Virus record (IMG/VR): IMGVR_UViG_3300045988_166195 | Coordinates: 32,001-96,000 of that record | DNA from: a virus | Reading direction: 5' to 3' (one strand) | DNA length: 64,000 nt | Shown here: positions 1 through 64,000 of the stretch, in pieces | Position numbering within the stretch: position 1 is the stretch's first letter | Layout: the number at the start of each line of letters is the position of its first letter | Notes under the pieces: generated by a model | The model's database searches: none | What the model was told of the DNA's origin: nothing | Seen by the model: the letters and a program-made list of their open reading frames with translations, nothing else | Made by a program: the position numbers and the translations under genes

Positions 1-293
1 CGGCGCGAGCCGAACAAGCGATCGAGCTCAGACCAGTACTCGGGATTACCGGAATCACCGATAGCACGAGAGGTCTGCTTGTATGGGCTGTCGCCCATTT
101 TTTCGACGCGGGTGACGATTAGTGAGGCGGGATCTTCGTTGTCGTTGAAGTTCTCCCACAACGCAACATGGTAGACGTAGTTCCAGTCATCGAACCATGT
201 CTGGCGATGCATGTAGGAGTCTTCAAAGAGGCCGACATCGGGGCCGGTCTTTTCCCATTGTCGCCAATCGATGTCGAGAGGTACGTGAGGCAT
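1..293 (-). CDS. Hypothetical protein, 5' part only; the gene continues past the window start
   Basis: Minus-strand frame is open from an ATG at 293 (MPHVPLDIDWRQWEKTGPDVGLFEDSYMHRQTWFDDWNYVYHVALWENFN...) to the window edge. A GAAGGAG Shine-Dalgarno sits 6 nt upstream. It is absent from the ORF track only because no stop lies inside the window. Confidence 0.4.
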   Translation of the reverse strand, partial: MPHVPLDIDWRQWEKTGPDVGLFEDSYMHRQTWFDDWNYVYHVALWENFNDNEDPASLIVTRVEKMGDSPYKQTSRAIGDSGNPEYWSELDRLFGSR

Positions 294-310
294 GAGTGTG
301 CTCCTTCTTT

Positions 311-562
311 TCAGTTGGCGGTGTCGATGACAACCACGACAAATTCCATCTCAAACTTGTCATAGAATTCCTGGACAGTCAGCTGAGTCTGCTCACCCGG
401 CATCAGCCAGAAACCGTCCCTGGTGTTGTCGCTCGACAGGAACATGAACCGCTGGCCGGAGACAAGGACGACGGTCCCAGGGACGGTAATTTTCCAGTAC
501 CCTTCCGTCCTGATCTCACCGTTACGGATGACGAGAAGAGGCTTGTCGTAGATAGTTACCAT
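311..562 (-). CDS. Hypothetical small protein (83 aa)
   Basis: Complex, non-repetitive amino-acid composition. It is co-directional with and tightly spaced to the flanking minus-strand genes. The overlapping plus-strand ORF 296-583 looks like a shadow. Confidence 0.35.
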   Translation of the reverse strand: MVTIYDKPLLVIRNGEIRTEGYWKITVPGTVVLVSGQRFMFLSSDNTRDGFWLMPGEQTQLTVQEFYDKFEMEFVVVVIDTAN

Positions 563-592
563 TGTTTTTCTTCTTTCTTCTGAAATTCTTTG

Positions 593-1081
593 CTATGAGA
601 AGAGCTTTTTGAGATTGGTTGACGGTGTGTCATTGAGGAACAACATAGTTGCGATCTGAGATCGCGATAGTTGCTGTAGCTCGTTGTCCAGATCAATGAA
701 GAAACCATCGCAAGCGATAATACGTCTATTTGCGATATGTAGTAGTTCGCCGGGCTTAGCATGCATCGCCCTATTGAGTGAGATGTCTTGACTCTTGATA
801 TTCTGCTCAGGGGATGGTTGGCTGAAATCGATATAGCATGCGTCTTCGTATTTGGGATTCTTACCTTGGACGAAGCTGGTGAATTCTGATGGGTTCAACT
901 CCCCAATAGTTTCGTTGGTGCAGATGAGGGTATCGCGAATCGTTGTGACGAATTCGTAAGTATCACCGTCGAAAAATTCAACGTGGACAATGTGAGCCTT
1001 GGGGAGACTCTTGAGCACTAGCGCCAGAATATCTGGATTGTGGACGAGATCGATGTTACTCGTGTCAATGTTGATGTTCAT
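593..1081 (-). CDS. Hypothetical protein (162 aa from an internal ATG)
   Basis: ORF 593-1105. The ATG at 1081 (MNINIDTSN...) lies 5 nt downstream of AAAGGAG. Composition is complex. No recognisable domain. Confidence 0.45.
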   Translation of the reverse strand: MNINIDTSNIDLVHNPDILALVLKSLPKAHIVHVEFFDGDTYEFVTTIRDTLICTNETIGELNPSEFTSFVQGKNPKYEDACYIDFSQPSPEQNIKSQDISLNRAMHAKPGELLHIANRRIIACDGFFIDLDNELQQLSRSQIATMLFLNDTPSTNLKKLFS

Positions 1082-1111
1082 CGGGCTCCTTTTGGGTGTT
1101 GTCAATGTGGG

Positions 1112-1240
1112 TTAGTAAGACCAATATCCTTCATCCCCATGACAGTAGAAGCAATCGCAATCATCGAAACCGTTGCAATCCGTACAGTCACATGGGAATT
1201 GATCGCTGTAGTCGCAGCAGAGACATGTGTGCTTTGTCAT
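1112..1240 (-). CDS. Unannotated 42-aa cysteine-rich peptide, MTKHTCLCCDYSDQFPCDCTDCNGFDDCDCFYCHGDEGYWSY
   Basis: Hand translation of the minus strand gives ATG at 1240 and TAA at 1112-1114. There are 10 Cys in 42 residues. An AAGAAGG-like Shine-Dalgarno lies about 11 nt upstream. It exactly fills the gap between the 76-aa membrane-protein gene and the 593-1081 gene in the same operon. It is too short for the ORF track. Confidence 0.35.
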   Translation of the reverse strand: MTKHTCLCCDYSDQFPCDCTDCNGFDDCDCFYCHGDEGYWSY

Positions 1241-1274
1241 TTCGAAATCGCCTTCTTTCGGTTGTTGTTTGTTG

Positions 1275-1505
1275 TTACCAGATCGCTGGAATGAGCCAGT
1301 AGTAAATGACGTTGATCATGCCCCACAAGGCGATTACACTGGACAAGGCGCTTGGCACTCCAAAAATCATAATGATAGCGAAGCGATCTTCTTCACCCTT
1401 GCTGCCAAGAATAAAGTAGCAAGCTGCAACGAACATGGCTATCGCGGCAGCACCTGTCATTACAATAAAAATAAGTGCCTTCATGATAGCGTTAAAGGTT
1501 TCCAT
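1275..1505 (-). CDS. Small membrane protein with two predicted TM helices
   Basis: Two hydrophobic stretches: FIVMTGAAAIAMFVAACYFILG and IIMIFGVPSALSSVIALWGMINVIYYWLI. Sits in the operon. Confidence 0.4.
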   Translation of the reverse strand: METFNAIMKALIFIVMTGAAAIAMFVAACYFILGSKGEEDRFAIIMIFGVPSALSSVIALWGMINVIYYWLIPAIW

Positions 1506-1520
1506 TTTTCCTCCTGGGAT

Positions 1521-2315
1521 CTATTGAAGCTCTTCTTTCAAACCACCATCGTGGATTTCCCCATTGTGGTAGTTAATATCCCAATGGTTAGCGGTATTGA
1601 ACACTGTAATGTGCTCGGAAATGGACTGGTCGCACGATTCCATGTCGATGGTGACGGTGCGAGGGATTAGTTCGCTGTTGATGTAGTTGGGTGTCACAGC
1701 ATAGTAGAGCGGACATTGTGCGTTGGCTGGGTTATCCAGATAGTCACGCGCCTTGGTCTCTGCGTACGCCATACCGCCAGTGTGGTTGTTATCGATGCCG
1801 ACGTTCTGAGTACGTGTTCCGGTGACAAGGTTTTCTTTCACGGGATCTCCACCGAGCGAATCAGCGATCATGTGTGAGCGGTTCCAGAACCATCCGTAAT
1901 AGGGTTTGTCGTCTCTGCCATAGGTGGCACTATAGATGGTGGCCTTTCGGTTCTTTTTGGGCCATCCGGTAGGGTTGATATTGATGTCTTGCCTGCCGCG
2001 CTCTTTGGCTTGGAGCCTACTCTCGGTGGTGAGTACGCCATACGCGCACGTCGGGCGACTCAGCTCGTCGAGAGGGCAGTACGCGATGGTACCATCAGAG
2101 GATGCGTCAGTCTGGTACGGATGCTGCGCCGGGCCTCCGATGCTGTAGTAATTGCTGGTGACACCGGATTGATTGGGCTGGGGGAGGTTATTAAAGAATC
2201 CAAATAAATACCCTATCAGCGTAATAGTCAGTACCATTGCGACGATAAGGAAGATGGTTTTTCTAATCAATTCATCAGGTGAAATGTTTGGTTTAGCAAA
2301 ATAATGATTGAGCAT
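1521..2315 (-). CDS. Membrane-anchored extracellular protein with a non-specific endonuclease-like domain (paralog 1 of 3)
   Basis: N-terminal TM helix IFLIVAMVLTITLIGYLFGFF. Conserved blocks are shared with 2330-3121 and 6632-7387: YCPLDxxxRPTCAxGxL, PxGWP, NRSxxxxDSLGG, ENLxTGT, CPLYYAxxP, IPRxxTIDxESCD. These recall secreted DNA/RNA non-specific or DNA-entry nuclease families. The family assignment is from memory, not searched. Confidence 0.5.
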   Translation of the reverse strand: MLNHYFAKPNISPDELIRKTIFLIVAMVLTITLIGYLFGFFNNLPQPNQSGVTSNYYSIGGPAQHPYQTDASSDGTIAYCPLDELSRPTCAYGVLTTESRLQAKERGRQDININPTGWPKKNRKATIYSATYGRDDKPYYGWFWNRSHMIADSLGGDPVKENLVTGTRTQNVGIDNNHTGGMAYAETKARDYLDNPANAQCPLYYAVTPNYINSELIPRTVTIDMESCDQSISEHITVFNTANHWDINYHNGEIHDGGLKEELQ

Positions 2316-2329
2316 GTTTACGTCCTTTA

Positions 2330-3121
2330 CTATCTGCGAGTTTCGCCCGTGTGGTAATTGATGTCGTAGGTGGTTTCAACGTTGTAGATTGTCATTCGCT
2401 TAGAGAGCGACTGATCACACGCTTCAATATCAACTGTCAGGCTTCGTGGAATAAGCTCATCTGCCTCGTAATTAGCCGTCACCGCGTAGTACAATGGACA
2501 CTGCGCGTTGTACTGGTCATCAAGATACTGTGCGGCAAGATACTCGGGGTATTGAAGGCCGTTCTTGAAATAGCTATTACCCTTATGCCCAGAGTTATTC
2601 AGGTGTTCGGTACCTGTGATGGTGTTATTGGGAACGAAGTCACCACCTAGTTGCGTTCCGAGCATAGGGGTCTTGACCCAGAGTGGTCCGAAGTATTCAA
2701 CATAAGTATTGGTTTCGGGCCAGCCGCTGGGGTTGAAATCAACGTCGTGACGTTGGTAATTCTTACCCTTTTCACGGTTCTCTGGAGTCAGGAGACCGTA
2801 AGCGCATGTGGGACGACCGTGATCGTCAGGATCGCAGTAGGTGATGGTGCCTTCGCTTGGCTGATACGTACGTTGTGCAGGACCGTCGAATGCGATGTAT
2901 TTCTCGGATGATGAGAGCACACCAGGGCCTGAGACGAATGGGTCAGGCTGTGTAAACTTCTTATGCAGTTCGATGCCGCTATTAACCACGAGGAAGGCAA
3001 TGAAGATTGCGCCTATGAATGCGATGATTCGAGCGACGTTTTCTGGAATTCGGATTGTGCCGAAGAGGTAAAGGTCGGTTGTGGCAGGTTCTAGGTTTCG
3101 ATGCTCTCGTTCTGGGTACAT
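2330..3121 (-). CDS. Membrane-anchored nuclease-like protein (paralog 2 of 3)
   Basis: TM helix IIAFIGAIFIAFLVVNSG. Same conserved blocks as 1521-2315 (ITYCDPDDHGRPTCAYGLL, FNPSGWP, QCPLYYAVT, IPRSLTVDIEACD). Tandem arrangement. Confidence 0.5.
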   Translation of the reverse strand: MYPEREHRNLEPATTDLYLFGTIRIPENVARIIAFIGAIFIAFLVVNSGIELHKKFTQPDPFVSGPGVLSSSEKYIAFDGPAQRTYQPSEGTITYCDPDDHGRPTCAYGLLTPENREKGKNYQRHDVDFNPSGWPETNTYVEYFGPLWVKTPMLGTQLGGDFVPNNTITGTEHLNNSGHKGNSYFKNGLQYPEYLAAQYLDDQYNAQCPLYYAVTANYEADELIPRSLTVDIEACDQSLSKRMTIYNVETTYDINYHTGETRR

Positions 3122-3138
3122 GTGTTTCCTTTTCAGTT

Positions 3139-3321
3139 TTAATTCAGATGGTCTAAGAAGATTAAGCCAAGTGCAATCATTAGGAGAATGATAGCTACTG
3201 ATCCGCAGAATACGAATAGTTTCGGGATAATGAATGATCCGATGTGAATCTTCGCATTATCGGGTATTCGTGCAATGAGGGATCCATCTTCGTTCTCGAT
3301 GATTTCAATCATGGGATTCAT
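3139..3321 (-). CDS. Small membrane protein (60 aa)
   Basis: C-terminal TM segment LFVFCGSVAIILLMIALGLIFL. Sits in the operon. Confidence 0.3.
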   Translation of the reverse strand: MNPMIEIIENEDGSLIARIPDNAKIHIGSFIIPKLFVFCGSVAIILLMIALGLIFLDHLN

Positions 3322-3345
3322 AGGTATGGGGTGTCTTTTTTCTGC

Positions 3346-3582
3346 TTAGAGGGAGATAGATGGGCACCAGCCATGGCCGCTGAGCAACCACGGCACGTCG
3401 ACACGCAGCATGTCTGCGAGCATGTCGAGATCTCCAAACGTGAGATCCAGCAGCTGACCCGTCACCGATCGAATGACGTTGTGGTCAGTGTTTGGATAGA
3501 TCTGGTCACTGCGGGAGATAACCCGATCGATGAAAGCCTTCTGAGCGCTTTCACCTGTGATGTTACGGATGTTAACAGCCAT
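3346..3582 (-). CDS. Hypothetical small protein (78 aa from the internal ATG MAVNIRNITGE...)
   Basis: The C-terminal half of ORF 3346-3735 reads like a real protein. The N-terminal part of that ORF is S/P/T-rich and probably not coding. Confidence 0.3.
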   Translation of the reverse strand: MAVNIRNITGESAQKAFIDRVISRSDQIYPNTDHNVIRSVTGQLLDLTFGDLDMLADMLRVDVPWLLSGHGWCPSISL

Positions 3583-3598
3583 GGTATGAGGTCTTTCC

Positions 3599-3883
3599 TT
3601 AGTTGGTGTGCACAGATGCAAGAGTATCGAGCGTCTGTGTAACTGTGTCGAAGTGAGTGCCGCCAACGATGTAATCGGTGGCGGTGACCACGATAACGAT
3701 CGGATCGGCGTTGTTTTGAGCGCCGAGGTGCGCATGGAGAGTGATGGTACCGTCGTGACGGGACACTACATCGAAGGTGATGTCTCGGGCTTCGCTCATG
3801 AGATCGAAGGCAAGCTCGTCTGCGCGATGATCGTGTACGTTGTAAGAACGGTCGGAGCGAGCGTTCTTCTGCTTCTTGGTCAT
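3599..3883 (-). CDS. Hypothetical small protein (94 aa, MTKKQKNARSDRSYNVHDHRADELAFDL...)
   Basis: The internal ATG of ORF 3599-4411 gives a compact gene abutting the upstream SLOG-like gene. The upstream part of that ORF overlaps the SLOG gene out of frame. Confidence 0.35.
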   Translation of the reverse strand: MTKKQKNARSDRSYNVHDHRADELAFDLMSEARDITFDVVSRHDGTITLHAHLGAQNNADPIVIVVTATDYIVGGTHFDTVTQTLDTLASVHTN

Positions 3884-3911
3884 GATGATATGGGTCTTTC
3901 TGGTAGTTGTA

Positions 3912-4394
3912 TTAGTGGGTGTATGGATCAAGGACGCGATACGTTCCATGGGTGGGATGATTGGGGTTATATACCCACAAACGCTGACCCCACACAACAA
4001 GGACGGGGATTCCGGCCTGCTGCGCGAGGTCGATGCAGTTCCATGTGCCTCGGGATCCGTGGCCCCCTTGATTCTTGGGGTGATCGGGGAACGCAAGGCA
4101 AAGATCTGCTCCCAGCTCAACCATCTGCTTATTGCGGATGGGACCAGCGGCCCTGCCGTACTTCTTCCAGTCGGCTCGATGCACTTCAGTCTGGAGGTTG
4201 AACAGGCGTTGTCCGTGGAGAGCCGCTTCGGTGTCGGCTCCGGTCGCACCGCCATGGACGATGATGGGGTTCTTCTGGGTCTTGTTGAAGATGTCCTGTA
4301 CAGCGAGGCGTAGAGCGTCGGAATCGTATGGTGTCCACTGGTGTGTGCGGGAACCGGTGATGAGCAAGCGGGGCAAACGTGTTGTCTCAGACAT
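3912..4394 (-). CDS. SLOG-superfamily protein (DprA/Smf-LOG-like, DUF2493/YspA-like)
   Basis: Motifs PIIVHGGATGADTEAALHG ... ADWKKYGRAAGPIRNKQMV match the GGAxGAD Rossmann signature of SLOG and DUF2493 proteins common on phages and plasmids. The start at MSETTRLPRLL follows a GGAG Shine-Dalgarno. Confidence 0.45.
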   Translation of the reverse strand: MSETTRLPRLLITGSRTHQWTPYDSDALRLAVQDIFNKTQKNPIIVHGGATGADTEAALHGQRLFNLQTEVHRADWKKYGRAAGPIRNKQMVELGADLCLAFPDHPKNQGGHGSRGTWNCIDLAQQAGIPVLVVWGQRLWVYNPNHPTHGTYRVLDPYTH

Positions 4395-4479
4395 GCGGTT
4401 ACTCCAAGCAAAAAGAGAGAGGTGGGGGGGAATCAATACGATTCCCGGCACACGGTAGTGTGCTGAGATGGTTAATGCA

Positions 4480-4977
4480 TCAACGAACGATGGGGTGCTC
4501 GCTGTAGTAGTCGCGCATTGCGTCTTGAGTGATGATCTCATCAGTGGTGACGATGGGGAGGTGTACCAGATGAGAGAGCGATGATGATGTGTGTCGTGCG
4601 TAAGCATCTGCCCATGGAAGTTCGCGATACGTTCTTTTGCTCAGTGCGGCGTGGGTCATGCTGCCTATAGCAGCACAGACACGATCGATGAGAGCTCGCT
4701 CTCTGCACAGGGTTGGGTGCGTGAGAGCCGAGGGGTTACCGGAGGGCAGTTCTCCTGGTCGAATCAAGAGCTTGCCCCGATGAAGGTGGTAGAGCTCTGG
4801 GTTCACAGGGCCGACTACCCATGCATGAAAATCCTCTGGAAACAGAGGGGATGCGTGGCGAACAAGATGTGCAGCCTGTGCGTAAAACGCAAGCTTATGG
4901 AGCTTCAGTGTCACCATTGTGCTCTCACGAGCGAGGATGTATGCAGCGACATCCACGATGGATACAGATACAGCCAT
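4480..4977 (-). CDS. Panacea-domain protein (DUF4065, SocA/PanA antitoxin-like)
   Basis: MAVSVSIVDVAAYILARESTMVTLKLHKLAFYAQAAHLVRHASPLFPEDFHAWVVGPVNPELY. The pattern KLxKLxxYAQxxHL...F.E.F.AW..GPV..lY is the Panacea-domain hallmark. An AGAAGAGG Shine-Dalgarno precedes the ATG at 4977. Confidence 0.5.
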   Translation of the reverse strand: MAVSVSIVDVAAYILARESTMVTLKLHKLAFYAQAAHLVRHASPLFPEDFHAWVVGPVNPELYHLHRGKLLIRPGELPSGNPSALTHPTLCRERALIDRVCAAIGSMTHAALSKRTYRELPWADAYARHTSSSLSHLVHLPIVTTDEIITQDAMRDYYSEHPIVR

Positions 4978-5192
4978 GGTGTACCTCTTCTTTCTGTTGT
5001 CTGGTGAGGGGGAGGGCCGGTACCAACAGTACCGACGGATCATGATGATGCTCGGCACACGGGAGTGTGCCAAGGCTCTGTGTTATACTTAGTTATCAGG
5101 AAAAACAAAGAGCCACAACACGGATACAACAAGTAAGACAGGAGGTTGTAGTGACAGTGACTAATAGAAAAGCTGGCGAAGCAGGAGAGCCG

Positions 5193-5501
5193 ATGGTTCG
5201 GCTCAATGTGCGTATGCCAGCGAGTGTGCGTGACAAGGTGGATTATTGGGCCGAAAAAGAGGGCTTGAGCGCCAATGAGTTTATCATTGAGTGCATCGAT
5301 GGTCACGTTGCCCGTAAGAACGGAGACTACGATCTACCAACGCTAGAACAGGCGCGTCTGGCCCAGCTTGTTGATGCGCAGATCTCGTTGGCCAGCAACG
5401 TTGCAAACCTTGAGAAGACTGTCATGTCCATGGCATCGACAATCATTGGCCTGACTCGTGGTGATAGCTACCTGTTGGATGATGAAGACGGCGAAGAGTA
5501 A
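5193..5501 (+). CDS. Ribbon-helix-helix (CopG/Arc/MetJ-like) DNA-binding protein
   Basis: MVRLNVRMPASVRDKVDYWAEKEGLSANEFIIECI has a beta-strand, helix, helix layout with alternating R/N/V in the strand. The start could instead be an upstream GTG at about 5148 after GGAGG. It is divergent to the Panacea gene. Confidence 0.5.
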   Translation: MVRLNVRMPASVRDKVDYWAEKEGLSANEFIIECIDGHVARKNGDYDLPTLEQARLAQLVDAQISLASNVANLEKTVMSMASTIIGLTRGDSYLLDDEDGEE

Positions 5502-5520
5502 GAACTACAGGGAGTAAGCA

Positions 5521-6579
5521 ATGAGCAATTTTGAGTACGATGAGCCATCGCCTGAGGTGTTCGATCCTTTGTATGCGGCTCAGAAAGAGTTGCGTGAGCG
5601 TATGAATCAGCAGCCAGCCGTTGTGTCGGCGCGCTCTGCGCGTGTTGGTAATACAGCTACGGGGGCAGCGCTGAACGCGCGTCGTCAGTCTGGTGGCGGC
5701 GCAAACGGCAGTAACAACGCCGGTAATGCTTCGCCAGCAGGTGCCTCTGGTGTGGGCTCTGCGCCGCCTGAGCCGCAACGTAATGAGCCTGATGATCTGA
5801 TCACTGAAGCTGATAGCGCTGTTGCTGATCTCGATGAAAAGACTTCATCTGTTGGGGAGACACACCGCGATGAGCCCATCGAGCACGGTGAGCCGGATAG
5901 CGATGCTCAGCAGCCTCAGCAGCAGCTCCAGCAATCAGCAGAGCGCCTGTATGAGCCAGTGCCGATGGCGTTGCGTCATCGTGACGGTAGTGAAATCCCC
6001 ACGACGATCGAGGGCGATGTTCGTTTTGCCTTTGATGGTGATTCGACAAGGCCGCGAGATTTGCCTGCTGTCATCGTGCAAGCGATTCGAGACGAGCTGA
6101 CGCGCCTGGGTGCGCCAGAGCTCGGTGCTGTTCCGACGCCAAAGACGCAGAGCAAAACGCTGTCATCGGGTTCGTTGATCACAGCGTTGGTGATGAGTGC
6201 GCTCGACATCGAGATCCCCGGTGTCGACGAGAACACTCGGCGTGCTGCTGAAGTGTTGCGCACGGGGCAGGGCCGTGTGGCGGCGATCGAGATGAAGGTG
6301 GAGCAGGTGCTGGATAACCAGCAGCGCGCTCAGAAAGACCTTGATGCGATGACGAAGCGTGCGCTCAGCGCTGAGAAACAGCTCTATGAGCTGGAGCTCA
6401 TGCTCACATGGTTGCTTGTCGACAAGACTGAGCCGCGTTTGTTCAATAACGCGACTGCGCTGTCCATCGATTTGACGAACAAGACGGTGGTTGATGCACG
6501 TGCGAAGCTTCGGGAGAAAGCCCGAGAGTTGAGCAAAGACGAGTCTGTGCGGCGAGGGAATCTGAAGATCGTGGAGTAG
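5521..6579 (+). CDS. Hypothetical protein with a Gln/Ala/Ser-rich disordered middle and a coiled-coil C-terminus
   Basis: AGGGAG-like Shine-Dalgarno (acagggagtaagcaATG). The C-terminal 110 aa have heptad-like character (KVEQVLDNQQRAQKDLDAMTKRALSAEKQLYELELML). It is followed by a strong hairpin. Confidence 0.5.
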   Translation: MSNFEYDEPSPEVFDPLYAAQKELRERMNQQPAVVSARSARVGNTATGAALNARRQSGGGANGSNNAGNASPAGASGVGSAPPEPQRNEPDDLITEADSAVADLDEKTSSVGETHRDEPIEHGEPDSDAQQPQQQLQQSAERLYEPVPMALRHRDGSEIPTTIEGDVRFAFDGDSTRPRDLPAVIVQAIRDELTRLGAPELGAVPTPKTQSKTLSSGSLITALVMSALDIEIPGVDENTRRAAEVLRTGQGRVAAIEMKVEQVLDNQQRAQKDLDAMTKRALSAEKQLYELELMLTWLLVDKTEPRLFNNATALSIDLTNKTVVDARAKLREKARELSKDESVRRGNLKIVE

Positions 6580-6584
6580 TATAG

Positions 6585-6619
6585 ACAACGCCCCGTAGCT
6601 TTTGCTGCGGGGCGTTGTC
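6585..6619. terminator. Bidirectional GC-rich hairpin terminator between convergent genes
   Basis: GACAACGCCCCG-tagcttttgctg-CGGGGCGTTGTC. A 12-bp perfect stem lies between the stop of 5521-6579 and the stop of the minus gene 6632-7387. Confidence 0.5.
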
Positions 6620-6631
6620 TTCCGATGGGAA

Positions 6632-7387
6632 TTAGCGCTTGATCGGGCTAAAGGATCCATTGGAGTAGTCGATCGTGTATCCGTTGGCTGTGTTGAAGAC
6701 GATGACATGCTGGGACAATGAGCGATCGCATGATTCAATGTCAATGGTGACGATTGATGGGATTGGACTATTTCCGTCGTATTTGGGTTTTGCCGCGTAG
6801 TAGAGCGGGCATTTGTCGTGAGACGGATCATCGAGATATTGCTGCGCAAGTGTTTCTACGTACGCCATACCGCCGTCATGAGCTGTGGTCGCACCGACGT
6901 TTTGGGCGAGTGTTCCAGTGATGAGGTTTTCCTTCACAGGTTTACCACCAAGCGAATCAGGGAGAAGATATGAGCGGTTCCAGAACTCGCCGTTGTTGGA
7001 GTCGATGGTGACTTTTTCGTTGTGACTGGGCCACCCAGCTGGATCGATTTCAATGGGCTGAGGGTCGCGTTCTTTGGCTTCGGCACGAGTGTGTGTCGAC
7101 AACAGTCCTACGGCGCACGTAGGGCGTGATTGGTCATCGAGAGGGCAATATCCGATGTTCCCCATGTCGTCGGCAACGTTGTGGACATCTTGCGCTGGAC
7201 CGTCGATCACGTAGTAGTTGGTGGGGGCTGGGACGGCTGTACGGTATGTCTGTTCGATGGCCGTTTTCTCGTGGAAGTGCCAGATGTGGTATCCGAAAGC
7301 TCCGGTGGTCACGATGAGAATTGTCGTGAGAATGAACGGCATGCTCTTTTCGATGAACGGTTTGATGTTTTTAAGATTGGTGATCAC
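6632..7387 (-). CDS. Membrane-anchored nuclease-like protein (paralog 3 of 3)
   Basis: The GTG at 7387 (VITNLKNIKPFIEKSMPFILTTILIVTTG...) lies 5 nt after AAAGGAG. It gives 252 aa, matching the 263-264-aa paralogs. The blocks YCPLDDQSRPTCAVGLL, PAGWP, NRSYLLPDSLGG, CPLYYAAKP and IPSIVTIDIESCD are shared. The long N-terminal extension in the ORF track is probably not translated. Confidence 0.5.
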   Translation of the reverse strand: MITNLKNIKPFIEKSMPFILTTILIVTTGAFGYHIWHFHEKTAIEQTYRTAVPAPTNYYVIDGPAQDVHNVADDMGNIGYCPLDDQSRPTCAVGLLSTHTRAEAKERDPQPIEIDPAGWPSHNEKVTIDSNNGEFWNRSYLLPDSLGGKPVKENLITGTLAQNVGATTAHDGGMAYVETLAQQYLDDPSHDKCPLYYAAKPKYDGNSPIPSIVTIDIESCDRSLSQHVIVFNTANGYTIDYSNGSFSPIKR

Positions 7388-7532
7388 GAAAACTCCTTTT
7401 GGTGGTTGTGGCTGATGTGGGGCAAGATTGTGTGCCATAACTCTATGGTATGCTGGTTTACCAGAATAATCAATGAGCCATGGGAGGGAAGATAGGGTTG
7501 CACTACCCTTGTACCGATGATAGAATTGCCTC

Positions 7533-9692
7533 ATGAATGAAGCAAAACTATTTTCCGAGGGTAGCGCGACTGACCTGGTGTGCCGGGGTTGGTCGCGTGA
7601 GCGTGTCATTGATGCCACCGGCATCGATCCTGGCTATCACAACTCTTCGATGAAGACTGAGTTGAAGGGCGTTGATCGTCATACATATAAGATCGAGCAT
7701 GTGCGTCAACGTGTTGCACAGGAGACTGTGCGAGACGTGCTGGAACGCTATGCTGCGTGCGATCTGGATAAAGCAGGTCTGTTGGAGCAGCTTGGGCTGC
7801 ATGACGCGGTGAATCTGATCAAGCTTGCTGATCTGTTCACAGGTCTGGGTCTTGGCGAAGAGTTCCGTGACGCCGATCGTCGGTCTCGTCGTGGTGTCAT
7901 GCGAGCAGGCATGATCGCTCAGCATGGTACAGACAACCCGTTCAAGCTTGATGAGTACCAGGAGAAGGCTGCCCAGACAAGGGAAGATCGTTACGGCGCT
8001 CGGTACACGTTGGCCGAGGGTTCGGTATTTGCTGACGAGGCTCGGAAGAAAGCCAAAACGACTCGTTATTCTCGCGAGAGATATACACGTGTTTTGACCT
8101 CGGATGAGATCGCACAGCGTAGCGCACGTGCGGTAAAAACTTCACGATCGCGTTATGGCGTTGACCATTCCAGTCAAACTCCTGATGCTCGTGCGGCTCA
8201 GAGGCAACGGGCTGAGCAGTATGGGAAGCAATGGGCTGAGAAAGCTCGTCAAACGAGTATCGAAAGGTATGGCTTTCCTTCATGGACTATGCGTGAGGAA
8301 TCTCGTCGAGAGATCTCCAAACGCATGTCAAGCGCACGTGTGCAACAGCGGTCGTTGGCGACGAAGAAACGTAATGCCACATTGGCTACCTTTTCATCAG
8401 AGGACGCGCTTCATGAGCTGCTCGTTGAGTATGCGGATCAGCTCGGTATGACCGTGGTGCGACAGTATCGTGATGAGGAACGTTATCCCTTTGCTGTTGA
8501 TTTTTATATCCCTGAGCGCGATCTGTTCATCGAACTCAATGGTTCGTGGTCGCATGGCGGGCACTGGCATGAATCCGATCGCGAGATGGATCAGAAGACA
8601 GTGCAAACCTGGCGCAAGAAGGGTAAGAAGTCCCAGTATTACCTCAATGCGCTTGGGACGTGGACTGAGCGAGACGTGCGTAAGCGTGAAGCGGCTCGCG
8701 ACGCACAGTTGAATTACGTGACGCTGTGGGATGGCTCTGAGGCTTTGGCCGATGCTCATCTGTGGTTTGCTCTCGGGGCTCCTGATGGCCACGATTGGGA
8801 ACGTGAGTACTCCTGGCTCGATCTACCTGAATCTCTGATCGATCTCAGGGAAGGTTTGGATGAGCAGGCGCAGCAGTGGGCGGATATTGATGTCGCGAAC
8901 GCTGGTTCGAGGCAGATCTCCTGGCTTGCCCGTAGCGGAACGTGGGAGACGTTCTATGCTCGTGAGTTGCAGATGTGGGAAACCGACGAGGTTCATCATC
9001 GTAAGTGGGGCCGTCTGCGTGCACGTCTGCTCGCTAATCGGTTGCATTATCTCGGCAAGCTTCCTGAGTCAGCTCTGGAGGTTGTGCGAGGGCTGGCCAT
9101 CAGCGGTGAGATCCGTTCGTACTCGACGTTCGTCAACACGGCTATGCTGGCTGTTCTCGATCGGTATGAGCCGACGCATATGTATGACCCGTGTAGTGGG
9201 TGGGGTGAGCGTATGCTCACCTGTGCTCAGCGTGGTGTGACGTACACAGGCACAGACATCTCTGAAGCGGTGGTGACGGCTCACCAGAGTCTTATTGACC
9301 GTCTGGGTTTGACGAATGTCAGTGTGACGCTTGGGGACAGCGCTACTCGCGATATGCGAGGTGGCTCGCATGAGATGGTTCTGACCTGCCCACCGTATGG
9401 TGATACGGAGATCTACACTTCTCAGGGTGCTGAGAATCTGGATGACGAGGCGTTCTTGGAATGGTGGAAGCAGGTTGTTTCCATGAGCGTTGCTCCGTCG
9501 ACGCGTGTTTTCGCCTTCCAGATCAGTGAGAAATGGCGCAAGCGTATGTCGGCAGTGGCTCAGAGCGTATTGGGTGAGCAGTGGCACCTGGTAGATGAGA
9601 TTGATGCGTCGGTATCGCGTAATCATTTCCAGCGTGCACGGTCGCGTGAGAAGCATCGTGGTGAAACGATGGTGGTCTTTGAACGACTCTGA
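7533..9692 (+). CDS. Multidomain orphan DNA methyltransferase: RYG-repeat region, DUF559/Vsr-like endonuclease-fold domain and a C-terminal SAM-dependent N6A/N4C-type methyltransferase
   Basis: C-terminus: motif I-like YDPCSGWGERM ... GTDIS, then a catalytic LTCPPYGD (xPPY) about 60 aa later. Middle: PFAVDFYIPERDLFIELNGSWSHGGHWHE resembles the DUF559/Vsr PD-(D/E)xK core (fxVDFylp...liiElDG.yH). N-terminal half: three spaced RYG(A/V/F) repeats (DRYGARYTL, SRYGVDHSSQTP, IERYGFPSW). Confidence 0.55.
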   Translation: MNEAKLFSEGSATDLVCRGWSRERVIDATGIDPGYHNSSMKTELKGVDRHTYKIEHVRQRVAQETVRDVLERYAACDLDKAGLLEQLGLHDAVNLIKLADLFTGLGLGEEFRDADRRSRRGVMRAGMIAQHGTDNPFKLDEYQEKAAQTREDRYGARYTLAEGSVFADEARKKAKTTRYSRERYTRVLTSDEIAQRSARAVKTSRSRYGVDHSSQTPDARAAQRQRAEQYGKQWAEKARQTSIERYGFPSWTMREESRREISKRMSSARVQQRSLATKKRNATLATFSSEDALHELLVEYADQLGMTVVRQYRDEERYPFAVDFYIPERDLFIELNGSWSHGGHWHESDREMDQKTVQTWRKKGKKSQYYLNALGTWTERDVRKREAARDAQLNYVTLWDGSEALADAHLWFALGAPDGHDWEREYSWLDLPESLIDLREGLDEQAQQWADIDVANAGSRQISWLARSGTWETFYARELQMWETDEVHHRKWGRLRARLLANRLHYLGKLPESALEVVRGLAISGEIRSYSTFVNTAMLAVLDRYEPTHMYDPCSGWGERMLTCAQRGVTYTGTDISEAVVTAHQSLIDRLGLTNVSVTLGDSATRDMRGGSHEMVLTCPPYGDTEIYTSQGAENLDDEAFLEWWKQVVSMSVAPSTRVFAFQISEKWRKRMSAVAQSVLGEQWHLVDEIDASVSRNHFQRARSREKHRGETMVVFERL

Positions 9693-9710
9693 TATACTCG
9701 TATACGAACG
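9691..9710 (+). promoter_or_regulatory. Recurrent motif GATATACTCGTATACGAACG, candidate element promoter or operator, about 40 nt upstream of the topoisomerase gene
   Basis: Near-identical copies lie at 33079, 46114 (variant), 47478 and 48429. All are intergenic and upstream of plus-strand genes. The motif contains a TATACT -10-like hexamer. Confidence 0.35.
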
Positions 9711-9749
9711 TTTTCGATAATTTTTCGATCATAGATTTGGAGGACATGT

Positions 9750-11963
9750 ATGACGGTTGGAATTCTCACTGAGAAGCCAAGCGCGGCGCGTAATTTCGCG
9801 AAGGCGCTTGGTGGTCAGACTGGAACCTACAACGGTGAGAACTATGTGATCGCGTTTGCACGCGGTCACCTGTTTGAGCTCAAACAGCCGGTGGATCAGG
9901 TGGATCCGTCGAAGCGTACGCAGTATGCGTCGTGGGTGCTGAGTGATCTGCCGTGGGATGTGAACGATCTTGCTTTCGAGCGAGAGAAGAAGGATGGTGT
10001 GTCGAAACTGCTGTCCGACATCCGCACGGCGTTCCGTTCGTGCGATGAGATTTGTATTGCTACCGACGTTGATCCGTCGGGCGAAGGAGGGCTATTAGCC
10101 TGGGAAATCATCGCTGCCCTCGGACTGAACACAAAGCCGATCTCGCGCATGTATTTCACCGATGAGGCTCCAGCCTCGATCAAGAAGGCGTTTACGTCGC
10201 GTAAGCGTTTGACTTCGATGGAAGATCACGATGAGTACCGCATGGCATGGTTGCGGTCCCGATGGGATTTCCTCTCGATGCAGTGGACCCGTGTCGCATC
10301 CCAGCTTGCTGGACAGCGTACTGTCCTGCGTCAGGGTCGACTCAAGTCGGCCATGACTGTACTCGTGGGTGATCAGCTGAAGGCCCATAAGTCGTGGAAG
10401 AAGGTGCCGTTCTACGAGCCCCGTTTCCGCGATGAGAATGGCGTGATGTACTCGGACCCTGATGCGCAGCGACACGCCAAGGAAAGCGATGTCGATCTGA
10501 GTGGTCTGCATGTATCGAGCGTGACGGTTGATGCCAAGACCATGAAGCGTTCCGGCCCGCCTCGGATGCTGGATCTGGCTGGCCTGTCAGCACTCCTGAG
10601 CGCTAAGGGCGTGAAGGCGGCGGACGTGCTGAAGATCTATCAAAAAATGTACGAAGCCCAAGTCGTCAGCTATCCCCGTACCGAAGACAAGCACGTCACC
10701 AAGGAGCAATTCGCGGAGCTTGTTAGTAATGCTCCTGCAATCGCTCGCGCTGTCGGTATCGATCCAGCTCTGCTGACGCACACTGCTGCCAGGTCGACTC
10801 ACGTCAAGGACTCGGGTGCTCACGGTGCAAACCGTCCTGGTCCGAATGTTCCTCAGTCGCTTGCAGACGTGGAGGCGAAGTACGGCAAGACGGGTGCCAT
10901 GATCTATGAGTTGCTTGCTCGGTCTGCTCTCGCTGTTCTCGCAGAGGACTACGAGTACGAGGCTCAGAAGGGTCACGTCACTGACTTCCCCTCCTACACG
11001 GGTTCGTGCTCGGTGCCGAAGAAGCCGGGTTGGAAGTCTGTTCTTGGTGGCGCATCGATGGCAGACGATGATGACGATGAGAACAACGTGACGGGTCTGG
11101 GTACCCAGGCTCAGCCGTTCGTTCACGAGGGTGTTCCACCGCGCCCTGCGGCCCCCACCGTTAAGTGGCTCATGAAGCAACTGGAGAGGCGAGACGTGGG
11201 CACTGGTGCAACGCGCACCAGCACCTTCGCTGAGGTGTCAAGCTCGAAGGCTCGGTATCCTCTCATGACTGAAACGAGGGGCAAGATTGCTCTCACTGAG
11301 CATGGTGACATGAGCTACCGGCTGTTGCCAGGAACTCATATTGGTGATCTCACGATCACTGAACGAGTGTTCGCTGACATGAAGGCTGTGGCCAAGGGTC
11401 AGAAGAATGCAGACGATGTTCTGGCTGAAGTGGCCGGACTGATCACAGATGATATTGCCGTCATGACGGCGAATGCACAAACAATGCGAAAGGAACTTGG
11501 AATGAGCGAATTTGTCGAGAAGGAATACTTCGAGGGTACGTGGGCCAAGAACGGTCAGCACGTGAAGTTCAACCGTACGTGGAGTGGCCATCGCTTCACC
11601 GATCAGGAGTGCATGGATCTCCTGGCTGGTAAGGACATCGAGATTACTGCCACGTCGGCCAAGACGGGTAACGATTTCTCTGTCGTTGGCGCACTTGGTG
11701 AAAGTGAGTACAAGGGTCGTAAGTTCGTTGGCTTCCAAGCTGATTTTAAGAAGCCCACCGCTGCTGCAAAGAAGGGCGTTGCACCCAAGTCGATGCTTGG
11801 CGTGAAGCTCACTGATGAGCAGCGTGAGAAGATTGAGGCGGGTGAGAAGGTGCTGATCAAGGGCATGAAGTCCAAGAAGACGGGAAAGACCTTCGATGCC
11901 TATTTGTCCCTGGAAGATAAGCCGGATGGGACGCGAGGTATCGCGTTCTCGTTCGACAAGTGA
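9750..11963 (+). CDS. Type IA DNA topoisomerase (Topo III/TraE-like) of the conjugative element
   Basis: TOPRIM region MTVGILTEKPSAARNFAKAL ... EICIATDVDPSGEGGLLAWEI with the DxD acidic motif. The active-site tyrosine context is VVSYPRTEDKHVTKEQF (compare xYxRTD in type IA enzymes). AGGAG Shine-Dalgarno (tttggaggacatgtATG). Size 737 aa. Confidence 0.7.
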   Translation: MTVGILTEKPSAARNFAKALGGQTGTYNGENYVIAFARGHLFELKQPVDQVDPSKRTQYASWVLSDLPWDVNDLAFEREKKDGVSKLLSDIRTAFRSCDEICIATDVDPSGEGGLLAWEIIAALGLNTKPISRMYFTDEAPASIKKAFTSRKRLTSMEDHDEYRMAWLRSRWDFLSMQWTRVASQLAGQRTVLRQGRLKSAMTVLVGDQLKAHKSWKKVPFYEPRFRDENGVMYSDPDAQRHAKESDVDLSGLHVSSVTVDAKTMKRSGPPRMLDLAGLSALLSAKGVKAADVLKIYQKMYEAQVVSYPRTEDKHVTKEQFAELVSNAPAIARAVGIDPALLTHTAARSTHVKDSGAHGANRPGPNVPQSLADVEAKYGKTGAMIYELLARSALAVLAEDYEYEAQKGHVTDFPSYTGSCSVPKKPGWKSVLGGASMADDDDDENNVTGLGTQAQPFVHEGVPPRPAAPTVKWLMKQLERRDVGTGATRTSTFAEVSSSKARYPLMTETRGKIALTEHGDMSYRLLPGTHIGDLTITERVFADMKAVAKGQKNADDVLAEVAGLITDDIAVMTANAQTMRKELGMSEFVEKEYFEGTWAKNGQHVKFNRTWSGHRFTDQECMDLLAGKDIEITATSAKTGNDFSVVGALGESEYKGRKFVGFQADFKKPTAAAKKGVAPKSMLGVKLTDEQREKIEAGEKVLIKGMKSKKTGKTFDAYLSLEDKPDGTRGIAFSFDK

Positions 11964-11998
11964 TGTGACGGATGTGAGAGAAGAAAGGAGGGTTGTGA

Positions 11999-12883
11999 AT
12001 GGCTGTCAAAGAACGGTATTCCATTCCCGTGTCGCTGGATCGGACGATCCTCGATCATGAGCTGAGCCTGTCGAATAACTCCGTCAAGCTGAAGCCACTT
12101 CCGATGAAGGTGATCTTCGCCTGGATCGGTAGCATTGTCATCCTCATGTGGCTGCTTATGGGCACGCCACTGAAGGGTGCAAATTTTGGCTATCTGGTGT
12201 TCATCTCGGTGTGGTGGATTGCTGCCACAGCGTACTTCGCTGCGTACTCGAAGACGAAGGAGATGCGCGGTGAGATGATCATGGCTCTGTTCGATTACTT
12301 GCCAAAGACTGCGCGCAAGGTGCTGACGCGATCTGATTCGAGTCCGGGTCAGTTCCACTCGATCGTTGGCATCAAGGATGTCGACGAGAAGACTGGTTTC
12401 ATCACTTTTGTCGACGGCATGGTGGGCCAAGCGTATTCGGTCGTGGGATCTGCATCGCGTCTGTTGTTCGATCAGGACCGGAATGCGATCCTGAATCGCA
12501 ACGATCGTTTCTATTGCAAGCTGGAGCCGGGCGTGGAGTTGGTCTTTGTGACCACGAAGGAGCCTCAGCGCGTTCATTCGCAGAAGGCTGCACTGGAGAG
12601 GCGTAATCGGGCACTGGATCCTGAGGCTCGTGATCCTGAACTGATTGCTCTCATGGATGAGCAGTATCAGTCTCTGAACAGCTATGTGGGTACGAGCTTC
12701 TTCAGCATCCACCAGTACCTGATTCTCATCGCGAGCAACGACGAGGATCTTCGCAAGGCTCACAACCTGCTCGATGCTGAAGTGGCTGATTCGTCGCTGA
12801 TGTTCAAGCAGGTGGCGATGCTCACCTACGATGAGACGATCGATCTCCTGAGGACTCATTACGGACCTGTCACCACGAAGTAA
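11999..12883 (+). CDS. Conjugation-cluster membrane protein (two TM helices, in the ConD/TcpE-like position)
   Basis: AGGAGG Shine-Dalgarno (gaaaggagggttgtgaATG). TM helices VIFAWIGSIVILMWLLMG and YLVFISVWWIAATAYFAAY, with a cytoplasmic C-terminal domain. It immediately precedes the VirB4-position gene. The antisense 354-aa ORF is an R/L/H-rich shadow. Confidence 0.5.
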   Translation: MAVKERYSIPVSLDRTILDHELSLSNNSVKLKPLPMKVIFAWIGSIVILMWLLMGTPLKGANFGYLVFISVWWIAATAYFAAYSKTKEMRGEMIMALFDYLPKTARKVLTRSDSSPGQFHSIVGIKDVDEKTGFITFVDGMVGQAYSVVGSASRLLFDQDRNAILNRNDRFYCKLEPGVELVFVTTKEPQRVHSQKAALERRNRALDPEARDPELIALMDEQYQSLNSYVGTSFFSIHQYLILIASNDEDLRKAHNLLDAEVADSSLMFKQVAMLTYDETIDLLRTHYGPVTTK

Positions 12884-12917
12884 GAGATGGTGCAGCCTCG
12901 GAGTTGCAAGAGCTGTG

Positions 12918-12948
12918 ACAACCCCGGACGTTCGCGTCCGGGGTTGTT
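12918..12948 (+). terminator. Rho-independent-type hairpin
   Basis: ACAACCCCGGACG-ttcgc-CGTCCGGGGTTGT, a 13-bp perfect stem 35 nt after the stop, followed by TCTGTATCT. Confidence 0.5.
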
Positions 12949-13080
12949 CTGTATCTAACGTCATTAAACGTCAATAAAAGAGTGTTATGCGATGGGCTTT
13001 TGCCTGGTTTTCGTGTAGAATAGCCTGAGGAACGACCATAATTGGTCTTCGATTGATCACAACAGTAATGATGGAAAGGA

Positions 13081-15207
13081 GTGGTATCTATGGCCAAAAA
13101 TGAGAGTGTCACGAATGCGATGACGGATGAGTCATCGCCGTGGGGTATGGCGACCTCTCGCGTTCGCGAAGCGAGTGCCTCGATGGCTGCTGATGAGGCG
13201 CGCGATCGTGCTGCGTCGCAACAGCGAAGCTTGAAGGGTATGTCTCGTAAGGAGCGCAAGGCGTTGTTTGCTAAGACCAACGGTGCAACGTTTAAGGAGT
13301 ATGCACATCTCTTGGCAGTGAAGCCTCGTCAGGGCTATGTGTTCCACTCGGACTACTTCGAGATTGATGGGAACGTCGGGTGTATCCTGGGCTACTTCCA
13401 CGACGAGAGCGCCCGTGATGAGCTCCCTCCGTTCTGGGGTGTGAACCTCATTCCGTATCTGCCTCAGAACGTGACGGCTGTTCTGCTCCAGCAGGTCTCG
13501 CGCGTGACTGAGTCCTGGCTCAAGGACAAGATCAAGGCGTCTGAGCGCCTCGATCGTCTCGACGAGCAGGAGCAGAGCGAGAACGGCACGAAGTCGTCCC
13601 GTCGCAAGGCATCGAAGGTGTCTGCTGAGGTTGAGCAGGCGATCGCTGAAATCCAGGACGGCGCTGCCTACCTGTCTGTGCACTACCGCATTCTCTTGAA
13701 GGCTCCCTTGTTGGAGATCCTCGATGATGTCATCGATGATCTGCGTCATCGGTACATCGATAGCGTTGGCAACCTGTCGATCGCTGCACATCCTGGTCTT
13801 CAGCGCCAGGAGTTGGCGACGCTGTTTGCCCCTAACGCCTCGAAGAAAGGCAAGGGTTTCCACTTCACCTCGACTGAGCTGGCGGGTGCGTTCAACCTTG
13901 TCACCAACGGTCTCAATGACCGTGGTGGTGAGTTCGTCGGCTACATGGTCGGTGACGTGAACAACTCGGGCGTCCTCATGGACGTTGATCAGTACAGTCA
14001 TCACGTGGTGGTTGCCGATGATGAGAAGTCTCGCGCTGAGATCATGAACAAGGCTCAGGTTGCCGATATGTGGGCATCGAAGATCTCACAGGCGGCTCTG
14101 ATCAACAACAAGCGCGTTGTGCACATCATTCTCGATGGCGCTGATCTGACGGGTGTTCTCGGTCCTCGTATGGACACGATCACTGCGCGCATCGACATGT
14201 CGCAAGGTGATGTCAACCCCTTTGAGGTCTTCGGTGATCGCAAGGATCAGCTCTCACTGTTTTCGACTCACCTGGAAAAGATGGTGCTTCTGACCGAGCA
14301 GGTGTATCAGCCTACTGATGACGATCGGACGATCATCCAAGGTCAGCTGAAGGACACTCTGGAACAGTTCTATGTGGATCAGAACATGTGGGCGCGTAAC
14401 GCGAAGGACAATCAGGATCGTTTGCGTCTTGTGGGCGTGCCTCACGATCAGGTACCGCAGCTGAAGCTGTTTGTCACGTATCTCGATCAGCGCTATAAGG
14501 CGCTGACCGGCAGGGCTAACCGTGACGATGAGATGGTGCACGCATACTCTGTGCTGTCTTCTGTCTTTAAGTCCATGCTGAGTGCAAACGGTGACTTGTT
14601 CAACGTCATCACGAACGATGTCATTGATGGAACCCAAAAGGCTCGTCGCGTCATCTATGACTTTTCGGCTCTGGTGGATCGTGGGAAGGGTGTTGCGATG
14701 GCACAGCTCGTCAATGTGCTGGCGTTCGCGGCTTCGGCCTTGGGCGAAGGTGACACACTGATCATCCACGGTGCTGAGTTGATCGATAAGGGTGTGAAGC
14801 CGTACATGACTGAGCAGTTCCAGCGCCTCTTCCGTCGCAATGGCCGTGTCGCCCTGTGCTACAACGGCGTGAAGGCGATGCTGTATGACTCGGAGTTCAA
14901 CCACTTCGATGAGGCTGATTGGACGGCGCTCGGTGCGATGAGCGATGCTCTCGTGCCTGTGTATGAGAAGAAGCTGGCCAAGCAGATTCCTGTCGACATG
15001 ACGAAGGTCATCACTCAACGAGGTGAGGGGCTCACATTCTTGCGACGAGGGACGGTCAACGTTGTCTTCAAGCGTGACCTTGCGCTCGGTCTCCATGCTC
15101 ACGTGCGCGACATTACCTACGATGGAAGTGTTGCTCCCGGTCGACACAGAGGATCTGTGATGGCCCGGCAGAAAGCCCGCAAAAACGCTGAAAGGAAGAA
15201 CAAGTGA
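13081..15207 (+). CDS. Conserved T4SS-cluster protein in the VirB4/ConE/TcpF position, with no canonical Walker A found
   Basis: GGAG Shine-Dalgarno (atggaaaggagtggtatctATG). 708 aa, soluble. Gene order (2-TM protein, this gene, large polytopic protein, hydrolase) mirrors conD-conE-conG-cwlT and tcpE-tcpF-tcpH-tcpG. A scan for GxxxxGK[ST] finds nothing. The closest match is NASKKGKGF. Confidence 0.45.
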   Translation: MVSMAKNESVTNAMTDESSPWGMATSRVREASASMAADEARDRAASQQRSLKGMSRKERKALFAKTNGATFKEYAHLLAVKPRQGYVFHSDYFEIDGNVGCILGYFHDESARDELPPFWGVNLIPYLPQNVTAVLLQQVSRVTESWLKDKIKASERLDRLDEQEQSENGTKSSRRKASKVSAEVEQAIAEIQDGAAYLSVHYRILLKAPLLEILDDVIDDLRHRYIDSVGNLSIAAHPGLQRQELATLFAPNASKKGKGFHFTSTELAGAFNLVTNGLNDRGGEFVGYMVGDVNNSGVLMDVDQYSHHVVVADDEKSRAEIMNKAQVADMWASKISQAALINNKRVVHIILDGADLTGVLGPRMDTITARIDMSQGDVNPFEVFGDRKDQLSLFSTHLEKMVLLTEQVYQPTDDDRTIIQGQLKDTLEQFYVDQNMWARNAKDNQDRLRLVGVPHDQVPQLKLFVTYLDQRYKALTGRANRDDEMVHAYSVLSSVFKSMLSANGDLFNVITNDVIDGTQKARRVIYDFSALVDRGKGVAMAQLVNVLAFAASALGEGDTLIIHGAELIDKGVKPYMTEQFQRLFRRNGRVALCYNGVKAMLYDSEFNHFDEADWTALGAMSDALVPVYEKKLAKQIPVDMTKVITQRGEGLTFLRRGTVNVVFKRDLALGLHAHVRDITYDGSVAPGRHRGSVMARQKARKNAERKNK

Positions 15208-18200
15208 ACAAGAACCATGAAAAGAAAGGAGAGAGTTTGATGCTCACAAGCCGTGTTCGAGCAGTTCGGGGCTTCACCCGTGCGATGTCGTTTGTCGCAG
15301 CTGTGCTCATTGCCGTCTTTGGTCTCACCATGATCGGCGGAAGTGCGTACGCTGACAAGGACAAGGCTGAGAAGTATGACTTCTACACGCTCTCGTCTAA
15401 CGTCACTGCCTACTTCTCCGATGCGACTAAGCCTGGTGAAGGCGATGGTCTCTCGGCGGATGAGGGCTGGACGACGATCGCTCAGAATGCCAGTGAGGGT
15501 GGAAACTTGCTGGGTTACGGAGACGATGATGTGTCGAGCTTCTCCGGCTGGCTCGTTTCTAAGGCCACGGGTTCATCGAACACGGTGGGTTATGACTCGT
15601 TGAAAGTTCGCGACAACGATTCGAGCAGTGCAAACTCCGCGTATAGCGGCGTTCTCGCATATGCGCAGTATGGCTCGCTGTTGAACGCGTTGGGTCTTGA
15701 TTCCACGTCGACGGGTCTGGGGCTTCACTTCCAGAACATGGCGTTTGGTTCCATCATGGCCCTGCTGTATCTGCTCGCTGGTGGTATCGATACGATCTTC
15801 TCGGCTGTGATCTGGCTGCTGGAGACGCTTAACCCGTTCAAGCTCTTCTTCTCTGCGATCTCTGCATCGAGCACGGCAATGGCCAACGGTATGACCGGTG
15901 GACAGGGTGTGCCGGTGTGGATGCAGAGCCTCGATACCTGGTTCAGCGGCTGGTATCAGGCGCTTGTGAACCTGTCATGGACTGTGCTCATTCCGCTCTT
16001 CCTCTTTGTGTTCATCATCTCGTCTCTCATGTGGAAGAAGGGCAATGCTCTCGGTGGCTTGAAGAAGCTTGTCATCCGCGTGCTCTTCCTCGGTGTGGGT
16101 CTGCCTCTTATCGGTTCGATGTACACGGCATCGTTGGGTGTCATGAAGGACGCGACAGCGGGTGCTGGTATGGGTGCGACGCGCGTTGTGATCTCCACGT
16201 TTGTCGACTTCGAGAACTGGGCGAAGAAGGACCGCCTTGCTGTGCCGGACAATGCCACGCTTCAGTGGGATTCGTCTAAGCAGGCTCCGACCGGCGCATC
16301 TGTGAACAAGCTGCGTCAGACGACTGTGGCGATCAACAAGCTTGCGAACTCGGGTGCATTCTCGTCTGTGTCGGATATTGATGTGTCTGGCCTTGGCTCT
16401 ATCTCCACGGAGGCTGCGAAGGCAGATACGACATCGAGCGGCGGTCTGAAGGATTTCACCTATGTCGCTGCCATGGAGATGCTTCTGCGCTACACGACTG
16501 CTCAGTCGTACCAGGCATCTGACTTTGATACGGCCATTAAGGGTCGTATCAGCCAGCAAGCATCGAGCGGCCAGGAGCAGGTCAAGAGCTGTGCGACGAC
16601 CTGGTTCAATGTCCAGGCCGATGGTTCGACCAAGGCTGATGGCAAGGGTTGTTCTGCGACCAAGGCATCGGATAATCCGGTGCTGAAGGTTCGTGAGGGA
16701 TCTGGTCTCCAGGCGTCCGGTGAAAGCGGCACCATTACGTTCACGACGAGCGGCGATAAGTACGCTGGTGACTGGGTGATGCTCGGTGAGAACTTCAACG
16801 GTGCGAACTTGTCTGCGCTGTCCATGTATAACTACTTGAACACGACGTTCGACAAGAACTCGGCAACCACCTACTCGTCGAGCAACGCGGTGTCGTCTGC
16901 TACTCGTGAGTACCACAACTCTGTGAACCTGGTTGGTTCTGCTGGCGTGAGCTGGTTGTACTGGGTGAACGGCGCTGTGACGCTGCTGTGCTTCATCGTG
17001 CTTGGCCTTGGTTACGCATTCGGTATGTTCACCGGTGCGATCAAGAACTCGATGCACATCATCACGGCGGTTCCGTTCGCAACGCTGGGTTCTATGGCAG
17101 GTATCGCGAAGGTGGTTATCTACACCTTTACGATGATTACCGAGATCATCGCAACCATGTTCATCTACCGTCTCGTCCAGGAGATCATTCTGTCGATTCC
17201 GAGCATCTTCGAGGGCGGCTTGGAACATATGTTCAACTCGATGGGTGGTTTCGGTGTCTACCTGAAGAACAGTGGTAACGTCACGCTCTTTACGTCGCTG
17301 GTGTCCACTGTGCTGTTGATTCTTCTGACGTGGAAGATGATGCACTTCCGTGGTGCCTTCGTGAAGGGTCTCAATGAGGCTGTCACGAAGATTGTCGATA
17401 AGTTCCTGGACACGAATGTCGCGCCTCCCGCTGGTGGCGGCAAGCTGATGCCAGCTCTGGCCGGTGGTGTTGGCGCAGGCGTTGGCTCTGCTGCTGCTAA
17501 CCGTCTGATGAGCGGTCGTGGTGGTCTGGGCTCTGGCTCGGGACGCGGCGGTGCATCGAGCGGTCTCATGGCTGGCTCTGGCGGTATTCAGGATGGAAAC
17601 GGCGGTGTCTCGGGTATGGGCGGTGGATCGATGCTATCCATCAACGGTACCGATGGCCCTGGCCCGGATGAGATCGGTCCCGGTGCATCCGGTGGTGATC
17701 CCAACGCTCCTGGTGGCAGTGGCGGCGGTTTGCTGCTCAGCGACGGGTCGGGCGGTGTGAACGTCGACAACAGCACAAGCAACGACAACTCCAGCGCACT
17801 GATGACATCCGAGTCGGATCGTCAGCTCGCAAGTGAAGTTGATGCTCGTGGTGGTTTGTCTGAGCCAGCTCAGCTTGAGGCTGGTCCGCAGGCTGATGCA
17901 GCTGCATCAAGCAAGGTCGCCAACAACGCCGATGACGCTATGAGTGAGACGGCAGGGTCGATTCAGTCGACGATGGACGCTCATAACAAGGCTGATAAGG
18001 CGCGTGTTGACCAGGCAACGTCCGGTGTGAAGGCTGTGTGGCACGGTGGTAAGGCCGCTGCTAAGGCTTACTCCGGTGATGTCGCAGGTGCTGCTCAGGA
18101 TGGCCAGAAGGCCCTGGGTGATGTCCAGAGCGCTCAGACCAAGGGTCAGGAGGCGAAGGCTCACCGTCAGTCGGCTGAGGCACCGCGTCCTGTTCAGCCA

Positions 18201-18512
18201 GCGCGTACAAGCCAGCCACAGTCTCAGCCTCAGCGTGGTGCTGTGGGTGCTCAGCGTCAGCAGGTTCGTCAGCCTCAGGCGCAGCCTCAGCAGCAGGCAC
18301 CGACGCAGACGCAGGCTCCAGCACAGACTCCTGCGCCGTCTCGACCGGCACCGTCCCGTGGTGGTAGTTCTCGCTCGCTGAGTGCGCCTCGTCAGGGCGC
18401 GTCGCAGATGCCTGTGAAGGGTAGCTCTCAGGGTGCATCGGGTAAGGCGGGCAAGGGCCTGAAAGGCGTGAAGCCTTCGGGTGGTTCTTCGATGCCGCCG
18501 ATGCCCTCGTGA
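15204..18512 (+). CDS. Large polytopic membrane protein (VirB6/ConG/TcpH-like) with a low-complexity Gly/Ser, then Gln/Pro/Ala-rich C-terminal tail
   Basis: N-terminal signal or TM segment AMSFVAAVLIAVFGLTMIGGSAYA. At least 6 further hydrophobic helices between aa 170-710. Tail GGLGSGSGRGGASSG ... QPQSQPQRGAVGAQRQQVRQPQAQPQQQAPTQTQAPAQTPAPSRP. A more likely start is ATG 15240 (MLTSRV) after AAAGGAGAG. The 456-aa antisense ORF is a shadow. Confidence 0.5.
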   Translation: MNKNHEKKGESLMLTSRVRAVRGFTRAMSFVAAVLIAVFGLTMIGGSAYADKDKAEKYDFYTLSSNVTAYFSDATKPGEGDGLSADEGWTTIAQNASEGGNLLGYGDDDVSSFSGWLVSKATGSSNTVGYDSLKVRDNDSSSANSAYSGVLAYAQYGSLLNALGLDSTSTGLGLHFQNMAFGSIMALLYLLAGGIDTIFSAVIWLLETLNPFKLFFSAISASSTAMANGMTGGQGVPVWMQSLDTWFSGWYQALVNLSWTVLIPLFLFVFIISSLMWKKGNALGGLKKLVIRVLFLGVGLPLIGSMYTASLGVMKDATAGAGMGATRVVISTFVDFENWAKKDRLAVPDNATLQWDSSKQAPTGASVNKLRQTTVAINKLANSGAFSSVSDIDVSGLGSISTEAAKADTTSSGGLKDFTYVAAMEMLLRYTTAQSYQASDFDTAIKGRISQQASSGQEQVKSCATTWFNVQADGSTKADGKGCSATKASDNPVLKVREGSGLQASGESGTITFTTSGDKYAGDWVMLGENFNGANLSALSMYNYLNTTFDKNSATTYSSSNAVSSATREYHNSVNLVGSAGVSWLYWVNGAVTLLCFIVLGLGYAFGMFTGAIKNSMHIITAVPFATLGSMAGIAKVVIYTFTMITEIIATMFIYRLVQEIILSIPSIFEGGLEHMFNSMGGFGVYLKNSGNVTLFTSLVSTVLLILLTWKMMHFRGAFVKGLNEAVTKIVDKFLDTNVAPPAGGGKLMPALAGGVGAGVGSAAANRLMSGRGGLGSGSGRGGASSGLMAGSGGIQDGNGGVSGMGGGSMLSINGTDGPGPDEIGPGASGGDPNAPGGSGGGLLLSDGSGGVNVDNSTSNDNSSALMTSESDRQLASEVDARGGLSEPAQLEAGPQADAAASSKVANNADDAMSETAGSIQSTMDAHNKADKARVDQATSGVKAVWHGGKAAAKAYSGDVAGAAQDGQKALGDVQSAQTKGQEAKAHRQSAEAPRPVQPARTSQPQSQPQRGAVGAQRQQVRQPQAQPQQQAPTQTQAPAQTPAPSRPAPSRGGSSRSLSAPRQGASQMPVKGSSQGASGKAGKGLKGVKPSGGSSMPPMPS

Positions 18513-18553
18513 GCCCATGGTGACTGTGTGAGAGTGTTCATGTGACACTCATG

Positions 18554-18598
18554 ACGCCCTCGATTATGCTGGATCTCCAGTGTGATCGAGGGCGTTTC
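18554..18598 (+). terminator. Hairpin terminator
   Basis: ACGCCCTCGAT-tatgctggatctccagtgtg-ATCGAGGGCGT, an 11-bp stem followed by TTCACTTGCT. A second short inverted repeat GAGTGT-tcatgtg-ACACTC lies just upstream. Confidence 0.45.
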
Positions 18599-18718
18599 AC
18601 TTGCTCGATGCACGTGGGTTGTGTAGTATGTATCTAGGTCATGAGTGTAGGCATCTGACAACCCGCCGGGCTCTGGCCAGATGCACATGTCAGCTATTTT
18701 CAAACGAAAGGAGAGATC

Positions 18719-19123
18719 ATGTCTCTCGATATTCTCGCTACTCAGACGATCGATGTCCTCAACGCCCAGGCGAATCGTGCACTCTTCGCGATCGCGGATA
18801 ACCCGCTTGTTGCGGACTGGGATCTGAAGAGCTTCCTCGTCAATGCGACGACCTACATCAAGTTCATTGGTGGTCTGGTCATCGTGCTGCTCGGTACGGC
18901 TGCGGTCGTGTGGGGCGCTTACAAGTTCTTCAGCAAGTTGTTTGGTGGCCAGTCGGCCGCTCAGACTTCTTGGGTGACTGTCGCGCTGCTCATCATTATC
19001 GGTGGTGCAGCGATGGCCGGTGGTGGCTCTCTCGTCTTCGGTATTGCCGAGGGTGGTAAGACCACGATTGAGGATCTCGGCGGAGGCACGATTCTGCCGT
19101 ATCTTCTGACCATGTGGCCGTGA
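18719..19123 (+). CDS. Small membrane protein with two TM helices and Gly-rich helices (VirB2/pilin-like or TcpD-like position)
   Basis: AGGAGAG Shine-Dalgarno (aaaggagagatcATG). Helices FIGGLVIVLLGTAAVVWGAY and VTVALLIIIGGAAMAGGGSLVFGI. Confidence 0.45.
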   Translation: MSLDILATQTIDVLNAQANRALFAIADNPLVADWDLKSFLVNATTYIKFIGGLVIVLLGTAAVVWGAYKFFSKLFGGQSAAQTSWVTVALLIIIGGAAMAGGGSLVFGIAEGGKTTIEDLGGGTILPYLLTMWP

Positions 19124-19161
19124 TAGGTTAACAGCGCAACGATGGTCAAAAGGTCACTGTG

Positions 19162-19195
19162 ACAGCCGGGGCCGGTTCATCCGGCTCCGGCTGTT
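19162..19195 (+). terminator. Imperfect GC-rich hairpin after the small membrane-protein gene
   Basis: ACAGCCGGGGCCGG-ttcat-CCGGCTCCGGCTGT. Confidence 0.4.
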
Positions 19196-19253
19196 GCTAT
19201 CCACACGCACTCCCAGATTAAAAACATAGAACACGAATCGAAAGGATCACAAT

Positions 19254-20702
19254 ATGGCATGGGGTAAAGGTAAAAAGAACGGTGAGAATCAGAATGTATC
19301 TGTGGATGACGTTCGTGATGATGCCGCTGTAGACACTGTAGTGGCTGACGATACCTCGTCTAGTTTCGCTGCGAAGTTTAAGGCATTCCAGACCCGCTTC
19401 AAGTTTGATTCGCACCACGCGATGGAGCGATTTGGTGTCGCTGTGGCTGTTTTCAGTCTGACGGGCGCAGCACTGTTGACTGGTGCAGGTGTGTCGTCGT
19501 ACACGAATGCCCAGGAACAGCTCAGCGCGACGGCGATGTACACGCAGAGTTTTACGACCTCTCGCACGCAGGCAACCGGTCGCGTGATGGGTGTGTACAC
19601 GGATCCGTCTAAGACTCGCACAATGGTGCTTCTCAATGCTCGTGACGAGGCACGTCTTCCCGCGAACGCGGATGACTACCAGGTGTTCCTGACGGGCACC
19701 GATCGCGAGCTCCATCAGCACTCGTTGAAGGGTAAGTCGATCACGGCTCGTTACGTGACGTTCGGTAACAACGCCAAGTACATGGCGGTTGTCCTGGATA
19801 ATCCGAACGGCTTCGATCTTCAGATCCTTGATATGACGATCCGTATCAACCGAGAGATCTCCTACAAGGAGGGCGAGGGTGCTGCCAGTGAGCCCCAGTC
19901 CGGTGGATCGTCTTCGTCGAAGACTGACCCTAACGCAGGCGATAAGTCTTTCCAGCAGTACGATCAGATGCGTATTGCTTTCAACCCTGTGGCATCGGGA
20001 TCTGTCAGCATGAACCTTGGAACGGCTGGCACTGAGTTCAACGCAGGCGATGTCTACCACGAGGCTGTGACTCGTGATGCCGAGCAGAAGTTGCGTGATC
20101 AGATGGATGGCCAGTTGCTTCAGATGAAGGCCGATTTGGCGAAGATCGACCAGTACACCTCGCAGATTTCTACAACCTCTGTGAACGATCGTGGCACGAT
20201 GCTTCAGCTCAATGAGCCTGTCGTTCCCGATGTCATCGCAGGCGATCAGGTGACCGGTCAGGATGCGAAGAGCAGCAAGACCGGTGAGTCGACGCTGTTC
20301 CTGTCGTCCAAGACTGTGGTACCTGGTGGTTACGACTTCGATTGGCGACACGGCACCGTGAACGAGGGTTACCTCGATCAGGTTGTGCCTAAGGGCATGA
20401 GCTACGTGGACTTCATGAAGTCTCAGGCTGCGTTGTCGACTGGTTCGCCGGATTGGCAGAAGGTTGAGTTCACTCTGACCAACGGTACGCCGTTGACTGC
20501 GTACACGAACCGTGACACGTTCGTGAAGCCGTTGCTGGATCTGCGTAGCAACCTCATCACGTCGTGGCAGACCTATTACGACCACAAGAAGGCGTACCAG
20601 GTCACGTCCTACAACGATCTGCTTAATCTGGAGATCGAGCTGCGTAATGTGCGAACGAACACAGTGCAGAATACAAATGCCAATGTGTTGACGTTGTACT
20701 GA
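19254..20702 (+). CDS. Bitopic membrane protein with a large extracytoplasmic domain (ConB/TcpC/VirB8-like position)
   Basis: AGGA Shine-Dalgarno (cgaaaggatcacaatATG). A single TM (VAVAVFSLTGAALLTGAGV) follows a charged N-terminus. The rest is about 400 aa and Ser/Thr/Asn-rich. Its stop overlaps the start of the hydrolase gene (ACTGAGTG). The 598-aa antisense ORF is a shadow. Confidence 0.45.
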   Translation: MAWGKGKKNGENQNVSVDDVRDDAAVDTVVADDTSSSFAAKFKAFQTRFKFDSHHAMERFGVAVAVFSLTGAALLTGAGVSSYTNAQEQLSATAMYTQSFTTSRTQATGRVMGVYTDPSKTRTMVLLNARDEARLPANADDYQVFLTGTDRELHQHSLKGKSITARYVTFGNNAKYMAVVLDNPNGFDLQILDMTIRINREISYKEGEGAASEPQSGGSSSSKTDPNAGDKSFQQYDQMRIAFNPVASGSVSMNLGTAGTEFNAGDVYHEAVTRDAEQKLRDQMDGQLLQMKADLAKIDQYTSQISTTSVNDRGTMLQLNEPVVPDVIAGDQVTGQDAKSSKTGESTLFLSSKTVVPGGYDFDWRHGTVNEGYLDQVVPKGMSYVDFMKSQAALSTGSPDWQKVEFTLTNGTPLTAYTNRDTFVKPLLDLRSNLITSWQTYYDHKKAYQVTSYNDLLNLEIELRNVRTNTVQNTNANVLTLY

Positions 20703-22640
20703 GTGTGGGACGGGACGAAAGAACGGATAAGAGCTCGAATGAACGAAAAGGAGATAGGTATGAAACCAGAGGGGATTGAAAAGCTCCCTCAGAGTCAAGA
20801 TGCCGGTATTGAACCGTCTGCTCAGCCCAATGAGCCTGTGGACACGGGAACTGACACAGGAGCGAACGGCACCGATGTGATGGGTTCTGGTGGCGCTGAG
20901 CCCGGTGGCGGCGGTTTGCTGGGTGACGGTATCCAGGGAGGCCAGAACAAGAGTGGCGCGAGTAAGGCTGCGACCGGAGCTGCTGCTGGAGCAGCGGCTC
21001 CTGCTGCGGCGCAAGCCGCTGCGCTGACTGTGTTTCTCAATTGGCTCAAGACGGTGATGATGTCGATCATGGCAGCGGCTCAGTCACTGTGGTCTGCGAT
21101 CACAGGTGCTGTTGTTGCAGCAGCAAAGGCTGTCGTTGGTTTCTTCACAGGAGCCGGTGCAGCTGTTGCCAGCGCACTAGGTGGAGCTGTGTCGGCGGCG
21201 ACCGCGACTGTTGCAACGGTTGTGGCAACGGCTGTTGGCGCGGGTGCTGTTATTGCTGGTGGCGCGGTTGCGTTGCGTGATGGCGACATGGCTGCTCGCA
21301 GCGATGGGTTGCTAGAGCCATGCACTGTGGCTGTTGAAAACGCAGCAAAGGCAGCAGACGGCGCTGTTGGTGATGTATCTGCCAAGACCGAAGAGAATGC
21401 CAAGACTGTGTACTCTGTGCTCTCTGCCTGGGGTATGTCGGATGAGAACATTGCTGGTGTTCTGGGCAACTGGTCGCACGAGTCGGGTATCGATCCAACC
21501 AGTGTGGAGACGATCTTTGACGAGAAGTTCACGATTGGTCCTCGTAAGCAAGACGCTGAGGCCAAGGGCTTCAAGATTGCACAGGTGGATCCTGCGTATT
21601 CGGCACGTTTCCCTGCGATCGATCTCATGGGTATTGGTCTGGGTCAGTGGACAAACGGTCGTAACGCGCTGCTCACCGAGTACGCACAATCGATCGGTAA
21701 GCCGTGGTCGACGCTGGAAACCCAGCTCGGCTTCATGATTTCAAAGGACGATCCGGCTCGCGTGGCTCAGGTGAAGGCTCTGATCGACAACTCCGAGGGT
21801 GGTAGTGTCTCTGCGTCGACCTCGTACTTCCTCACCAAGTGGGAGGGCATCAACGATGGTACGCTCGGCTCTCGCGAGAGCGCTGCTGGTACCTGGTTTG
21901 CCAAGATGGGCGGCTGGGAGAAGAACAAGTCTCTCGCTGATTCGATTTTGGCTCAGTCGGGTAGTGCTGTGACTGGTGCGAACAGTAGCTCCGTGGCTGC
22001 TGCTGCCAGCAAGTGCAAGTCGCACGGTGGCAAGGTGGATAACTCCACGATGGTCAAGGCTGCGATCTCTTACGCATGGCCGTACAACGACGATGGTAAG
22101 GGTAACGACGGTACTGACATCTACAAGTACCTCCACAAGGAGGTGCTCGGTGAGTCGGATAACTACTTCGCCTCGTGCGACCGTACTGTTGCCACCGCTG
22201 TTCGCTGGTCTGGTACTGACGATACGTATCCTGCTGGTGGCGTGTCCAACCAGCTAGAGTATCTTCAGGGCCAGGGTGGCTCGAAGTGGACCAAGATCGA
22301 TTACAACGGCGATAAGTCCAAGCTTCAGCCCGGTGACATCCTCCTGCGTACGACCGGCGGTGTGTCGCACACGGTCATGTATGTGGGCGAAGACTCTGTG
22401 AAGGAGGTCTGGGGCGAGGGTAACTACGAGCCTCAGGGTGAGATTGTCTCGGGTTCGCTCAACGATCGTGCTCCGACAGTGGGCCAGTTCTACACCGGTT
22501 CGACCGGTCTCGATACGGACTATGTCGCGTATCGAAACACCACGAAGGAGTCTTCCTCGAAGTTTGCATCGGTGACGGTTCCGTCCACGATGCAAAAGGG
22601 TCAGGGCGATAAGAACTCTCGTCTGACCCCTGGTCCGTGA
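20703..22640 (+). CDS. CwlT/TcpG-like bifunctional cell-wall hydrolase: Ala-rich membrane segment, phage-tail-lysozyme-like muramidase domain, and C-terminal NlpC/P60 (CHAP-like) peptidase
   Basis: Muramidase-like block: VLGNWSHESGIDPTSVETIFDE ... LMGIGLGQWTNGRNALLTEYA. Peptidase: catalytic Cys context YFASCDRTVATAV and His context GGVSHTVMYVGED. The hydrophobic Ala-rich region (aa 85-160) probably anchors it. The real start is probably ATG 20760 (MKPEG...) after AAAGGAGATAGG. Confidence 0.7.
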   Translation: MWDGTKERIRARMNEKEIGMKPEGIEKLPQSQDAGIEPSAQPNEPVDTGTDTGANGTDVMGSGGAEPGGGGLLGDGIQGGQNKSGASKAATGAAAGAAAPAAAQAAALTVFLNWLKTVMMSIMAAAQSLWSAITGAVVAAAKAVVGFFTGAGAAVASALGGAVSAATATVATVVATAVGAGAVIAGGAVALRDGDMAARSDGLLEPCTVAVENAAKAADGAVGDVSAKTEENAKTVYSVLSAWGMSDENIAGVLGNWSHESGIDPTSVETIFDEKFTIGPRKQDAEAKGFKIAQVDPAYSARFPAIDLMGIGLGQWTNGRNALLTEYAQSIGKPWSTLETQLGFMISKDDPARVAQVKALIDNSEGGSVSASTSYFLTKWEGINDGTLGSRESAAGTWFAKMGGWEKNKSLADSILAQSGSAVTGANSSSVAAAASKCKSHGGKVDNSTMVKAAISYAWPYNDDGKGNDGTDIYKYLHKEVLGESDNYFASCDRTVATAVRWSGTDDTYPAGGVSNQLEYLQGQGGSKWTKIDYNGDKSKLQPGDILLRTTGGVSHTVMYVGEDSVKEVWGEGNYEPQGEIVSGSLNDRAPTVGQFYTGSTGLDTDYVAYRNTTKESSSKFASVTVPSTMQKGQGDKNSRLTPGP

Positions 22641-22660
22641 TCATGTAGCATCACTCATGG

Positions 22661-22697
22661 CACCCCGTACTGGATGATTGCATCTGGTACGGGGTGT
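22661..22697 (+). terminator. Rho-independent terminator
   Basis: CACCCCGTAC-tggatgattgcatctg-GTACGGGGTG, then TTGTGGTATGATTGATTATGTTG (T-rich). Confidence 0.5.
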
Positions 22698-22765
22698 TGT
22701 GGTATGATTGATTATGTTGATACACGAGTGAAATCACGTCAGTGGAAAAGAGATAGAGAAAGGGA

Positions 22766-23545
22766 GTGATGACCATGGCAGATCGAATGAGCAAGCTCAG
22801 TGAATGGGCGAAGACACCAACGCCGAAAACGCATTGGAAGAGTGGTCAGGAATTGGCCGATGAGCTCGAACGTAAGAGGGCTCAGCGCGCCGAGAAGAAG
22901 GCTCACGACGACGGTGACGGTAAGAAGCGTCGTATCGATCTGAAGATCGCAGCAGGTCTGGGCCTGGCTGCAATGGGAATCGGCATTGCGATTGTTGGTA
23001 CTCAGAGTGCTCCGATCGATCGAAGCGCTGAGATCCAAACGTTGACTGCGCAGGTTGCCCAAGCTCAGCAGGCATCCGAGGTTGTGCCCGATGTCGAGGG
23101 TGCGAAGGCGGCTGTGAATTCTCTCCAGGAGAAGAGCCAGCAGGTGGCTGATCTCCAGAACGAATACCGTGGATGGTCGACGAGCACCTCGGACGCAGAT
23201 GCGCAGCGTGTGGCTGATCTACATGCTCGGCTTGCCGAGTTTGTACCTGATGGTGCTGCTGTGCGTTGGTACGCGCCACTGGCAAAAGACGCCTCGGGTC
23301 AGACGAGTGCCTTGCCCGCTGATCAGTACGAATGGGAATCGGTTGTCACGTACGGCGTGACAGACACGTCGGCACTGCCGATTGCATGGCTGTGCAAGAG
23401 TTCTGACGGCACGCTGTTGGCGTGGACGACGGCTACGTATGATGCTGCCTCGGGTACGTTCTCCGGTGTCCACACCGGAGTGACGACCGCTGGTGCGCGT
23501 TTGCTTGTCAGCGATGACACTGCTCATGAGAACGGAGTTGGTTGA
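22766..23545 (+). CDS. Bitopic membrane protein with a coiled-coil/Gln-rich ectodomain (T4SS accessory, VirB8/VirB10-like candidate)
   Basis: GGGAG Shine-Dalgarno (agaaagggagtgatgaccATG). TM helix AAGLGLAAMGIGIAIVG follows a charged N-terminus. Composition is Q/A-rich (TLTAQVAQAQQASEVV). Confidence 0.45.
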   Translation: MMTMADRMSKLSEWAKTPTPKTHWKSGQELADELERKRAQRAEKKAHDDGDGKKRRIDLKIAAGLGLAAMGIGIAIVGTQSAPIDRSAEIQTLTAQVAQAQQASEVVPDVEGAKAAVNSLQEKSQQVADLQNEYRGWSTSTSDADAQRVADLHARLAEFVPDGAAVRWYAPLAKDASGQTSALPADQYEWESVVTYGVTDTSALPIAWLCKSSDGTLLAWTTATYDAASGTFSGVHTGVTTAGARLLVSDDTAHENGVG

Positions 23546-23546
23546 G

Positions 23547-24212
23547 ATGCAAGAGAACAAGAAGACGCCTGTTATTGCACGGTTCGGTGCGCTGATCGCA
23601 GGAAGCGCGATCCTCCTGGGTGGTGTCGGTGTTGCGGCAACGCACAGTGACCATGTGGCCGATGAGAATGCTCGCAACGAGGCTCAGGTGCAGCAGCTGC
23701 AATCGCAGCTCTCGTCGCTGGAAACGTCGACGACGAACAACCAAGAGGTTGTTTCGTCTGAGGCAACGGGTATGTCCCCGGCGCGTAAGCACAGCGATGA
23801 CGAGAATATGAAGGCGATCATGAAGCAGGCGCTGACGTGGTCGAATGGCAACGAGTACATCTCTGCGCGACAGGCTCTCATTGATCGTTGGCATCTGGAT
23901 GAGACCTCTCAGTTCCTCACGGTGTTCATGCCGGGGGAAGACGCTGGTGCATGGCGTACAGACTCGTCTGGAAAGACGTACTTCGCCTATGAGGGCGCAA
24001 ACTCGTCTCTCGACAGTTTCACGACCTCTGTGACAGACGTTGACGGCACGAAGTATACGTACTTTGCTGTCGTCGGTATCACGACCACAAGCACCGATGG
24101 CAAGGCGACGAGCACGTCGTACTCCACGATGCGTTACACGCTTGATAGCGATGGTTCGATCTCGGACATCACCGGTTGGGCCGGTGCTCCGGGACGCGAT
24201 CGAACCTACTGA
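23547..24212 (+). CDS. Bitopic membrane or secreted protein
   Basis: The internal ATG (MQENKKTPVIARFGALIAGSAILLGGVGVAA...) follows GGAG (aacggagttggttgagATG). One TM, then a Q-rich segment and a Thr/Ser-rich C-terminal domain. Architecture is similar to 22766-23545. Confidence 0.4.
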   Translation: MQENKKTPVIARFGALIAGSAILLGGVGVAATHSDHVADENARNEAQVQQLQSQLSSLETSTTNNQEVVSSEATGMSPARKHSDDENMKAIMKQALTWSNGNEYISARQALIDRWHLDETSQFLTVFMPGEDAGAWRTDSSGKTYFAYEGANSSLDSFTTSVTDVDGTKYTYFAVVGITTTSTDGKATSTSYSTMRYTLDSDGSISDITGWAGAPGRDRTY

Positions 24213-24277
24213 GCGATGATGGGTGCGGTCCCACTCGTTCTTCCATTTTTTCACCAATAACCTGAAAGGAATCTGTT

Positions 24278-24757
24278 ATGAATCTGTCTTCTCTCATTAA
24301 CACTGCTCGCACGCCTATGACCCTTGATGAGAAGGGCTCGATTAAGCGCAGTGCTCGCATGGGCGTCTATGTTGTGGCGCGCGTTATCGGCTTTGTTTCG
24401 TGGGTTCTTGTGAGCCTATGGGTCATGCTGTGGGGTGCCCTGAAGGTCATCCCGAACATGGGTCGTCTTGTTCAAGATGGTCTTGGCGTGACGAGCGCGA
24501 ATGCCCCGAGTACGGAAGCTTTCATCGCGTACTGGGTTGCTCCTATGCTGCTCATTACGATCGTGATCTCGGCTGGTGTGATCTGGTTGTGCGCACTTGG
24601 CCATCGTGGCATGAACAAGGTGTTTGCAGCGATGCGCCGTTGGGTTGATCGCGCTGAGTTCGACACGAGCGCCAAGGCGCTTGACAAGATGTCTGAGAAG
24701 TTGTCTGAGACGTTGGAGCTGGCGAAGAAGGCAGAGAAGAAGTCGCGCCAGCGCTGA
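24278..24757 (+). CDS. Small membrane protein (two TM helices, basic C-terminal tail)
   Basis: AGGA Shine-Dalgarno (ctgaaaggaatctgttATG). Helices VYVVARVIGFVSWVLVSLWVMLWGAL and VAPMLLITIVISAGVIWLCAL. Confidence 0.45.
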   Translation: MNLSSLINTARTPMTLDEKGSIKRSARMGVYVVARVIGFVSWVLVSLWVMLWGALKVIPNMGRLVQDGLGVTSANAPSTEAFIAYWVAPMLLITIVISAGVIWLCALGHRGMNKVFAAMRRWVDRAEFDTSAKALDKMSEKLSETLELAKKAEKKSRQR

Positions 24758-24796
24758 TCGCGTTGGGGTATCCACCAAACAACAGAAAGAAGGAAC

Positions 24797-25945
24797 ATGA
24801 GTACAGTAACAGGCATGAAGCGCTCCAACCGTTGGGCGCGACATGCGCTATCGATGCGAGGCGTTGAGTCTCGCGAGGTCAAGGGTGAAGCTGACATCAA
24901 GGTGCTCGTTGACACCTTGTACTTCACCAACCACGGGGCCAGGTCGAACTACCGACCTGTCCTCCACGTCCGAGGTCGTCTTGTGGGACTTGTCCCCTAC
25001 GGATCGCCTGAGATCGCCTATGGCGTGACAGAGGTGGATTTCGATCAGATGGACGGCGGTGCGACAACCGTCGATGCATTCTACGAGTTCACCGACGAGC
25101 AGCTCGTGTCGCTGGTCGAAAAGGGTTTCTTCAACGAGGGCTTTGAGCCACCCAGCGATCTGCTCAACCAGGTGTGGATGCTTCCGGCTCACTATGAAGG
25201 TGTTGTTATCGCACCTCGTAACGAGAACGAAGCACCCCTGGCATTCCTCGATGTCGTCGATCGGGATGGCCTGGTTGTCGACGCTGTGACATCGGGTCTG
25301 GATCTGTCCGACTACTTCCCGGATTACCTCGCTCAGATCCGTGCTCGTGATCATGAGAACGAGAAGTCTGTCGATCATGCGCTGGAGCGCACGGATCACG
25401 TGAATGACATCTTCGCTGGGATGGAGTCTCAGTTCGATGACGAGGGTACCGATGGTCGCACCAACGAGGCCGAGGGCGCATCGATCGCTCAGGCTCTCAG
25501 CGGTGAGTCGACCGTGCTACCCGTCATGGACTCGCCTCTCTTCGATGCGCTCATGCGCAACGCTCAGGCCGCTCAGCAGGCGCAGGAGACTGAGCCGGAG
25601 ATTGAGGCTGAATCCGAGATCCAGTCCGCGCCTGATGTCGAGGCTCAGCCTGAGGTCGTTGACGACGTTGAGAGCCAGCGTGCAACCCTGACGACCGATG
25701 CTCTGGCGTCGACCTTCCGTGAGGTCGTGGCCGATGTCATCAACACCTCTGTGGCTCAGAACGCGCCTGAGATTCTGGCTCAGCCCGAGGTTGATTCGAT
25801 CGAGGATCTGCACGAGGCTGTCGCTGATGCTGAACGAGACACGGAGCGCAAGCGTCTGTCGGCTCGTGAGGCTGTGGAGGCGGCGGCACCGGTCGCAACG
25901 GCGGACGAGATTGATGCTGCTGATCTCGATGATCCAGAATTCTGA
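24797..25945 (+). CDS. Acidic hypothetical protein upstream of the relaxase, ending in ...DLDDPEF
   Basis: AAGGA Shine-Dalgarno (gaaagaaggaacATG). Very acidic C-terminal half (EPEIEAESEIQSAPDVEAQPEVVDDVES...). The terminal D-D-P-E-F is shared with 28542-29114. Confidence 0.5.
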   Translation: MSTVTGMKRSNRWARHALSMRGVESREVKGEADIKVLVDTLYFTNHGARSNYRPVLHVRGRLVGLVPYGSPEIAYGVTEVDFDQMDGGATTVDAFYEFTDEQLVSLVEKGFFNEGFEPPSDLLNQVWMLPAHYEGVVIAPRNENEAPLAFLDVVDRDGLVVDAVTSGLDLSDYFPDYLAQIRARDHENEKSVDHALERTDHVNDIFAGMESQFDDEGTDGRTNEAEGASIAQALSGESTVLPVMDSPLFDALMRNAQAAQQAQETEPEIEAESEIQSAPDVEAQPEVVDDVESQRATLTTDALASTFREVVADVINTSVAQNAPEILAQPEVDSIEDLHEAVADAERDTERKRLSAREAVEAAAPVATADEIDAADLDDPEF

Positions 25946-25966
25946 CATCATGAGCAGCAAGTAATG

Positions 25967-26000
25967 ACAGGGGCGGTGGGGCATACCTGCCGCCCCTGTC
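25967..26000 (+). terminator. Hairpin terminator
   Basis: GACAGGGGCGG-tggggcatacctg-CCGCCCCTGTC, an 11-bp perfect stem. Confidence 0.5.
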
Positions 26001-26074
26001 GGCACTGCACTGTATGTATTCAACGATCTTTATTTAAAAAATAGATGCGATTTGAAGTAACTTGAAAGAAAGGT

Positions 26075-28414
26075 GTGTCGATACCGATGAGCTTGAAGCA
26101 GAGCATTGTTGTTGTCAACGAGTTCAGTGTGCCAACCCCAGGCTCGGGCAAGCATGGTGGTTCTCGTGGTGGCACACCCGGTGCTTACGTGATGCGCTAT
26201 ATGGCTCGTAAAGGCGCAACTGAGCCTGTGACGCCTATTCGTCGACGCAACACCGAGGATTTCATCCTGCGTTACATGGCACGAGAGAGCGCCACAGAAA
26301 AAGCCGTGTCGAGGCATCAGCTCAAAGACAACGTGCTGCATGTGTCCGGTCAAGGCGGCGTTGCATTCGGTTATGGTCAGCCGTCGTTGTCTGATGAAGG
26401 CGTGCGCCGTGCCAGTGCTGACATTCAGCGTTTGTTCGACAAGGGGCACACGGTGATGAAAACCGTGCTGTCTTTCAGCCCTGAGTATCTTCAGGAGACG
26501 GGCGTCGTCCCCAAGGGCTTCGTCGCACAGAACAAGGGCGATTACCGAGGTCATATCGACCAGATGCGTCTGCGTATGGCAATCATGCATGGTTTGGAGC
26601 GTATGGGGCATCGTTTTGATGACCTGCGCTACGTGGGCGTTATTCAGGTTGATACGTTGCATGTTCACTGCCACCTTGCCATGGTTGATGCTGGGCTCGG
26701 TCGACGTGTGCGTACAGAGAAGGGCATGCAACAGAAGGGTAAGCTCACCAGCACGGATATATCGCTCTTGCGACGCGGTGTTGACTCGTGGCTTGATGAG
26801 AACCAGCATGTGGCACACATGTCCAGTGCCGTGGGCTATGAGCGCATGAACGTTGCTGCGTTCGTGAAGCGTTGGGCTCATGAGAAGGTGCTCGATGAGT
26901 CACTACCCCAGTTGTTGTTGGCGTGTCTGCCTGCTGACAAGACGCTGTGGCGTTACGGGTCTCATCGACCGGAGATGCGACGTGCGAACAGTGTTGCGAC
27001 AGAGCTCGTCACTGAGTTGCTCGATCGCCTTGGTTCCCCCATGGGATCAGCCATGATCGCTGTGGAGACATATGCGAACCGTCGTGCTCATCGCGAAGGT
27101 CTGAGCGATCAGGAGAAACGAGCGTTGATTCGTCGTGGCCATGAGACGATTATGGAGCGCAGCGTCAATGGTCTGTACCAAGTGTTGCAATCTCTTCCAC
27201 CTGAGGCTCTTTCCGTGCGTACGCCGATGCTCACTGTGATGAGCCAGGATGTGGAGACGCTCATGGCAACGCAATCTCAGCGCATGAAGACCCAGGCTCA
27301 GGGTATGAGCGTTGATGATGATCTAGTGGGATTCTCACTGCGCCTTCGATCGTATGGAGCTCGTCTACGGGAACATGATACACAGCGTGAGTATTGGCGT
27401 ATGCGTGCTGCTGACTGGGAAGCCGGTCTTCAGGCAGGCGCAGTGTCCCCACAGTCCGAGGTGATGCACAAGCTGTATCTGGAGGAAGAGGAATACCACG
27501 CTCGTTGCGTCAGTAAGTACCGATCGTTGCTCGGGCCACTAGCGGTAGGTGTTGACGGGCAGCGTCAGGATGACGACTCGTGGAAAGACGTGTTGGAGTC
27601 GGTGGATAAGCGACGCGAAGCAGTCGTTGGTCTCGAAGCTCTGCTGGCAGATCGCTCGATTCCGAAGATGAAGGATGCTGATGAAGCTGAAAAGCTTGGT
27701 GTTGCTGCTCACGGCGTGAGCGGTGGACGCTTGCTGGTAGCTGGTGGGAAAGCTGGACGGACCACTTTGAAGCAACGCTTGGAGCGTGCTCGCGCATCGC
27801 TGGCTTCCCGAACAGCCGATCTTGTGTCGATGCTGTCCGGGAAAGGACTTGTATTGCAAGCGATACAAGACGATGCGCGCGAGGATGATCAAGGTAAGCA
27901 AAGCGATGCTGTCACCGTGGTTCCAGGGGAGCGATGGGCGTTGTCTCAGACGAAGGGTATGGATCTGCACGACGTGCGTTCCGATACTGTTGTCGACATG
28001 GCGCTTGGTCGCCATGTTGCCGATCGGTTCGTTACCTGGGCGCGCAGAAGGCGACAGCTTGTTGATGACGCTCAGGCGTATCTGCATGAGTCTGGTCAGG
28101 AAGACATTGTCGAGATGGTTCTTCCCCTCGATGATGTACGGCGTATGAATCGTGTTGCTGATGATCTGGAACGCCAGATGTCAGCGAAGAAGACCGGGGA
28201 TCTCATTCTCACGAGTGCTCTTAGTGATGTGGTGCCAGTAGCGAAACGTATTCGCCGTAGCGCAACAGTGACGTTTGATGAGGGTCTTGCCGGTATTGTT
28301 CGTGAGAACACATGGCGCGAGACTGAGCGTTTGGTGCCTCAACTGGAACAGGTGTTGGAAGAGAGCGACACGCAGTCTTCTGATGCCTCGATGGATTCCA
28401 TGGAATTGGGATGA
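26075..28414 (+). CDS. Conjugative relaxase (MOB family, MOBP/MOBQ-like histidine cluster) with a long C-terminal domain
   Basis: 3-His motif GVIQVDTLHVHCHLAMVD (compare the relaxase HxDxxxxHxHxH motif). N-terminal candidate catalytic Tyr motifs are duplicated: AYVMRYMARKGATE and FILRYMARESATE. It is positioned next to the coupling protein and the T4SS genes. The start could be ATG 26087. The 283-aa antisense ORF is a shadow. Confidence 0.55.
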   Translation: MSIPMSLKQSIVVVNEFSVPTPGSGKHGGSRGGTPGAYVMRYMARKGATEPVTPIRRRNTEDFILRYMARESATEKAVSRHQLKDNVLHVSGQGGVAFGYGQPSLSDEGVRRASADIQRLFDKGHTVMKTVLSFSPEYLQETGVVPKGFVAQNKGDYRGHIDQMRLRMAIMHGLERMGHRFDDLRYVGVIQVDTLHVHCHLAMVDAGLGRRVRTEKGMQQKGKLTSTDISLLRRGVDSWLDENQHVAHMSSAVGYERMNVAAFVKRWAHEKVLDESLPQLLLACLPADKTLWRYGSHRPEMRRANSVATELVTELLDRLGSPMGSAMIAVETYANRRAHREGLSDQEKRALIRRGHETIMERSVNGLYQVLQSLPPEALSVRTPMLTVMSQDVETLMATQSQRMKTQAQGMSVDDDLVGFSLRLRSYGARLREHDTQREYWRMRAADWEAGLQAGAVSPQSEVMHKLYLEEEEYHARCVSKYRSLLGPLAVGVDGQRQDDDSWKDVLESVDKRREAVVGLEALLADRSIPKMKDADEAEKLGVAAHGVSGGRLLVAGGKAGRTTLKQRLERARASLASRTADLVSMLSGKGLVLQAIQDDAREDDQGKQSDAVTVVPGERWALSQTKGMDLHDVRSDTVVDMALGRHVADRFVTWARRRRQLVDDAQAYLHESGQEDIVEMVLPLDDVRRMNRVADDLERQMSAKKTGDLILTSALSDVVPVAKRIRRSATVTFDEGLAGIVRENTWRETERLVPQLEQVLEESDTQSSDASMDSMELG

Positions 28415-28541
28415 GATTCGCCTTGACATCCAGAGTTTCTCTCGTTTATGATGAGAGAGCGCTACACGGGACAAGCCCGTGTATGTGAGAGGGCTGATTA
28501 ACCCTCGACCGACATCCTGCGGGATGAGATAAGAAAGGAGG

Positions 28542-29114
28542 GTGGTCATTATGGCTACTCTACGTGGTAAGGGTTCGATGAAGTCGGTGGAACTGGTCGT
28601 TGTGGAGTATCCCAACGCTCATTCCAAGGATGGCAAGCGTGCCTTCCTCGACGTGATGGTTCGACCTGTTGAGGGTGCTGCCCCTCAGCGAGTTCCTCAC
28701 CTGGTTTCGACCAAGAAGGAACTCGACGGTAAGACCGTCTACGATCATCAGGCTGGCTACAGCGCTTCTCAGCGCGATGCGTTCGTTGCAGCTGCGGGCG
28801 ATAACATCGTCCAGATGCCGGAGCGCAACGGTCGACCTGGTCCGACTGTTTACGCCATTCAGGCGGATGTCATGTCCGCTTCTGGCAAGCAGACCGGCTT
28901 GGTCATCAACTCTAAGACGGTGAAGCCGTCCGAGTTGGAGCCGATCGACGAGAACATTCTCGATACGATCTACGCCGCTTCCAAGGCTGCTGCTGAGGCC
29001 GACAAGGCCCGCAAGGCTGCTGAGAAGGAGGCGCAGAACGAGGCTGCCGCCGAGGCCCAGGTTTCCGAGCCTGAGGTCGAAGAGGTTGCCGAGATCGACG
29101 AGCCTGAGTTCTGA
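28542..29114 (+). CDS. Hypothetical acidic-tailed protein ending in ...EIDEPEF (possible single-strand-binding or relaxosome accessory role is speculative)
   Basis: AGGAGGG Shine-Dalgarno (gaaaggagggtggtcattATG). Beta-rich N-terminal domain (MKSVELVVVEYPNAHSKDGKRAFLDVMVRPVEG). Ala/Glu-rich linker (AAEADKARKAAEKEAQNEAAAEAQ). The terminal D-E-P-E-F is reminiscent of the acidic SSB tip. Confidence 0.5.
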   Translation: MVIMATLRGKGSMKSVELVVVEYPNAHSKDGKRAFLDVMVRPVEGAAPQRVPHLVSTKKELDGKTVYDHQAGYSASQRDAFVAAAGDNIVQMPERNGRPGPTVYAIQADVMSASGKQTGLVINSKTVKPSELEPIDENILDTIYAASKAAAEADKARKAAEKEAQNEAAAEAQVSEPEVEEVAEIDEPEF

Positions 29115-29135
29115 TCGAACCTGATCTTTCACGGT

Positions 29136-29168
29136 GCCGCCCCTGCTGGTTTTTCCAGTGGGGGCGGT
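29136..29168 (+). terminator. Rho-independent terminator
   Basis: CCGCCCCTGCTGG-tttttcc-CCAGTGGGGGCGG (one mismatch), followed by TTTCCTGTTTCTGCTCTGTTTCT. Confidence 0.55.
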
Positions 29169-29259
29169 TTCCTGTTTCTGCTCTGTTTCTATAGAAGTCA
29201 CTAACTATGCTAGAATGACTGGTACACCAGCCTAATCGATTGAAAGATGGAGGAAAGAT

Positions 29260-32200
29260 TTGTTTGATGATGAGCGTTTGAACGATAAGTACCCGATGCT
29301 GCGAGACTTTGCGGCTAAGCTTGCGCCGCCTGCTCGTGACATTGTGGGGCGAGAGAGCGAGAAGATCTCGCTCATGAGCTCCCTGGCTCGTCCTGAGATG
29401 TGTAACGTGATCTTGCTGGCCCCGCCTGGCACCGGTAAAGCTCACCCGAATGATGAGTTGATCCCTGTTGCCGATGAGCGTGGATATGTCCGTGTTGGTT
29501 TGCTCAAGGTGGGCGATCGTGTCTTTGATGAGCACGGTGAGCCTGTGACCGTGACGGGTGTGTTTCCTCAGGGGATCAAGCGTGAGTACGTCGTGGTGAC
29601 GAACCATGGCGACCGTGTGCGCTGCAACGATGAGCACCTGTGGACGGTGCGATCGGTTGGTGATGCAGAAGGTGTGCAGCAAACGATGTCACTGCGTGAG
29701 ATCATGGACGCGGGACTTATTGGTTCCGATGGCGCACCCATCTGGCAGCTTCCTGCTTCTGGTGCGCTTGTGCGACAGAGCCGTCTTCTCCCGGTTGACC
29801 CTTATGTGTGTGGTGCGCTGCTGGGCTGGGGCGTTCGCATCGATGAGCGTGGGTACGTGACCATTCCTCATGAGATGCCCGATGAAGTTTTTGTTGCTAT
29901 CGAGGACCACATGGGGTGGGAGCGTGTGTATGGCAGTGGTGACAGTGTTGAGCGTTCGACGTTTATCAACCGTGCGACAGGTAAGCGTCTGACACCTGAT
30001 GAGGTGATGACTCATCCGGTGATGACGAGTGTCATCGTTAAGCCGGAGGATCAGCGTCATATTCCGTACACGTACATCACCAGCTCGGTGAAGGATCGAG
30101 AGACTGTGCTACGAGCGCTGCGAGACAGTGAGTCGTACCGTTTGTCCCAAGGGACTGCATGGGTTGTTGATGCTGATATGCATGAGCTAGAGCGTTCTCT
30201 CGATGTGACTGGCGATATGATCGCTGAGGTGATCGACACCGATCGCGAGATTGAGATGACGTGCATCATGGTCGACTCTGAGACACACCTGTATCAGGTG
30301 GGTCGAGGCCATGTTGTCACGCACAACACGGTGCTCGTGCAGTCCTGTATGCAAGATGATCCAGAGCGTATTTACCTGGAAGTCGACATGGCAAAGATGA
30401 TCGCTGACTTGTCGAACCCTGAAGAGATGGCTGCGCGCTTGAAGGCTCTGTTTGATGAGGCTGAGAGTTTTTCTAGGTCCGAAGGTCGAGAGATCGTGCT
30501 GTTCATCGACGAGTTCCACCAGGTGGTGCAGCTGTCTGCTGCTGCCGTGGAAGCGTTGAAGCCGTTGCTTGCTGCTTCTGGATCTCGGGGTATTAAGGTT
30601 ATCGCTGCGACCACGTATGACGAGTTCAACGCTCATATCGCATCGAATCTGCCGCTTGTTGAGCGTCTCGCGCGCATTAACATTCCTCAGACGAATCGTG
30701 AGGTGACGATCGCCATCCTGAAGGGTATGGCGAAGAAGTACGGTGTCGATGAGGGGATCTTTGATGATGCTCTGTATGAGCAGATCTTTGAGTACACGAA
30801 CAGGTACGTTCCTGCCTCTGTGCAGCCTCGTAAGTCGATCCGTGTGCTCGATGCCATGGTTGGTCGTCATCGGTATCTGGGCGAGCGTATGGACAAGACG
30901 CTGTTGGCAACCGTGCTGAAGATTGAGTTCGGTGTTGAAGTGGAGATCGATGTCAATGCTGCTGAGATCAAGGCTGAGCTGGATAAGCGAGTGTTTAGTC
31001 AGGACTTTGCCACCACGTCGATTGCTCGTCGACTCCAGTTGTGCGTCGCTGGTCTGAATGACCAGAGCAAGCCTATGTCATCGCTGTTGTTCACCGGAGC
31101 GACAGGTGTGGGCAAAGCCACCACAGATTCTACTCGTGTACCAGTCTTTTCTGAGGACGGTTCTGTGGCATGGAAACTTGCTGGTGACCTTGTTGCCGGT
31201 GACTACGTGTTTGCTCGCGATGGCTCTCCGACGAAGGTACTCGGGGTGTTCCCTCAGGGGGAACGCGACGTGTATCGAGTGACAATGGGGGATGGGCGCA
31301 TTCTTGATGTGTCTGACAATCATCTGTGGGCGGTTTACCCAAATCGGCAATCGCGTGAGCAAGGTCCAACAATCTATTCGACCGAAACTCTGATGAACAA
31401 GGGTATCGTGTCGAAGTTGAACAATGGTCGTCAGGGGATGAAGTATGTTGTTCCAATGAATAAGCCAGTTCAGTGGCCTACGGTTGATCTCCCTGTGGAT
31501 CCTTACGCACTTGGAGCTTTGATTGCCAATGGTTCGCTCACTGAGAAGGCGCTTGCCATCTCTTCGGATGATGAGGAAACGGTTGCTCGCGTTGGTCAAG
31601 CTATTGGTGCTGCGTCATGGGATCAGAATGGTAACAATTACTCTTGGTACTTCGGTACAGGAGAGGTATGGGGCGATGACATGAAGCGACGGATTCAGCT
31701 CGCGGATGTGTTTGTCGGTTCGCTTTCTGAACTGATTGGTGTGAAGTCGCCTCAGCGATTTATCCCTGAGCAGTATCTACATTCGTCAATCGAGCAGCGA
31801 TGGGCGTTGGTTCAAGGGTTGTTCGATTGCGATGGCTCGATTGGTGCGCGTGATGGTGGTCGTTACAACGTTTCGTATGCTACGGCTTCGAAGCGTTTGG
31901 CCGAGGATGTTCGCATTCTTCTGTTCTCCCTTGGGGTGCCGTGTTCCGTTAACCAGCATGTGCGCGAAAGGAACGGTAATACCCAGGTTGAGTATGAGGT
32001 TCATGTGAAGGCTCATAACTCGGATAAGCATCTCTTTTTCCGTCTCGATCGAAAGAAGAGCCTTGCCATCAAGGCTCAATCTGTGGCAAAACAGCGAGAG
32101 AAAAAGTTCGATTATGTCGGCATTCGTTCTATCGAAAAACTCGATACGAAAGAGAGCATGACGTGTATCTACGTCGACAATGACGAGCACCTGTATCAGG

Positions 32201-33033
32201 CTGGTGATTTCATCGTCACGCACAACACTGAGATCACTAAGCAGCTCGCAAAGATTCTTTTCGGTGACGATCAGCGTCACCTCATCCGTTTCGACATGTC
32301 GGAATGGGGCCGTGACGACAGCGTGGATCTGTTCCGTGAAGAGCTCTCGCGTCAAGTGTGGGCAACCAGCCATTGCGTGTTGCTCTTTGATGAGATCGAG
32401 AAGGCGTCCCCGCTTGTTGTGCGTTTGCTGCTTCAGGTGCTCGATGACGGTCGACTCTCGGATAAGGACGGGCGACAGGTGTCGTTCCTAAACACCTATA
32501 TCGTGTTGACGACAAACGCTGGTTCGGAGATCTACCGCACCATCGGTGAGTACAACGCTGATGATCACGGTAGTGAGGCCAGCATGCGTGAGTATGAGAA
32601 GGTCATCGAAGAGTCGATCAAGAGCACCGATGGTGGTAAGTTCCCACCTGAGCTCCTGGGACGTATTGATGCGATCGTGCCGTTCCAGCCGTTGTCGCGG
32701 CCTACGTTGCGCAAGATCATGATGAAGAAGTTGAGTGCTCTCAAGGCTGATGTGAAGCGTAAGCACGGTATCGATCTGACGATCGATAAGCGTGTTGTCG
32801 ACTTTCTGGTGGAAGACGAATCGCGTAGTGACTCTGATGCTGGTGGTGCACGTGACATGGTGCGTCGCATGCAGCGTTACCTTTCGACGGAAGTCGCAGC
32901 GTTCATCAATGAACATCCCGAGGAACGTGTGATCGCAGCCAAGATCGATGGCACGTTGCGTAGCGAAGATGTGACGATCTTGAAATCTGATGCTCGTGTG
33001 GTGGTCTTGCCATACGACAAGCCACGGGCTTAG
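29260..33033 (+). CDS. Clp/Hsp100-family double AAA+ ATPase (ClpA/B/C-like, no N-domain, short linker) interrupted by two inteins, one in each Walker A
   Basis: TTG start after GGAGGAAAG. D1 exteins: GRESEKISLMSSLARPEMCNVILLAPPGTGK | TVLVQSCMQD ... EIVLFIDEFHQV. D2 exteins: MSSLLFTGATGVGK | TEITKQLAKILFGDDQRHLIRFDMSEWG ... CVLLFDEIEKA. Both align to ClpB GEPGVGKTAIVEGLA and GPTGVGKTELAKALA contexts recalled from memory. The spliced extein is about 591 aa, close to the intein-free paralog at 58411-60285 (624 aa). Confidence 0.7.
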   Translation: MFDDERLNDKYPMLRDFAAKLAPPARDIVGRESEKISLMSSLARPEMCNVILLAPPGTGKAHPNDELIPVADERGYVRVGLLKVGDRVFDEHGEPVTVTGVFPQGIKREYVVVTNHGDRVRCNDEHLWTVRSVGDAEGVQQTMSLREIMDAGLIGSDGAPIWQLPASGALVRQSRLLPVDPYVCGALLGWGVRIDERGYVTIPHEMPDEVFVAIEDHMGWERVYGSGDSVERSTFINRATGKRLTPDEVMTHPVMTSVIVKPEDQRHIPYTYITSSVKDRETVLRALRDSESYRLSQGTAWVVDADMHELERSLDVTGDMIAEVIDTDREIEMTCIMVDSETHLYQVGRGHVVTHNTVLVQSCMQDDPERIYLEVDMAKMIADLSNPEEMAARLKALFDEAESFSRSEGREIVLFIDEFHQVVQLSAAAVEALKPLLAASGSRGIKVIAATTYDEFNAHIASNLPLVERLARINIPQTNREVTIAILKGMAKKYGVDEGIFDDALYEQIFEYTNRYVPASVQPRKSIRVLDAMVGRHRYLGERMDKTLLATVLKIEFGVEVEIDVNAAEIKAELDKRVFSQDFATTSIARRLQLCVAGLNDQSKPMSSLLFTGATGVGKATTDSTRVPVFSEDGSVAWKLAGDLVAGDYVFARDGSPTKVLGVFPQGERDVYRVTMGDGRILDVSDNHLWAVYPNRQSREQGPTIYSTETLMNKGIVSKLNNGRQGMKYVVPMNKPVQWPTVDLPVDPYALGALIANGSLTEKALAISSDDEETVARVGQAIGAASWDQNGNNYSWYFGTGEVWGDDMKRRIQLADVFVGSLSELIGVKSPQRFIPEQYLHSSIEQRWALVQGLFDCDGSIGARDGGRYNVSYATASKRLAEDVRILLFSLGVPCSVNQHVRERNGNTQVEYEVHVKAHNSDKHLFFRLDRKKSLAIKAQSVAKQREKKFDYVGIRSIEKLDTKESMTCIYVDNDEHLYQAGDFIVTHNTEITKQLAKILFGDDQRHLIRFDMSEWGRDDSVDLFREELSRQVWATSHCVLLFDEIEKASPLVVRLLLQVLDDGRLSDKDGRQVSFLNTYIVLTTNAGSEIYRTIGEYNADDHGSEASMREYEKVIEESIKSTDGGKFPPELLGRIDAIVPFQPLSRPTLRKIMMKKLSALKADVKRKHGIDLTIDKRVVDFLVEDESRSDSDAGGARDMVRRMQRYLSTEVAAFINEHPEERVIAAKIDGTLRSEDVTILKSDARVVVLPYDKPRA
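29440..30327 (+). mobile_element. Intein 1 (296 aa) in the D1 P-loop; Ala1 with a class 3-like Trp/Cys/Thr pattern; carries a LAGLIDADG homing-endonuclease domain
   Basis: Starts AHPNDELIPV (Ala1) right after GTGK. Block B: TNHGDRVRCNDEHLWTV (T..H and a conserved W). Blocks F/G: EMTCIMVDSETHLYQVGRGHVVTHN followed by +1 Thr. LAGLIDADG-like DPYVCGALLGWGV. The reconstituted P-loop reads GTGKT. Confidence 0.6.
31117..32226 (+). mobile_element. Intein 2 (370 aa) in the D2 P-loop; Ala1 with a class 3-like pattern; carries a LAGLIDADG homing-endonuclease domain
   Basis: Starts ATTDSTRVPVF after GVGK. Block B: SDNHLWAVY. LAGLIDADG motifs DPYALGALIANGS and LVQGLFDCDGSI. Blocks F/G: SMTCIYVDNDEHLYQAGDFIVTHN followed by +1 Thr. 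The reconstituted P-loop reads GVGKTEITKQLA. Confidence 0.6.
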
Positions 33034-33078
33034 TCATATCGAATCTGCTTGTATGCGAGCACATTTGGCACAAAGTGT

Positions 33079-33098
33079 GATACCCTCGTATACGAGTG
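33079..33098 (+). promoter_or_regulatory. Copy of the recurrent GATAcCCTCGTATACGAGTG motif upstream of the 33184 gene
   Basis: Same core (CTCGTATACGAG) as at 9691. Intergenic, about 90 nt upstream of the start codon. Confidence 0.35.
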
Positions 33099-33183
33099 CA
33101 AACACAGTGTGCTTGCCGGTACCTGCAAACATTCCCAATGATGCAGGTACCGGCTCACATACAACCGAATCGATCGAAAGGAT

Positions 33184-35466
33184 TTGTCTATGCTGTTTGG
33201 TAAGAAGGACGACACCAAGGTCGTCGACGAGCAGGTTGCGGTGGCTCCTGCTCTTGACAAGAAGGCTCAGAAGGCTGAGGCTAAGAAGGCCAAGGACTCT
33301 CTCGCGCTTGTCATCGATGAGACGGAGCCCGGTGCGGCTCTTGATTTGATCCGTAACAATGAGCAGTGGGCGCTCCCCAACGGTGCGAGCGTCATCCTGT
33401 CCCTCCCTGTTGATGCGCCCATCGAAGAAGGTGGCATCGGGGGTCTGGGCAAGGTCTCGTCTAAGGGCAACGAGGATAAGGGTTCGATTCTTCAGCGCAT
33501 TGCTGACGATAAGATTCAGGTATTTATGACGGAGGATATGCTCCGTCATAACATCCTGGGTATCATTCCGACGGAGCAGTCCCTCAGTGCCGAAGGTATG
33601 GGTGAATACACCCTCTTCGACAAGGCGATCTTCATGCTCACGTCTGTGAGTGTCGGTGCAGATGGTTTTCCCGTTGTGAACCCGGTTCATTACGATGAAC
33701 TGACGAAGACCATTGATGTTCCTGTTGGGGATGTCGATACGATCACTCTTGCTCAGGCGCAGGCTATCTCTTCTGGCGCTGTGTCTTTGACGACTCTGAT
33801 TCCCTCGCTGTGGCGTCGTCTGGGTGGCGAGGTTGACGCTGATTCGGTCGAGTCTGAGTCTGAGGATCTCGTTGAGGATATTCCTGCGCCGCCGTCGACT
33901 TCTGTGAACAACGTGAACGAGACTGATGAGTCTTTGGAGAATGTCGATAATCTGCCGGATTTCGACCCTGACGATATTCCAGATGAGCCTCTGGAAGACG
34001 ATCTTCCGTTCGATGAGGGCTCGTATGACGACGATGATTCTGACATTGAAGATCCGTTTAAAGATCTCGATGTCGAGTCTGACGTTGAGGCTACGGTTGC
34101 GACTGAGACCGAAGATGCAGCGGGTTCCATCCCTGCACCTGTCGTCGACAACCGCGTCTTCGACCGGGAGGCGGTGCGCAACACGATTGCCCGACGTTTC
34201 CTCGATGAGGATCTGGGCTTTGGTGTCGACATGACCCCGTTTGAGACTCTGTTCGGTCACGAGGCGGACGAGGCCAGCCGTTTCTCGCTGGATCACCTTG
34301 ACGGTGATAACTGGCTGGACAGCCAGATTAAGCTGCTGTCGCAGCAGGCCAACGATGCGTTGGCTGATCGTCGTCGTCGTGACATCAATGAGCTGCGTGA
34401 TCTCTACTTCTCGCTTGTCTCGAATACCGGCGACGAGATCGCCGCGAAGATGAGCACCGGACCTGGTGCTGACAATGTGTGGGCTCAGACGCTGGCTGAA
34501 GCCGATGGCAACGCCGAGAAGTCTCGTGAGAGCCTCGTGGACATCGTGGGTGCACAGCGTGCTGCCATTATGGCTAAGTATGAGAAGGAACGAGAAGAGC
34601 ATGCGCAGGCGCGCGCTATTGAGGCGAAGTCTCTCTACGACGTGCGGCACAAGCCCAGTCTCGATCGAGAACTGGCGGAGATTGAGCCAAATCTCCGGGC
34701 GACCATCGACGAGGATCACGCTCTTCGTCGTCGTCAGATTCTCGATGCGCGTAAGCAGTCTGCTCAGGCGTCGTTCGACGCAGCTCTTACTCGCGTGATG
34801 GATCACCTGATCCAGAAGCGCTCTGAGCAGGTCGCTCGTGAGGCAGAACTCATGGAGCAGTTCCGCGATGAGATGGGCGCGTTCCTTGACGAGAATCGCA
34901 AGGAAGACATCGCTCGCGCCGAAGCGCTGCAAGAGCAGCTGTCTCGACAGAATATTGTCGAGGAAAAGACGGCTGAGTTCGCCGCTCGTGAGAAGGAGCT
35001 GCGTGAGCAGATCGTGCGTGAGCGCGAGGAAGCTCAGAAGCGTTCTCTGGCTGCTCAGGAAGAGACGAACAAGCTCATTGAGCGTATGCGACTGGATCAC
35101 GAGGCTGCTTTGGCTCAGGCCAAGGCTGAGATTGAGCGTGCGAATGAGCGCACGAAGGAAGAAGCGGCTCGCGTGAACGTTGTTCGCGACGAGATCTCGC
35201 GTCAGTTCGAGAGCCAGGTGTCCTCTCTCCAGCTCGATAAGCAGCTGCTGATCGATCAGATGGATCGAGAAAGCGTTGTCGCTAAGCGTGCCAACCGTCT
35301 GTACATCGCTTTGGCGGTTCTGGTGGCGCTGGCGTTCCTCGCGCTCGGTGTCATCGCGGGCATTCTGCTGCACAGCACGCTGGGTGATGCGAACGCCGCA
35401 GCAGCGGCGATCGCTGATGTTTCTGCACAGGTGGTGACTAACAGCGCAACGTCGATCGGTGTGTAG
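33184..35466 (+). CDS. Large coiled-coil protein with an acidic middle region and a C-terminal TM anchor (T4SS-associated candidate)
   Basis: AAAGGA Shine-Dalgarno (atcgaaaggatttgtctATG). Acidic D/E-rich segment (DFDPDDIPDEPLEDDLPFDEGSYDDDDSDIEDPF). Long heptad-rich region (AREKELREQIVREREEAQKRSLAAQEETNKLIERMRLDHEAALAQAKAEIERANERTKEEA). C-terminal TM LYIALAVLVALAFLALGVIAGILL. The antisense 811-aa ORF (33034-35469) is an R/L/Q-rich shadow. Confidence 0.5.
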   Translation: MSMLFGKKDDTKVVDEQVAVAPALDKKAQKAEAKKAKDSLALVIDETEPGAALDLIRNNEQWALPNGASVILSLPVDAPIEEGGIGGLGKVSSKGNEDKGSILQRIADDKIQVFMTEDMLRHNILGIIPTEQSLSAEGMGEYTLFDKAIFMLTSVSVGADGFPVVNPVHYDELTKTIDVPVGDVDTITLAQAQAISSGAVSLTTLIPSLWRRLGGEVDADSVESESEDLVEDIPAPPSTSVNNVNETDESLENVDNLPDFDPDDIPDEPLEDDLPFDEGSYDDDDSDIEDPFKDLDVESDVEATVATETEDAAGSIPAPVVDNRVFDREAVRNTIARRFLDEDLGFGVDMTPFETLFGHEADEASRFSLDHLDGDNWLDSQIKLLSQQANDALADRRRRDINELRDLYFSLVSNTGDEIAAKMSTGPGADNVWAQTLAEADGNAEKSRESLVDIVGAQRAAIMAKYEKEREEHAQARAIEAKSLYDVRHKPSLDRELAEIEPNLRATIDEDHALRRRQILDARKQSAQASFDAALTRVMDHLIQKRSEQVAREAELMEQFRDEMGAFLDENRKEDIARAEALQEQLSRQNIVEEKTAEFAAREKELREQIVREREEAQKRSLAAQEETNKLIERMRLDHEAALAQAKAEIERANERTKEEAARVNVVRDEISRQFESQVSSLQLDKQLLIDQMDRESVVAKRANRLYIALAVLVALAFLALGVIAGILLHSTLGDANAAAAAIADVSAQVVTNSATSIGV

Positions 35467-35491
35467 CATCGATTACGTGATCGCATAGAAC

Positions 35492-35535
35492 AAGAGGTGC
35501 GGTGAGGGTTATCCTTGCCGCACCTCTTTTCTGTG
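35492..35535 (+). terminator. Rho-independent terminator
   Basis: AAGAGGTGCGG-tgagggttatccttg-CCGCACCTCTT, then TTCTGTGTCTCTG. Confidence 0.5.
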
Positions 35536-35640
35536 TCTCTGCGCTTCTGTTTCTGATATGATTAGGTTGGTGAATCAACCAAATCGAAAAGATGCAAGAA
35601 AGACGTAAGAGACAGAAGAGAAAGGTGAAAGGTGGTGCAT

Positions 35641-38600
35641 ATGGCTTTCGGACGAAAGAAATCCGGTGGAGCAGCGCCTCGTGAACACGGTAGCCAAGCG
35701 TGGAACCAGTTGGGTAAGCAAGACGAGCTTGACTCGCTGGCCTATCAGGATGTGCACGGCGACCAGCAACTAGAACGTAGCGACATCGAGGCGAAGATCT
35801 CTCCGGTGTCGCGTGAGGTCGCATCGGCTGTTGCCGGTGTGCTTATCTTTATCCTCGTGTGGATGCTGTTCTCGTTCGGCACGATGGGTGTGGCCATGGG
35901 CCGTGACGCTCTGTGGCGTTCGTCTGTTCCGAGCTACGCGGTGCAGAACAAGGCTCTGACGAAGGAGCTGGGCAAGCCTGTGTGGAGCGAAGGGTGTTTC
36001 TCTCCAGCTCTCGAAACAGGTGAGATCGATACGTCCGATGAGACGTGCTATGAAGCTGCTGAGGATGTTCCTGAGCCACAGTGGCACGTGGATGCCGTTG
36101 CAGCAGAACAGGCTGAGCGCGATGTAGAACTAGCGGATCGCCCAAGCGGTGCGATGGGATGGATGCTGTCATTCGATTGGCTGAAGTTCATTGTGTCGTC
36201 GATCGCTGGTCTTGTCGTGTGGGGCTTGCTGCGTATGCGACTGATGCGCAACTTGAAGGCTCAGAACTTGATGCGGGATACGACCGACATCAACCAATAC
36301 AAAAACGACCAGCACGTGGCACTTCCTGAAGAAGTGCGTGAGCGTTTCGATGTGGTGCCTGACGTGGGCGCGCACACAGGTGTAAGTGCGACGACGCTCA
36401 TTTCCCACTCGATGGTCTCGAACAAGGGCATCAAGAAGGTGGCATTTGCGCAGCGAGCAACTGAGGACATTCTCGACGAGGATGGCGATGTGGCTCTGTT
36501 CGAGGGAGAAGCTCTCACGGACGATAACGGCGACGTTGTGACCAAGATGGTGCCGATGTTTGACGAAGAGTTTGGTACAGCTCTGTGGAACGCATCGGGG
36601 CTACCAGATAACAAGCAACTGCGTCGTCGTTTGGATCCTCGAAACGTGCCGTACAACCCAGGGAATGCCAACCGAGACAAGCTCAAGGGTTTCAACACCC
36701 TGGCTGATCTGGTGAACGGTGAGTGGGAACTTCCGATGTATGAGCCGCAGCGTCCTGCTGGCGTCTACTACGTGGATACGGCTCCTGCGAACACCATGAT
36801 CCTAGCTATGACTCGTGCTGGTAAGGGTCAGACGTACATTGAGCCGATGCTCGATATTTGGATGCGTCAGAAGCGCCCGGATAACATGGTGATCAACGAC
36901 CCCAAGGGCGAGCTCTTGGTGAAGAACTATGTTCGTGCCACCATGCGTGGTTTCCAGGTTGTGCAGTTCAACCTCATCAACGCCATGAAGACTGATATTT
37001 ACAACCCGCTTGGAATGGCTGCTGAGGCTGCACGCGAAGGTGATCAAACCAAGTGTGCTCTGTATGTCGAGAACATCGCAGATGTCTTCTTCCCTGTGGA
37101 TGGCGCGGAAGACCCTGTGTGGCCGAACGCTGCGAACAACGCGTTCAAGCGTGCGGCATACGGCCTCATCGATTACTACCTCGAAGAAGAACATCAGCTG
37201 CGTCAGTACGCGATGCGTCACGGTATGGATCAGAAGGTTCTGGAACAGAAACTCGATGCCATGTGGGGTAAGGTGACGCTCTACAACTGCTACCAGTTGT
37301 TCGTGCAGCTCACGAGTAAGAAGCGTAAGTCTCCGATGACTCAGGTGAACGAGCGCATTAAGAGTGGCTACTACGATCAGCAGTCGTCCGATCCTGATGA
37401 AGTCGACGCTCTGATCGAGCACGACAAGATGCAGGCTGAGCGTATTGAGTTCTTGTGGGAAGGTAAGCCGGAATCTGACTTGCTCACCTTGTTCTTCAAC
37501 GCCACTGAGGCGTTGCCTCAGTCGACGATGCGTACGTTGATCGCTAATGCGAACAACGCACTGCGTGCAATGGCTGGAGCTGAGAAGATGCTCGCATCTG
37601 TGTACGGTATTGCTATCACGGCAATGTCGTTCTTCACGGATCCGACGATCTCGACGTTGACCTCTGGTACTCCGTCACAGAACACGGATCTTGGCGGTCT
37701 GTCGTTCCCTCGTCGCTTCGGTGTGCGTTTCGCTCAGAACTTCACCAAGCGAGACGGTCTCATCGGTGCTCAGGCGAAGTGGGATGCGTTCGATGATCCC
37801 GAGTTGAAGCACAACCTGGGTAAGGATTTCGAGCACGAAGACACAGTGGTGCGAGAAGGATGGGCTCGTTATTACTTCGACGGTAAGTTCCCACATGACG
37901 TTGCCTACTTGCGACTGCGTTTGTTCAACCCCCAGACGGGTGTGTTGCTCAAAACGTTCTACTTCCAGTTCACGAAGGGTTACCAGCTCTCGTTGAATGG
38001 TCGTAAGTTCGTCAAGGATCCGATCACGGGTAACAAAATCATCCGTAATGGCGTTCTCGTGGAGATGGTGAAGGGTAAGAACGGGGTTCTTGTTTCTGGT
38101 CACCTGAGTTATCCGGCAACACGTCTGTTGGATAAGGCGGGGAGCCTCAAGACTGTACGAGAGGATGTCCCTGCGATTATCCTGTCGTCGGTTCGTTATT
38201 CGGAGCAGCCGAAGGCTGTGTTCCTGGTGACGCCACCTCACTTGATGAAGTACGCGAAGCTCGTACTGATTCTTGTGAAGCAGTTGGTGGATCTGAACTT
38301 CGATAAGTCGTACATGACGAAGGCGAACCAGAAGCCGCTCTACAAGACGCGCTTCATGCTCGACGAGCTCGGCAACTTGCAGTCCGAGGGTCACGGTATC
38401 TCGGGATTTGAGACCATGCTCTCCATTGGTCTGGGTCAGGAGCAGCAATTCACGCTGATTCTTCAGACGTTGCAGCAGGCTCGTGACGTTTACGGGGACA
38501 GCGTAGACAAGATCATTCAGGGAAACGTTGCCAATATCGTCTTCTTGAAGTCGACGGATGACACGATGATTGAGACGTTGGCCAAGATGTCCGGTACTCG

Positions 38601-39687
38601 CCACCGTGCGGTGCGAGACTCTAAGACGGTGACTCAGGATACTGAGCGTCTCATCGAAGGTCTGAACGTTGAGGGCAAAGTGTCGTACACGATCAGCGCG
38701 AAGGAAGAAAGTGTCATTGGGTACAACGATCTGGCATTCTTGCCGGAACGTAACTCGATCATCTTTTCGGCAGGCATCTCGCCTATCTGGAACCGCAATG
38801 CGGAGATTCTTCCTATGTCGTGGCGCTTGTTCAGCAACACGATCAAGCATCCGGGCCGCGAGTACTCACTTCAGACGATTCCGACTCTCTCGTCGGCGCT
38901 TGATTTCGATGTGCGTCTTAACCAGCCGAACTTCATGAAGATGCTGGATAAGCGCATCGAGCAAGCCGCGAATGCGGCTGAGGCGATGGAGTTGTACCAG
39001 GAGGCATACGATCTGGATGATTATGGCATCTCGATCCTGGATCCCGATGTGTACTCGGCTGAGGTCATGGATCTCATTGCCTCGATCGAGGAAGAGCGCA
39101 GGGGCCACGACATGGAGAACGAAGAGTACGACATGGACAGTGACGAGGCTCTACGTGCTCAGTTGGGATCTGGCTACGATATGTTCAACGAGGCTGACGA
39201 GATTAACGAAGATGTCCGCGAGGATCTTGCTGCTCGTCAGGAGATGTTGGCCGATCGAGCGAAGATGCGCTACGCGGAAGGTCAGATCAGCCGTGAGCAT
39301 CTGATGAGTGAGAGTGGACAGGTGTTGCACCATCTCGATGGTGACATCGTTGCTGCGTATCGTGAAGCGAAGCACGCAATGGTGGATGACGTTCGGTTCT
39401 TCCGAACAGACGAGAACGGTTCGCTGTGCTCGCTGGATGGAAAGGTCTACATCAGCCAGGGTGTGTCGAGCGATGAGCTGCGTACTCTCCAAACCGCATC
39501 GTCCGATGAGACGAGCGGTGTGTATGCGGATGATGAGTCGATCTCTGAGATCGCGGACCTGGGTTCGTGGCGAGTCCATGATGCGTTCTATAGGTTCTTG
39601 CACGGCCTGGAGTCGTGGGAGGATCTCGGCGGAGGCACTTTCGATCGCGCTATTGCACGAGTGTTCGAACGTCGAGAGAACGAGTGA
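35641..39687 (+). CDS. Type IV coupling protein (VirD4/TraG family) with a long C-terminal extension
   Basis: Two N-terminal TM helices (VAGVLIFILVWMLFSFGTMGV and FIVSSIAGLVVWGLLRM). TraG/VirD4 P-loop region MILAMTRAGKGQTYIEPMLDIWMRQKRPDNMVINDPKGEL (compare APTRSGKGVG...DPKGE). Walker B-like RFMLDELGNL. About 1350 aa. The C-terminal roughly 450 aa are acidic and not assignable. The start could be GTG 35632. Confidence 0.7.
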   Translation: MAFGRKKSGGAAPREHGSQAWNQLGKQDELDSLAYQDVHGDQQLERSDIEAKISPVSREVASAVAGVLIFILVWMLFSFGTMGVAMGRDALWRSSVPSYAVQNKALTKELGKPVWSEGCFSPALETGEIDTSDETCYEAAEDVPEPQWHVDAVAAEQAERDVELADRPSGAMGWMLSFDWLKFIVSSIAGLVVWGLLRMRLMRNLKAQNLMRDTTDINQYKNDQHVALPEEVRERFDVVPDVGAHTGVSATTLISHSMVSNKGIKKVAFAQRATEDILDEDGDVALFEGEALTDDNGDVVTKMVPMFDEEFGTALWNASGLPDNKQLRRRLDPRNVPYNPGNANRDKLKGFNTLADLVNGEWELPMYEPQRPAGVYYVDTAPANTMILAMTRAGKGQTYIEPMLDIWMRQKRPDNMVINDPKGELLVKNYVRATMRGFQVVQFNLINAMKTDIYNPLGMAAEAAREGDQTKCALYVENIADVFFPVDGAEDPVWPNAANNAFKRAAYGLIDYYLEEEHQLRQYAMRHGMDQKVLEQKLDAMWGKVTLYNCYQLFVQLTSKKRKSPMTQVNERIKSGYYDQQSSDPDEVDALIEHDKMQAERIEFLWEGKPESDLLTLFFNATEALPQSTMRTLIANANNALRAMAGAEKMLASVYGIAITAMSFFTDPTISTLTSGTPSQNTDLGGLSFPRRFGVRFAQNFTKRDGLIGAQAKWDAFDDPELKHNLGKDFEHEDTVVREGWARYYFDGKFPHDVAYLRLRLFNPQTGVLLKTFYFQFTKGYQLSLNGRKFVKDPITGNKIIRNGVLVEMVKGKNGVLVSGHLSYPATRLLDKAGSLKTVREDVPAIILSSVRYSEQPKAVFLVTPPHLMKYAKLVLILVKQLVDLNFDKSYMTKANQKPLYKTRFMLDELGNLQSEGHGISGFETMLSIGLGQEQQFTLILQTLQQARDVYGDSVDKIIQGNVANIVFLKSTDDTMIETLAKMSGTRHRAVRDSKTVTQDTERLIEGLNVEGKVSYTISAKEESVIGYNDLAFLPERNSIIFSAGISPIWNRNAEILPMSWRLFSNTIKHPGREYSLQTIPTLSSALDFDVRLNQPNFMKMLDKRIEQAANAAEAMELYQEAYDLDDYGISILDPDVYSAEVMDLIASIEEERRGHDMENEEYDMDSDEALRAQLGSGYDMFNEADEINEDVREDLAARQEMLADRAKMRYAEGQISREHLMSESGQVLHHLDGDIVAAYREAKHAMVDDVRFFRTDENGSLCSLDGKVYISQGVSSDELRTLQTASSDETSGVYADDESISEIADLGSWRVHDAFYRFLHGLESWEDLGGGTFDRAIARVFERRENE

Positions 39688-39702
39688 TTGACGTATTACC
39701 AT

Positions 39703-39740
39703 ACACAGAGGGGGTAACTAATTAGTTACCCCCTCTGTGT
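39703..39740. terminator. Perfect palindromic hairpin serving as a bidirectional terminator between convergent genes
   Basis: ACACAGAGGGGGTAACTA-at-TAGTTACCCCCTCTGTGT, an 18-bp perfect stem. Confidence 0.55.
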
Positions 39741-39758
39741 ATTCAGCAGTGTGCAACA

Positions 39759-40400
39759 CTATTGCTGAAGCTTGATTCTCCCGGAGCAGTACGGGCAACC
39801 AGTCTTTTTGGTGGTGCGGCTATACGGTGTTGCCTTCCACGTATGAGAGGGGTTTATGGGGCACTGCCATAGCACGGACACGTCCGATCCTGGTTTAAGA
39901 GTGGTAGCGAGAGATTGATCGATGAGTTGTTCGGCCAAGTCTGGATGTGTAGTTGCCAAGTCGCTTTGACCAGAGACGGCACGGCGACCTGAGCATTGAG
40001 GGCAGCGCGTTCCTTGGCGTGCGACGTTGCTGAGCGGAGCAGTCCAGTGATCGTGCATAGGGTTACCGCACCAGAACTCAACTTTCTTGTTGGAAGAGCC
40101 GGTGAGCTTTGTTTGTAGGCTCGTATCGACCATGAGAGCAGCAGCTTCGGGATGAGTGGTGGCAACGTCGTTGACACCGGGGATCACAGTCTTGCCATTA
40201 CATACGCTGCATCCGGTGGGGTTTTTCGCGTTCGTACGGTTCATAGGGCTGGCCCACCACACGTGACGAGAGTCAACGGGGCAGCGCCATTGGACCTTCT
40301 TGTCTGAACCGCGAGCGATAGATCTTAGGGATTGGTCCACAAGCTGGTCAGCAAGGGCGGGGTTGAACTGCTCAAGGGTCTGAGATGGTTTTCTTGGCAT
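39759..40400 (-). CDS. Triple zinc-ribbon repeat protein (DUF4379-type probable zinc-ribbon domains)
   Basis: Three repeats of about 65 aa with the pattern LAxQLxDQSL...GSxxxVxWxCPxxxxHxWxAxPxxRT.....GCxxCxG.....GxNDxATTHP. 12 Cys/His ligand positions are conserved. GGAG-like Shine-Dalgarno (aggagaaccgccATG on the minus strand). Confidence 0.55.
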   Translation of the reverse strand: MPRKPSQTLEQFNPALADQLVDQSLRSIARGSDKKVQWRCPVDSRHVWWASPMNRTNAKNPTGCSVCNGKTVIPGVNDVATTHPEAAALMVDTSLQTKLTGSSNKKVEFWCGNPMHDHWTAPLSNVARQGTRCPQCSGRRAVSGQSDLATTHPDLAEQLIDQSLATTLKPGSDVSVLWQCPINPSHTWKATPYSRTTKKTGCPYCSGRIKLQQ

Positions 40401-40580
40401 GGCGGTTCTCCTGATTCTATTAGGGGTTGTTTGTATTATTCAGTGTATCATAAATAGTCGGTTATATGTATGCGGGTTCCCTTGTGTTTCCAGTCGAAAT
40501 GCGGGTTTTTGTCGGGTAGAATGGAGGGCGTAATACCCGATCGATCCAGTGGATCGAAACTCCAGGAAGGAGAATGCGTT

Positions 40581-43500
40581 ATGCAAACGCGCAATGCCGG
40601 ACTCCGGCGTTACATGTACGAGCATATGATCGCTCGCACAATCAATCGAACCTCGGAGATCACGAAGACTCCGATTCTTGTATCTCAGGGTCGACGCCTG
40701 AGGGATCTCATGGAAGAGCGTCTCAATGAACAGGGTCGTTCTTTCAACGATGGTGATCTACCTGTTACCGATGCGCTGGATGCTATCCAGAGCATCATGG
40801 AAGAGCATGTTCCCGGATACAAGCCTTTGTTCCAGCCTGCCGATACATCGAGTAAGGGCTACAAGGTTCTATATGAAGAGTTCAGGAACATGGTCGGTCT
40901 GAATGGCTCTGCTGGCGCGGCTGGTCCGCGTCTGCCGATTTCTCCGTATGATCCCCGGTGGGGGAGCCGTCGCACTGTGAAGCAGGCTGGGACCTCTATC
41001 CTGTACGTGCTCGATGGCGACATCGCCGCATACGCAGACGGTAAGCCAAGCAACATCGAGAAAGCGACGACCTCAGAACTTACTCTGTACCGCTTGACTG
41101 ATGAAGGGAAGGCCAAAGAGGCAGGCCGCGCTCTCAGCCTTGATGATGTCTCGGGTCTCACCGAGCTCATGGGTCGCATGTCGACGGCTGAGTACAACGA
41201 GGTTCGTCAGTGGGTGCTGGACGGTGCTCGCAACCCTGAAACGGGGCGCTACAACGCCCGTCAGTTCATGAGCACTGATGCATTGGCTCGTTCCCGAGCT
41301 GTGCTGGACATGCTCGCAGAAGAGGGCATTCCGTACACGATCGAGAAGGATCTTCGCCCTGGTCAGATCCGTGCGCGTTTGACGGGTACGAATATGACGG
41401 TGCGCCTGACTGACACCCGAGACAAAGAGCAGTGGGTGGGTCGTGTCTACGACAACGGTGCAACTCTGTACTTCTCCACGACGGCTCGTCGAGACAACAA
41501 GCAGGTGGCCTACACGCCAACTGTTGACGAGGTGTGCGACCTCGTGCGTGTTGCGCTGGGTCGACCAGTGGAGCGCAAGGATGGTAAGGGCCTCGTGGGC
41601 CGAGTGGGCGAGCGTCAGACCAGCAAGGGTAAGACGGTTCAAGAGTCGTATCTCTCCACTGGAACACTGACGAGTGCGTACAAGGACATGCCCGGTATGA
41701 ACGGTGAGCAGATCGTGATTCGTCGTCAGATGAAGGAGCGTTCTGCGTCTTCGCGGTTCTTTGCCGATACGCCCGAAGGTCGTGAACAGGCATCCGGTTT
41801 CATTACCGGTGCTGTGCACAGCGCTCGTCACAATGTGATTGAGCAGCTCGATGTCGATGGTCTGATCCAGCAGTTCCGCGATCACGAGGATGCTGCCCGT
41901 GAGGGTACGTACATCCCTATGCTGTCTGGTGATCCTGATCTTGCGGCGGTTGGCCGCGCGTACTGGGATGTGCTTCGTGGCGCTGAGACAACTCTGCTGA
42001 AGCCTGAGGCTACGCGAGCTGAGTACGCTGAGGCGACGGGTCTGCTTGACGACATGGATCAAGAGAGCGATCTGTCGGGCGTTCACGACATGCTGGCCGG
42101 TTCCGTGGCGTACACGGGTACCCCGGAAGAACGTGTTCGTGCGCATCTTCGGGATCTTCTCGATACCCAGATCGGTATCGATGAGCCTATCGACTCTGAT
42201 GACTTCGTGTTCGATCCAGTGCGCGTTGCTCGTTACATGACGAGTGAACACGGCCAGTGGCGTAACAACGATGATCTCGTGGCTGCTATGCGCAGCGTTG
42301 GTATGCCTCAGGAGAAGATCGTCGGGGAGTCGTTCTATTCCAACACGTTCCGCGATCGACTGATCACCTTCGATGAGTCCACGGCTTTGCCGATGGAGAC
42401 GGTCGAAGATGAGTTCACTCAGTCGATGCTTCAGGTTGTGTCTGACACGCTGGAGTCCTGCGCTGTGACGCCTGGTTCTATCCGCGTCGACGCCAACGGC
42501 GTTGTGGAGTGGACGGGCTCCATCATGCGCTCGCAGACAGGTAAGGAAGAGCCCGTGAGCGGTACGATCGGACAGATCTTTGCTCGCGGTGAGAACGGTG
42601 AGATCATCACACGGTTCAATTCCGGTAACGATCTGATGATCGTGCCTGGTTTTGACGCACGTGTGGTGGCACAGAAGCCTGGAGAGAACAAGTCCCTCGA
42701 AGAGCGCACCCGGCTGATCGGTTACGAGCAGCAGATGAGTGACGCGATTCGATACCGAGTTCAGGCTGATGTGCTCTCAGGTCGTTCTCGTGTGGGTGAA
42801 CCCGCCTCGTTGAACAGTGTGTACCGTCGTCTGTCGGATACGCGCCATCGCGCGGATCACTACGAGCGCGCTCTCGAAGAGGGTATGGATCGGAAGATCC
42901 TTGATGCCATTCTTGCTACCGAAGCGCGTCGTGTGCGTTACCCGAACGCTTTGCGTGATGGGTCGACGATCGACGCTGACTTCCGTGCATCTCGTGCTCG
43001 GGAACAGGGTATTGGTGGCGATCCGGCCAACGACACGACCATGGATCCGTGGGTGTTGACCGGCGGTCGCAACATGTCGTTGCTCAGCGAAGAAGCCGAT
43101 GGCTACTTCGATCCGATCATGACATCGGGCGGTGTGAACCAGGGCGTGACTCGTTATCTGGTGTCCGGTGCGCAGGTGAATCCTGATGGATCGATCGTAC
43201 GTTCTGATAAGAACGACCGTGCACCGCTGATGTTGACTGAGCAGGCTCAGCTCATGAGCTACGATCCGTTCGATCGTCAGCAGATGACGACTTCTAATCT
43301 CATGAACGCATCGTCTGTGACGAAGCCTGTGGGCACGGCGTTCATGACTGCTGGTGGTTGGACGATGGAGGACTCCATCGTTGTCTCGGCTGACTTTGCC
43401 AAGCAGTACCGCGTTCGCGGCACTGACGGTCAGATGCGCGATCTCATCGTTGGTGACAAGATCTCCGATATGCACGGCAACAAGGGTGTTATCTCGCTCA

Positions 43501-46031
43501 TTGTTGATCGCAATGCCGATCTGTCTCCTGATGAGATTGAAGAGTTGCATGGATCGACTGACATGATGACGCTTTTCCGGGAGAATCCGGGTTTGGATGT
43601 CGTCATGGCACCGTTCAGCGCTGTGTCTCGTTTCAACGGCGGCTCGGCACGTGAGGCGATGCGGCAAACGTCTGCGCTTCATCTGCCAAACGGCACAACC
43701 GTTGAGGCAGGTATTGGTCAGGTGTCGTTTATCGGCACGCATATGACCGTGGATGCGAAGACGGCTGCATACGATGAAGCTGCGATCCGAGCTGGACAAG
43801 GTCGTAAGGCGTCGTCTCAGCTTGCATGGGCCTTGCAGTCCCAGGGCTGCGATAAGGTGTTGGGGCAGATGTATGGTGGCAACCTGCAAGCTCTTGCGCA
43901 GCTGCGTGAAATGGCTCTGGTGTGCGGTTTGGACATCGAGCCTGATGGCACCTTGCGCGATGGTCATGATGATCTTGCTGTTGGTGGGCAGCGCCGTCTC
44001 ATCGAGATGGGCGATGTGCCGCTGACTGAACGTGGATCGTTCGACGTGCGTCGCGTTCGTAACGATTTCGCGTCGCTGATTGGTGACGCTGGTGGTGACA
44101 TGGAGATTCCGTTCCCGCTGACGATGCCAACGGGCGCTCGTACGCCTCATGCAACAGACACCACCTGGCGTGTGCCGGTGCTGAGTTCGCATCTGCGATC
44201 GGGCCAGGATCTGGATGACGGTACGTCGACGGTCCATGATTACACGTATCGTTACCTTGCGATCCGTGAATGGTCGCTGCGCTACAAGCATGCGGCTGAT
44301 CGCGCTGCGTCTGGTGAGCTGACGGGTAAGGAGCTTTCCGATGCTCGTCGAACGATGGCTGAGGCTATGCACCGTGCGCAGACGGCTTACGATGGCATTG
44401 CGCAAGACATCATGCGTCGCCGGTTTACCGGCAAGCGCAATGTCTTCAAGGAAGGTCTCATGGCTTCGCGTCTGCCGCACTCGGCTACCGCTGTGTGGAC
44501 GGGTGATCCTCGCTTGGACATCGACCAGGTTGGTGTTGGCCCGGAGCTGGCGAAGAAACTACACTTGCGCGATGGTGACTACGCGCTTGTGTGGCGTGAT
44601 CCTGTTCTGCGTGATGCGGGTGTCCGTTACATGCGTGTTGCGATCGATGACCGTCTCACGGGTGTGAGTGTGAATCCAAACATGGTCAAGTGCTTCGACG
44701 GCGACTTCGACGGTGACTCTGTGGCTGTTGTGAAGCTGGGTGATGGTCCGGCACATGAGCAAGCGCTGGAGCGTCTGACTGTCGAGGCTAACCTCATCGA
44801 TCTCGGTCAGAGCATGGACGACGAGGGTCGTTACCCTCTTGCGATGCACAACGCGCTCGATGTGAAGGTGTCGCAGCACTACGACTCTCGTCATGCGGAT
44901 GCGATGGATGAGGTTCATCAGCGCGCCAACGATGCGTACTACGATCTGACTGAAGGGGATGCTACTCGTGAGCAGTTCCTGGAGGCGGGTCGTGATGTCG
45001 TTGATGCAGCGTCGTATATGTACCGTGATGCGCTTCAGCATCAGTACGGTGAGGCTGTGTTGTCGTTTGGTTCCGTTCAGGAGCACATGAAGTCTGTGGC
45101 GGCTGCGTGTATTGAGACGGGAGCTAAAGGCTCGCCTAAGAAGATGCTGGATTACGCTCGGTACATCGGCTATGACCCTGAGAACCAGGTGGATCTGGTG
45201 ACCACGTGTGTGACTCGTGGGGAACAGCAGGGCACCATGTTTGCGACGGCTGTGAAGTCGTTTGGTACCGGTGTTGCCGGTACGTTCTCGCAGCGTGGTG
45301 TGCGAGCTCTTCGTAACGATGAGCTCAAGGCTGTGTTGGAGCTGACCTACCCGGTGACGCAGAGTATTTTGCAGGCTAAGCACGACCCTGTGGATGCTCG
45401 TCATCGCTATGAGTTGCTGATGGGTCCGGCGCGAAGCTTGTGGCGTGGTCAGATGATTGCACAGGATGCCAACGGTGTGTGGAACACTGTGACGGATGAC
45501 GATCATAAGCCGGTTCAGGCTACCAAGGATCAGTGGGTCGCTGTGTTCTCGCAGTTCTATGGCGATGATGGTCTGGGTGTGGCTGTGAACAGTGACAACA
45601 TCACGAAGGTTGCAAATGCGCTCAGCGATAGCAACGGGGTGATGGTGAATCTGGAGGACGAGAAGGTCATTGAACAGCTCGCTTCTCCGATGGATCGTCT
45701 GGCTTACGGCGGTGACTTCACCACGATGCAAGCTCTGGCTGAGACTCGGGCAAACTTGTTCGAGGGTCGGTGGAACGTTACGTTTGCACCAGCTCGTGTG
45801 CGTGAGGTGCTGGAGGCTGATGTGGAGACGCAAGCTGAGGCACCGGTGATCGCCATGGAAGACACTGTGGCTCGCGTGGACCGTGATGAGAAGATCGGTC
45901 GACGTAAGTCGACATCGTGGGCTGTCCCAGTTCGCTCGAACACGGGTGCCAGCGCAGCTGAGCGTTACGGTTTGACGACACAAGACAACAGTGAGACAGA
46001 CAAGTCTGTCGATGATGGTTTCGAGCTGTAA
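40581..46031 (+). CDS. Giant single-chain RNA polymerase-like protein: RpoB-like module followed by RpoC-like module (YonO-like mobile-element RNAP family), ending in ...KSVDDGFEL
   Basis: AGGAAGGAGAA Shine-Dalgarno then ATG 40581 (MQTRNAG). Beta-like module: AFMTAGGWTMEDSIVVS (compare RpoB AFMPWNGYNFEDSILVS), GDKISDMHGNKGVISLIV (RpoB GDKMAGRHGNKGVISKI), DVVMAPFSAVSRFNGGSAREAM (RpoB [20 protein letters not shown]), SSQLAWALQSQG (RpoB GEMEVWALEAYG). Beta-prime-like module: LVWRDPVLRDAGVRYMRV (RpoC LLNRAPTLHRLGIQAF), VKCFDGDFDGDSVAVV (RpoC NADFDGDQMAVH, the Mg-binding aspartates), TGAKGSPKKMLDYARYIGY (RpoC SGARGS...RGLM). The E. coli sequences are from memory. The antisense ORFs inside it are shadows. 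Confidence 0.75.
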   Translation: MQTRNAGLRRYMYEHMIARTINRTSEITKTPILVSQGRRLRDLMEERLNEQGRSFNDGDLPVTDALDAIQSIMEEHVPGYKPLFQPADTSSKGYKVLYEEFRNMVGLNGSAGAAGPRLPISPYDPRWGSRRTVKQAGTSILYVLDGDIAAYADGKPSNIEKATTSELTLYRLTDEGKAKEAGRALSLDDVSGLTELMGRMSTAEYNEVRQWVLDGARNPETGRYNARQFMSTDALARSRAVLDMLAEEGIPYTIEKDLRPGQIRARLTGTNMTVRLTDTRDKEQWVGRVYDNGATLYFSTTARRDNKQVAYTPTVDEVCDLVRVALGRPVERKDGKGLVGRVGERQTSKGKTVQESYLSTGTLTSAYKDMPGMNGEQIVIRRQMKERSASSRFFADTPEGREQASGFITGAVHSARHNVIEQLDVDGLIQQFRDHEDAAREGTYIPMLSGDPDLAAVGRAYWDVLRGAETTLLKPEATRAEYAEATGLLDDMDQESDLSGVHDMLAGSVAYTGTPEERVRAHLRDLLDTQIGIDEPIDSDDFVFDPVRVARYMTSEHGQWRNNDDLVAAMRSVGMPQEKIVGESFYSNTFRDRLITFDESTALPMETVEDEFTQSMLQVVSDTLESCAVTPGSIRVDANGVVEWTGSIMRSQTGKEEPVSGTIGQIFARGENGEIITRFNSGNDLMIVPGFDARVVAQKPGENKSLEERTRLIGYEQQMSDAIRYRVQADVLSGRSRVGEPASLNSVYRRLSDTRHRADHYERALEEGMDRKILDAILATEARRVRYPNALRDGSTIDADFRASRAREQGIGGDPANDTTMDPWVLTGGRNMSLLSEEADGYFDPIMTSGGVNQGVTRYLVSGAQVNPDGSIVRSDKNDRAPLMLTEQAQLMSYDPFDRQQMTTSNLMNASSVTKPVGTAFMTAGGWTMEDSIVVSADFAKQYRVRGTDGQMRDLIVGDKISDMHGNKGVISLIVDRNADLSPDEIEELHGSTDMMTLFRENPGLDVVMAPFSAVSRFNGGSAREAMRQTSALHLPNGTTVEAGIGQVSFIGTHMTVDAKTAAYDEAAIRAGQGRKASSQLAWALQSQGCDKVLGQMYGGNLQALAQLREMALVCGLDIEPDGTLRDGHDDLAVGGQRRLIEMGDVPLTERGSFDVRRVRNDFASLIGDAGGDMEIPFPLTMPTGARTPHATDTTWRVPVLSSHLRSGQDLDDGTSTVHDYTYRYLAIREWSLRYKHAADRAASGELTGKELSDARRTMAEAMHRAQTAYDGIAQDIMRRRFTGKRNVFKEGLMASRLPHSATAVWTGDPRLDIDQVGVGPELAKKLHLRDGDYALVWRDPVLRDAGVRYMRVAIDDRLTGVSVNPNMVKCFDGDFDGDSVAVVKLGDGPAHEQALERLTVEANLIDLGQSMDDEGRYPLAMHNALDVKVSQHYDSRHADAMDEVHQRANDAYYDLTEGDATREQFLEAGRDVVDAASYMYRDALQHQYGEAVLSFGSVQEHMKSVAAACIETGAKGSPKKMLDYARYIGYDPENQVDLVTTCVTRGEQQGTMFATAVKSFGTGVAGTFSQRGVRALRNDELKAVLELTYPVTQSILQAKHDPVDARHRYELLMGPARSLWRGQMIAQDANGVWNTVTDDDHKPVQATKDQWVAVFSQFYGDDGLGVAVNSDNITKVANALSDSNGVMVNLEDEKVIEQLASPMDRLAYGGDFTTMQALAETRANLFEGRWNVTFAPARVREVLEADVETQAEAPVIAMEDTVARVDRDEKIGRRKSTSWAVPVRSNTGASAAERYGLTTQDNSETDKSVDDGFEL

Positions 46032-46047
46032 GACTCGGTGAGAGGGG

Positions 46048-46078
46048 CGGGTTGTTTCGCGTGGTTGAAGCAACCCGC
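46048..46078 (+). terminator. Weak hairpin after the RNAP-like gene
   Basis: GCGGGTTG-tttcgcgtggttgaag-CAACCCGC, then TTCCTCTTC. Confidence 0.3.
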
Positions 46079-46113
46079 TTCCTCTTCATGAGCCGGTGTA
46101 TCTTGATATGGCA

Positions 46114-46145
46114 GCGATAGTACAATATACTGATATATGAGTCGA
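46114..46145 (+). promoter_or_regulatory. Variant copy of the recurrent motif (GCGATAGTACAATATACTGATATATGAGTCG) upstream of DDGFEL-tail paralog A
   Basis: Two mismatches to ATATACTGGTATACGAGTCG at 48431. About 30 nt upstream of ATG 46176. Confidence 0.3.
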
Positions 46146-46175
46146 AAACCCGTTCCAAGAAAGGAAATATTTATC

Positions 46176-47387
46176 ATGTCTGTGTCAGCTATGTCAGAGT
46201 GGATGGCGAAGTTCCCCCAGGATTGGGTCGAGATTCGTTATGGTCTTGAGGCTCATGAGTGGGCTGGTTCGCTTTCTGATCGAGTGATGGCGATTATCAA
46301 TAAGAATGACCCCGCACGAGAAGATCGGGTTAATGCATTGCTGCGTGACAATGCTGTGCTTCTTGAAAGAAGGTTTCAGGGTCACAGGCGTCCAGGACCT
46401 GACGAGGACTTTATTGATTATGCCGAGTTCCGTGATGCCATTTCTCATGTTGTAGAAAATGGTATTTCTATTAACGATGAAACCTATTCGCAAATCCATT
46501 ATGTGGATAGTACATGTGTGCGTTCTCCGACAAAGGCGCTGCTGCGTCCGCATCATGAGGTATATCCCAATGCCAACGTACAGGCTTTTTATCGTCGGTC
46601 TTTGCGCGAGGGGAAGCCTTCAAAACCTTCGGATGGATATATCAAAAATGTGTATGGTCTGAGAGGCGATGAATGGACGGGCACATCAGTCGATGTGGGG
46701 GCGATCATCAATGATCGCTCATCGAGGATAGCATCGATAAGGGATCAGCGTGTCAATGATTTCTTGCGTGATCAGGTGGCTGTTTTCGAGATGGGCATGG
46801 AGAAGCTTGAGGCCAAGAACGCAACATATAACGATATGGGAGTAGGTGCTCGTGCTTATGGTTATGATCTGCGTGATGCGATTGAGGAAGCCGTAGAGAA
46901 TGGTATTTTGATTAATGCTGAAACGATGAACGCTATCAAGAGGGTAGAGCATGATTACGTGACTCCATATGTCGGGGAATCGTTGGCGAACCAATATGAC
47001 AAGTTGTATGAGCTTAATGAAGCACGGAAACATCATCATGAGATTGCGCCATCGTTTGCATCATCACATGAAAAGAAGTCTGAGCCAGCGATTCATTCGG
47101 TCATTACCGGTGGAAGTGGTCATGGTAAAGAACAGGTTCAGCTTGCTAACGTTTTGAGCGGACGGATGCCCTCGATGGGTCGCGATACAGACGGCCAGTC
47201 TTTGGCACCGTCTACCCCGTCTCAGGGTTCTCGTCAGGGGTCTATTGGGGCAGCGCTTCCCGGTAGTTCCATTACTGTTGGTCGTCGGACGCCTCGTGTG
47301 TCGCCCACTGCTGGTACGGCTCGTCGTATGGGTATTTCTGAGTCTCAGGTACAGACCCCAAGCGTCGATGACGGTTTCGAGCTGTGA
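46176..47387 (+). CDS. DDGFEL-tail repeat protein, paralog A (404 aa)
   Basis: Shine-Dalgarno GAAAGGAAAT. Contains RYGLEAHEWAGSLSDRVMAIINKNDPAREDRVNALLRDNA and a second copy NVYGLRGDEWTGTSVDVGAIINDRSSRIASIRDQRVNDFLRDQV. Then ILINAETMNAIKRVEHDYV, a Ser/Pro/Gly-rich disordered tail, and ...GSIGAALPGSSITVGRRTPRVSPTAGTARRMGISESQVQTPSVDDGFEL. Slightly lower GC than the neighbours. Confidence 0.55.
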   Translation: MSVSAMSEWMAKFPQDWVEIRYGLEAHEWAGSLSDRVMAIINKNDPAREDRVNALLRDNAVLLERRFQGHRRPGPDEDFIDYAEFRDAISHVVENGISINDETYSQIHYVDSTCVRSPTKALLRPHHEVYPNANVQAFYRRSLREGKPSKPSDGYIKNVYGLRGDEWTGTSVDVGAIINDRSSRIASIRDQRVNDFLRDQVAVFEMGMEKLEAKNATYNDMGVGARAYGYDLRDAIEEAVENGILINAETMNAIKRVEHDYVTPYVGESLANQYDKLYELNEARKHHHEIAPSFASSHEKKSEPAIHSVITGGSGHGKEQVQLANVLSGRMPSMGRDTDGQSLAPSTPSQGSRQGSIGAALPGSSITVGRRTPRVSPTAGTARRMGISESQVQTPSVDDGFEL

Positions 47388-47477
47388 TCGCCATGTGATC
47401 ATGGGTTGACACCATGAAGAAGCAGGTCTCGCCTTCGGGTGGGGCCTGCTTCTTTGTCTGTATACGTTGCAATGGTG

Positions 47478-47499
47478 CGATATACTGGTATACGAGCCA
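47478..47499 (+). promoter_or_regulatory. Recurrent motif GCGATATACTGGTATACGAGCC upstream of paralog B
   Basis: Part of a roughly 40-nt block (TACGTTGCAATGGTGCGATATACTGGTATACGAG) nearly identical to the one at 48415-48450. Confidence 0.4.
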
Positions 47500-47531
47500 A
47501 ACACGTGGCGATGATGGAAAGGAAGGGTGTT

Positions 47532-48344
47532 ATGACGCTTTATTACGATCAGGAAATCAAGGAGTATACCGATGCCGGGATCAGGCGATACAAAGGTCTT
47601 GATCCACATGAAGAGCTGGATGCACCAACCGAGCGGTATGGTCTTGATCCACATGAGTGGACAGGAACATTGGCCGATAAGGTGACAGCGATTATCGGTA
47701 AAAATACGCCCGAGAAGGAAACGCATGTGAATGCGTTGTTGCGCGATGCGGCAAAATCATTTATGAAGAATGCCAAATATGCGGAAATGAATGCCCATAA
47801 TGATGAAACTACCTTTAAGAAGGTAATGTCTGTCAACGGTGATGATTTGCGTGCTGCTATGTCCGAAGCGTCCTTGGGCGGCATTCTTATTAACGATGAA
47901 GCGATGGATGCTATCAAACGTGTGGAAAAGCGTTATCTTTCATATTGGAGTTTTGATTTCGGTTTTGATTCTCTGACGCATGCATACGATGAGCTGTATA
48001 AACTTAATGATGCGCGAGCTCATTTCCGTGAGAGTGCGCAAGTGATGCGAGGTGCTGCGAATACCCCAGCGATTTCAAATCCAGAGTTTGATCGTTTCGC
48101 CCCGCCTCAGGGTTCACGTGTGACGACGGTTCCGCCGCCTGTGCGGTCTGCGCCCTCTATCCCGTCTGCTCTTTCTATGTCCGCTGTGTCCACTCAGCGA
48201 ACTGGTTCTATCCAGGCTGTGCTTCCAGGCAGTGGTATCAAGGTGAGTCGAGCGGCACCTCATGTTCCGCAGACTGCCCGTCGTATGGGTGTTGTTGAGT
48301 CACAGGTGCAGACTCCGAATGTTGATGACGGGTTCGAGTTGTGA
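47532..48344 (+). CDS. DDGFEL-tail repeat protein, paralog B (270 aa)
   Basis: Shine-Dalgarno AAAGGAAGGG then ATG (MTLYYDQEIKEY). RYGLDPHEWTGTLADKVTAIIGKNTPEKETHVNALLRDAA. ILINDEAMDAIKRVEKRYL. Tail ...GSIQAVLPGSGIKVSRAAPHVPQTARRMGVVESQVQTPNVDDGFEL. Confidence 0.55.
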   Translation: MTLYYDQEIKEYTDAGIRRYKGLDPHEELDAPTERYGLDPHEWTGTLADKVTAIIGKNTPEKETHVNALLRDAAKSFMKNAKYAEMNAHNDETTFKKVMSVNGDDLRAAMSEASLGGILINDEAMDAIKRVEKRYLSYWSFDFGFDSLTHAYDELYKLNDARAHFRESAQVMRGAANTPAISNPEFDRFAPPQGSRVTTVPPPVRSAPSIPSALSMSAVSTQRTGSIQAVLPGSGIKVSRAAPHVPQTARRMGVVESQVQTPNVDDGFEL

Positions 48345-48428
48345 CGCTGACGTGATTATGTGATGGGGTAGGTCTTGCTTGAAAGCGGGGCCTACTTCAT
48401 CGTTTTGCCATGTTATCGTTGCAATAGT

Positions 48429-48450
48429 GCGATATACTGGTATACGAGTC
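48429..48450 (+). promoter_or_regulatory. Recurrent motif GCGATATACTGGTATACGAGTC upstream of paralog C
   Basis: Identical core to 47478. About 30 nt upstream of ATG 48480. Confidence 0.4.
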
Positions 48451-48479
48451 GAATGCAACTAAATGAAAGGAAGATGGTC

Positions 48480-49808
48480 ATGTCGACGATATGGTATGAA
48501 GGCCCCACCGATGGCAACATCGAGGGGCGTTACGGTCTCGATTCGCACGAGTGGGTGGGGTCGCTGTCCGATAGGGTGGCGACGATCATTGACAAGGATG
48601 ATCCTTGGAAGGAAACTCATGTGAATGCGCTCTTGCGTGATGGCGTGGAGTTCTATGCGCAGAAGTCGCAGGATCATCCAGAATTGAGTGATGATGATCA
48701 GATGCGCGATGCTATCTCTTATGTGGCGCATAGCGGTGTTCTCATCGATGATGAGACTCTGTTGGCTCTTACGGATGCGGATGACAAGTACGTCATCCCG
48801 TTTGGTGCAGAGTCTTTGATGTACGAATACAACAAGGTGCATCAGCCTGATTACGGACGGATTTATCAGCGTCAGCGTGATGCTGCGCAGTTGCCGTACG
48901 CGGAGGCAACAGACGAAGAGATCAAGGAGCACTATGGCCTTGATCCACATGAGTGGAAAGGGAGTCTTGCCGATAAGGTGATGGCGATTGTTAACAAGAA
49001 TACGCTTGACAAGGAAACGCATGTGAATGCGCTTCTACGTGATGGTGCACGGCTGTTCGCTCAGAATATGGAAGCTCAACCGGTATCGGGTGTGAGTGAA
49101 GATGAGATGAGGTACGCGGTGGAGTCTGGTGGCGATGAACTACGCGCTGCCATCTCTGACGCATCGTGGGCTGGTGTTCTCATCAACGATGAAGCGATGG
49201 AAGCCATCAAGCATGTGGAGAAGGAGTACATCACTGAGTTCGGTGGAGACTCTCTGACGCATGCGTATGATCAGATGCGTAAGCTGAACGATGCACGCGC
49301 TCATTATCGTGAGTCTGCGAAGGAGATGCGTGGCTCTGCGCCTGCTGCGCCTGCTGCGCCTGTTACCCAGGCACCTTCGAGCTTTGATCGTTTCGCCCCG
49401 CCTCAGGGTGCTCGTGTGACGACTGTTCCGTCGCCTGTGCGCACTGTTGGGTCTGCTCGGTCTACTCAGGCAGCTCAGTCTGCACTGTCTGTGCCTCCTA
49501 TTCCGCAACCTCCGAAGACGCCGGGATCCCAGGTTCGCACAGGTGGTCCTGTGCGGGTGGGTAATGTCGCCAAGGACTGGCTGGCTGCGAATGGTCGTGA
49601 CGAGAAGGGTCGGCCTCTTGCGTCTACATCTACGCCGTCTACGCCTCAGGTTCCGGCTCAGCGATCGGGTTCGATCCAGGCTTCGCTTCCTGGTAGCGGT
49701 GTCACCGTGGGTCGATCGACGCCGCGTGTGCCACCCACTGCCCATCGTATGGGTATCCCTGAGCCCCAGGCGCAAACCCCAAGCGTTGATGACGGCTTCG
49801 AGCTGTGA
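48480..49808 (+). CDS. DDGFEL-tail repeat protein, paralog C (442 aa), with two internal copies of the HEW/ETHVNALLRD module
   Basis: Shine-Dalgarno AAAGGAAGATGG then ATG (MSTIWYEG). Module copies RYGLDSHEWVGSLSDRVATIIDKDDPWKETHVNALLRDGV and HYGLDPHEWKGSLADKVMAIVNKNTLDKETHVNALLRDGA. VLINDEAMEAIKHVEKEYI. Pro/Ser-rich linker. Tail ...GSIQASLPGSGVTVGRSTPRVPPTAHRMGIPEPQAQTPSVDDGFEL. Confidence 0.55.
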   Translation: MSTIWYEGPTDGNIEGRYGLDSHEWVGSLSDRVATIIDKDDPWKETHVNALLRDGVEFYAQKSQDHPELSDDDQMRDAISYVAHSGVLIDDETLLALTDADDKYVIPFGAESLMYEYNKVHQPDYGRIYQRQRDAAQLPYAEATDEEIKEHYGLDPHEWKGSLADKVMAIVNKNTLDKETHVNALLRDGARLFAQNMEAQPVSGVSEDEMRYAVESGGDELRAAISDASWAGVLINDEAMEAIKHVEKEYITEFGGDSLTHAYDQMRKLNDARAHYRESAKEMRGSAPAAPAAPVTQAPSSFDRFAPPQGARVTTVPSPVRTVGSARSTQAAQSALSVPPIPQPPKTPGSQVRTGGPVRVGNVAKDWLAANGRDEKGRPLASTSTPSTPQVPAQRSGSIQASLPGSGVTVGRSTPRVPPTAHRMGIPEPQAQTPSVDDGFEL

Positions 49809-49850
49809 CGCGCTTGCGGGGAGATAGAAAGCAATAGAAAGGAGGACAAG

Positions 49851-51512
49851 ATGGCTCGTCCACCTCGTCAACTTCCAGCGCCTCGTTACGGGGGTGAAGT
49901 TGGTCCGCAGAAGGTTCAAGACGAAACTGCGACAATGGCTGTGACCAAGGAGCAGATTTTCGACAAGAAGCCTGAACCTGTTCACGCGGTAGAGCCAAAG
50001 CCTGCGCTCGATTGGGCGCAGCAGCTGAGGCTCGATATGCGCTATCACGCTGATGGGTATCTTCACGCTCTCAGCCAGATAAATCTGAAGACCATGAAGC
50101 GAAAGGCTGACATCGCTTCTCGCATGAACGATCTTCAGGGTAAGCACAAGGCTTATGCGTCGATGATGGTGCTCAGCGCATTGGTACCGTTGAAAGACGG
50201 CGTATCGATGTCGGCTGTGGTTGAATCTGTTGGCATGGGTGTCACTATGTGGATGTTGTCGCCCAACTTCCGCCAACAGGTGAAGTCATTCGCTCGTGAT
50301 GCGCGTATGGCTGTCGAAGACATGGCTGAGGCGCGTCGACGCAGTCAGTCGAAACAGTTGCATGATAAGGCCGATCAACATCGAGAGAAGCATGGTGGTG
50401 AATTGCCGCCCTCTCTGAAGCGTCGTCTGGAGCGTATCGAAGCGAAGGAGCGCAATGGTCGCATCCCGTTCAATGAAGCGAGTGCGGCTTTGACGCATCT
50501 TGGTCTGAGCGAAGCGATGTTCAACCAGATGCGGCAACCGGGTGTGGATCCTGTTGAGGTTCAGGAAGGCTATGCGCACCTGATGGAGCGCTTCTGGGAT
50601 GATGTCCACAAGGACGGCTTGGATCCCGAAAAGGTGAACACCGTCAGTCGTATGCTCATGGGCCAACGGATGCGTTATGAGCCCCACTGGGCGAATGCGT
50701 TCGTTGAAACCGCTCATGGCGAGGTCGATATGGACATGGTGGAGACGGTGGACGCTCAGACGGGTGAACCCCATCGAACGTGGACGGGTATCTGGTCCAC
50801 GCGCATGGGTGAGCCTATCGTGGGAGGTTCTTTCACTGTCCGTCCTCCGTACAACGAGATGCAGCATGAGTTGTCTCTGAGTACGTGCATGGCTCGTGAG
50901 ATGGAGCGTGCAGCGCTGAATGGTAACATTGCGGATCTGAATGAGTCGCTGCTTGCCTACGGTTCTGCGTGGTCTGTTCGAGACAAGAACCTGGACGTGC
51001 ACAGCGTTCCTGGTGCGATGGGTGAGAAGATTCGTCGAGCTCGTCGTGGTCTCGATGCCATGGAATTCGATGGTTTTGACCGCGATCAGCAGCGAGACAT
51101 CTATGCGACATCGTTCGTTCACGCCATGGACATGGTGGCGAAGGCTCACCCGGACATCGAGCGTCACTGGGCGCAGCAGTACGGTTCTCAATGGCGATCG
51201 GAGATGCGAGACTTCGCAGCGACGCCAGAGGAAACATACAACCGGTGGCAACGGGGGGAGTTTTACTCTGATGCACGTGAATCTCCAGGGCATGACAATG
51301 CCCATGTGGATCCGCACACGGAACGAATGAGGGAAGATTCCAAGCGTCGACGCAGCGCGTACAACCGTGCGCGTGACAACCAGGAGTACAACGCTCATGA
51401 GACATCGGCGTTCAAGGCTGAAGACTTTGAACTCAATGATGTCGACGACGAGTTTGACATGGGTGGGTACGATCGACCTAATGACAACGATGGTTTCGAA
51501 CCATCTCTATGA
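49851..51512 (+). CDS. Hypothetical protein (553 aa) ending in ...DRPNDNDGFEPSL
   Basis: Strong Shine-Dalgarno AAAGGAGGACAAG then ATG. Complex composition, no recognised domain. The C-terminal DGFE-containing tail is loosely related to the DDGFEL tails. The 370-aa antisense ORF is an R/H-rich shadow. Confidence 0.5.
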   Translation: MARPPRQLPAPRYGGEVGPQKVQDETATMAVTKEQIFDKKPEPVHAVEPKPALDWAQQLRLDMRYHADGYLHALSQINLKTMKRKADIASRMNDLQGKHKAYASMMVLSALVPLKDGVSMSAVVESVGMGVTMWMLSPNFRQQVKSFARDARMAVEDMAEARRRSQSKQLHDKADQHREKHGGELPPSLKRRLERIEAKERNGRIPFNEASAALTHLGLSEAMFNQMRQPGVDPVEVQEGYAHLMERFWDDVHKDGLDPEKVNTVSRMLMGQRMRYEPHWANAFVETAHGEVDMDMVETVDAQTGEPHRTWTGIWSTRMGEPIVGGSFTVRPPYNEMQHELSLSTCMAREMERAALNGNIADLNESLLAYGSAWSVRDKNLDVHSVPGAMGEKIRRARRGLDAMEFDGFDRDQQRDIYATSFVHAMDMVAKAHPDIERHWAQQYGSQWRSEMRDFAATPEETYNRWQRGEFYSDARESPGHDNAHVDPHTERMREDSKRRRSAYNRARDNQEYNAHETSAFKAEDFELNDVDDEFDMGGYDRPNDNDGFEPSL

Positions 51513-51524
51513 AAGGAGTGACCA

Positions 51525-51857
51525 ATGTTGGGTTTCCCAAAGGATGACGACACGATCGGCGGTCTGTTCGGTGTCAACGAAGAGGATCGTCACGCATGGG
51601 CCAAGGAGCGTCAGATGAGGCTGGAGCGTCAGCAGATGCAAAAGCCTGGTCTGGCGAAGAAGGCAACGATGGCTGCTTACGAAATCGCTGCTGCTGGCAT
51701 CACTTCGCAGATGCGTGCGGCGTACATCGAAGAGGCCCGTGGCACGATGGCGAAAGAGACGACCACGACGACTCGTAGTCAGTCTCGAAATATTGATCCC
51801 GAACTCGAAGAGATTCGACGGGAAGCACCGTCTGGTGGCTACGAATTCGTTGGCTGA
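51525..51857 (+). CDS. Small hypothetical protein (110 aa)
   Basis: Shine-Dalgarno AAAGGAGTGACCA then ATG. Its start overlaps the stop of the upstream gene (ATGAAAGGAGTGACCAATG). Charged, helical composition. Confidence 0.4.
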   Translation: MLGFPKDDDTIGGLFGVNEEDRHAWAKERQMRLERQQMQKPGLAKKATMAAYEIAAAGITSQMRAAYIEEARGTMAKETTTTTRSQSRNIDPELEEIRREAPSGGYEFVG

Positions 51858-51871
51858 TGTGTCGCTACGCT

Positions 51872-51908
51872 GATATATCCCCAGGGGTTCATCCCCTGGG
51901 GATATATT
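51872..51908 (+). terminator. Perfect palindromic hairpin
   Basis: GATATATCCCCAGGGG-ttcat-CCCCTGGGGATATAT, a 16-bp stem immediately after the stop at 51857. Confidence 0.5.
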
Positions 51909-52022
51909 TATGTATCGGTCGGTTAAGCATCGGTGTGTTCCGATATGTTAGACTGATACACGAACATAATCAGAAAGCGGCTATGTGCCGTTACACGTGG
52001 GGAAAGGATGAGAGGTTGGATC

Positions 52023-52373
52023 ATGGCGCTCAAGAAGGACGTACAGAAGAATGTGAGGGTGGATGATGACACCCGTATGACGAAGACGAAGTTGATACAG
52101 GCCGTATCGAAGCGTACGGGTATCGATAGCGCTACAGTGCGAGCTGTGTATGCAGCTATCGTCGATGAAATCATCACGACGACCCGTTCTGGCCGATCAG
52201 TTATGCTGACGGGATTCGGTCGTTTCTACCGGCTACATAAGGCCGGTCACACCGTGCAGTTCACCAAGTCGGGTACAGGCGCGGTTCCTGGTTACGACGT
52301 GCTGAAGTTTTCGGCCTCGTCGACGCTGAATCGATCATTGACAAGCGAGTCGAACGAGTCAGATGATCATTGA
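52023..52373 (+). CDS. HU/IHF-family histone-like DNA-binding protein
   Basis: MALKKDVQKN...TKTKLIQAVSKRTGIDSATVRAVYAAIVDEIITTTRSGRSVMLTGFGRFYRLHKAGHTVQFTKSGTGAVPGYDVLKFSASSTLNRSL. This is the classic HU layout (K..LI..V.......V......GF.F.....R.GRNP.TG). Shine-Dalgarno GGAAAGGATGAGAGG. Confidence 0.7.
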   Translation: MALKKDVQKNVRVDDDTRMTKTKLIQAVSKRTGIDSATVRAVYAAIVDEIITTTRSGRSVMLTGFGRFYRLHKAGHTVQFTKSGTGAVPGYDVLKFSASSTLNRSLTSESNESDDH

Positions 52374-52448
52374 TCACTGGTCAGTTGTATGATCGTGAAA
52401 ACAAAGCCCTGAGCACGCGATGTGCCCAGGGCTTTGTTCATGTGGGGG

Positions 52449-53606
52449 TCATTGAGAGATGGATCCATTGATCTCGACATATGTCGTCTGCACACTTGTT
52501 TGATCAGGTTGCTTTTCCCACATGATCCATCCATTCGTCAACAATTCTCGATTACTGTCGCGTTCTTTCCATCTAAACGATAGCCAGAACGATGGTCCGT
52601 TGAGAATGGATTCCCTCGTATCGGCGGGTAGTCGTGACAATCGGTGTGTCGCATATTTGACGACATCATCAATCGTATACCGGTAGCCATGCACTGCCGC
52701 CCCTTGGAACTTCACAGATGTGGTAAACATCTGAGGTTCTATTTCTCCAATGTGAATATCGTGGCGATCGAATTTCATTCGATAGCTATTGGTGCGAGAT
52801 GTTGTATCGTCATCTGAAGTAGCGAAGATGGATACCAACGTGCGCACTTCCGATTCACTAGATGCAGTGATGTCGACTGCGCCTTCCACAATTGATGTTG
52901 TCGGATGCTCTCTCATTATATCGAGAAGCTTATCTCGAAATTCGATAGCATCTGCTTCATTGAAATTCTCTAGGTAATAGAGATAGCCACGCCCATGGGG
53001 TTTCGCGAAGTATACAAGATCGTCGATGTCGTATTGTGAAAGCTCACCGATGATTGCCTCGTTGTTCTTGAACCTTGTCATGAAATTGGTGATTCCGGTA
53101 CGAGTGTAGTCGGCATACTTCCATGACGAAAAGCCCCATTGATCCAGTAGGTCAACAGTGAGATCTCTGCGGTCGTAGTACATGGTGTCCAAAATCGCAG
53201 AGTATAGTGCTGTTCCCTTGCTTTTTTGGATGAGGGTTTGCCCACGTGCGATGAATGAGTCCTCTGTCGTGAATTCTTTCCACGTGACGACAACGGTCAA
53301 CTCTTTGTCTGTGAGTTGTTGGATTTTGGGGCCCATATCTTTTTGCTTGTGGCGTCGACCAATTACATCGAACATATCGATGAGGTTGTTGCGATAGTCG
53401 TTGCGACCTGTCGCCTCAAAGGGAATGCCGTAACACATTTTGTCGTCAGGCTGAGGACTCCATAGAGTAATTTTGGGACCAATCTTTGTTGACCACTCAT
53501 ACTGTTTGGGGTGCAGTTCATTAACGATGTTGATAAACGTTTGGGCTACGTCTAACGATTCAGCAGTGATGTGAAAGTATCCTTTCACTGTGGTTGAGAC
53601 TACCAT
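52449..53606 (-). CDS. Hypothetical protein (385 aa), lower GC than the surroundings; candidate accessory or abortive-infection-type cargo
   Basis: Long ORF with complex composition (W/Y/F/K-rich, unlike the R/L-rich shadows). An AGG-rich Shine-Dalgarno region lies upstream. Local AT content is visibly higher than the flanks. No recognisable motif. Confidence 0.5.
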   Translation of the reverse strand: MVVSTTVKGYFHITAESLDVAQTFINIVNELHPKQYEWSTKIGPKITLWSPQPDDKMCYGIPFEATGRNDYRNNLIDMFDVIGRRHKQKDMGPKIQQLTDKELTVVVTWKEFTTEDSFIARGQTLIQKSKGTALYSAILDTMYYDRRDLTVDLLDQWGFSSWKYADYTRTGITNFMTRFKNNEAIIGELSQYDIDDLVYFAKPHGRGYLYYLENFNEADAIEFRDKLLDIMREHPTTSIVEGAVDITASSESEVRTLVSIFATSDDDTTSRTNSYRMKFDRHDIHIGEIEPQMFTTSVKFQGAAVHGYRYTIDDVVKYATHRLSRLPADTRESILNGPSFWLSFRWKERDSNRELLTNGWIMWEKQPDQTSVQTTYVEINGSISQ

Positions 53607-53680
53607 GGTTGACCTCTTTCGTTATTGTGCGCTCACTACTGTGAGTCTGATGTGGGTGCGTTTATTTAGTGCACCACAAT

Positions 53681-54034
53681 TCAGTCAAGGCCGAGAGCGA
53701 CAGCGATACCGTCCTGAATGGTCTCCAGCTCATGGTCTTCCACATGGCCGATGCGGCTCGTGAGTCGTGACTTATCGACGTTTGCCACCTGATTGCACAC
53801 AGCAATTGATTCTCGGCTGTTGACGTGAACCGTGGGGTTGGTGGTGTTGGTACGACGCTGCTTGTTCGGGGACGTGAGATAAACGACCTGGACGACACCA
53901 GATCGCTGGTTGATACCATCGTTGCTCACGATAACGGCAGGTCGTCCAGACCAGATTTCATTGCCAACAGTTCCGCCACCGGGGACGGGTGCGGCTTCGA
54001 CGAACCAAATGTCGCCTTGGCGGATAGCACGCAT
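53681..54034 (-). CDS. MazF/PemK/Kid-fold toxin-like protein (117 aa) with no visible antitoxin gene
   Basis: MRAIRQGDIWFVEAAPVPGGGTVGNEIWSGRPAVIVSNDGINQRSGVVQVVYLTSPNKQRRTNTTNPTVHVNSRESIAVCNQVANVDKSRLTSRIGHVEDHELETIQDGIAVALGLD. It matches the GDIw..dl.p..G.E...RPavVvS.d..N...........piTS.........v.v..........a.c.Q.r.idk.Rl....G.l.......i......l.gl pattern of MazF/PemK. Confidence 0.65.
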   Translation of the reverse strand: MRAIRQGDIWFVEAAPVPGGGTVGNEIWSGRPAVIVSNDGINQRSGVVQVVYLTSPNKQRRTNTTNPTVHVNSRESIAVCNQVANVDKSRLTSRIGHVEDHELETIQDGIAVALGLD

Positions 54035-54095
54035 GTGCGCTCCTTTCGAGTAGGGGGGGGGTAGGGGGGGGTTGAGTAGATAGAGTGTGAGGGTG

Positions 54096-54131
54096 CCACA
54101 TTGCCCCTGGGATTTCCCAGGGGCAATGTGG
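54096..54131. other. Perfect 36-bp palindrome (hairpin or operator) between the helicase gene stop and the mazF-like start, flanked by two TAGGGGGGGG tracts
   Basis: CCACATTGCCCCTGG-gattt-CCCAGGGGCAATGTGG. A 15-bp stem with a 6-nt loop. Upstream, AGTAGGGGGGGGGTAGGGGGGGGTTGAGTAG holds two G8-9 runs. Confidence 0.45.
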
Positions 54132-54154
54132 CAGGAGGACGGCATAAGGGCTTG

Positions 54155-57100
54155 TCAGTCCTCGTCCGTCGTCGGATCACTTGGATCCGCAGTAAGACCA
54201 GCAACGATGTTTCGAATCTGATCGAGATCGTTCTGTGCTGGTTGGGTGGTGCCCACCTGAGCAGCGTCTGTCTGATCAGACGGGATTGCATCCTCGATGG
54301 CATCAAGGACATCATCCTCGTCAACGACGATCGCGTCGACAGCATGGTTCTCACCATCGTCATCAACGTCGTTACCAGAGGTGGGGTTGGTCAGCGAATC
54401 AACGATGAGGTTGTAGTCGCTGACGATGCGAGCCGACAGCGTGGTGCCGTGAGAAAGAACGAAGAGGCTGTTCTTGGCGCGCGTGAACGCGACGTAATAC
54501 AGCCTCTTCTTCTCTTCGCTCATGTCCGACTGGTCCTTGTAGATGACAACGACGTTGTCAAACTCAAGGCCCTTGACACCATGGACCGTCGACACGATCA
54601 GATCCGCCTTGGTTTCAAGGTTGCGAATCTTGCGTTCCTCGTTGTTGCGATGCATAAGAGCATCGCGAATCGAGTTGTGGCGAATCTCGTGGTCCAAGAT
54701 GCACTTCTTCAAACGATCGAAGAAGACCTCCTTGGTGATGATGCCTGCCTGGTATTCGTACACCCAACCCTGGATAGTGAGGGCGGACGCAGTCCACCAT
54801 TCACTAGCCATCTTGGCGAGTGCTGCCTGCGCGTTCGGGTTGGCACCCGGACCCCGGCTCACGAGTTCCTTGGTGAACACAAACGACGCATTCGCCGGAT
54901 CGACTGCCTCGATGTCGCCCCAGTGGTGCTCGATGAACGACGAGAAGAACGTCGACGCACGACGACGATCGGAGATCATCGAAATGACCGAGCGACCGGG
55001 GAAGAGCTCTTCCAGGCGCTTCTGGATGGCGAAAGCCTCTCGGCGGGTGAATGCCAAGAAGGCGACCTGTTCTCCGCGATTCAGGCATTCCTGGATGTAG
55101 GAGTGCGTGTGCTTCGAGAGAAGCACAGGCAGGTCGCTGAGGAACTTCCTATCTGCCGTGTAGTGCTCATGCACAACACGCACCTTGTCCTGGAACGACT
55201 GTGCCGTCACAGGGGTCAGCGAATTAGCTCGCAGACGGATCTGCGCAAACTGATTTGCCTCGATCTCAGACAAGAGGTGGATATTTGCCATGTCCAAGAC
55301 TTCCTGGTTGGAGCGATAGTTCGTCTCCAGCTTGTACGGCGTGAAGACACCGGATGATTCGAGTGCATTCAGAGCCTTCGGGTTCGCTGAACGGAACTCA
55401 TAGAGCGTCTGCGAACTGTCCCCCACGATAAAGAGCGAACAGCCCAGCTTGTTCACCAGACGAAGCAGGTAGATGAACTCGAAGACCGAGTTATCTTGAA
55501 CTTCGTCAATGATGAGGTGACGGATGTTCAACCCAGCAGGCAGCGGCATCTTGTCGATCATCTGGTAAGCCAGGATGATCTCAAGCTCTAGCGATGTCTG
55601 CTTGATAAGGTTGAGCGCGTCAACTGTCTGCTCCAGGTGTGACTCGATGAAGTTGTTCAGCGCGGTGTGTGCACCCTCAGAGTTACGACCCTCCAGCCTG
55701 CGGAGCTTCTCAGCAAACTGGAACGCGAACGGATCCCCCGGCATGTAGATGCCCAAGGAGTTAGCGATCGTCTCCACAGAGCTCAGCTCGTGGGTGGGGA
55801 AGTAGCTCATATACAGATCGTGAATCATCCGCGCGATTGTCATGGAACGAACGTTGGGATTCTTCTTGATAATGTTGTCCGCCGCTGCGTTGGTGAACGA
55901 CAAGACAGTGATGTCAGACGGATTGACACCGCACAGACCAAGCTGTTGGATACGAGCCAGAATGACCGTGCTCTTACCAGCCCCTGCGCCTGCTTGAGTC
56001 AGGATGAGCGGCTCAGTCGATTGCACAGCAGCAAGCTGCTGAGGCGAGAGCTGTCGCTGTACAGGGATGGTCTTGATGGTCTCTGGTGCACGCTCCAGCT
56101 GATCGCGCTTGCTACCGAGGTCGCTGAGCGTGTCGTTCATGAGCAGGTTCATGTTCTGCTTGACCAGAAGCGAAGCGGTCTGGGGGTCACAGAGCATGTT
56201 GATGGACTCGTAGATCTTGCGATACGCCGACAACGGAACGTTGTACTGCTCCATGTAGCGCAGTTCGTAGACCATCTGGGCCAACTGCTCATCGTCGTAG
56301 GAATGCTTCTTCGACACAAGAGCGTCAATGACATCGTGAATGTCATCAGCGATGTCATCGCTGCTCCAGCGCTGCGCACTGTCCGTGATGTTGTCGTAGA
56401 CGCTGTACTCAGCGTAGAACGTCGCCAACGTGTCAAGGAAGTCGCGCTTACGCGAGTGACTGATACCCGTAGCACGGAAGATCTCATCCCACGGCAGATT
56501 CTCTGCGTCCTCAGCGGGAGCGTAGCTCCAGTCAGCGATGGCCCACGCCAGGTTGGCGTTGCTCATCTTGACGGCCTTGTTGGGGAAGGTGCTGATCGTC
56601 GTGCTGAGCAGAGTCGCACGCTCGCGGTAACTCTCATCCTCAGTGAGGATGAGTGTGTCGTCTGCCTCGTCGTCGAACAGAGCGATGTCATCATCGTCGA
56701 CCTCGATGAAGTCGGGATCGTCAGGATTGATGGTGCCAAGGTCGTTGATGAGACGGGCAAGCATCTGATCATTCAGATCATCGATGTCTTCGTCCTGCTT
56801 GGGCGGGACAACGTAGATCATCGTGCGATACGAGATCTGAAGATCCTTCACCTTGGTCTTGCCGCTGTTGTCTTCGCGCATAGCAAGGCCCTGCACAGAG
56901 CACGATGCCCACACGTCAAACGTGTTGGTGTCATCGGTGAGACGCACGGCGAACTGGTCCATGTCATCGGGGACGGGTACAGTCATGCGACCGTAGCCCT
57001 GCTCGTAGGCACGCTTCACGATGGTGCCAGTCGGGATGATACGGCTGGTGACTGCATTGGATGTCTGCGACATCTTGTAGCGAAGGTCTGTGGTTCCCAT

Positions 57101-57295
57101 GCTGAGACGATCCAGTCCCATGGGATAGCGGCCTGGGATAACAGAGCTGTTGAGCAAGCCCTGCTTCTTACCACGGCCAGTAAGATGCGACGAGAAGTAC
57201 TTGGGCGTCACCGCTTTAATGGTGCGGGCCTTGGTAGCTTCGACAGCAGTGCTGAACTTGGCTGCTTCGTCGATATTATCGAGGAGGATGGGCAT
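54155..57295 (-). CDS. UvrD/Rep-family SF1 helicase with a roughly 400-aa N-terminal domain of unknown function
   Basis: Helicase motifs I (LTQAGAGAGKSTVILARI), Ia (LSFTNAAADNI), II (HLIIDEVQDNS), III (LFIVGDSSQTLYEFRSANP), IV (YRSNQ) and VI (VSTVHGVKGLEFDNVVVI...VAFTRAKNSLFV). An acidic stretch lies between the domains (DDLNDQMLARL...EVDDDDIALFDDEADD). The two long plus-strand ORFs inside it (54101-55357 and 55667-57364) are shadows. Confidence 0.7.
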   Translation of the reverse strand: MPILLDNIDEAAKFSTAVEATKARTIKAVTPKYFSSHLTGRGKKQGLLNSSVIPGRYPMGLDRLSMGTTDLRYKMSQTSNAVTSRIIPTGTIVKRAYEQGYGRMTVPVPDDMDQFAVRLTDDTNTFDVWASCSVQGLAMREDNSGKTKVKDLQISYRTMIYVVPPKQDEDIDDLNDQMLARLINDLGTINPDDPDFIEVDDDDIALFDDEADDTLILTEDESYRERATLLSTTISTFPNKAVKMSNANLAWAIADWSYAPAEDAENLPWDEIFRATGISHSRKRDFLDTLATFYAEYSVYDNITDSAQRWSSDDIADDIHDVIDALVSKKHSYDDEQLAQMVYELRYMEQYNVPLSAYRKIYESINMLCDPQTASLLVKQNMNLLMNDTLSDLGSKRDQLERAPETIKTIPVQRQLSPQQLAAVQSTEPLILTQAGAGAGKSTVILARIQQLGLCGVNPSDITVLSFTNAAADNIIKKNPNVRSMTIARMIHDLYMSYFPTHELSSVETIANSLGIYMPGDPFAFQFAEKLRRLEGRNSEGAHTALNNFIESHLEQTVDALNLIKQTSLELEIILAYQMIDKMPLPAGLNIRHLIIDEVQDNSVFEFIYLLRLVNKLGCSLFIVGDSSQTLYEFRSANPKALNALESSGVFTPYKLETNYRSNQEVLDMANIHLLSEIEANQFAQIRLRANSLTPVTAQSFQDKVRVVHEHYTADRKFLSDLPVLLSKHTHSYIQECLNRGEQVAFLAFTRREAFAIQKRLEELFPGRSVISMISDRRRASTFFSSFIEHHWGDIEAVDPANASFVFTKELVSRGPGANPNAQAALAKMASEWWTASALTIQGWVYEYQAGIITKEVFFDRLKKCILDHEIRHNSIRDALMHRNNEERKIRNLETKADLIVSTVHGVKGLEFDNVVVIYKDQSDMSEEKKRLYYVAFTRAKNSLFVLSHGTTLSARIVSDYNLIVDSLTNPTSGNDVDDDGENHAVDAIVVDEDDVLDAIEDAIPSDQTDAAQVGTTQPAQNDLDQIRNIVAGLTADPSDPTTDED

Positions 57296-57415
57296 ATGAG
57301 CCCTCCTTTCTATTTGAATAAAGAAGAATTGAATAAATGTGTGTATTATCGATCGGCCCGTTAGCGTGTGTTGCCAATAGGCCGACCGATGAAAACAGTG
57401 TTGTGGGGATGGGGG

Positions 57416-58087
57416 TTATACGAGCTTGTAGCCGACGATTGCCATATCATCGCCACTGTCAGGATCGATGAGCGTTCCCACATCGGGCAGATCGCTCAGT
57501 GGCTGGTCGTAGAGACAGCCCTTTTCGTCCGTGTAGACGATATGCATCGAGTCAAGGTTCTTGTTGAGCTTGGGCGCATAGGGTGACAGCAGACCGTAGA
57601 GTGCGAGGGTGCTATCGACCTGCTTTTCCCATGCCGGGGCAAGGGTTGTCTCAATGAGACGCGCGAGGTCTTCCTTCGTCTCGATGTCTTTGAGCATGCA
57701 GGGTGTCGTGCGCAGATACTGCGCAGCACGGCGTCGACTGTCATCGCTGATGATGGCGTTGTAACGATCGTTGGGGTCGTCTTCTCGCAGCCAATACCAG
57801 CCATTGTCAAGTGCATACATGGGCGCACCGGTTCGGGCATCAGAAAGATGGAGATCGACGAGCTGGCGAAGCCACGGGAACGCTCGAAGGATGTGGTCAT
57901 GGACCATGCCGCAATCGTCGGGCTCGTTGTCGAAAAAGAATCCATCGTTGTCCTGGCGTTCGTAGTACACTTCCCCAGTAACGCTGATGCGGTCATCGTT
58001 AATGCCGTATGTGGCGATGACCTTGATGCGGGTTCCGTTGGTCTCGGTGAGGATGTCTTCAACGGTATGCGTGCATGTGTAACGCAT
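57416..58087 (-). CDS. Hypothetical protein (223 aa)
   Basis: Complex composition (Y/W/D-rich), co-directional with the flanking genes. No motif recognised. Confidence 0.4.
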   Translation of the reverse strand: MRYTCTHTVEDILTETNGTRIKVIATYGINDDRISVTGEVYYERQDNDGFFFDNEPDDCGMVHDHILRAFPWLRQLVDLHLSDARTGAPMYALDNGWYWLREDDPNDRYNAIISDDSRRRAAQYLRTTPCMLKDIETKEDLARLIETTLAPAWEKQVDSTLALYGLLSPYAPKLNKNLDSMHIVYTDEKGCLYDQPLSDLPDVGTLIDPDSGDDMAIVGYKLV

Positions 58088-58167
58088 GGGTATGGCTCCT
58101 TATGGGTAAGTGATGGGGTATGTGGACGTGGTTCGCCTACGCAACGTTTGTTACGTAGGCGAACCGG

Positions 58168-58395
58168 TTAGAAGCGGGTAAGAATCGGTGTCTTACTGTT
58201 ATCTGAGATGAGATCTTCAAGAGACCCATCAGTGAGATACTCACCCTGTGCGGAGATCCATGCTGGAGTCATATCATCCCCACGGAGGTATCGGAAGAAC
58301 ACCATTCCATCGAAAGTGATGACGGATCCACCAGGGAGCTGAGAAGTCTTCACCAGGAGGTTGTCCCCAGAGGGGTAGGTAACGATAGAGATCAT
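58168..58395 (-). CDS. Small hypothetical protein (75 aa)
   Basis: Compact ORF immediately upstream of the Clp-like gene, with AGGACC-like Shine-Dalgarno context. Confidence 0.25.
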   Translation of the reverse strand: MISIVTYPSGDNLLVKTSQLPGGSVITFDGMVFFRYLRGDDMTPAWISAQGEYLTDGSLEDLISDNSKTPILTRF

Positions 58396-58410
58396 TGCTG
58401 GTCCTTTCTA

Positions 58411-60285
58411 TTAGTTGTTCGCAGCAGAGAGTAGAGAGTCTTCGATGAAGCCTCGAATAGCTCGAACAGCGGGGCGCGCGCCTTGGTCTTTCAGGTATGT
58501 CTCTGCCACCAATCGATCGATGGTGTCATCGTCGATGGGATCGAAGCTCATACCTGGGTTCTCAGCGCAGATTCGTGCAACTTGGCGATCGTATTCATCA
58601 CGCAGAATCTCTGCGTATTCGCTGGTCCCTAGCGGCATGAATGCGATGAGGTCATCAAACCGGCCAAGTAGTTCCGCATCAAAGCTATTCTGTAGCTCAT
58701 TGGTGAGCGATTGCTTTGAAATACTCTGCGTATGGTTACCAAACCCCATCTGGGATCCAGAGAGCTTCTGCCTGCCAGCATTCGTTGTTGCGATGACAAT
58801 GCAACGAGACATGTCGACGGCGGGGCCGTTGGCCATCTGGATTTCGCCAGTATCGAGTGCGGAGAGGAACAGTCGCTGTACCGACATGTGTGCCTTCTCG
58901 AACTCATCCAGAACGATGACTCGATAGGGGTTCGATACCAAGGTATCGAACGGGCGCTCTCGTGCACTCTCAGAGCCAACATAGCCAGAGGGGGAACCAA
59001 TGATCCGGTTGATCGTGTGCGCATCGTGGAACTCTGCCATGTTGAGCAGGATGGGTTCCTGTCCTGTGACCATCTGGGAGATGATCTTGGCAGTCTCGGA
59101 CTTGCCCACGCCGGATGCCCCAGCGAAAAGCCACGACGTTGGTCGCGTTTGGGGGAAGATGTTCAGCTCGCGCCTGCGTAGTGCGTCAACGAGACGCGGA
59201 AGCACGTCCTCCTGGCCCTTCAACCTGGAGAGTTCACTCTCCAGAGTCTCGACATCAAGCTGCGGCGGCTGTGACTGGCCGGTCACAAGCAGCATGGCGA
59301 TCGTGTTGAGACGCTTGGAGGTCAGCGGGATCTGGGTGATCTGCTGAAGCATCTGCGCATACGAGGTGTTGCCAGAGGCGAGTGCTTCCTGGATCGCAGC
59401 GTGATGGCTGATCACGCTGTGGCTGAGAGCTCGATCGAGCAATGTGATGGCAGTATCGGGGCGATGCCCGGTACTCATGAGACGATCAGCGGTAGCAACG
59501 ATGTCATCGAGGACATCAGATGCAACGCTGACCTTGTTCTGGTAGTGCGTGAGCATGTCGGGTAGAACGACATCGAGAATCGAGCGAGTCTGCTCTCGGT
59601 TAAGCTCATCGACGATGACAGACGAGAAGCGACGCTTGAATGCCGGATCATCGTCAAGACGCTTTGCCTCACCCATCGTCGTTGCTGCGATGACACGTAG
59701 GTATCCTCGGGCCAACGCAGGCTTGAGGATTTGTGCAATCTTGCTGTAGGTGGGATTGCTGTCATCAGCAATGATGTGGATCTCATCAATGAAGAGCAGT
59801 GCGTCATTATCTGGATCCTGAGCGAACTTGATAATGTCGGTGATGCGGTTCTCTAGCTCACCGACGATGCCAGCGCCAGCGACAAGCGTGGCGATCGGCA
59901 GCTCATAGATGGTGGTGTTTTTGAGCTGCGGAGGCACGGATGCCTCCTGGTTGGCGATGCGCCTGGCAATCTCTTCGACGATGGCGGTTTTGCCAACACC
60001 TGCTGGACCAACAAGAAGCGCGTTCGGCTTACGCGACGACGAAATGATGCTCATCGTCTGAGTGACGATCTCGTCACGGAAGAGCGCCGGAGAGGACTTC
60101 TTGTGTTCTTCGTTGTAGTTGATGAGCATGTCATCAATCTCGGAGCCACCGGTAATGGTGTGATTGTGCGATGGCGCAGACGGGCCAACGCTGACGATGT
60201 TGGGTGCACCAGAGCCAACGCCTGATCCGGTTGGGTTGTTGGTGCTGTCGTCATCGTTACCGGGCGTGAAGTTGGACAGGCCCAT
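58411..60285 (-). CDS. Clp/Hsp100-family double AAA+ ATPase, intein-free paralog of 29260-33033
   Basis: D1: ALLVGPAGVGKTAIVEEIARRIA, Walker B ALLFIDEIHII. D2: WLFAGASGVGKSETAKIISQMV, Walker B RVIVLDEFEKAH. No Clp N-domain. Gly/Ser-rich N-terminus. GGAGG Shine-Dalgarno (aaaaaaggaggcacgccTATGgg on the minus strand). Confidence 0.65.
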   Translation of the reverse strand: MGLSNFTPGNDDDSTNNPTGSGVGSGAPNIVSVGPSAPSHNHTITGGSEIDDMLINYNEEHKKSSPALFRDEIVTQTMSIISSSRKPNALLVGPAGVGKTAIVEEIARRIANQEASVPPQLKNTTIYELPIATLVAGAGIVGELENRITDIIKFAQDPDNDALLFIDEIHIIADDSNPTYSKIAQILKPALARGYLRVIAATTMGEAKRLDDDPAFKRRFSSVIVDELNREQTRSILDVVLPDMLTHYQNKVSVASDVLDDIVATADRLMSTGHRPDTAITLLDRALSHSVISHHAAIQEALASGNTSYAQMLQQITQIPLTSKRLNTIAMLLVTGQSQPPQLDVETLESELSRLKGQEDVLPRLVDALRRRELNIFPQTRPTSWLFAGASGVGKSETAKIISQMVTGQEPILLNMAEFHDAHTINRIIGSPSGYVGSESARERPFDTLVSNPYRVIVLDEFEKAHMSVQRLFLSALDTGEIQMANGPAVDMSRCIVIATTNAGRQKLSGSQMGFGNHTQSISKQSLTNELQNSFDAELLGRFDDLIAFMPLGTSEYAEILRDEYDRQVARICAENPGMSFDPIDDDTIDRLVAETYLKDQGARPAVRAIRGFIEDSLLSAANN

Positions 60286-60396
60286 AGGCGTGCCTCCTTT
60301 TTTGAATAAATGGGAATTGAATGAATAGTTTGTGGACCCTCCCTCCCTCTCTTTTTCACCAGTAGATGGCTAAAAGAGGGGAGAGAGGGCGCAGTG

Positions 60397-62097
60397 TCAC
60401 TTGGTCATGCCGAGGATACGAGAGCCCGTGGTGGGATCGATCGTCTTCATGTGGTGAGTGAAATCTATAGCGCTTTGGCGCAAAAATTCGTACCAGTTAT
60501 CCGGGACAGAGATCGGCACATAGTACAGATTCTCAGGCACGTCGATGTGGTACGAGCCAGGCCACCATTCGAAGTCGGTGATCACCAGGTTAAGTCGACG
60601 CTTGAACGGAGGATTCTCGTTAATGAGCTTGTAGATCTGCTCATAGTCCGTACCACCGCTCACCTTAGGCACGGCAGCAAACTGCTTCCACACCTGGGTG
60701 ATGGAACGGTCCTTGATACGAAGACGCACAGGCGTTGGCATGACGTGCGAGAAACTCGTGAAGTACAGATCCACGCCCATTCGCTTGGCAAACTGAATGA
60801 GCATCTTGATCGTATCCTCGTAGTTCTCGGTGGAGATAGACCCGGAGGTATCCAGGTAGATGTGGATGTCCGGCATATACTTGCGAGACACAATCTTGCC
60901 TGGCTTGTTCGGATCGTTAGGCTGACGCCTGTTCGCTCGAACAAAGCTCGTGCTGACATTCCTGATGGAATTGAGCGACTGGTTGACCTTAGACATGCGC
61001 GTGAGGACACGCATGACCGACTTGTAAATGTCAACCGGTCGTGTGGGTCGCTTGCGGAACACAACGCGACCGCTACGGCCCGCTTGGTGCTGTGCGTTGG
61101 ACAAGCTGTTGGCAGCTTGCGCGGACGCCTTTTGCTGGGCGCGAGCGAGCGCAGTGAGCTTGCTGAGCTGACCGGGCGTGACAAGTTTGACCGGGTTGTG
61201 GAGGGACTTCATGATGAGATCCCACTCAGCGTTGATCTTGCGCATCGACGCCCTGGCATGAGCCTCGACATTGATGAGGACCAACGTACGAGGCAGTGCC
61301 AACTCAGCGATGCTGAAGGGCAGCATGCCGCACGTTTCAGGCGCACCAGGCTGGCTTGGCTGCTGCATGTGGGTCCACGTACTGAGAGCCCACATGAGGA
61401 TACGTGCGAATGAGTACTCGTTGAGAGCCTGTGAATCATTTGCTCGCAGAATGAGAGACTCAGTGAGGCCGCTGAGGTCGATCTTGTCAAACTGCTGGAA
61501 CATCCGGTTATCAGCCGGGGTGATGTTCGATGAGATCTTGGCGAGTTCGCCGCGTAGCCACGTCTTGAAGCTGTCGAATTCTGCATCCGTACGGAACCAG
61601 AAGCCGACAGTGTGCGGGTGGAAAGTCCATCCCAAAGACACCAGCAGGAGATCCGTACCGGCATTGCCAGCAAGAACATCCTTGGCCGTAGGCATCACGT
61701 CGCTCTGCGTGGTGTACAGAGCCTTGCTGGGATCAGGCAGCTTACAACGCGCTGCTGCTTGGGTGATGAACACTTCGTCGACAGGCGATGATGCGGACGG
61801 AATCCATCGAACAAGGGACTGTTCGAAGATCACGCGCATGGTGGCCTGCGCGTCTGCGTCGAGAACCTCGCCAACGGCGCGAAGGAGCAGATCGTTGACT
61901 CCATCAGAGTCAACATCGCGTCCGTCGATCGTCAGATCGACATTACCGCCTGGGGTAAGCGGCTCGAAGACGGTCTGCGTGATCATCGTGTCGAGCGTGA
62001 CGAGGGGTTCGCAATCACCCGTGAAAGGGGCGATAGGAACATACTGGTCGATATGATTGGGCTTTTGCCCGGTTAGGGTAATGGATGGAGAAGCCAT
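60397..62097 (-). CDS. von Willebrand factor A (vWA/MIDAS) domain protein, partner of the adjacent MoxR-like ATPase
   Basis: C-terminal vWA with MIDAS DxSGS (MPDIHIYLDTSGSISTENYEDTIKML) and a downstream T/D (VSGGTDYEQIY ... LVITDFEW). The large N-terminal region is unassigned. The 339-aa plus-strand ORF inside is a shadow. Confidence 0.6.
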   Translation of the reverse strand: MASPSITLTGQKPNHIDQYVPIAPFTGDCEPLVTLDTMITQTVFEPLTPGGNVDLTIDGRDVDSDGVNDLLLRAVGEVLDADAQATMRVIFEQSLVRWIPSASSPVDEVFITQAAARCKLPDPSKALYTTQSDVMPTAKDVLAGNAGTDLLLVSLGWTFHPHTVGFWFRTDAEFDSFKTWLRGELAKISSNITPADNRMFQQFDKIDLSGLTESLILRANDSQALNEYSFARILMWALSTWTHMQQPSQPGAPETCGMLPFSIAELALPRTLVLINVEAHARASMRKINAEWDLIMKSLHNPVKLVTPGQLSKLTALARAQQKASAQAANSLSNAQHQAGRSGRVVFRKRPTRPVDIYKSVMRVLTRMSKVNQSLNSIRNVSTSFVRANRRQPNDPNKPGKIVSRKYMPDIHIYLDTSGSISTENYEDTIKMLIQFAKRMGVDLYFTSFSHVMPTPVRLRIKDRSITQVWKQFAAVPKVSGGTDYEQIYKLINENPPFKRRLNLVITDFEWWPGSYHIDVPENLYYVPISVPDNWYEFLRQSAIDFTHHMKTIDPTTGSRILGMTK

Positions 62098-62198
62098 CGG
62101 TGCCCCTTTCTTGAAAACGGGGGATAAAGCTATATGTGGTCGTGTCCGGCGTAGCCGAAGGAGAATGAAGCGCTACGCCGGACACGATGCTTGTGAAC

Positions 62199-63449
62199 TC
62201 AGTCGATGCCCATGGCTGCGATGACCGTGTTGATCTTGAGCGCGACGCCATCGCTGAGATGCATGAGAGTTTCGCAGTTCTTCTTATAGAGTGCGCCACT
62301 CGACCACAAGACAATGAGATCGTTGATATGGCTCTGTTCGAGCTTGTCGAGTCGTGCATTCAACGCCTGGATGATCACATGGTTGTCTTCGCGCTCGTAC
62401 ATAGCGAACACGAGGCAACCGGATGCGTCGTTGTCGGTCATGGTTGCAACAACCTGGTTGACGGCATCAATGCTGTTCGTCGCGGCCTTCTTGAGCTCGC
62501 TATAGATGCGAGGCTTGACAACCCGTTGAGCGTTGTTGTTACCAGTACTGCCCTTGCTGAGCTCATCACTGATGACGCCCATCAGCAAGGTGGTGAACGA
62601 GGTGTTGCCGGTCATACCTTCGATGACCTCCTGAAGATAGGAGACATGTCGACCGTCTCGGGTCGTCGACGGAGTAGCCATGAGACTGGCAACCTCTTCG
62701 AACGACAGGACGCCCAGGTACTGAGAGACGCCGTCGATCGTACGCGGGGTAGCGAACGGTCGGATCTCTTCGGTTCCGTCGAAAAGGTCGAAGACGGACA
62801 CCGTGGCGTTGTCGTCATCATCGTCGTCTTGACCATCTGCGACAGCCTGCTCGTTGGTGTTCTTGACGAACACCGTCTCAGGGTGCTTTTCGAGCACAGT
62901 CTTCACCCACGGGTGGAGGTTCTGACCAAGAACCTCGATAAGCGTCGACGCATCAGGCGCGACATTGATGATGGTGAAACGCGAAACAGATGCATCATCC
63001 AGAGCAGTGACGTTACCCTTGTCGTTACCTGCGACAATGATGCGCAGGTTCTTGGGCAAGTCTTCGTCACCGATGCGACGCAGCGTGACAAGCGTGAGAG
63101 TACCCGAAGTCACGTCAGACGTGGTTCGGTTAATCTCATCGAGAAAGAGAATCGGCTGCTCATTCGGGTTCTCCTTGGCGTAATTGATCGCCTGGGAAAT
63201 AACCGAATGCGGGAAGAACTTCTGAGACCACACTCCCGTCTTCTCGTCCAGAACAAGGCGTGCGCCCGTTAGGTCAGCTTTATCGGCCAACAGGTTGCAG
63301 GGCAAGGTAAAGCACCGGGTGTTGGTGCGTCGGGCCACGTCCTCGACGAACGAGGACTTGCCGATGCCCGGCTCGCCCATGAGGGCTGGGACGCGGTTGG
63401 CGTCCAGTAGCTTGACCGTGGTGGTGACAAGCAGTTCGTTGAAGAGCAT
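62199..63449 (-). CDS. MoxR-family AAA+ ATPase
   Basis: Walker A VPALMGEPGIGKSSFVEDVAR. Walker B PILFLDEINRTTSDV. Sensor and arginine region LRIIVAGNDKG. A start at the internal ATG (MLFNELLV...) follows AGGAGG. The roughly 70-aa N-terminal extension in the ORF track is probably untranslated. Confidence 0.65.
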   Translation of the reverse strand: MLFNELLVTTTVKLLDANRVPALMGEPGIGKSSFVEDVARRTNTRCFTLPCNLLADKADLTGARLVLDEKTGVWSQKFFPHSVISQAINYAKENPNEQPILFLDEINRTTSDVTSGTLTLVTLRRIGDEDLPKNLRIIVAGNDKGNVTALDDASVSRFTIINVAPDASTLIEVLGQNLHPWVKTVLEKHPETVFVKNTNEQAVADGQDDDDDDNATVSVFDLFDGTEEIRPFATPRTIDGVSQYLGVLSFEEVASLMATPSTTRDGRHVSYLQEVIEGMTGNTSFTTLLMGVISDELSKGSTGNNNAQRVVKPRIYSELKKAATNSIDAVNQVVATMTDNDASGCLVFAMYEREDNHVIIQALNARLDKLEQSHINDLIVLWSSGALYKKNCETLMHLSDGVALKINTVIAAMGID

Positions 63450-63635
63450 ATTTCCTCCTGAATAAAATTGGTTGAATAAAGTCATGGAGTCAGACCGCGC
63501 CGTGAGGCGGTCTGACTCTCTATTTCTTGTCTCGGGTCGTACTTTGTACGACCGTCCATAACTCTCCCGAAAACCCTGGTGTTCCAGTAGAATGGATACA
63601 TAGCACTGGACATACATAGGAGAGGTGAGAGAGTT

Positions 63636-64000
63636 ATGCGGGGTTCGCATCATATTGTTGCCGGGTTGGCGATGCTTGGTATCGGGCGTGCTGCCATCTT
63701 GATGGGCGAGAGTGCCGATCGTTCCCAGGTGATACCGTTGATGGATACAGAGTCGATAGAGGATAGCTACGGGGTTATCGGCTCTGTTCGCTCGTGGGTA
63801 TCGGATGGTTTGGATGCACTAGGTGGATCCATCGCATCATGGAGTACGTGGATTCATCATCTGTTTGTGAGCGATGATGAGTACTGGTACATCAGCGTCG
63901 CAATTGGTATGCCGTTGTTTATCATCGGCACTTTGCTGGCTGATGCTGATCTGCCGCACTCATTGATGGGGCGTTTCATGCCATGGGGGACAATATGGCG
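63636..64000 (+). CDS. Hypothetical membrane protein, N-terminal part only (possible YdjM-like membrane-bound hydrolase); continues past the window end
   Basis: ATG 63636 after AGGAGAGGTGAGAG. MRGSHHIVAGLAMLGIGRAA ... ISVAIGMPLFIIGTLLADADLPHS. The frame is open to the window edge. Confidence 0.35.
   Translation, partial: MRGSHHIVAGLAMLGIGRAAILMGESADRSQVIPLMDTESIEDSYGVIGSVRSWVSDGLDALGGSIASWSTWIHHLFVSDDEYWYISVAIGMPLFIIGTLLADADLPHSLMGRFMPWGTIW

Follow-up and report, generated by a model that had tools for sequence, protein, structure and literature searches.

The window analyzed here, a stretch of 64,000 nucleotides (positions 32,001 to 96,000 of the IMG/VR record IMGVR_UViG_3300045988_166195), comes from a conjugative element that encodes its own RNA polymerase (RNAP), and a short motif, GATATACTsGTATACGAG, recurs ahead of several of its genes. 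This raises the question of which polymerase reads the motif, and whether it is a promoter, a protein-binding site or both. A preliminary description had listed six copies and proposed a candidate promoter, possibly dedicated to the element's polymerase as in T7.

All six copies are present at the positions it gave, and they are intergenic and precede plus-strand starts as it had described. With up to three mismatches allowed, the 18-mer is matched five times in the window (9691, 33079, 46124, 47479 and 48431), against 0.06 expected from 100 shuffles; all five matches lie on the plus strand and between genes. Non-coding DNA makes up 8.3% of the window, and every motif copy falls within that fraction. 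The 12-bp box to which the right half of the motif belongs has 12 matches, of which eight are in the non-coding 8.3% (about 1.9 expected on both strands). The four inside coding DNA (9588, 31144 on the minus strand, 60616 and 63884) are about at chance level (~1.9). Three start codons were moved downstream, as the mechanical list of open reading frames had put them too far upstream; with the corrected starts the motif ends 31–96 nt ahead of the gene (topoisomerase 41, coiled-coil gene about 96, paralogs A, B and C 34, 35 and 31, HU-like gene 43). The list of six was incomplete, having missed 7447–7464, 29211–29230, 33048–33059 and two degenerate copies at 22713–22728 and 5081–5099. The copies are as follows:

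5081–5099, plus strand: promoter of the Arc-like ribbon-helix-helix (RHH) gene (true start ~5152), TG-T-TATACT with degenerate box CTTAGTTATCAG
7446–7464, plus strand: copy upstream of the DUF7487 gene (7533), TG-G-TATGCT, box CTGGTTTACCAG at 7453–7464
9690–9708, plus strand: topoisomerase copy, TG-A-TATACT, -10 at 9693–9698 overlapping box CTCGTATACGAA (9697–9708); ATG at 9750
22713–22728, plus strand: degenerate copy upstream of gene 22766, TATGTT with TTGATACACGAG
29208–29230, plus strand: copy upstream of the ClpB-like/intein gene (29260), TG-C-TAGAAT at 29211–29216, then GA, then box CTGGTACACCAG at 29219–29230
33048–33059, plus strand: second box ahead of the coiled-coil gene, CTTGTATGCGAG (relatives have CTCGTATGCGAG), lying 37 bp farther upstream than the proximal box
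33078–33096, plus strand: coiled-coil gene copy, TG-A-TACCCT, -10 at 33081–33086 overlapping the palindrome CTCGTATACGAG (33085–33096)
46124–46141, plus strand: paralog A copy, TATACT at 46126–46131, box CTGATATATGAG at 46130–46141; true start 46176
47470–47496, plus strand: paralog B copy, block CGTTGCAATGGTGCGA-TATACT (hexamer 47481–47486), box CTGGTATACGAG at 47485–47496; true start 47532
48422–48448, plus strand: paralog C copy, CGTTGCAATAGTGCGA-TATACT (hexamer 48433–48438), box CTGGTATACGAG at 48437–48448; true start 48480
51946–51964, plus strand: variant copy upstream of the HU-like gene, TG-T-TAGACT, -10 at 51949–51954, box CTGATACACGAA at 51953–51964

The weak HU variant spans 51942–51965 as a whole and is orthologous to a GATAGACTGGTTTCTAAG promoter in distant relatives. 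Near the degenerate copy upstream of gene 22766 there is a stronger TGGTATGAT at 22700–22708, and the ortholog of this copy in a Streptomyces plasmid is TTGATATTCGAG.

The motif shows deep conservation. Across 56 close relatives we counted the pattern 95 times on the plus strand and twice on the minus strand, and it is kept amid diverging flanks. The -10 together with the box is retained in the orthologous HU-like, coiled-coil, ClpB-like and post-lysozyme promoters of elements from Streptomyces, Arthrobacter and others, at an RNAP identity of about 44%. The products of genes A, B and C are genuinely paralogous (36–49% identity), and the B and C copies are not independent events because they share a near-identical stretch of some 35 nt. 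The recurrence might thus be put down to duplication of these genes along with their promoters, supplemented by chance matches. This explanation is hardly credible, and we regard it as already refuted by sequence comparison: independent copies stand at unrelated genes (topoisomerase, coiled-coil, HU, DUF7487 and ClpB-like), the chance expectation is 0.06, and the motif is held in orthologous promoters at 44–86% protein identity while their flanks have diverged.

The placement of the copies is that of promoters. They lie between a terminator or preceding gene and a ribosome-binding site (RBS) with its start codon, contain a TAnnnT hexamer and are conserved against diverged flanks, all of which bears out the earlier designation as a candidate promoter. 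Strong intrinsic terminators directly precede four of them:

46047–46078, plus strand: terminator hairpin after the RNAP gene and ahead of the paralog A motif, 13-bp stem, U-rich tail, dG -37 kcal/mol, z -5.1
47418–47453, plus strand: terminator hairpin after paralog A and ahead of the paralog B motif, 16-bp stem, CUUCUUU tail, z -6.0
48361–48402, plus strand: terminator hairpin after paralog B and ahead of the paralog C motif, 19-bp stem, UCGUUUU tail, z -7.2
51872–51908, plus strand: terminator hairpin ahead of the HU promoter, 16-bp stem, AUUUAUGU tail, z -5.6

The repeated motif is real, and it marks the promoters of the transfer genes of this conjugative element.

The left half of the motif, (T)GnTAnnCT, reads as an extended -10 element of actinobacterial sigma-A, the housekeeping, sigma-70-type factor. 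A TAnnnT hexamer, already remarked upon in the cited copies, occurs in all eight intergenic window copies, either in phase with the box or 2 nt upstream of it, and usually has a TG or G extension. TGn is found at 7446, 9690, 29208, 33078, 51946 and 5081, and G-14 alone at 47479 and 48431; the paralog A copy (46124) has neither, and a sigma-70 scanner finds for it a -35-like TTGATA at 17 bp. Across all lineages the hexamer is present in 71 of 74 non-redundant instances, the box being displaced by -2, +1, +2 or +4/5 from the end of the -10. In the relatives T1, A2 and T6 are fixed and positions 3–4 vary, both in the coiled-coil class (TACCCT, TATCCT, TATGCT, TACACT) and in the HU class (TAGACT, TATACT, TAAACT, TAGGCT), the rare exceptions being CAGACT in Nocardiopsis and TGGACT in Actinomadura.

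An invariant T1, A2 and T6 around a variable middle, with TG or G 1–2 nt ahead of the hexamer, is also typical of the actinobacterial sigma-A/HrdB promoters (TANNNT, weak -35 BTGACN, optional TG or G), whose TANNNT -10 is known from genome-wide maps of Streptomyces and Mycobacterium promoters (PMC8780764, PMC6448022). The likeness extends to the -35, which the window copies lack or have in weak form only and which lies at 18 bp in the distant coiled-coil orthologs (TTGCCT-N18-TAGGAT). That no -35 is properly spaced in the window copies counts against this reading, yet an extended -10 needs none; as the sigma-70 scanner demands a -35, most of these promoters escape it. The motif differs from ordinary promoters of this type in that overlap with the box holds position 5 of the hexamer at C, and in that conservation runs 10 nt past the hexamer. 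The promoters of the same element that lack the box have a comparable form, TGnTAnnAT (upstream of 7533, 13081, 18719, 22766, 29260 and 35632). These features speak against a promoter dedicated to the element's polymerase: the left half is an ordinary sigma-A extended -10 shared with box-less promoters, its hexamer varies in the sigma-A manner at positions 3–4 only, and distant coiled-coil orthologs add a -35 (TTGCCT) at 18 bp.

The right half belongs to a 12-bp box with the consensus CTsrTAyAysAG, whose ideal form, CTCGTATACGAG, is a perfect palindrome. Symmetry is complete at 33085 (12/12), 11/12 at 9697 and 10/12 at 46130, 47485, 48437, 7453 and 29219. Clear dyad symmetry is limited to the Actinomyces-type copies (12/12, 11/12 and 10/12) and is weak in distant lineages; over all lineages, complementarity of the inner box positions is no higher than column frequencies predict, and conservation is stronger in the left half (kACTsrT) than in the right. 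Another reading of the motif, as the tandem 8-bp units GATATACT and GGTATACG, fails in distant relatives. The box forms a module separable from the -10, judging by its variable offset and by the copy at 33048–33059, which has no adjoining TAnnnT hexamer and is conserved in close relatives. In the ClpB-like copy it begins 2 nt past the -10, without overlap. The conserved GTATACGAG extension noted in the preliminary description is a separable box, which slides relative to the -10 and occurs at 33048 without one; this, too, speaks against a promoter dedicated to the element's polymerase.

The perfect CTCGTATACGAG is also seen at four Streptomyces loci, between the members of a small divergent pair of genes, the first of which encodes a product that looks antitoxin-like to us. 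Likewise, a Streptomyces plasmid has CACGTATACGAG in the leader of its first transfer operon, next to a divergently oriented gene with an HTH-regulator annotation; the window encodes no homolog of this HTH protein. These identities were set aside as evidence, as they may be due to chance (~0.1–0.2 expected).

One way to account for the box without any trans-acting factor is as part of the core promoter for host RNAP, comprising discriminator, start region and initial transcribed sequence. GATAGACTGG or GATATACTGG would then be a near-consensus strong actinobacterial promoter, the box tuning strength or the stability of the open complex. A TANNNT followed by a G-rich discriminator is typical of strong actinobacterial promoters, such as those of C. 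glutamicum and the mycobacterial rrn, and the in-phase copies, with G or GG after the hexamer and a purine-rich 'GAG/AAG' 7–10 nt on, resemble the expected discriminator and +1. Elsewhere, however, the box lies 1, 2 or 4–5 nt farther from the -10 and once has none, and therefore no fixed contacts between box and RNAP are possible; moreover, the box-less promoters of the element have unrelated downstream sequence. We consider this explanation unlikely.

It is far less probable still that the box acts in RNA, as a conserved element of the 5' leader (a small hairpin, or a protein or RNase site). CUCG-UAUA-CGAG could fold as a 4-bp hairpin, and in the HU promoters of Streptomyces the interior of the box makes an inverted repeat with sequence downstream of it, GGTTTC-N5-GAAACC, that is 87% paired versus 34–61% with slid partner columns. 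Yet at the commonest offset (-2) the predicted start falls inside the box, so that transcripts would include no more than its 3' end; Rfam gave no match, the putative pairings are lost in other promoter classes, and covariation is not above shuffled controls. This last result also disposes of a compensatory hairpin in the Streptomyces HU promoters, although the inverted repeat itself is real. A stem in RNA or single-stranded DNA burying the -10 in the ClpB-like promoters (TAGACTT...AAGTCT versus TAGGATT...AATCCT), which would have undermined the sigma-A reading, was rejected as well: RNAalifold yields no supported structure and the pair count equals that of shuffles.

The remaining alternatives concern the polymerase of the element, which had been correctly called as such:

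40470–46031, plus strand: fused beta::beta'-like two-barrel RNAP of 1853 aa, with Rpb2_6 at aa 987–1014, Rpb1_2 at aa 1365–1420 and DFDGD

Both double-psi beta-barrel signatures and DFDGD are united in this single chain. Its 'FDGDFDGD' aligns to P23-45 gp96 (8h2m/8h2n, E 4e-7), the best PDB sequence match of the protein, and to Rpb1. Our literature search turned up no account of this polymerase in conjugation; for YonO, the promoter is stated as unknown (PMC5467207). The whole motif or the box might be the promoter or initiation signal of this polymerase, in the manner of T7 or of the AT-rich P23-45 promoters, possibly alongside the sigma-A promoter, so that there would be dual promoters. The polymerase is real and appears catalytically intact, the motif is strictly co-oriented with the genes, and the upstream region of the polymerase gene itself has no match to the box; furthermore, the box is conserved over host genera of very different GC content, which suggests that its reader is carried by the element. 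Sigma-less two-barrel polymerases do use short conserved motifs, as in P23-45 (PMC10770324), and with both the T7 class and the P23-45 virion RNAP (vRNAP) the element shares the reuse of an AT-rich motif ahead of co-oriented genes (PMC10770324, PMC2919709).

Several observations tell against this. All copies but one have a bona fide sigma-A -10 that evolves as such, the box shifts relative to it (-2 to +5), and the ideal box is palindromic, which a directional promoter should not be. The motif-driven genes terminate in canonical hairpin-plus-U structures, unlike the unusual terminator motif of the P23-45 vRNAP (PMC10770324). In P23-45 motif and polymerase co-occur strictly; here the box was not seen in polymerase-bearing plasmids of Gordonia, Rhodococcus and Staphylococcus, nor in a metagenomic lineage with a polymerase of 37% identity, all of which show only plain sigma-A promoters, though the specificity could have diverged beyond recognition. 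The yeast killer plasmids combine UCS promoters with an Rpb2::Rpb1 fusion polymerase, and the polymerase here is likewise a beta::beta' fusion. The motif nevertheless differs from those of dedicated systems in having a functional-looking host -10, in being partly palindromic and in sliding against that -10. Overall, recognition by the element's polymerase is improbable, and the T7-like pairing first suggested is not upheld.

A related possibility is that each transfer or establishment gene has stacked promoters, a host sigma-A promoter serving the established double-stranded DNA and the box serving the element's RNAP. The latter might enter a new recipient together with the transferred strand, or work on that strand as it arrives, as a conjugative counterpart of the injected virion RNAPs. 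In line with this, the relative of solved structure nearest to it is an injected phage polymerase, the box is conserved over host genera, and the polymerase strictly co-occurs with one type of T4CP. Matches to this T4CP and to the polymerase in PLSDB are identical records, and no PLSDB plasmid has the conjugation system without the polymerase, so that co-occurrence of motif and polymerase is testable one way only, namely whether the box accompanies the polymerase. We would give this arrangement only a slim chance.

The explanation to which we give slightly better than even chances is that the motif consists of host sigma-A promoters co-regulated via the shared box, which would serve as an operator. 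The box is a recurrent, short, dyad-symmetric site at several promoters, overlaps the -10/+1 region and takes a position independent of the -10. What we infer is where transcription starts, that there is repression and which protein binds. The host RNAP holoenzyme would start each unit of the plus-strand transfer module at (T)GnTAnnCT, each unit being laid out as terminator, promoter, a leader of ~35–95 nt with RBS, and gene. A sequence-specific DNA-binding protein on the box, over or just past the -10 and the predicted start, would jointly repress transfer and establishment genes. The proposed regulon would include the genes for the DUF7487 protein, topoisomerase, ClpB-like ATPase, coiled-coil protein, the three paralogs and the HU-like protein, and probably the RHH gene. 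The earlier description had set a protein-binding site against a promoter; this was half right, in that the motif is a promoter and probably an operator too. The binder could be a host factor or one of two proteins of the element:

5152–5501, plus strand: Arc/CopG-like RHH protein, candidate box-binding regulator (marginal assignment, E 2e-4)
52008–52373, plus strand: HU/IHF-fold DNA-binding protein (Bac_DNA_binding, HU-HIG), second candidate binder

Of all the boxes, that in the promoter of the HU-like gene is conserved most widely. Nearly all of these elements have HU-like genes, the box-less lineages among them, and the gene is thus uninformative as a predictor of the box. In one distant genome the three to four boxes differ from one another, each being conserved with its own orthologs, which is unusual for a single regulator.

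The RHH regulators omega of inc18, Arc, Mnt and CopG bind short repeated sites over core promoters of several operons, and a small RHH protein, marginally assigned and a candidate binder, is encoded at the module head here. A precedent is KorA of the IncP-1 plasmids RP4/RK2, whose 12-bp symmetric operator (OA), with a perfect and an imperfect class of sites, recurs at some seven or eight promoters (PMC2665229). The two systems have in common the core-promoter location, the co-regulated backbone functions and the conjugative element (PMC2665229), and the eight intergenic boxes here include one perfect palindrome, the others being 10–11/12. They differ in that the box sequence is unrelated, its symmetry decays in distant lineages, the host is an actinobacterium rather than a proteobacterium, and no KorA homolog or clear HTH repressor domain was found among the genes of the window.

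If this operator reading is right, the motif outlines the regulon and the transcription units of a widespread and uncharacterised actinobacterial family of conjugative elements, which combine a MobL relaxase, a giant T4CP, a ClpB-like ATPase and a fused RNA polymerase and are hosted by oral Actinomyces, Streptomyces, Arthrobacter, Kribbella, Nocardiopsis and others. The 12-bp box would then offer a concrete way to look for the switch that turns on transfer. If it is host promoters that drive the transfer genes, the polymerase probably serves another purpose, for instance in priming or in early expression from the transferred strand, and its role becomes the more interesting question.

The recurrent 18-mer found in intergenic regions upstream of several plus-strand genes is real and looks functional. 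With slightly better than even confidence, we take it to mark predicted sigma-A-type promoters with a common operator-like box, which would define the transfer regulon of a large family of actinobacterial conjugative elements. The pattern GATATACTSGTATACGAG, searched with at most three mismatches, has five matches in the window against 0.06 in shuffles, all on the plus strand, and the sixth, weaker site that the preliminary description placed before the HU-like gene is likewise present. The right half of the motif belongs to a 12-mer, CTsrTAyAysAG (hereafter the box), and a scan of the window with it recovered eight intergenic sites oriented with their genes, namely the six known copies and two further ones.

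Motif matches and additional boxes in the window
9691, plus strand: match to GATATACTSGTATACGAG, at most three mismatches
33079, plus strand: match to GATATACTSGTATACGAG, at most three mismatches
46124, plus strand: match to GATATACTSGTATACGAG, at most three mismatches
47479, plus strand: match to GATATACTSGTATACGAG, at most three mismatches
48431, plus strand: match to GATATACTSGTATACGAG, at most three mismatches
7453, plus strand: box upstream of the DUF7487 gene, from the 12-mer scan
29219, plus strand: box upstream of the ClpB-like gene, from the 12-mer scan

The four matches of the 12-mer in coding DNA fit the chance level of about 1.9; non-coding DNA makes up 8.3% of the window in our gene map. 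Degenerate copies of the box precede gene 22766 and the RHH gene. All copies of the motif are intergenic because the starts of the three related genes A, B and C, which the mechanical ORF list has too far upstream, were corrected to ~46176, ~47532 and ~48480, where the real starts have an RBS. These genes are true paralogs (36–49% identity), and the promoters of B and C have a near-identical block in common and count as one event. The paralogs (46176-49808) also show an internal duplication, with residues 21-142 of A additionally aligning with residues 35-168 of B in BLAST, and a recurring N-terminal motif, RYGL(D/E)xHEW; they matched no Pfam family, and their copy number differs among relatives.

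The window belongs to a conjugative element, all of whose genes between 5.1 and 52.4 kb are plus-strand genes; it encodes a MobL relaxase, a giant VirD4-type coupling protein (T4CP), a Toprim topoisomerase, a lysozyme, and HU-like and Arc-like RHH proteins. The gene for a ClpB-like double-AAA+ ATPase (29260-33033) contains a LAGLIDADG/Hom_end intein-like insert at about residues 835-920, and its distant orthologs are annotated only as 'AAA family ATPase'. At the left end of the window the minus strand carries three paralogous genes for non-specific endonucleases (Endonuclea_NS_2) (1521-2315, 2330-3121 and 6632-7400), accompanied there by a SLOG/YAcAr protein and a SocA/Panacea antitoxin-domain protein (3912-4607; 4480-5073); this block may represent defence or anti-defence cargo. 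A literature search found no description of this system.

Reading of all intergenic regions indicated that most plus-strand genes are separate units, in which a hairpin terminator is followed by TGnTAnnAT and then by a short leader with an RBS. Folding revealed terminator stems of 13–19 bp with U-rich tails (z -5 to -7) immediately before the paralog A, B and C and HU copies of the motif. Downstream of its box, the coiled-coil gene has in its 5' leader a strong hairpin (33107-33162, z -6) with a 13-bp GC-rich stem, GCCGGTACCTGCA...TGCAGGTACCGGC, whose stems are conserved in close relatives. As it has no U-tail it is not a terminator, and it may be a regulatory leader structure. An Rfam search gave no match, and a pairing of the hexamer with downstream sequence was rejected as no better than shuffle controls.

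With the polymerase as query, species-representative genomes yielded 66 loci and metagenomes 54, each taken as ±10 kb around the polymerase. Polymerase identity is 84–97% in Actinomyces-type contigs, 61–65% in two contigs, ~44% in Streptomyces, Arthrobacter, Pseudarthrobacter, Kribbella, Nocardiopsis, Promicromonospora and others, and 37% in a low-GC lineage; plasmid searches add members from Streptomyces, Rhodococcus and Gordonia (39–44%) and distant ones from Staphylococcus and Lactococcus. Occurrences of the motif pattern in the close group number 95 on the plus strand and two on the minus strand, and column-wise alignments of four promoter classes show diverged flanks around a conserved motif, with both boxes conserved in the coiled-coil class. 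Orthologous promoters of the 44% group retain the -10-plus-box arrangement.

Promoters of the 44% group
HU promoter: cGATAGACTGGTTTCTAAG, box in phase
Coiled-coil gene promoter: TTGCCT-N18-TAGGAT-A-CTCATAAACCAG
ClpB-like gene promoter: TGATAGACT-TTCGA-CTGATCTATCAG
Post-lysozyme gene promoter: TGATAGAGT-TGTC-TTGATATTCGAG

The left half of the motif (TGATATACT, TGATACCCT, TGTTAGACT, TGGTATGCT) is the extended -10 of these units, TGnTAnnAT, but ending in CT. Among relatives only positions 3-4 of the hexamer vary, while T1, A2 and T6 are fixed, the same pattern as in the sigma-A TANNNT -10 elements mapped at thousands of Streptomyces and Mycobacterium start sites (PMC8780764, PMC6448022). This variation points to sigma region 2 as the reader, since any other reader would have no reason to impose it. 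In addition, the distant coiled-coil promoters have retained a -35 with an 18-bp spacing, box-less promoters of the same element have the same -10, and motif-driven units terminate at classical intrinsic terminators. The left half is best described, from its sequence, as a predicted sigma-A-type host promoter.

The box behaves as a separate module. Relative to the hexamer, in 74 non-redundant instances, it starts 2 nt inside in 33, 1 nt after in 21, 2 nt after in one and 4–5 nt after in 16, with no nearby hexamer in the remaining three. A position that slides by up to 7 nt rules out fixed contacts with a polymerase bound at the -10 for initiation. A second box at 33048, 37 bp upstream of the one at 33085, lacks a hexamer yet is conserved. 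We predict that the box is an operator, which would cover the -10/+1 region. Its nearest known parallel is KorA of RP4, whose symmetric 12-bp operator recurs at seven promoters, some copies being perfect and others imperfect (PMC2665229). The copy at 33085 is a perfect palindrome, CTCGTATACGAG; symmetry is convincing in Actinomyces-type copies only, the left half of the box being the better conserved, and complementarity of inner box pairs across lineages is no higher than column frequencies predict. Within one Streptomyces genome, boxes differ more from promoter to promoter than each does from its orthologs. A search among the genes of the window found no clear repressor. Candidate binders are the RHH protein (5152-5501), itself preceded by a promoter with a degenerate box, and the HU-like protein (52008-52373), at whose promoter the box is most conserved; HU-like genes are present also in lineages where no box was seen.

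In Streptomyces-type HU promoters (e.g. L007, L009, L016, L019 and L023, ~17,760-17,790) the interior of the box supplies the 5' half of an inverted repeat, GGTTTC-N5-GAAACC (variants GGTTCCC/GGGACC and GGCTTCC/GGAACC; 87% paired), possibly a longer dyad operator of that lineage; a compensatory hairpin there was rejected, as covariation was not above shuffles. The exact palindrome CTCGTATACGAG also occurs in four Streptomyces loci (L016 19425, L019 19424, L020 19320, L066 19283) between a small divergent gene pair, whose first product is antitoxin-like by eye only. In the Streptomyces plasmid NZ_CP109461.1 (L125), the first transfer operon has CACGTATACGAG in its leader (~4230-4290, minus strand of the record); the adjoining divergent gene carries the annotation of an HTH regulator. 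These occurrences may be coincidence or a common operator. The same plasmid carries a gene annotated 'DNA-directed RNA polymerase subunit alpha' (7402-8427; record 96401-97426), at a distance of a few kb from the left end of its transfer module, which is disrupted.

The preliminary description had proposed a T7-like pairing of the motif with the element-encoded polymerase. That the 1853-aa protein (40470-46031) is such an enzyme is borne out by both RNAP double-psi beta-barrel signatures and a DFDGD metal site. It is of the same kind as the enigmatic beta::beta' fusion NCgl1702 of C. glutamicum (PMC2919709), and its best sequence match among solved structures (aa 1353-1424) is gp96 of Thermus phage P23-45 (8h2m/8h2n, E 4e-7), an RNAP fused to a tail tape measure protein and described as a virion RNAP transcribing pre-early genes (PMC10770324). 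Divergent from its gene is a minus-strand gene (39759-40400) for a protein with three DUF4379 treble-clef zinc-finger repeats, whose own extended -10 (TGATACACT) lies in their common intergenic region.

Dedicated promoters are known for enzymes related to this polymerase, though the YonO promoter is still unknown (PMC5467207). In P23-45 the argument for a dedicated promoter is the strict co-occurrence of motif and polymerase (PMC10770324), whereas in this family co-occurrence fails one way: relatives in Gordonia and Rhodococcus plasmids, the 37% lineage and a Staphylococcus plasmid have the polymerase with only ordinary GnTAnnnT or TGTTATAAT promoters, also upstream of the polymerase gene itself. 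The specificity of the polymerase could have diverged, and we regard a promoter dedicated to it, a dual-promoter arrangement included, as unlikely. In the Staphylococcus plasmid (NZ_CP150776.1) two promoters (~2060-2090 and ~11720-11750), one of them that of the polymerase gene, have TGTTAAAAT-w-TAGTTG in common; the likeness to the RHH promoter of the window, TGTTATACT-TAGTTA, is probably coincidental.

The polymerase and the giant T4CP (35632-39687) match nearly the same set of 12-13 plasmids among the 72,556 of PLSDB (plasmid matches H1-H26), from Streptomyces, Rhodococcus, Gordonia, Staphylococcus and Lactococcus. As the matches fall in the same records, the polymerase belongs to the core, not the accessory, genes of a single conjugation-system lineage found in both Actinomycetota and Bacillota. 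The sharper question raised by the motif is what the polymerase of the element does, and its core position in this lineage suggests a role in DNA transfer or establishment, for example in priming or early transcription.

Follow-up and report, generated by a model that had tools for sequence, protein, structure and literature searches.

Two ATPase modules follow one another in a single gene, and the Walker A loop of each is interrupted at the same point. The gene lies in a stretch of 64,000 nucleotides (positions 32,001 to 96,000 of the IMG/VR record IMGVR_UViG_3300045988_166195), referred to here as the window. What are the two insertions, and how did they come to occupy equivalent positions of one protein? 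The analysis very probably identifies them as two class 3 inteins that split both Walker A loops of a plasmid Clp-like ATPase and that, as judged from sequence, would be at different stages of homing.

The interrupted gene and its product

The open reading frame (29260..33033, plus strand; 1257 aa and a stop codon) starts with TTG, is preceded by a GGAGGA ribosome-binding site and encodes an atypical two-module Clp/Hsp100-like AAA+ ATPase split by two inteins. The identical product sequence occurs in public metagenomes, where it belongs to a 47-member cluster. Three segments on the plus strand make up the host protein. The N-extein (aa 1-60; 29260..29439) ends with the D1 Walker A sequence PPGTGK. 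The middle extein (aa 357-619; 30328..31116) runs from the Thr+1 of intein 1 through the D1 Walker B motif LFIDEFH (nt 30499-30519) to the D2 Walker A sequence GATGVGK, and the C-extein (aa 990-1257; 32227..33030) begins with the Thr+1 of intein 2 and includes the D2 Walker B motif LLFDEIEKA (nt 32380-32406) and the ClpB_D2-small domain. Excision of both inteins in silico converts the precursor of 140.7 kDa into an ATPase of 591 aa and 66.3 kDa. It is a reasonable inference that the unspliced ATPase is inactive and functions only after double splicing.

Pfam matches in the precursor comprise AAA, AAA_lid_9, AAA_2 and ClpB_D2-small. A MobL-family relaxase (26075..28414, plus strand; PF18555, E = 1e-62) and a type IV coupling protein of 1351 aa (35632..39687, plus strand) belong, by synteny, to the same conserved transfer module. 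These domains and neighbours bear out the preliminary description of the locus, which had proposed a two-module Clp/Hsp100 ATPase on a conjugative element. Like ClpA, ClpB, ClpC and ClpV, the extein carries tandem AAA+ modules with Walker A and B motifs as well as the AAA_lid_9 and ClpB_D2-small domains, and it aligns to ClpA residues 186-716. Unlike these proteins, it has neither an N-domain nor an M-domain. The pore-loop KYR of Hsp100s is absent from its D1 loop ADLSNPEEMAARLK, the GYVG segment is deleted from D2 relative to T. thermophilus ClpB, and the IGF/IGL ClpP-docking tripeptide of class I Clp/Hsp100 proteins was not found in the extein. NCBIfam scores were all far below the equivalog cut-offs (260 against 1232 bits for ClpB, 256 against 993 for ClpA and 228 against 885 for ClpV), and a plasmid module of relaxase and coupling protein is a gene context unlike that of class I Hsp100s.

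Class 3 signature of both insertions

Class 3 inteins are recognized by the lack of an N-terminal nucleophile and by the WCT triplet, composed of Trp B:12, Cys F:4 and Thr G:5, the last being the Thr of the terminal T-H-N (PMC2807308, PMC5050341). Intein 1 (296 aa, aa 61-356; 29440..30327, plus strand) interrupts D1 as PPGTGK/AHPNDE…GHVVTHN/TVLVQ. Its block B contains EHLW with His66 and Trp68 (nt 29626-29643), its block F MTCIMVD with Cys275 at F:4 (within nt 30253-30276; residue C335 of the precursor), and its end consists of Thr294-His295-Asn296 (VV-T-HN) followed by Thr+1. Intein 2 (370 aa, aa 620-989; 31117..32226, plus strand) interrupts D2 as GATGVGK/ATTDST…DFIVTHN/TEITKQ, with NHLW in block B (His69 and Trp71, nt 31312-31329), MTCIYVD in block F (Cys350 at F:4, within nt 32155-32178; precursor C969) and Thr368-His369-Asn370 (IV-T-HN) ahead of Thr+1. 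Both inteins thus show every sequence feature of class 3, namely Ala1, His B:10, Trp B:12, Cys F:4, Thr G:5, His-Asn and Thr+1. Ala at position 1, without a Cys, Ser or Thr nucleophile, follows from a boundary set by an allele with an empty site in the syntenic contig L081.

The junctions and motifs quoted in the preliminary description (GTGK/A…THN/T and GVGK/A…THN/T, EHLW, NHLW, MTCIMV, MTCIYV, HN/T) were all recovered, and both loops are split between Lys and Thr. Its W-C-T pattern also occurs in both inteins, but the T is the Thr before His-Asn and not, as had been proposed, the Thr+1, although both residues are present. The class 3 assignment becomes stronger because the true triplet Thr (block G:5) is found in both.

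Alignments support the same assignment. The best sequence matches among solved structures, and the closest solved relatives of both insertions, are class 3 DnaB inteins (MchDnaB1, 6rix and 6riy; Msm DnaBi1, 6bs8), together with the WCT-grafted gp41-1 (6riz). H-x-W, Cys F:4 and THN are aligned with these structures; EHLW and NHLW fall on the HQW of Msm DnaBi1 and MchDnaB1, and both block F sequences on the VRCVEVD of 6bs8 and 6rix. The two inteins align with each other (E = 2e-15), and profile HMMs built from related inteins matched the six-frame translation of the window at only these two places. Among inteins extracted from relatives, the block F Cys was present in 104/104 and the full W-C-T with HN in 94/104; across the inteins aligned, the His, the Trp, the Cys and Thr-His-Asn do not vary. 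Both sequences are in-frame insertions in a conserved motif, precisely empty alleles exist, and the terminal Asn is followed by a nucleophile (HN/T), as is general for inteins. Both insertions are therefore supported as class 3 inteins on sequence grounds, splicing itself being predicted.

The WCT triplet, the terminal His-Asn and a Thr or Ser at +1 are shared with the inteins of Bethlehem DnaB, M. smegmatis DnaBi1 (6bs8) and M. chimaera DnaB1 (6rix), which likewise lack an N-terminal nucleophile and are inserted in the Walker A loop of a hexameric P-loop ATPase. Among solved structures they match best in fold as well as in sequence. The host differs, being a Clp/Hsp100-like AAA+ protein of a conjugative plasmid instead of a RecA-fold replicative helicase. 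Identity to the class 3 DnaB inteins is low and alignment is limited to the splicing blocks; moreover, the solved DnaB proteins are mini-inteins, whereas the window inteins carry an endonuclease or its remnant. A second comparison is offered by M. smegmatis DnaB, which contains the class 3 intein DnaBi1 in the P-loop and the class 1 intein DnaBi2 (PMC6195587). There, too, one ATPase chain would depend on two independent splicing events with a class 3 intein at the P-loop, but in the window both inteins are class 3 and occupy equivalent positions of two paralogous ATPase modules.

A fixed intein with a decayed endonuclease

The two inteins differ in their endonuclease domains. The LAGLIDADG motifs of intein 1 are degenerate remnants at nt 29797-29835 (…LLGWGV, where Trp replaces Asp) and nt 30097-30135 (…LRDSES, within ALRDSES), a Pfam search of intein 1 gave no match, and about 85 residues (alignment columns) of the second endonuclease subdomain are absent. 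In an AlphaFold model (pLDDT 84.8) this region is reduced to helices, and the model gave target-normalised TM-scores of 0.77-0.86 against PI-SceI-type intein-endonucleases and class 3 DnaB mini-inteins. Judged from sequence and model, the intein 1 endonuclease is a truncated remnant and no intact enzyme. The proposal that each insertion harbors a LAGLIDADG endonuclease consequently stands for intein 2, which has a full-length domain with Asn for Asp in motif 1, and fails for intein 1.

Intein 1 was carried by 135/135 close homologues examined. Its dN/dS was 0.14 (range 0.09-0.18, versus 0.02 in the extein), and its middle domain is its fastest-evolving part. Synonymous divergence between the window and L081, a single sequence pair, was 0.19 in intein 1 versus 0.35 in the exteins, which is a poor simple fit to an old, immobile intein 1.

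The degenerate endonuclease of intein 1 raises the question of whether one or both inteins are dead and the gene is a decaying pseudogene, its function being covered by a paralogue. Such a paralogue exists: as reported in the preliminary description, an intein-free Clp-like two-module AAA+ ATPase of 624 aa whose two Walker A loops are uninterrupted is encoded at 58411..60285 on the minus strand. At least one class 3-like intein, Arth_1007, has moreover been shown to be a pseudogene (PMC3196547). This explanation is nevertheless improbable. The 3.77-kb reading frame is unbroken in the window and in 135 other close variants, the catalytic residues are all conserved, and the dN/dS values (splicing blocks 0.09-0.16, exteins 0.02) indicate that both are under strong purifying selection. 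With an identity of only 23% to the extein (E = 5e-25), the paralogue is not a redundant copy, and the block F Cys is present, unlike in Arth_1007.

A polymorphic intein at the second site

Intein 2 retains a full-length LAGLIDADG_3 domain (Pfam, E = 7e-11, aa 847-910), with motif 1 LGALIANGS at nt 31498-31536 and an intact motif 2 GLFDCDGS at nt 31798-31839. The IANGS of motif 1 has Asn where the wider family mostly has GDG with the catalytic Asp. Because of this replacement, the endonuclease may be a nickase or inactive, and the recurrence of Asn (ANG or GNG) among diverged members of the Clp D2-site lineage, including that on a Streptomyces plasmid, would be consistent with a functional variant or a nickase. 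Intein 2 could also have spread via plasmid-plasmid recombination instead of its own homing.

In L081, which is about 93% identical, the gene is exactly 1110 nt shorter and the D2 GKT is intact. The D2 site was empty in 120/120 nearest homologues. Filled alleles differ from the window at 9-25 extein residues and empty alleles at 9-15, so that both are interleaved by extein divergence, and intein 2 is present in some and absent from other alleles whose exteins are about 98% identical. Intein 2 was found in at least two distinct P-loop flank backgrounds. Such precise presence and absence among near-identical alleles points to recent mobility of intein 2. The third-position GC content (GC3) is 0.52 in intein 2, 0.58 in intein 1 and 0.63 in the extein.

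Relatives of intein 2 that are 35-45% identical are located at the GK/T of PhoH, AAA_33, TerL, DnaB and RecD-like P-loop NTPases, nearly all with GK/A…IVTHN/T junctions. Outside the Clp-like family, the phage and actinobacterial PhoH, TerL (TerL1-a), AAA_33 kinase and RecD-like inteins are closest to intein 2 and share its LAGLIDADG architecture in addition to these junctions; they differ in their host genes and in motif 1, which is mostly GDG versus IANGS in intein 2.

Site occupancy and intein lineages

At least one intein was present in 65/77 related clusters formed at 50% identity: both sites were occupied in 28 clusters, D1 only in 18, D2 only in 19 and neither in 12. Empty sites read GK-T or, less often, GK-S. 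A search for relatives with one or both sites empty had been advised, and all four occupancy states were found, L081 being precisely empty at D2. The configuration had also been called unusual for homing, a view contradicted by double occupancy in 28 of the 77 clusters and by the P-loop position itself, since insertion between Lys and Thr was termed 'classic' by Kelley et al. (PMC5050341). A complete Streptomyces plasmid encodes an orthologue with two such inteins.

Homologous inteins at equivalent GK/T positions might suggest that one intein was recently copied from the other within the gene, by an ectopic jump between paralogous P-loops. Hints of site switches do exist elsewhere in the family: one intein from a D2 site, P0279, clusters with the D1 lineage (neighbour-joining bootstrap 91%), and a nine-member D2 subclade adjoins the D1 clade, with neighbour-joining support of only 33-46%. 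On account of these placements, D1/D2 switches probably happened at some point in the family. For the window, a recent copy is very unlikely. Overall identity between the two inteins is only 27%, rising to 33% in the splicing core, and they are not close copies, whereas each is about 73% identical to its best same-site intein in other proteins, and intein 2 is closer to the PhoH-type P-loop inteins (39-45%) than to intein 1. The nearest neighbour was located at the same site for 45/49 D1 inteins and 53/57 D2 inteins, and across the 77 clusters the filling of one site is statistically independent of the other (odds ratio 0.98). The window's inteins belong to separate, site-specific lineages, and clades are mostly site-pure.

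Proposed splicing mechanism

Splicing, the class 3 route, activity of the intein 2 endonuclease and inactivity of the unspliced protein are predicted by analogy, with the homologous Bethlehem DnaB, Msm DnaBi1 and MchDnaB1 inteins as the model for the mechanism. In class 3 inteins Cys F:4 is the obligate nucleophile, splicing passes through a branched thioester at block F, and mutation of Cys F:4 abolishes it. In the window, the attack on the peptide bond preceding Ala1 would come from Cys275 of intein 1 and Cys350 of intein 2, each activated by the His-x-Trp of block B and the Thr of block G. The N-extein would then be passed on to the Thr+1, and cyclisation of the terminal Asn would lead to joined exteins. 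Completion of both reactions would restore two GKT P-loops and yield the 66-kDa ATPase. A class 1 route, or the KlbA-like route of class 2, is scarcely credible: Ala1 is common to class 2 inteins, but these lack the WCT triplet and have a standard block B Thr and His (PMC2807308), whereas both window inteins combine the full triplet with Thr+1 and have class 3 structures as best matches, and class 1 splicing requires a Cys, Ser or Thr as first residue. In terms of homing, intein 1 would have become fixed in the plasmid clade while its endonuclease decayed, and intein 2 would be a later arrival that is polymorphic in the population and has kept its full-length LAGLIDADG domain.

Implications and annotation

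No new mechanism is implied, since class 3 inteins and Lys/Thr P-loop insertions are well established; the Clp-like host protein family appears to be new for class 3 inteins. The host is a conserved part of the relaxase and coupling-protein module of actinobacterial conjugative plasmids, and both of its Walker A loops are heavily colonised. Its series of empty, single and double alleles suits the study of homing, endonuclease decay and site specificity, and the many diverse class 3 inteins of the family, whose first residues vary, are useful for protein engineering.

Two further readings are speculative and, taken together, unlikely. The inteins might form a double post-translational gate on the transfer-module ATPase, or the family, with its four occupancy states and occasional D1-to-D2 switches, might preserve in nature a record of intein jumps from one paralogous P-loop to another within a single gene. 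The M. smegmatis class 3 DnaBi1 intein has been shown to be sensitive to oxidation, zinc and reactive chlorine. If the gate existed, the P-loops would, as with that intein, be rebuilt only with the block F cysteines reduced and metal-free, and plasmid transfer functions would be tied to the redox state of the host.

The names given to the family are a practical warning for annotation. The double-intein orthologue on the complete Streptomyces plasmid is labelled 'AAA family ATPase' in RefSeq. Within the 90% cluster to which the window's protein belongs, one sequence carries the name 'DNA packaging protein [Caudoviricetes sp.]', probably owing to the similarity of the inteins to intein-containing terminases.

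Structure and class of the two inteins

The precursor, a protein of 1257 amino acids, is encoded at 29260..33033 (+ strand) with a TTG start and an upstream GGAGGA ribosome-binding site. Its Pfam domains are AAA, AAA_lid_9, AAA_2 and ClpB_D2-small, together with LAGLIDADG_3 and Hom_end at aa 835-920, and the Walker A loops of the first and second AAA+ modules (D1 and D2 sites) are both split between Lys and Thr. Intein 1 (296 aa, aa 61-356; 29440-30327, +) occupies D1 as PPGTGK/AHPNDE…GHVVTHN/TVLVQ, where slashes mark the junctions, and intein 2 (370 aa, aa 620-989; 31117-32226, +) occupies D2 as GATGVGK/ATTDST…DFIVTHN/TEITKQ. Every motif string quoted in the preliminary description was found in this reading frame, and in silico excision of both inteins yields an extein of 591 aa with two intact GKT P-loops and a mass of 66.3 kDa, close to the 66 kDa expected there.

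Class 3 inteins have no nucleophile at position 1, carry the WCT triplet (Trp B:12, Cys F:4, Thr G:5) and are followed by Thr or Ser at +1 (PMC2807308; PMC5050341). All of these published sequence features are present in intein 1 and intein 2, namely Ala1 in both, the block B His and Trp (His66 and Trp68; His69 and Trp71), the F:4 Cys (Cys275; Cys350), Thr-His-Asn in block G (residues 294-296; 368-370) and a +1 Thr after each, so that the earlier assignment to class 3 holds for the pair. The T of the triplet had been equated with the +1 Thr, but that residue is G:8 and follows the penultimate His at G:6 and the terminal Asn at G:7 (PMC2807308; PMC5050341); the T, at G:5, is the Thr in T-H-N. 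Class 1 is ruled out by Ala1, and class 2 by the WCT triplet and Thr+1. The signature residues do not vary across an alignment that includes ten relatives. Among solved structures the best sequence matches are the class 3 inteins MchDnaB1 and Msm DnaBi1 and a WCT-grafted gp41-1 (entries identified from PMC7664689), with which the H-x-W, Cys and THN of both inteins line up. Intein 1 as modelled with AlphaFold (pLDDT 84.8, pTM 0.78) resembles PI-SceI-type intein-endonucleases and class 3 DnaB mini-inteins.

Empty, single and double alleles

Both insertions are genuine inteins. On L081, a syntenic metagenomic contig with about 93% nucleotide identity to the window, the ATPase gene carries intein 1, lacks intein 2, has a whole GKT at D2 (…ACAGGTACAGGCAAA/ACGGAGGTCACCAAG…) and has the length of the window gene minus exactly 1110 nt. 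The same state, D2 empty and intein 1 present, is seen in all 120 of the 120 nearest homologues (94-99% extein identity). The exact window protein occurs in public data, where its 90%-identity cluster consists of 47 double-intein members on contigs of about 117-126 kb; looking up this exact protein gave no record of a contig that encodes it. A search of the six-frame translation of the window with profile HMMs made from related inteins revealed no class 3 intein besides these two, with none, for instance, in its 1351-aa coupling protein or UvrD helicase.

With the spliced extein as query, an exhaustive HMMER search yielded the 150 top-scoring representatives of 50%-identity clusters, 140 of which could be scored at both sites; 77 clusters with at least 45% identity form the subfamily. 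Relatives with one or both sites empty, which the preliminary description had proposed to look for, are abundant and all four occupancy states occur: neither site is filled in 66 of the 140 scored representatives (12 of the 77 subfamily clusters), D1 only in 19 (18), D2 only in 27 (19) and both in 28 (28). At least one intein is thus present in 84% of the subfamily, in which D1 and D2 fill independently, with no association between them (odds ratio 0.98, Fisher p = 1.0). The double configuration had been considered unusual; with both sites filled in 28 of 77 subfamily clusters, two inteins per gene are common in this ATPase family and not exceptional. The block F Cys is found in 104/104 inteins extracted from the family and the complete W-C-T with HN in 94/104. 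Their first residue is mostly Ala, also Leu, Gly, Gln, Met, Asp, Phe, Pro, Asn or Arg, and occasionally Ser, Cys or Thr.

Origin of the two inteins

Intein 1 and intein 2 are homologous (27% identity, E = 2e-15). In the splicing core, defined as the first 105 and last 48 residues, they are 33% identical to each other and each about 73% identical to the best same-site intein of another cluster, which argues against recent intragenic copying between D1 and D2. As same-site relatives are far closer, the nearest neighbour sits at the same site for 45/49 D1 and 53/57 D2 inteins and neighbour-joining trees contain large site-pure clades, the two are separate site-specific lineages. Occasional site switching elsewhere in the family is plausible: one D2 intein falls with the D1 lineage at 91% bootstrap support, and other candidates are equivocal (33-62%). 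Beyond the family, relatives of intein 2 with 35-45% identity reside at GK/T of PhoH, AAA_33, TerL, DnaB and RecD-like NTPases; class 3 inteins are known to inhabit the GK/T site of such P-loop NTPases. With intein 1 as query, a word-indexed search for homologues returned only 4 matches and added little.

A second D1-site lineage (GK/LLPL.TPI…CADHQW…GKCIQVD…VPTHN/T), which resembles mycobacterial DnaBi1 (HQW, PTHN), is represented by the related proteins P0262, P0264, P0266, P0271, P0311 and P0312 and by positions 9001-13296 of the metagenomic contig L082. Given this distinct lineage, D1 has probably been invaded more than once.

Endonuclease domains and proposed homing stages

A LAGLIDADG endonuclease had been proposed for each intein. 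This is half right: the domain of intein 2 is full-length with a canonical motif 2 (GLFDCDGS), whereas intein 1, which has no endonuclease match in Pfam, retains degenerate motifs only (LLGWGV and ALRDSES for motifs 1 and 2) and is some 85 alignment columns short in the second subdomain. The intein 1 middle region is the fastest-evolving stretch of the gene (31% invariant columns; the splicing blocks have 47-54% and the exteins 67-78%). Motif 1 of intein 2 reads LIANGS, and GDG is found in most relatives from PhoH, TerL and similar proteins. Because its Asn recurs in diverged D2-site inteins, one of them on a Streptomyces plasmid, it may be a feature of that lineage, which possibly makes the enzyme a nickase, and not random decay.

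From these data we infer different stages in the homing cycle. Intein 1 would be a fixed element with a decayed endonuclease, retained solely since splicing is needed; this fits its presence in 135/135 close relatives, the endonuclease decay and the purifying selection indicated by dN/dS (0.14 for the whole of intein 1 and 0.09 for its N-terminal splicing region; exteins 0.02). Intein 2 would be a later arrival that is still mobile, which fits its being a minority allele, the interleaved extein divergence of alleles with and without it, at least two distinct P-loop flanks and a GC3 of 0.52 (intein 1 0.58, extein 0.63). The synonymous divergence of intein 1 does not fit neatly into this picture. 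Between the window (29440-30327) and L081 (10181-11068), a single sequence pair, dS is 0.19 in intein 1, about half the 0.35 of the flanking exteins, which suggests that intein 1 was exchanged among plasmid lineages later than the exteins split, its degenerate endonuclease notwithstanding.

The host ATPase and its conjugation module

The extein aligns with ClpA residues 186-716 as well as with ClpB, ClpC and ClpV, and scores well under all equivalog cut-offs. Unlike canonical Hsp100 proteins it has neither N-domain nor M-domain, its D2 has lost the GYVG loop by deletion and the IGF/IGL ClpP-docking tripeptide is missing; in D1, ADLSNPEE stands in place of the KYR pore-loop motif. Its sequence marks it as an atypical member of the Clp-like ATPases, encoded in a conserved transfer module. 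It does not correspond to ClpI, an actinobacterial Clp class that was named recently and has N- and M-domains; the paper describing ClpI is silent on inteins. GTDB genome contigs gave generic ClpB-like matches only (at most 38% identity) with the C-extein as query, and a nucleotide search of plasmid and phage collections with the window gene gave no match. An intein-free paralogue at 58411-60285 (-) keeps GYVG. Its neighbours at 60397-63653 (-) are a 566-aa protein without Pfam match (60397-62097) and a MoxR-like AAA_5 ATPase (62199-63653), and the group makes up a second cluster of ATPase genes, on the minus strand.

The window belongs to a conjugative element, as previously stated; its genes include those for a MobL relaxase, a type IV coupling protein of 1351 aa (35632-39687, +), a cell-wall hydrolase and a topoisomerase III-like protein. 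The gene order lysozyme, MobL, small ORF, Clp-like ATPase, ~700-aa protein, coupling protein and ~1850-aa protein is kept in full on a 639-kb plasmid of Streptomyces sp. NBC_01454, and from MobL to the large protein also on Gordonia pGKT2. The Streptomyces orthologue (58% identical), annotated just as 'AAA family ATPase', contains two class 3 inteins; that of Gordonia (54%) is intein-free. Our best guess for the source is a conjugative plasmid, about 120 kb in size, of an actinobacterium.

The coupling protein is unusually long, with a recognisable TraG/TrwB region only at about aa 860-1050, and its length is kept on related plasmids (about 1350-1410 aa). Directly downstream, an 1853-aa protein (40470-46031, +) combines on one chain two-barrel (multisubunit-type) RNA polymerase signatures, a β-like VGDKISDMHGNKGVIS (Pfam Rpb2_6, E = 5e-7) and a β'-like FDGDFDGD, cf. 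NADFDGD (Pfam Rpb1_2, E = 1e-6). One possibility is a fused, single-subunit RNA polymerase that belongs to the conjugation module; the Streptomyces and Gordonia plasmids carry a large 'hypothetical protein' at that position.

Novelty and annotation

Class 3 splicing, the Lys/Thr P-loop site and several inteins per protein (e.g. Msm DnaB) are all known already. In the literature covered, which leaves out some key catalogues that may hold an earlier entry, no inteins were described in Clp/Hsp100-like ATPases or in this plasmid module. The main value lies in a natural system rich in empty, single and double alleles, and in a caution for annotation. P0130 (NCBI DAV25941.1), from the 90% cluster of the window protein, is named 'DNA packaging protein [Caudoviricetes sp.]'. 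Since the inteins alone match intein-containing PHROG 'terminase large subunit' families (phrog_19299, E = 6e-47), this name is probably an artefact of the inteins, as may be the classification of the plasmid-like element as viral.

What the first reader, a model, noticed from the sequence alone, without database searches (positions are those of the whole stretch)
40581..46031. An RNA polymerase of about 1816 aa in one chain (beta then beta-prime) carried on a conjugative T4SS element
One polypeptide contains both double-psi beta-barrel signatures of the multisubunit RNAP catalytic core, in beta then beta-prime order. The beta-like signatures are AFMTAGGWTMEDSIVVS and GDKISDMHGNKGVIS. The beta-prime-like signatures are LVWRDPVLRDAGVRYM, the Mg-binding FDGDFDGDSVAVV, and an F-region-like TGAKGS. 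Single-chain two-barrel RNAPs are known from prophages and killer plasmids (B. subtilis SPbeta YonO, crAss-like phage RNAPs). I do not know of one placed in a relaxase/T4CP/T4SS gene neighbourhood and given a C-terminal tail shared with co-encoded small proteins. Functional options include promoter-specific transcription of element genes, primer synthesis on transferred ssDNA in the recipient (the role Sog/TraC primases play), or transfer of the enzyme itself. The 900 aa preceding the beta-like module are unassigned.
Basis: partly seen in the sequence, partly recalled or inferred. Interest (0 to 1): 0.9.

Follow-up and report, generated by a model that had tools for sequence, protein, structure and literature searches.

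The report
Single-chain RNA polymerase in conjugation module
A mobile DNA element of an Actinomyces-like bacterium encodes its own 1816-residue RNA polymerase, with both catalytic halves of the cellular enzyme fused in one chain, always placed next to the motor protein that exports DNA during bacterial mating and carrying a short conserved C-terminal tag shared with its neighbours, which suggests (unproven) that the enzyme is handed over together with the DNA.

Summary

The protein is not a new kind. It is a full-length homologue (39% identity, 97% coverage) of C. glutamicum NCgl1702. [quoted passage not shown]

Two findings appear in none of the literature I could search:
- The gene is a core member of a five-gene module, ClpB-like AAA+ / TM protein / giant VirD4-type coupling protein / RNAP / 'd4'. 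The module is conserved in about 77-80 of 83 loci across Actinomycetota, and a similar linkage occurs on Staphylococcus plasmids.
- A disordered C-terminal tail ends in the tip D-x-G-[FY]-[EQG]-[LM]. The tip is conserved from Actinomyces to Staphylococcus and is shared with neighbouring proteins.

My best reading is a transfer-coupled RNAP docked to the coupling protein and possibly exported. This is inferred, not shown. No VirB4 was recognised.

The parts
40581..46031 (+). Gene for the 1816-aa single-chain beta::beta' two-barrel RNA polymerase (NCgl1702 family)
40581..42428 (+). N-terminal region, aa 1-616: family-specific, confidently folded, no known-fold match
42429..45878 (+). RNAP core module, about aa 617-1766
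43338..43496 (+). Beta-type DPBB signatures: AFMTAGGWTMEDSIVVS (aa 920-936) and GDKISDMHGNKGVIS (aa 958-972), only 21 aa apart, so there is no flap/SBHM insert
   Evidence: Positions. D343 K344 and G350 N351 K352 G353 (A1 numbering) are invariant in 60 homologues. Pfam Rpb2_6 covers aa 950-977.
44445..44732 (+). Beta-prime-type elements: FKEGLMASRLPHSATAVW (aa 1289-1306), LVWRDPVLRDAGVRYM (1336-1351), and the Mg-binding DFDGD (D1375/D1377/D1379)
   Evidence: Positions. D759-F-D-G-D763 (A1 numbering) is invariant. The profile aligns to Rpb1/RPC1/NRPE1/beta' across both segments. Pfam Rpb1_2 covers aa 1328-1383.
45117..45386 (+). TGAKGS (aa 1513-1518), the long helix ATAVKSFGTGVAGTFSQRGVRALRN (1555-1579) and the invariant P-V-T-Q-x-x-L-Q-x-K-H-D (to aa 1602): candidate bridge helix and trigger-loop region
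   Evidence: K900 G901, L981, K984 and H985 are invariant. The model has a 53-residue helix at this position. TGAKGS aligns to Rpb1 GSKGS in a weak third stretch that is not significant on its own (1.5 bits). A search with this segment alone found no RNAP, so the assignment is inferred.
45879..46028 (+). Disordered C-terminal tail (last 50 aa): basic patch RRKSTSWAVPVRS (aa 1774-1786; nt 45900-45938) and acidic/aromatic tip VDDGFEL (aa 1810-1816; nt 46008-46028)
   Evidence: pLDDT 28-39. The basic patch plus tip pattern is seen across most of the 120 homologues. The tip also occurs in NCgl1702 (DGGFEL) and in Staphylococcus SAP020A_023 (DKGFELEM).
35632..39687 (+). Expanded VirD4-type coupling protein (T4CP), 1351 aa, directly upstream of the RNAP in 80 of 83 loci
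   Evidence: Pfam T4SS-DNA_transf, TraG-D_C and TrwB_AAD_bind. Walker A MTRAGKGQ, Walker B RFMLDE, TM segments and an acidic C-terminal extension. Synteny.
29260..33033 (+). ClpB/Hsp100-like double AAA+ ATPase with an intein-like LAGLIDADG insertion; a conserved module member
   Evidence: Pfam AAA, AAA_2, ClpB_D2-small, LAGLIDADG_3 and Hom_end. Present in 77 of 83 loci.
33184..35466 (+). 760-aa protein with a C-terminal TM segment; a conserved module member between the AAA+ ATPase and the T4CP
   Evidence: No Pfam hit. TM segment at about aa 703. Present in 75 of 83 loci.
46137..49808 (+). Three paralogous genes, d1 (46137/46176-47387), d2 (47439/47511-48344) and d3 (48375/48453-49808). Each ends with the same ~45-aa tail and VDDGFEL. 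They are specific to this lineage.
   Evidence: Tails. 37-41% pairwise identity with a repeated ~130-aa domain. Found only in L005 and L010. No Pfam or NCBIfam hit. Gene starts from public calls.
49851..51512 (+). 'd4', 553 aa, function unknown. It is the gene that follows the RNAP in 80 of 83 loci and ends in the related tip ...NDGFEPSL.
   Evidence: Synteny. Tips. No Pfam or PDB sequence match.
26075..28414 (+). MobL-family relaxase, ending ...MDSMELG
   Evidence: Pfam MobL, E 1e-62. Tail. MobL lies upstream of the module on three actinobacterial plasmids.
24797..25945 (+). 382-aa protein ending ...DLDDPEF (acidic/aromatic tip)
   Evidence: A weak homologue exists on the Streptomyces plasmid.
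28542..29114 (+). 190-aa protein after the relaxase, ending ...EIDEPEF (acidic/aromatic tip)
   Evidence: Homologues follow MobL in Gordonia and Streptomyces.
39759..40400 (-). DUF4379 treble-clef zinc-finger gene inserted between the T4CP and the RNAP, in this lineage and a few others
   Evidence: Pfam DUF4379, E 2e-30. Present in 6 of 83 loci. Also found near NCgl1702.

Best explanation
The ORF encodes a catalytically competent single-chain two-barrel RNA polymerase of the NCgl1702 family. Its layout is an N-terminal family-specific region (aa 1-616), a beta-like module with a compact DPBB that lacks the flap insert, a beta-prime-like module with the DFDGD Mg site, and a 50-residue disordered tail.

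It is a core component of a conserved conjugation module: ClpB-like AAA+ / TM protein / expanded VirD4-type coupling protein / RNAP / d4. The module lies downstream of a MobL relaxase and of membrane-channel and cell-wall-hydrolase genes.

The most likely mechanism is that the tail acts as a short linear docking signal read by a module component, most plausibly the coupling protein. The tail has a basic patch and the tip D-x-G-[FY]-[EQG]-[LM]. Docking would couple the polymerase, and the other tip-bearing proteins, to the DNA-transfer machine, and they would probably be exported with the single strand. The enzyme would then begin RNA synthesis on the incoming DNA in the recipient, either transcribing early element genes or priming the complementary strand, independently of the host RNAP. 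This would be the conjugative counterpart of the virion RNAPs injected by phages P23-45 and crAss-like phi14:2, and of the Sog/TraC primases.

Shown here: the enzyme's identity and intact active site, its membership of the module, the conservation of the tail and tip, and the sharing of the tip with neighbours.

Inferred: which component reads the tail, whether the enzyme is exported, and what template it acts on.
For: Identity:
- Pfam beta and beta-prime models pass their cutoffs.
- A family profile hits Rpb1/beta' at E about 1e-9 to 1e-10.
- GDK, HGNKG and DFDGD are invariant in 60 homologues.

Family: 39% identity over 97% of its length to the cluster that holds C. glutamicum BAB99168.1/NCgl1702.

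Module:
- The T4CP is directly upstream in 80 of 83 loci and d4 directly downstream in 80. The AAA+ ATPase is present in 77 and the TM protein in 75.
- The order MobL ... AAA - X - T4CP - RNAP holds on the Gordonia, Streptomyces and Rhodococcus plasmids.
- A Staphylococcus MOBP plasmid carries an 1807-aa beta::beta' homologue two genes downstream of a T4CP homologue.

Tail:
- The last 50 aa are disordered.
- The basic patch plus acidic/aromatic tip is family-wide.
- The tip DxGFEL is shared by Actinomyces, C. glutamicum and Staphylococcus proteins.
- The same tip, or a related one, is on d1-d3, d4, the relaxase and two small proteins in the window, and on d4 and other cluster proteins in other elements.
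- The tip regex occurs in 43 of 84 RNAP tails and 44 of 545 other co-directional ORFs. It occurs in 0 of 432 opposite-strand ORFs and 10 of 6040 internal 9-mers.

Precedent:
- The best PDB sequence hit is the injected, tape-measure-fused RNAP gp96 of phage P23-45.
- From general knowledge, large primases (Sog, TraC) are exported by conjugative T4SS, and the Dot/Icm coupling complex reads acidic C-terminal signals.

Not a phage gene: there is no homologue in 50,697 phage genomes.
Against: - There is no direct evidence of export or of tail-T4CP binding. The regex for the tip was defined after seeing the data.
- The tip resembles other acidic/aromatic C-terminal peptides, such as SSB tails and the F TraD tail, which serve protein-protein docking without export.
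- A folded 200-kDa enzyme would need unfolding to pass a T4SS. The adjacent ClpB-like ATPase could do this, but that is speculation.
- NCgl1702 keeps the tip although its locus has no T4CP within 10 kb.
- Relaxase tails in other elements do not show the tip clearly.
- No VirB4 is recognisable, so the nature of the channel is uncertain.
- The characterised single-chain relative YonO works inside the producing cell as a late-gene transcriptase (PMC5467207).
- No candidate element-specific promoter motif conserved across related elements was found.
Confidence: 0.45

Rival explanations
1. Donor-side dedicated transcriptase. The RNAP stays in the donor and transcribes the element's own transfer or maintenance genes from element-specific promoters, as YonO does for SPbeta late genes. 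This would make expression independent of host RNAP and its regulators. The C-terminal tip would recruit a specificity or accessory factor such as d4, or tether the enzyme near the transfer apparatus, without export.
For: - YonO, the only characterised bacterial single-chain relative, acts this way (PMC5467207).
- The long co-directional gene array (about 5.5-51.5 kb on the + strand) would suit a processive dedicated polymerase.
- d4 is a constant, uncharacterised downstream partner.
- NCgl1702 retains the tip without an adjacent T4CP.
- A recurring intergenic motif lies upstream of five + strand genes.
Against: - The recurring motif overlaps an ordinary sigma-70-type promoter and is absent from the 87%-identical sister element.
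- A purely transcriptional role does not explain why unrelated neighbours (d1-d3, d4, two small proteins, and the relaxase in the window) carry the same or similar tip.
- It also does not explain the near-obligate adjacency to the coupling protein rather than to regulatory genes.
Confidence: 0.3
2. Relaxosome or replacement-strand helper in the donor. The enzyme makes RNA at or near oriT. This would either open the origin by R-loop formation or prime replacement-strand synthesis on the retained strand. It would be recruited to the relaxase/T4CP complex by its tail.
For: - It is close to the MobL relaxase and the T4CP.
- The relaxase in the window carries a related tip.
- No primase domain was found among the window's genes.
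- From general knowledge, two-barrel relatives such as QDE-1 act on single-stranded DNA.
Against: - oriT has not been located.
- The window covers only 64 kb of a contig of at least 121 kb, so a primase may lie elsewhere.
- Rolling-circle replacement synthesis normally extends the nicked 3' end and needs no primer.
Confidence: 0.12
3. Phage-derived passenger gene. The RNAP is a prophage or phage-satellite gene, as the location of NCgl1702 in the C. glutamicum 'CGP3 prophage' would suggest. It would be unrelated to conjugation and only coincidentally near transfer genes here.
For: - NCgl1702 lies in a region annotated as prophage (general knowledge), with a restriction-modification cassette next to it.
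- PGAP annotates a 'phage tail tip lysozyme' in the cluster.
- The top viral structural hit is a siphovirus 'minor tail protein'.
Against: - No homologue exists in 50,697 phage genomes.
- T4CP-RNAP adjacency holds in 80 of 83 loci across many genera, on plasmids and chromosomes.
- MobL relaxases are in the same clusters.
- The NCgl1702 locus keeps the d4-like gene, the UvrD gene and a DUF4379 gene, as expected for a decayed element of the same type.
Confidence: 0.03
4. Catalytically dead scaffold. The protein has kept the fold but works only as a structural or DNA-binding component of the transfer apparatus.
Against: Every residue class needed for catalysis is invariant across 60 homologues down to about 30% identity: the two Lys of GDK...HGNKG, the ED pair, the Asp triad, and the R-x-P-x-L-R motif. 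The same Pfam signatures are even stronger in the Staphylococcus homologue.
Confidence: 0.03

Closest known systems
[quoted passage not shown]
   Same: Full-length homologue, 39% identity over 97% of the query. It has the same beta-then-beta-prime order, the same compact beta DPBB without the flap/SBHM insert, the same long family-specific N-terminal region, and the same C-terminal tip (DGGFEL against DDGFEL).
   Different: NCgl1702 sits in a decayed locus with a restriction-modification cassette upstream and no coupling protein within 10 kb. The window protein is in an apparently complete relaxase/T4CP module and is followed by three extra tail-sharing paralogues. None of the papers I could read describes the T4CP linkage or the tail. 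The 2003 and 2012 Aravind-group papers were not available.
YonO of Bacillus subtilis prophage SPbeta (PMC5467207)
   Same: A single-chain two-barrel DNA-dependent RNAP encoded by a mobile element. It lacks most accessory domains of cellular RNAP. According to PMC7824862, both belong to the set that lacks the SBHM insert.
Injected virion two-barrel RNAPs: Thermus phage P23-45 gp96 (tape-measure fusion; PDB 8H2M/8H2N; PMC10770324) and crAss-like phi14:2 gp66 (PDB 6VR4)
   Different: Those enzymes are phage virion proteins whose delivery into the target cell and early-gene transcription have been shown experimentally. Here the delivery machine would be a conjugative coupling protein and channel, and delivery is only inferred.
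Kluyveromyces lactis killer-plasmid pGKL2 Orf6 (Rpb2::Rpb1 fusion; PMC2919709)
   Same: A plasmid-encoded fusion of the second-largest and largest subunit homologues in the same order.
   Different: It is eukaryotic, on a cytoplasmic linear plasmid, and 982 aa long. It retains the SBHM insert according to PMC7824862 and has no conjugation context.
Conjugatively exported primases (Sog of ColIb-P9, TraC of RP4) - general knowledge
   Same: Large nucleic-acid polymerases encoded in transfer regions, which would act on the incoming single strand in the recipient.
   Different: These are DnaG/TOPRIM-type primases, unrelated in fold. Their export has been shown experimentally. No primase domain is present here.

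Membership tests
Two-barrel (double-psi beta-barrel) RNA polymerase superfamily | Beta-type DPBB supplying two basic residues (GDK...HGNKG) plus the ED pair | tested here: met
   The motifs lie at aa 920-936 and 958-972 and are invariant in 60 homologues. Pfam Rpb2_6 scores above its cutoff.
Two-barrel (double-psi beta-barrel) RNA polymerase superfamily | Beta-prime-type DPBB with the DxDxD Mg-binding triad | tested here: met
   DFDGD lies at aa 1375-1379 and is invariant. Pfam Rpb1_2 scores above its cutoff. The profile aligns to DFDGD of Rpb1, RPC1, NRPE1 and beta'.
Two-barrel (double-psi beta-barrel) RNA polymerase superfamily | Overall fold superposes on RNAP catalytic subunits | tested here: met
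   [not shown]
Two-barrel (double-psi beta-barrel) RNA polymerase superfamily | Bridge helix and trigger loop | tested here: inconclusive
   A 53-residue helix follows TGAKGS, and the motif PVTQxxLQxKHD is invariant. 509 residues align with RPA1. However, searches with this segment alone, as a single sequence and as a profile, found no RNAP.
[quoted passage not shown] | Full-length homology to C. glutamicum NCgl1702 | tested here: met
   P0111 has 39% identity over 97% of the query. Its cluster contains BAB99168.1 of C. glutamicum ATCC 13032, 2169 aa.
[quoted passage not shown] | Beta DPBB without the SBHM/flap insert (PMC7824862) | tested here: met
   Only 21 residues separate EDSIVVS (ending at aa 936) from GDK (aa 958). 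From general knowledge, the corresponding motifs in bacterial beta are about 250 residues apart.
[quoted passage not shown] | Carried on a mobile or selfish element | tested here: met
   Relaxase and T4CP lie in the same cluster. Homologues are on plasmids and in chromosomal islands.
Cellular RpoB/RpoC (multisubunit RNAP subunits) | Scores above the NCBIfam equivalog cutoffs for rpoB or rpoC/rpoA1 | tested here: not met
   28 bits against a cutoff of 819, and 18.5 against 896.
YonO-like prophage RNAPs | Size of about 100 kDa, prophage context and late-gene transcription | tested here: not met
   The protein is 1816 aa. There is no homologue in 50,697 phage genomes, and the context is a conjugation module. 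Direct sequence comparison with YonO was not possible with these tools.
Conjugative T4SS element (Gram-positive type) | Relaxase | tested here: met
   Pfam MobL, E 1e-62, at 26075-28414.
Conjugative T4SS element (Gram-positive type) | VirD4-type coupling protein | tested here: met
   Pfam T4SS-DNA_transf, TraG-D_C and TrwB_AAD_bind. Walker A MTRAGKGQ and Walker B RFMLDE.
Conjugative T4SS element (Gram-positive type) | VirB4-type ATPase | tested here: inconclusive
   No Pfam or NCBIfam hit and no Walker A in any + strand ORF of the window. A conserved 708-aa ORF (51% identical to its Gordonia counterpart) sits where VirB4 is expected but has no recognisable ATPase motif. The window covers only part of the element.
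Conjugative T4SS element (Gram-positive type) | Cell-wall hydrolase and polytopic membrane channel proteins | tested here: met
   Phage_lysozyme2 domain protein with 2 TM segments at 20703-22640. An 1102-aa protein with 7 predicted TM segments at 15204-18512, and several small TM proteins.
T4SS-exported proteins (Sog/TraC primases, relaxases, effectors) | C-terminal translocation signal recognised by the coupling protein | tested here: inconclusive
   A disordered tail with a conserved tip, shared with neighbours, is present. Nothing here shows what reads it.
T4SS-exported proteins (Sog/TraC primases, relaxases, effectors) | Demonstrated transfer into recipient cells | not testable with these tools
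   This needs Cre-fusion or immunodetection assays in matings.

The most novel reading that the evidence does not exclude
Conjugative elements of Gram-positive bacteria (Actinomycetota and some Bacillota) ship their own two-barrel RNA polymerase into the recipient together with the transferred strand. An expanded VirD4-type coupling protein, possibly helped by the adjacent ClpB-like unfoldase, would read a conserved C-terminal tip, D-x-G-[FY]-[EQG]-[LM]. That tip also marks a set of co-exported proteins (d4; d1-d3 here). The polymerase would then start RNA synthesis on incoming single-stranded DNA, for early transcription or priming, without the host RNAP. This would be a conjugation equivalent of phage virion RNAPs, and it would define a new secretion signal for Gram-positive T4SS.
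Probability: 0.35. Interest if true: 0.9.

Novelty: new member of a known kind. Interest (0 to 1): 0.68.

Why it matters
The enzyme class (NCgl1702-like beta::beta' fusions) has been known from sequence analysis for two decades, but it has no experimental characterisation and no assigned biological role. This analysis gives it a concrete, testable context. It is a near-obligate neighbour of the conjugative coupling protein in a five-gene module found in hundreds of actinobacterial plasmids and integrated elements, with counterparts on staphylococcal and lactococcal plasmids. It also carries a cross-phylum conserved C-terminal peptide shared with other module proteins.

If the polymerase is exported or acts on the transferred strand, this would explain how such elements establish themselves in new hosts without relying on host promoter recognition. 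It would also provide the first defined translocation signal for a Gram-positive conjugation system, and it would extend the 'bring your own RNA polymerase' strategy from phages to plasmids.

Even if the enzyme works only in the donor, it is a compact enzyme closer to multisubunit RNAPs than YonO or QDE-1 are. That makes it of interest for RNAP evolution and as an orthogonal transcription tool. The family includes elements common in human-associated Actinomyces, Cutibacterium and Staphylococcus.

Tried and rejected
1. 'YonO' in papers on clostridial conjugation loci (pCS1-1, pCP13): the matches were to the author name Yonogi, not to an RNAP.

2. Element-specific promoter. The motif GATATACTSGTATACGAG occurs 5 times, always on the + strand and in intergenic DNA. 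However, it overlaps a good sigma-70-type promoter at d1 and is absent from the 87%-identical sister element and all other loci. I treat it as a local host-type promoter or operator, not as evidence for RNAP specificity.

4. Bridge helix and trigger loop by sequence. phmmer and a 16-sequence profile of aa 1500-1660 found no RNAP.

5. d4 function. There are no Pfam or PDB sequence hits with a 12-member profile. d1-d3 have no Pfam or NCBIfam hits.

6. VirB4. It was not found in the window or in the syntenic Gordonia region. The Gordonia 'AAA family ATPase' upstream is a UvrD/SF1-like helicase.

7. Phage origin. tblastn against 50,697 phage genomes found nothing.

8. The founding papers (Iyer et al. 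2003; Iyer & Aravind 2012) could not be retrieved. Whether they already noted the T4CP linkage is therefore unknown.

9. Literature searches combining plasmid-encoded or two-barrel RNAP with conjugation, recipient or coupling protein returned nothing relevant.


Full report
1. OBSERVATION

The window has one uninterrupted ORF from 40470 to 46031 on the + strand. The ATG at 40581 gives MQTRNAGLRRYMYEH. That matches the consensus N-terminus (M.....G.RRYLYEY) of 60 homologues and the length of the database cluster (1816 aa).

The ORF is not a one-off assembly product. The identical protein is encoded on five independent metagenomic contigs, one of them 120,982 bp long. Its 90%-identity cluster has 614 members of 1813-1817 aa.

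2. IDENTITY OF THE PROTEIN

Sequence evidence:
- Pfam RNA_pol_Rpb2_6 (aa 950-977; E 5e-7; 29.6 bits against a gathering score of 23.4) and RNA_pol_Rpb1_2 (aa 1328-1383; E 1e-6; 29.4 against 25.3) both pass their curated cutoffs, in beta then beta-prime order.
- NCBIfam rpoB and rpoA1 equivalogs are touched only weakly, far below their cutoffs. The protein is therefore not a cellular subunit.
- A profile built from 60 family members hits Rpb1, RPC1, NRPE1 and bacterial beta-prime chains at E about 1e-9 to 1e-10. The alignments cover both the segment before the barrel (FKEGLMASRLPHSATAVW) and the DFDGD barrel.
- In the family alignment, the catalytic residues are invariant: D-K of GDK, G-N-K-G of HGNKG, D-F-D-G-D, and K-G of TGAKGS.

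Structural evidence:
- An AlphaFold2 model of aa 617-1816 is confident (pLDDT 88.8, pTM 0.84).
- Single-chain two-barrel enzymes score lower: QDE-1 11.6, P23-45 gp96 10.9, RDR2 10.6, and crAss-like gp66 8.0.
- The two beta-barrel signatures are only 21 residues apart, so the flap/SBHM insert of cellular beta is absent.

A long helix follows TGAKGS, and the motif P-V-T-Q-x-x-L-Q-x-K-H-D is invariant. These look like a bridge helix and a trigger loop. Sequence searches with that segment alone found no RNAP, so this point stays inferred.

3. THE N-TERMINAL REGION

Bacillota homologues align from about aa 600-700 onward, and the confident core model starts at aa 617. The truly unassigned part is therefore about 616 residues.

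4. THE FAMILY IS ALREADY KNOWN

Among 120 full-length homologues, P0111 is 39% identical over 97% of the query. It represents the cluster that contains C. glutamicum ATCC 13032 BAB99168.1, a 2169-aa protein.

This is NCgl1702. Ruprich-Robert and Thuriaux (2010, PMC2919709) cite it, after Iyer et al. [quoted passage not shown] Iyer et al. [quoted passage not shown]

The enzyme class is therefore not new. I found no experimental work on it.

An exhaustive search finds 380 clusters at 50% identity with E ≤ 1e-30. Nearly all are 1800-2500 aa, with the polymerase module starting 600-900 residues in.

5. HOST AND DISTRIBUTION

The closest genomic loci (97% and 87% identity) are on two contigs of one human-metagenome MAG labelled 'uncultured Actinomyces sp.'. 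Other members occur in Streptomyces, Arthrobacter/Pseudarthrobacter, Microbacterium, Kribbella, Nocardiopsis, Promicromonospora, Brevibacterium, Cutibacterium, Gordonia, Rhodococcus and others. They lie both on plasmids and inside complete chromosomes.

More distant homologues (23-28% identity) are on Staphylococcus and Lactococcus plasmids. The Staphylococcus SAP020A protein is 1807 aa and passes both Pfam models (E 2e-16 and 1.6e-10). No homologue was found in 50,697 phage genomes.

6. CONTEXT

The window holds these genes on the + strand:
- a topoisomerase
- a 7-TM 1102-aa protein and several small TM proteins
- a tail-lysozyme-type hydrolase
- a MobL relaxase (E 1e-62)
- a ClpB-like double AAA+ ATPase with an intein-like LAGLIDADG insertion
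- a 760-aa TM-anchored protein
- a 1351-aa coupling protein
- the RNAP

The coupling protein has a VirD4-type Walker A (MTRAGKGQ), a Walker B (RFMLDE) about 500 residues later, and a 250-residue acidic C-terminal extension.

I used the window proteins as tblastn queries against 83 loci. The coupling protein lies directly upstream of the RNAP in 80 loci. The homologue of the 49851-51512 gene ('d4') lies directly downstream in 80. The AAA+ ATPase is present in 77 and the TM protein in 75.

Annotated plasmids of Gordonia, Streptomyces and Rhodococcus show the same order, from the lysozyme through MobL to the RNAP.

No VirB4-type ATPase could be recognised. A conserved 708-aa ORF (51% identical between Actinomyces and Gordonia) occupies the expected position but lacks a Walker A and any family match. 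The 'T4SS' label is therefore only partly verified.

7. THE TAIL

The last 50 residues are predicted disordered. Across most of the family, the C-terminus consists of three parts:
- a basic stretch (R-x-x-R-S ... A-V-x-V-R)
- a linker of 15-25 residues
- an acidic/aromatic tip, for example DDGFEL, DDYQL, DSFQL, DDYGMGY, DGFEYGL and DDQEMEL

The same D-x-G-F-E-L tip occurs in the window protein (VDDGFEL), in NCgl1702 (DGGFEL) and in the Staphylococcus homologue (DKGFELEM). It is therefore an old, selected short linear motif.

In the window, the three genes after the RNAP (d1-d3) end in the identical VDDGFEL, preceded by about 40 alignable residues. They are paralogues of each other (37-41% identity), of unknown function, and occur only in this lineage. 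Four other proteins end in related tips: d4 in NDGFEPSL, the relaxase in MDSMELG, and two small proteins flanking the relaxase in DLDDPEF and EIDEPEF.

In other elements, d4 and further cluster proteins carry tips resembling that of their own RNAP:
- Streptomyces: DDDYGMGY and SEDYQPA
- Microbacteriaceae: DGFQP or DDYQL, and DVDFELG
- Gordonia: EGLGA and GPELGA, GPQLG, GPSL

I defined a simple regex for the tip after seeing the data. It matches the last nine residues of 43 of 84 non-redundant RNAP tails and 44 of 545 other co-directional ORFs. It matches 0 of 432 opposite-strand ORFs and 10 of 6040 internal 9-mers.

8. MECHANISM

Shown:
- The enzyme has an intact active site.
- It is a fixed member of a coupling-protein-centred module.
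- It carries a conserved terminal peptide on a flexible tether.
- The same peptide is on neighbouring proteins.

Inferred: a module component reads the peptide, most plausibly the expanded coupling protein. This couples the polymerase and its co-tagged neighbours to DNA transfer, possibly exporting them so that RNA synthesis starts on the incoming strand.

Supporting analogies:
- Phage P23-45 gp96 is an injected, tape-measure-fused two-barrel RNAP and is the best PDB sequence hit.
- From general knowledge, the primases Sog and TraC are exported, and the Dot/Icm coupling complex reads acidic C-terminal signals.

The main rival is a donor-side transcriptase of the YonO type. It explains the polymerase, but it does not readily explain the shared tips or the tight T4CP adjacency.

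I give 0.45 to the transfer-coupled model as a whole. Within it, identity as an active RNAP of this family is about 0.97, and core membership of the conjugation module is about 0.9. I give 0.30 to the donor transcriptase model, 0.12 to a relaxosome or replacement-strand role, and a few percent each to a phage passenger gene or a dead scaffold.

9. NOVELTY AND SCORE

For the enzyme, the result is a new member of a known kind. The system-level findings are not in any paper I could search. These are the obligate T4CP-RNAP-d4 module across Actinomycetota with Bacillota counterparts, and the cross-phylum C-terminal tip shared with neighbours.

The finding turns a long-standing orphan enzyme family into a directly testable hypothesis about conjugation. 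Interest is 0.68.

Noticed in passing
window 29260-33033 (+): The ClpB/Hsp100-like double AAA+ ATPase of the module carries a LAGLIDADG/Hom_end homing-endonuclease (intein-like) insertion at aa ~835-920. The Gordonia and Rhodococcus orthologues are only 588-590 aa, and the Streptomyces one is 1431 aa.
   Followed up: partly
window 9691-9708, 33079-33096, 46124-46141, 47479-47496, 48431-48448 (+): An 18-nt motif, GATATACTSGTATACGAG, occurs five times (0.04 expected by chance). All copies are on the + strand and in intergenic DNA upstream of genes: topoisomerase, the TM protein, and d1, d2, d3. It overlaps a sigma-70-like promoter at d1 and is absent from the 87%-identical sister element.
   Followed up: partly
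window 13081-15207 (+): A 708-aa ORF is 51% identical to an 835-aa ORF of Gordonia pGKT2, which makes it as conserved as the coupling protein. It sits where a VirB4 ATPase would be expected, but it has no Walker A and no Pfam, NCBIfam or PDB sequence match.
   Followed up: partly
window 1521-2315 (-), 2330-3121 (-), 6632-7624 (-); 3912-4607 (-): Three paralogous DNA/RNA non-specific endonuclease-like genes lie at one end of the window, with matching DNA repeats. A YAcAr/SLOG-domain gene is also there.
   Followed up: no
[not shown]
   Followed up: partly
L005 and L010 (same MAG, CALIZH01): One metagenome bin carries two related copies of the whole module, at 97% and 87% RNAP identity. They differ in their sets of the tail-sharing d1-d3 paralogues.
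   Followed up: no
L001 34337-34651 (-) and 31239-31754 (-): On Gordonia pGKT2, a 104-aa protein ends in EEPPF, copying the C-terminal tip of the plasmid's SSB (DEPPF). This is another case of a shared terminal peptide on the same elements.
   Followed up: no
[not shown]
   Followed up: partly
window 35632-39687 (+): The coupling protein is about twice the usual size. It has roughly 500 residues inserted between Walker A and Walker B and a 250-residue, strongly acidic C-terminal extension.
   Followed up: partly
L071, L065, L057: Homologues lie on contigs binned as Muribaculaceae (Bacteroidota), Clostridia and Parvibacter. This is either cross-phylum spread or mis-binning of plasmid contigs.
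   Followed up: no
window 52023-52373 (+), 53681-54145 (-), 54155-57295 (-), 58411-60285 (-): Downstream of the module are an HU-family protein, a PemK/MazF toxin, a 1046-aa UvrD-like helicase and a second ClpB-like ATPase. The helicase and second ATPase recur in several related loci.
   Followed up: no
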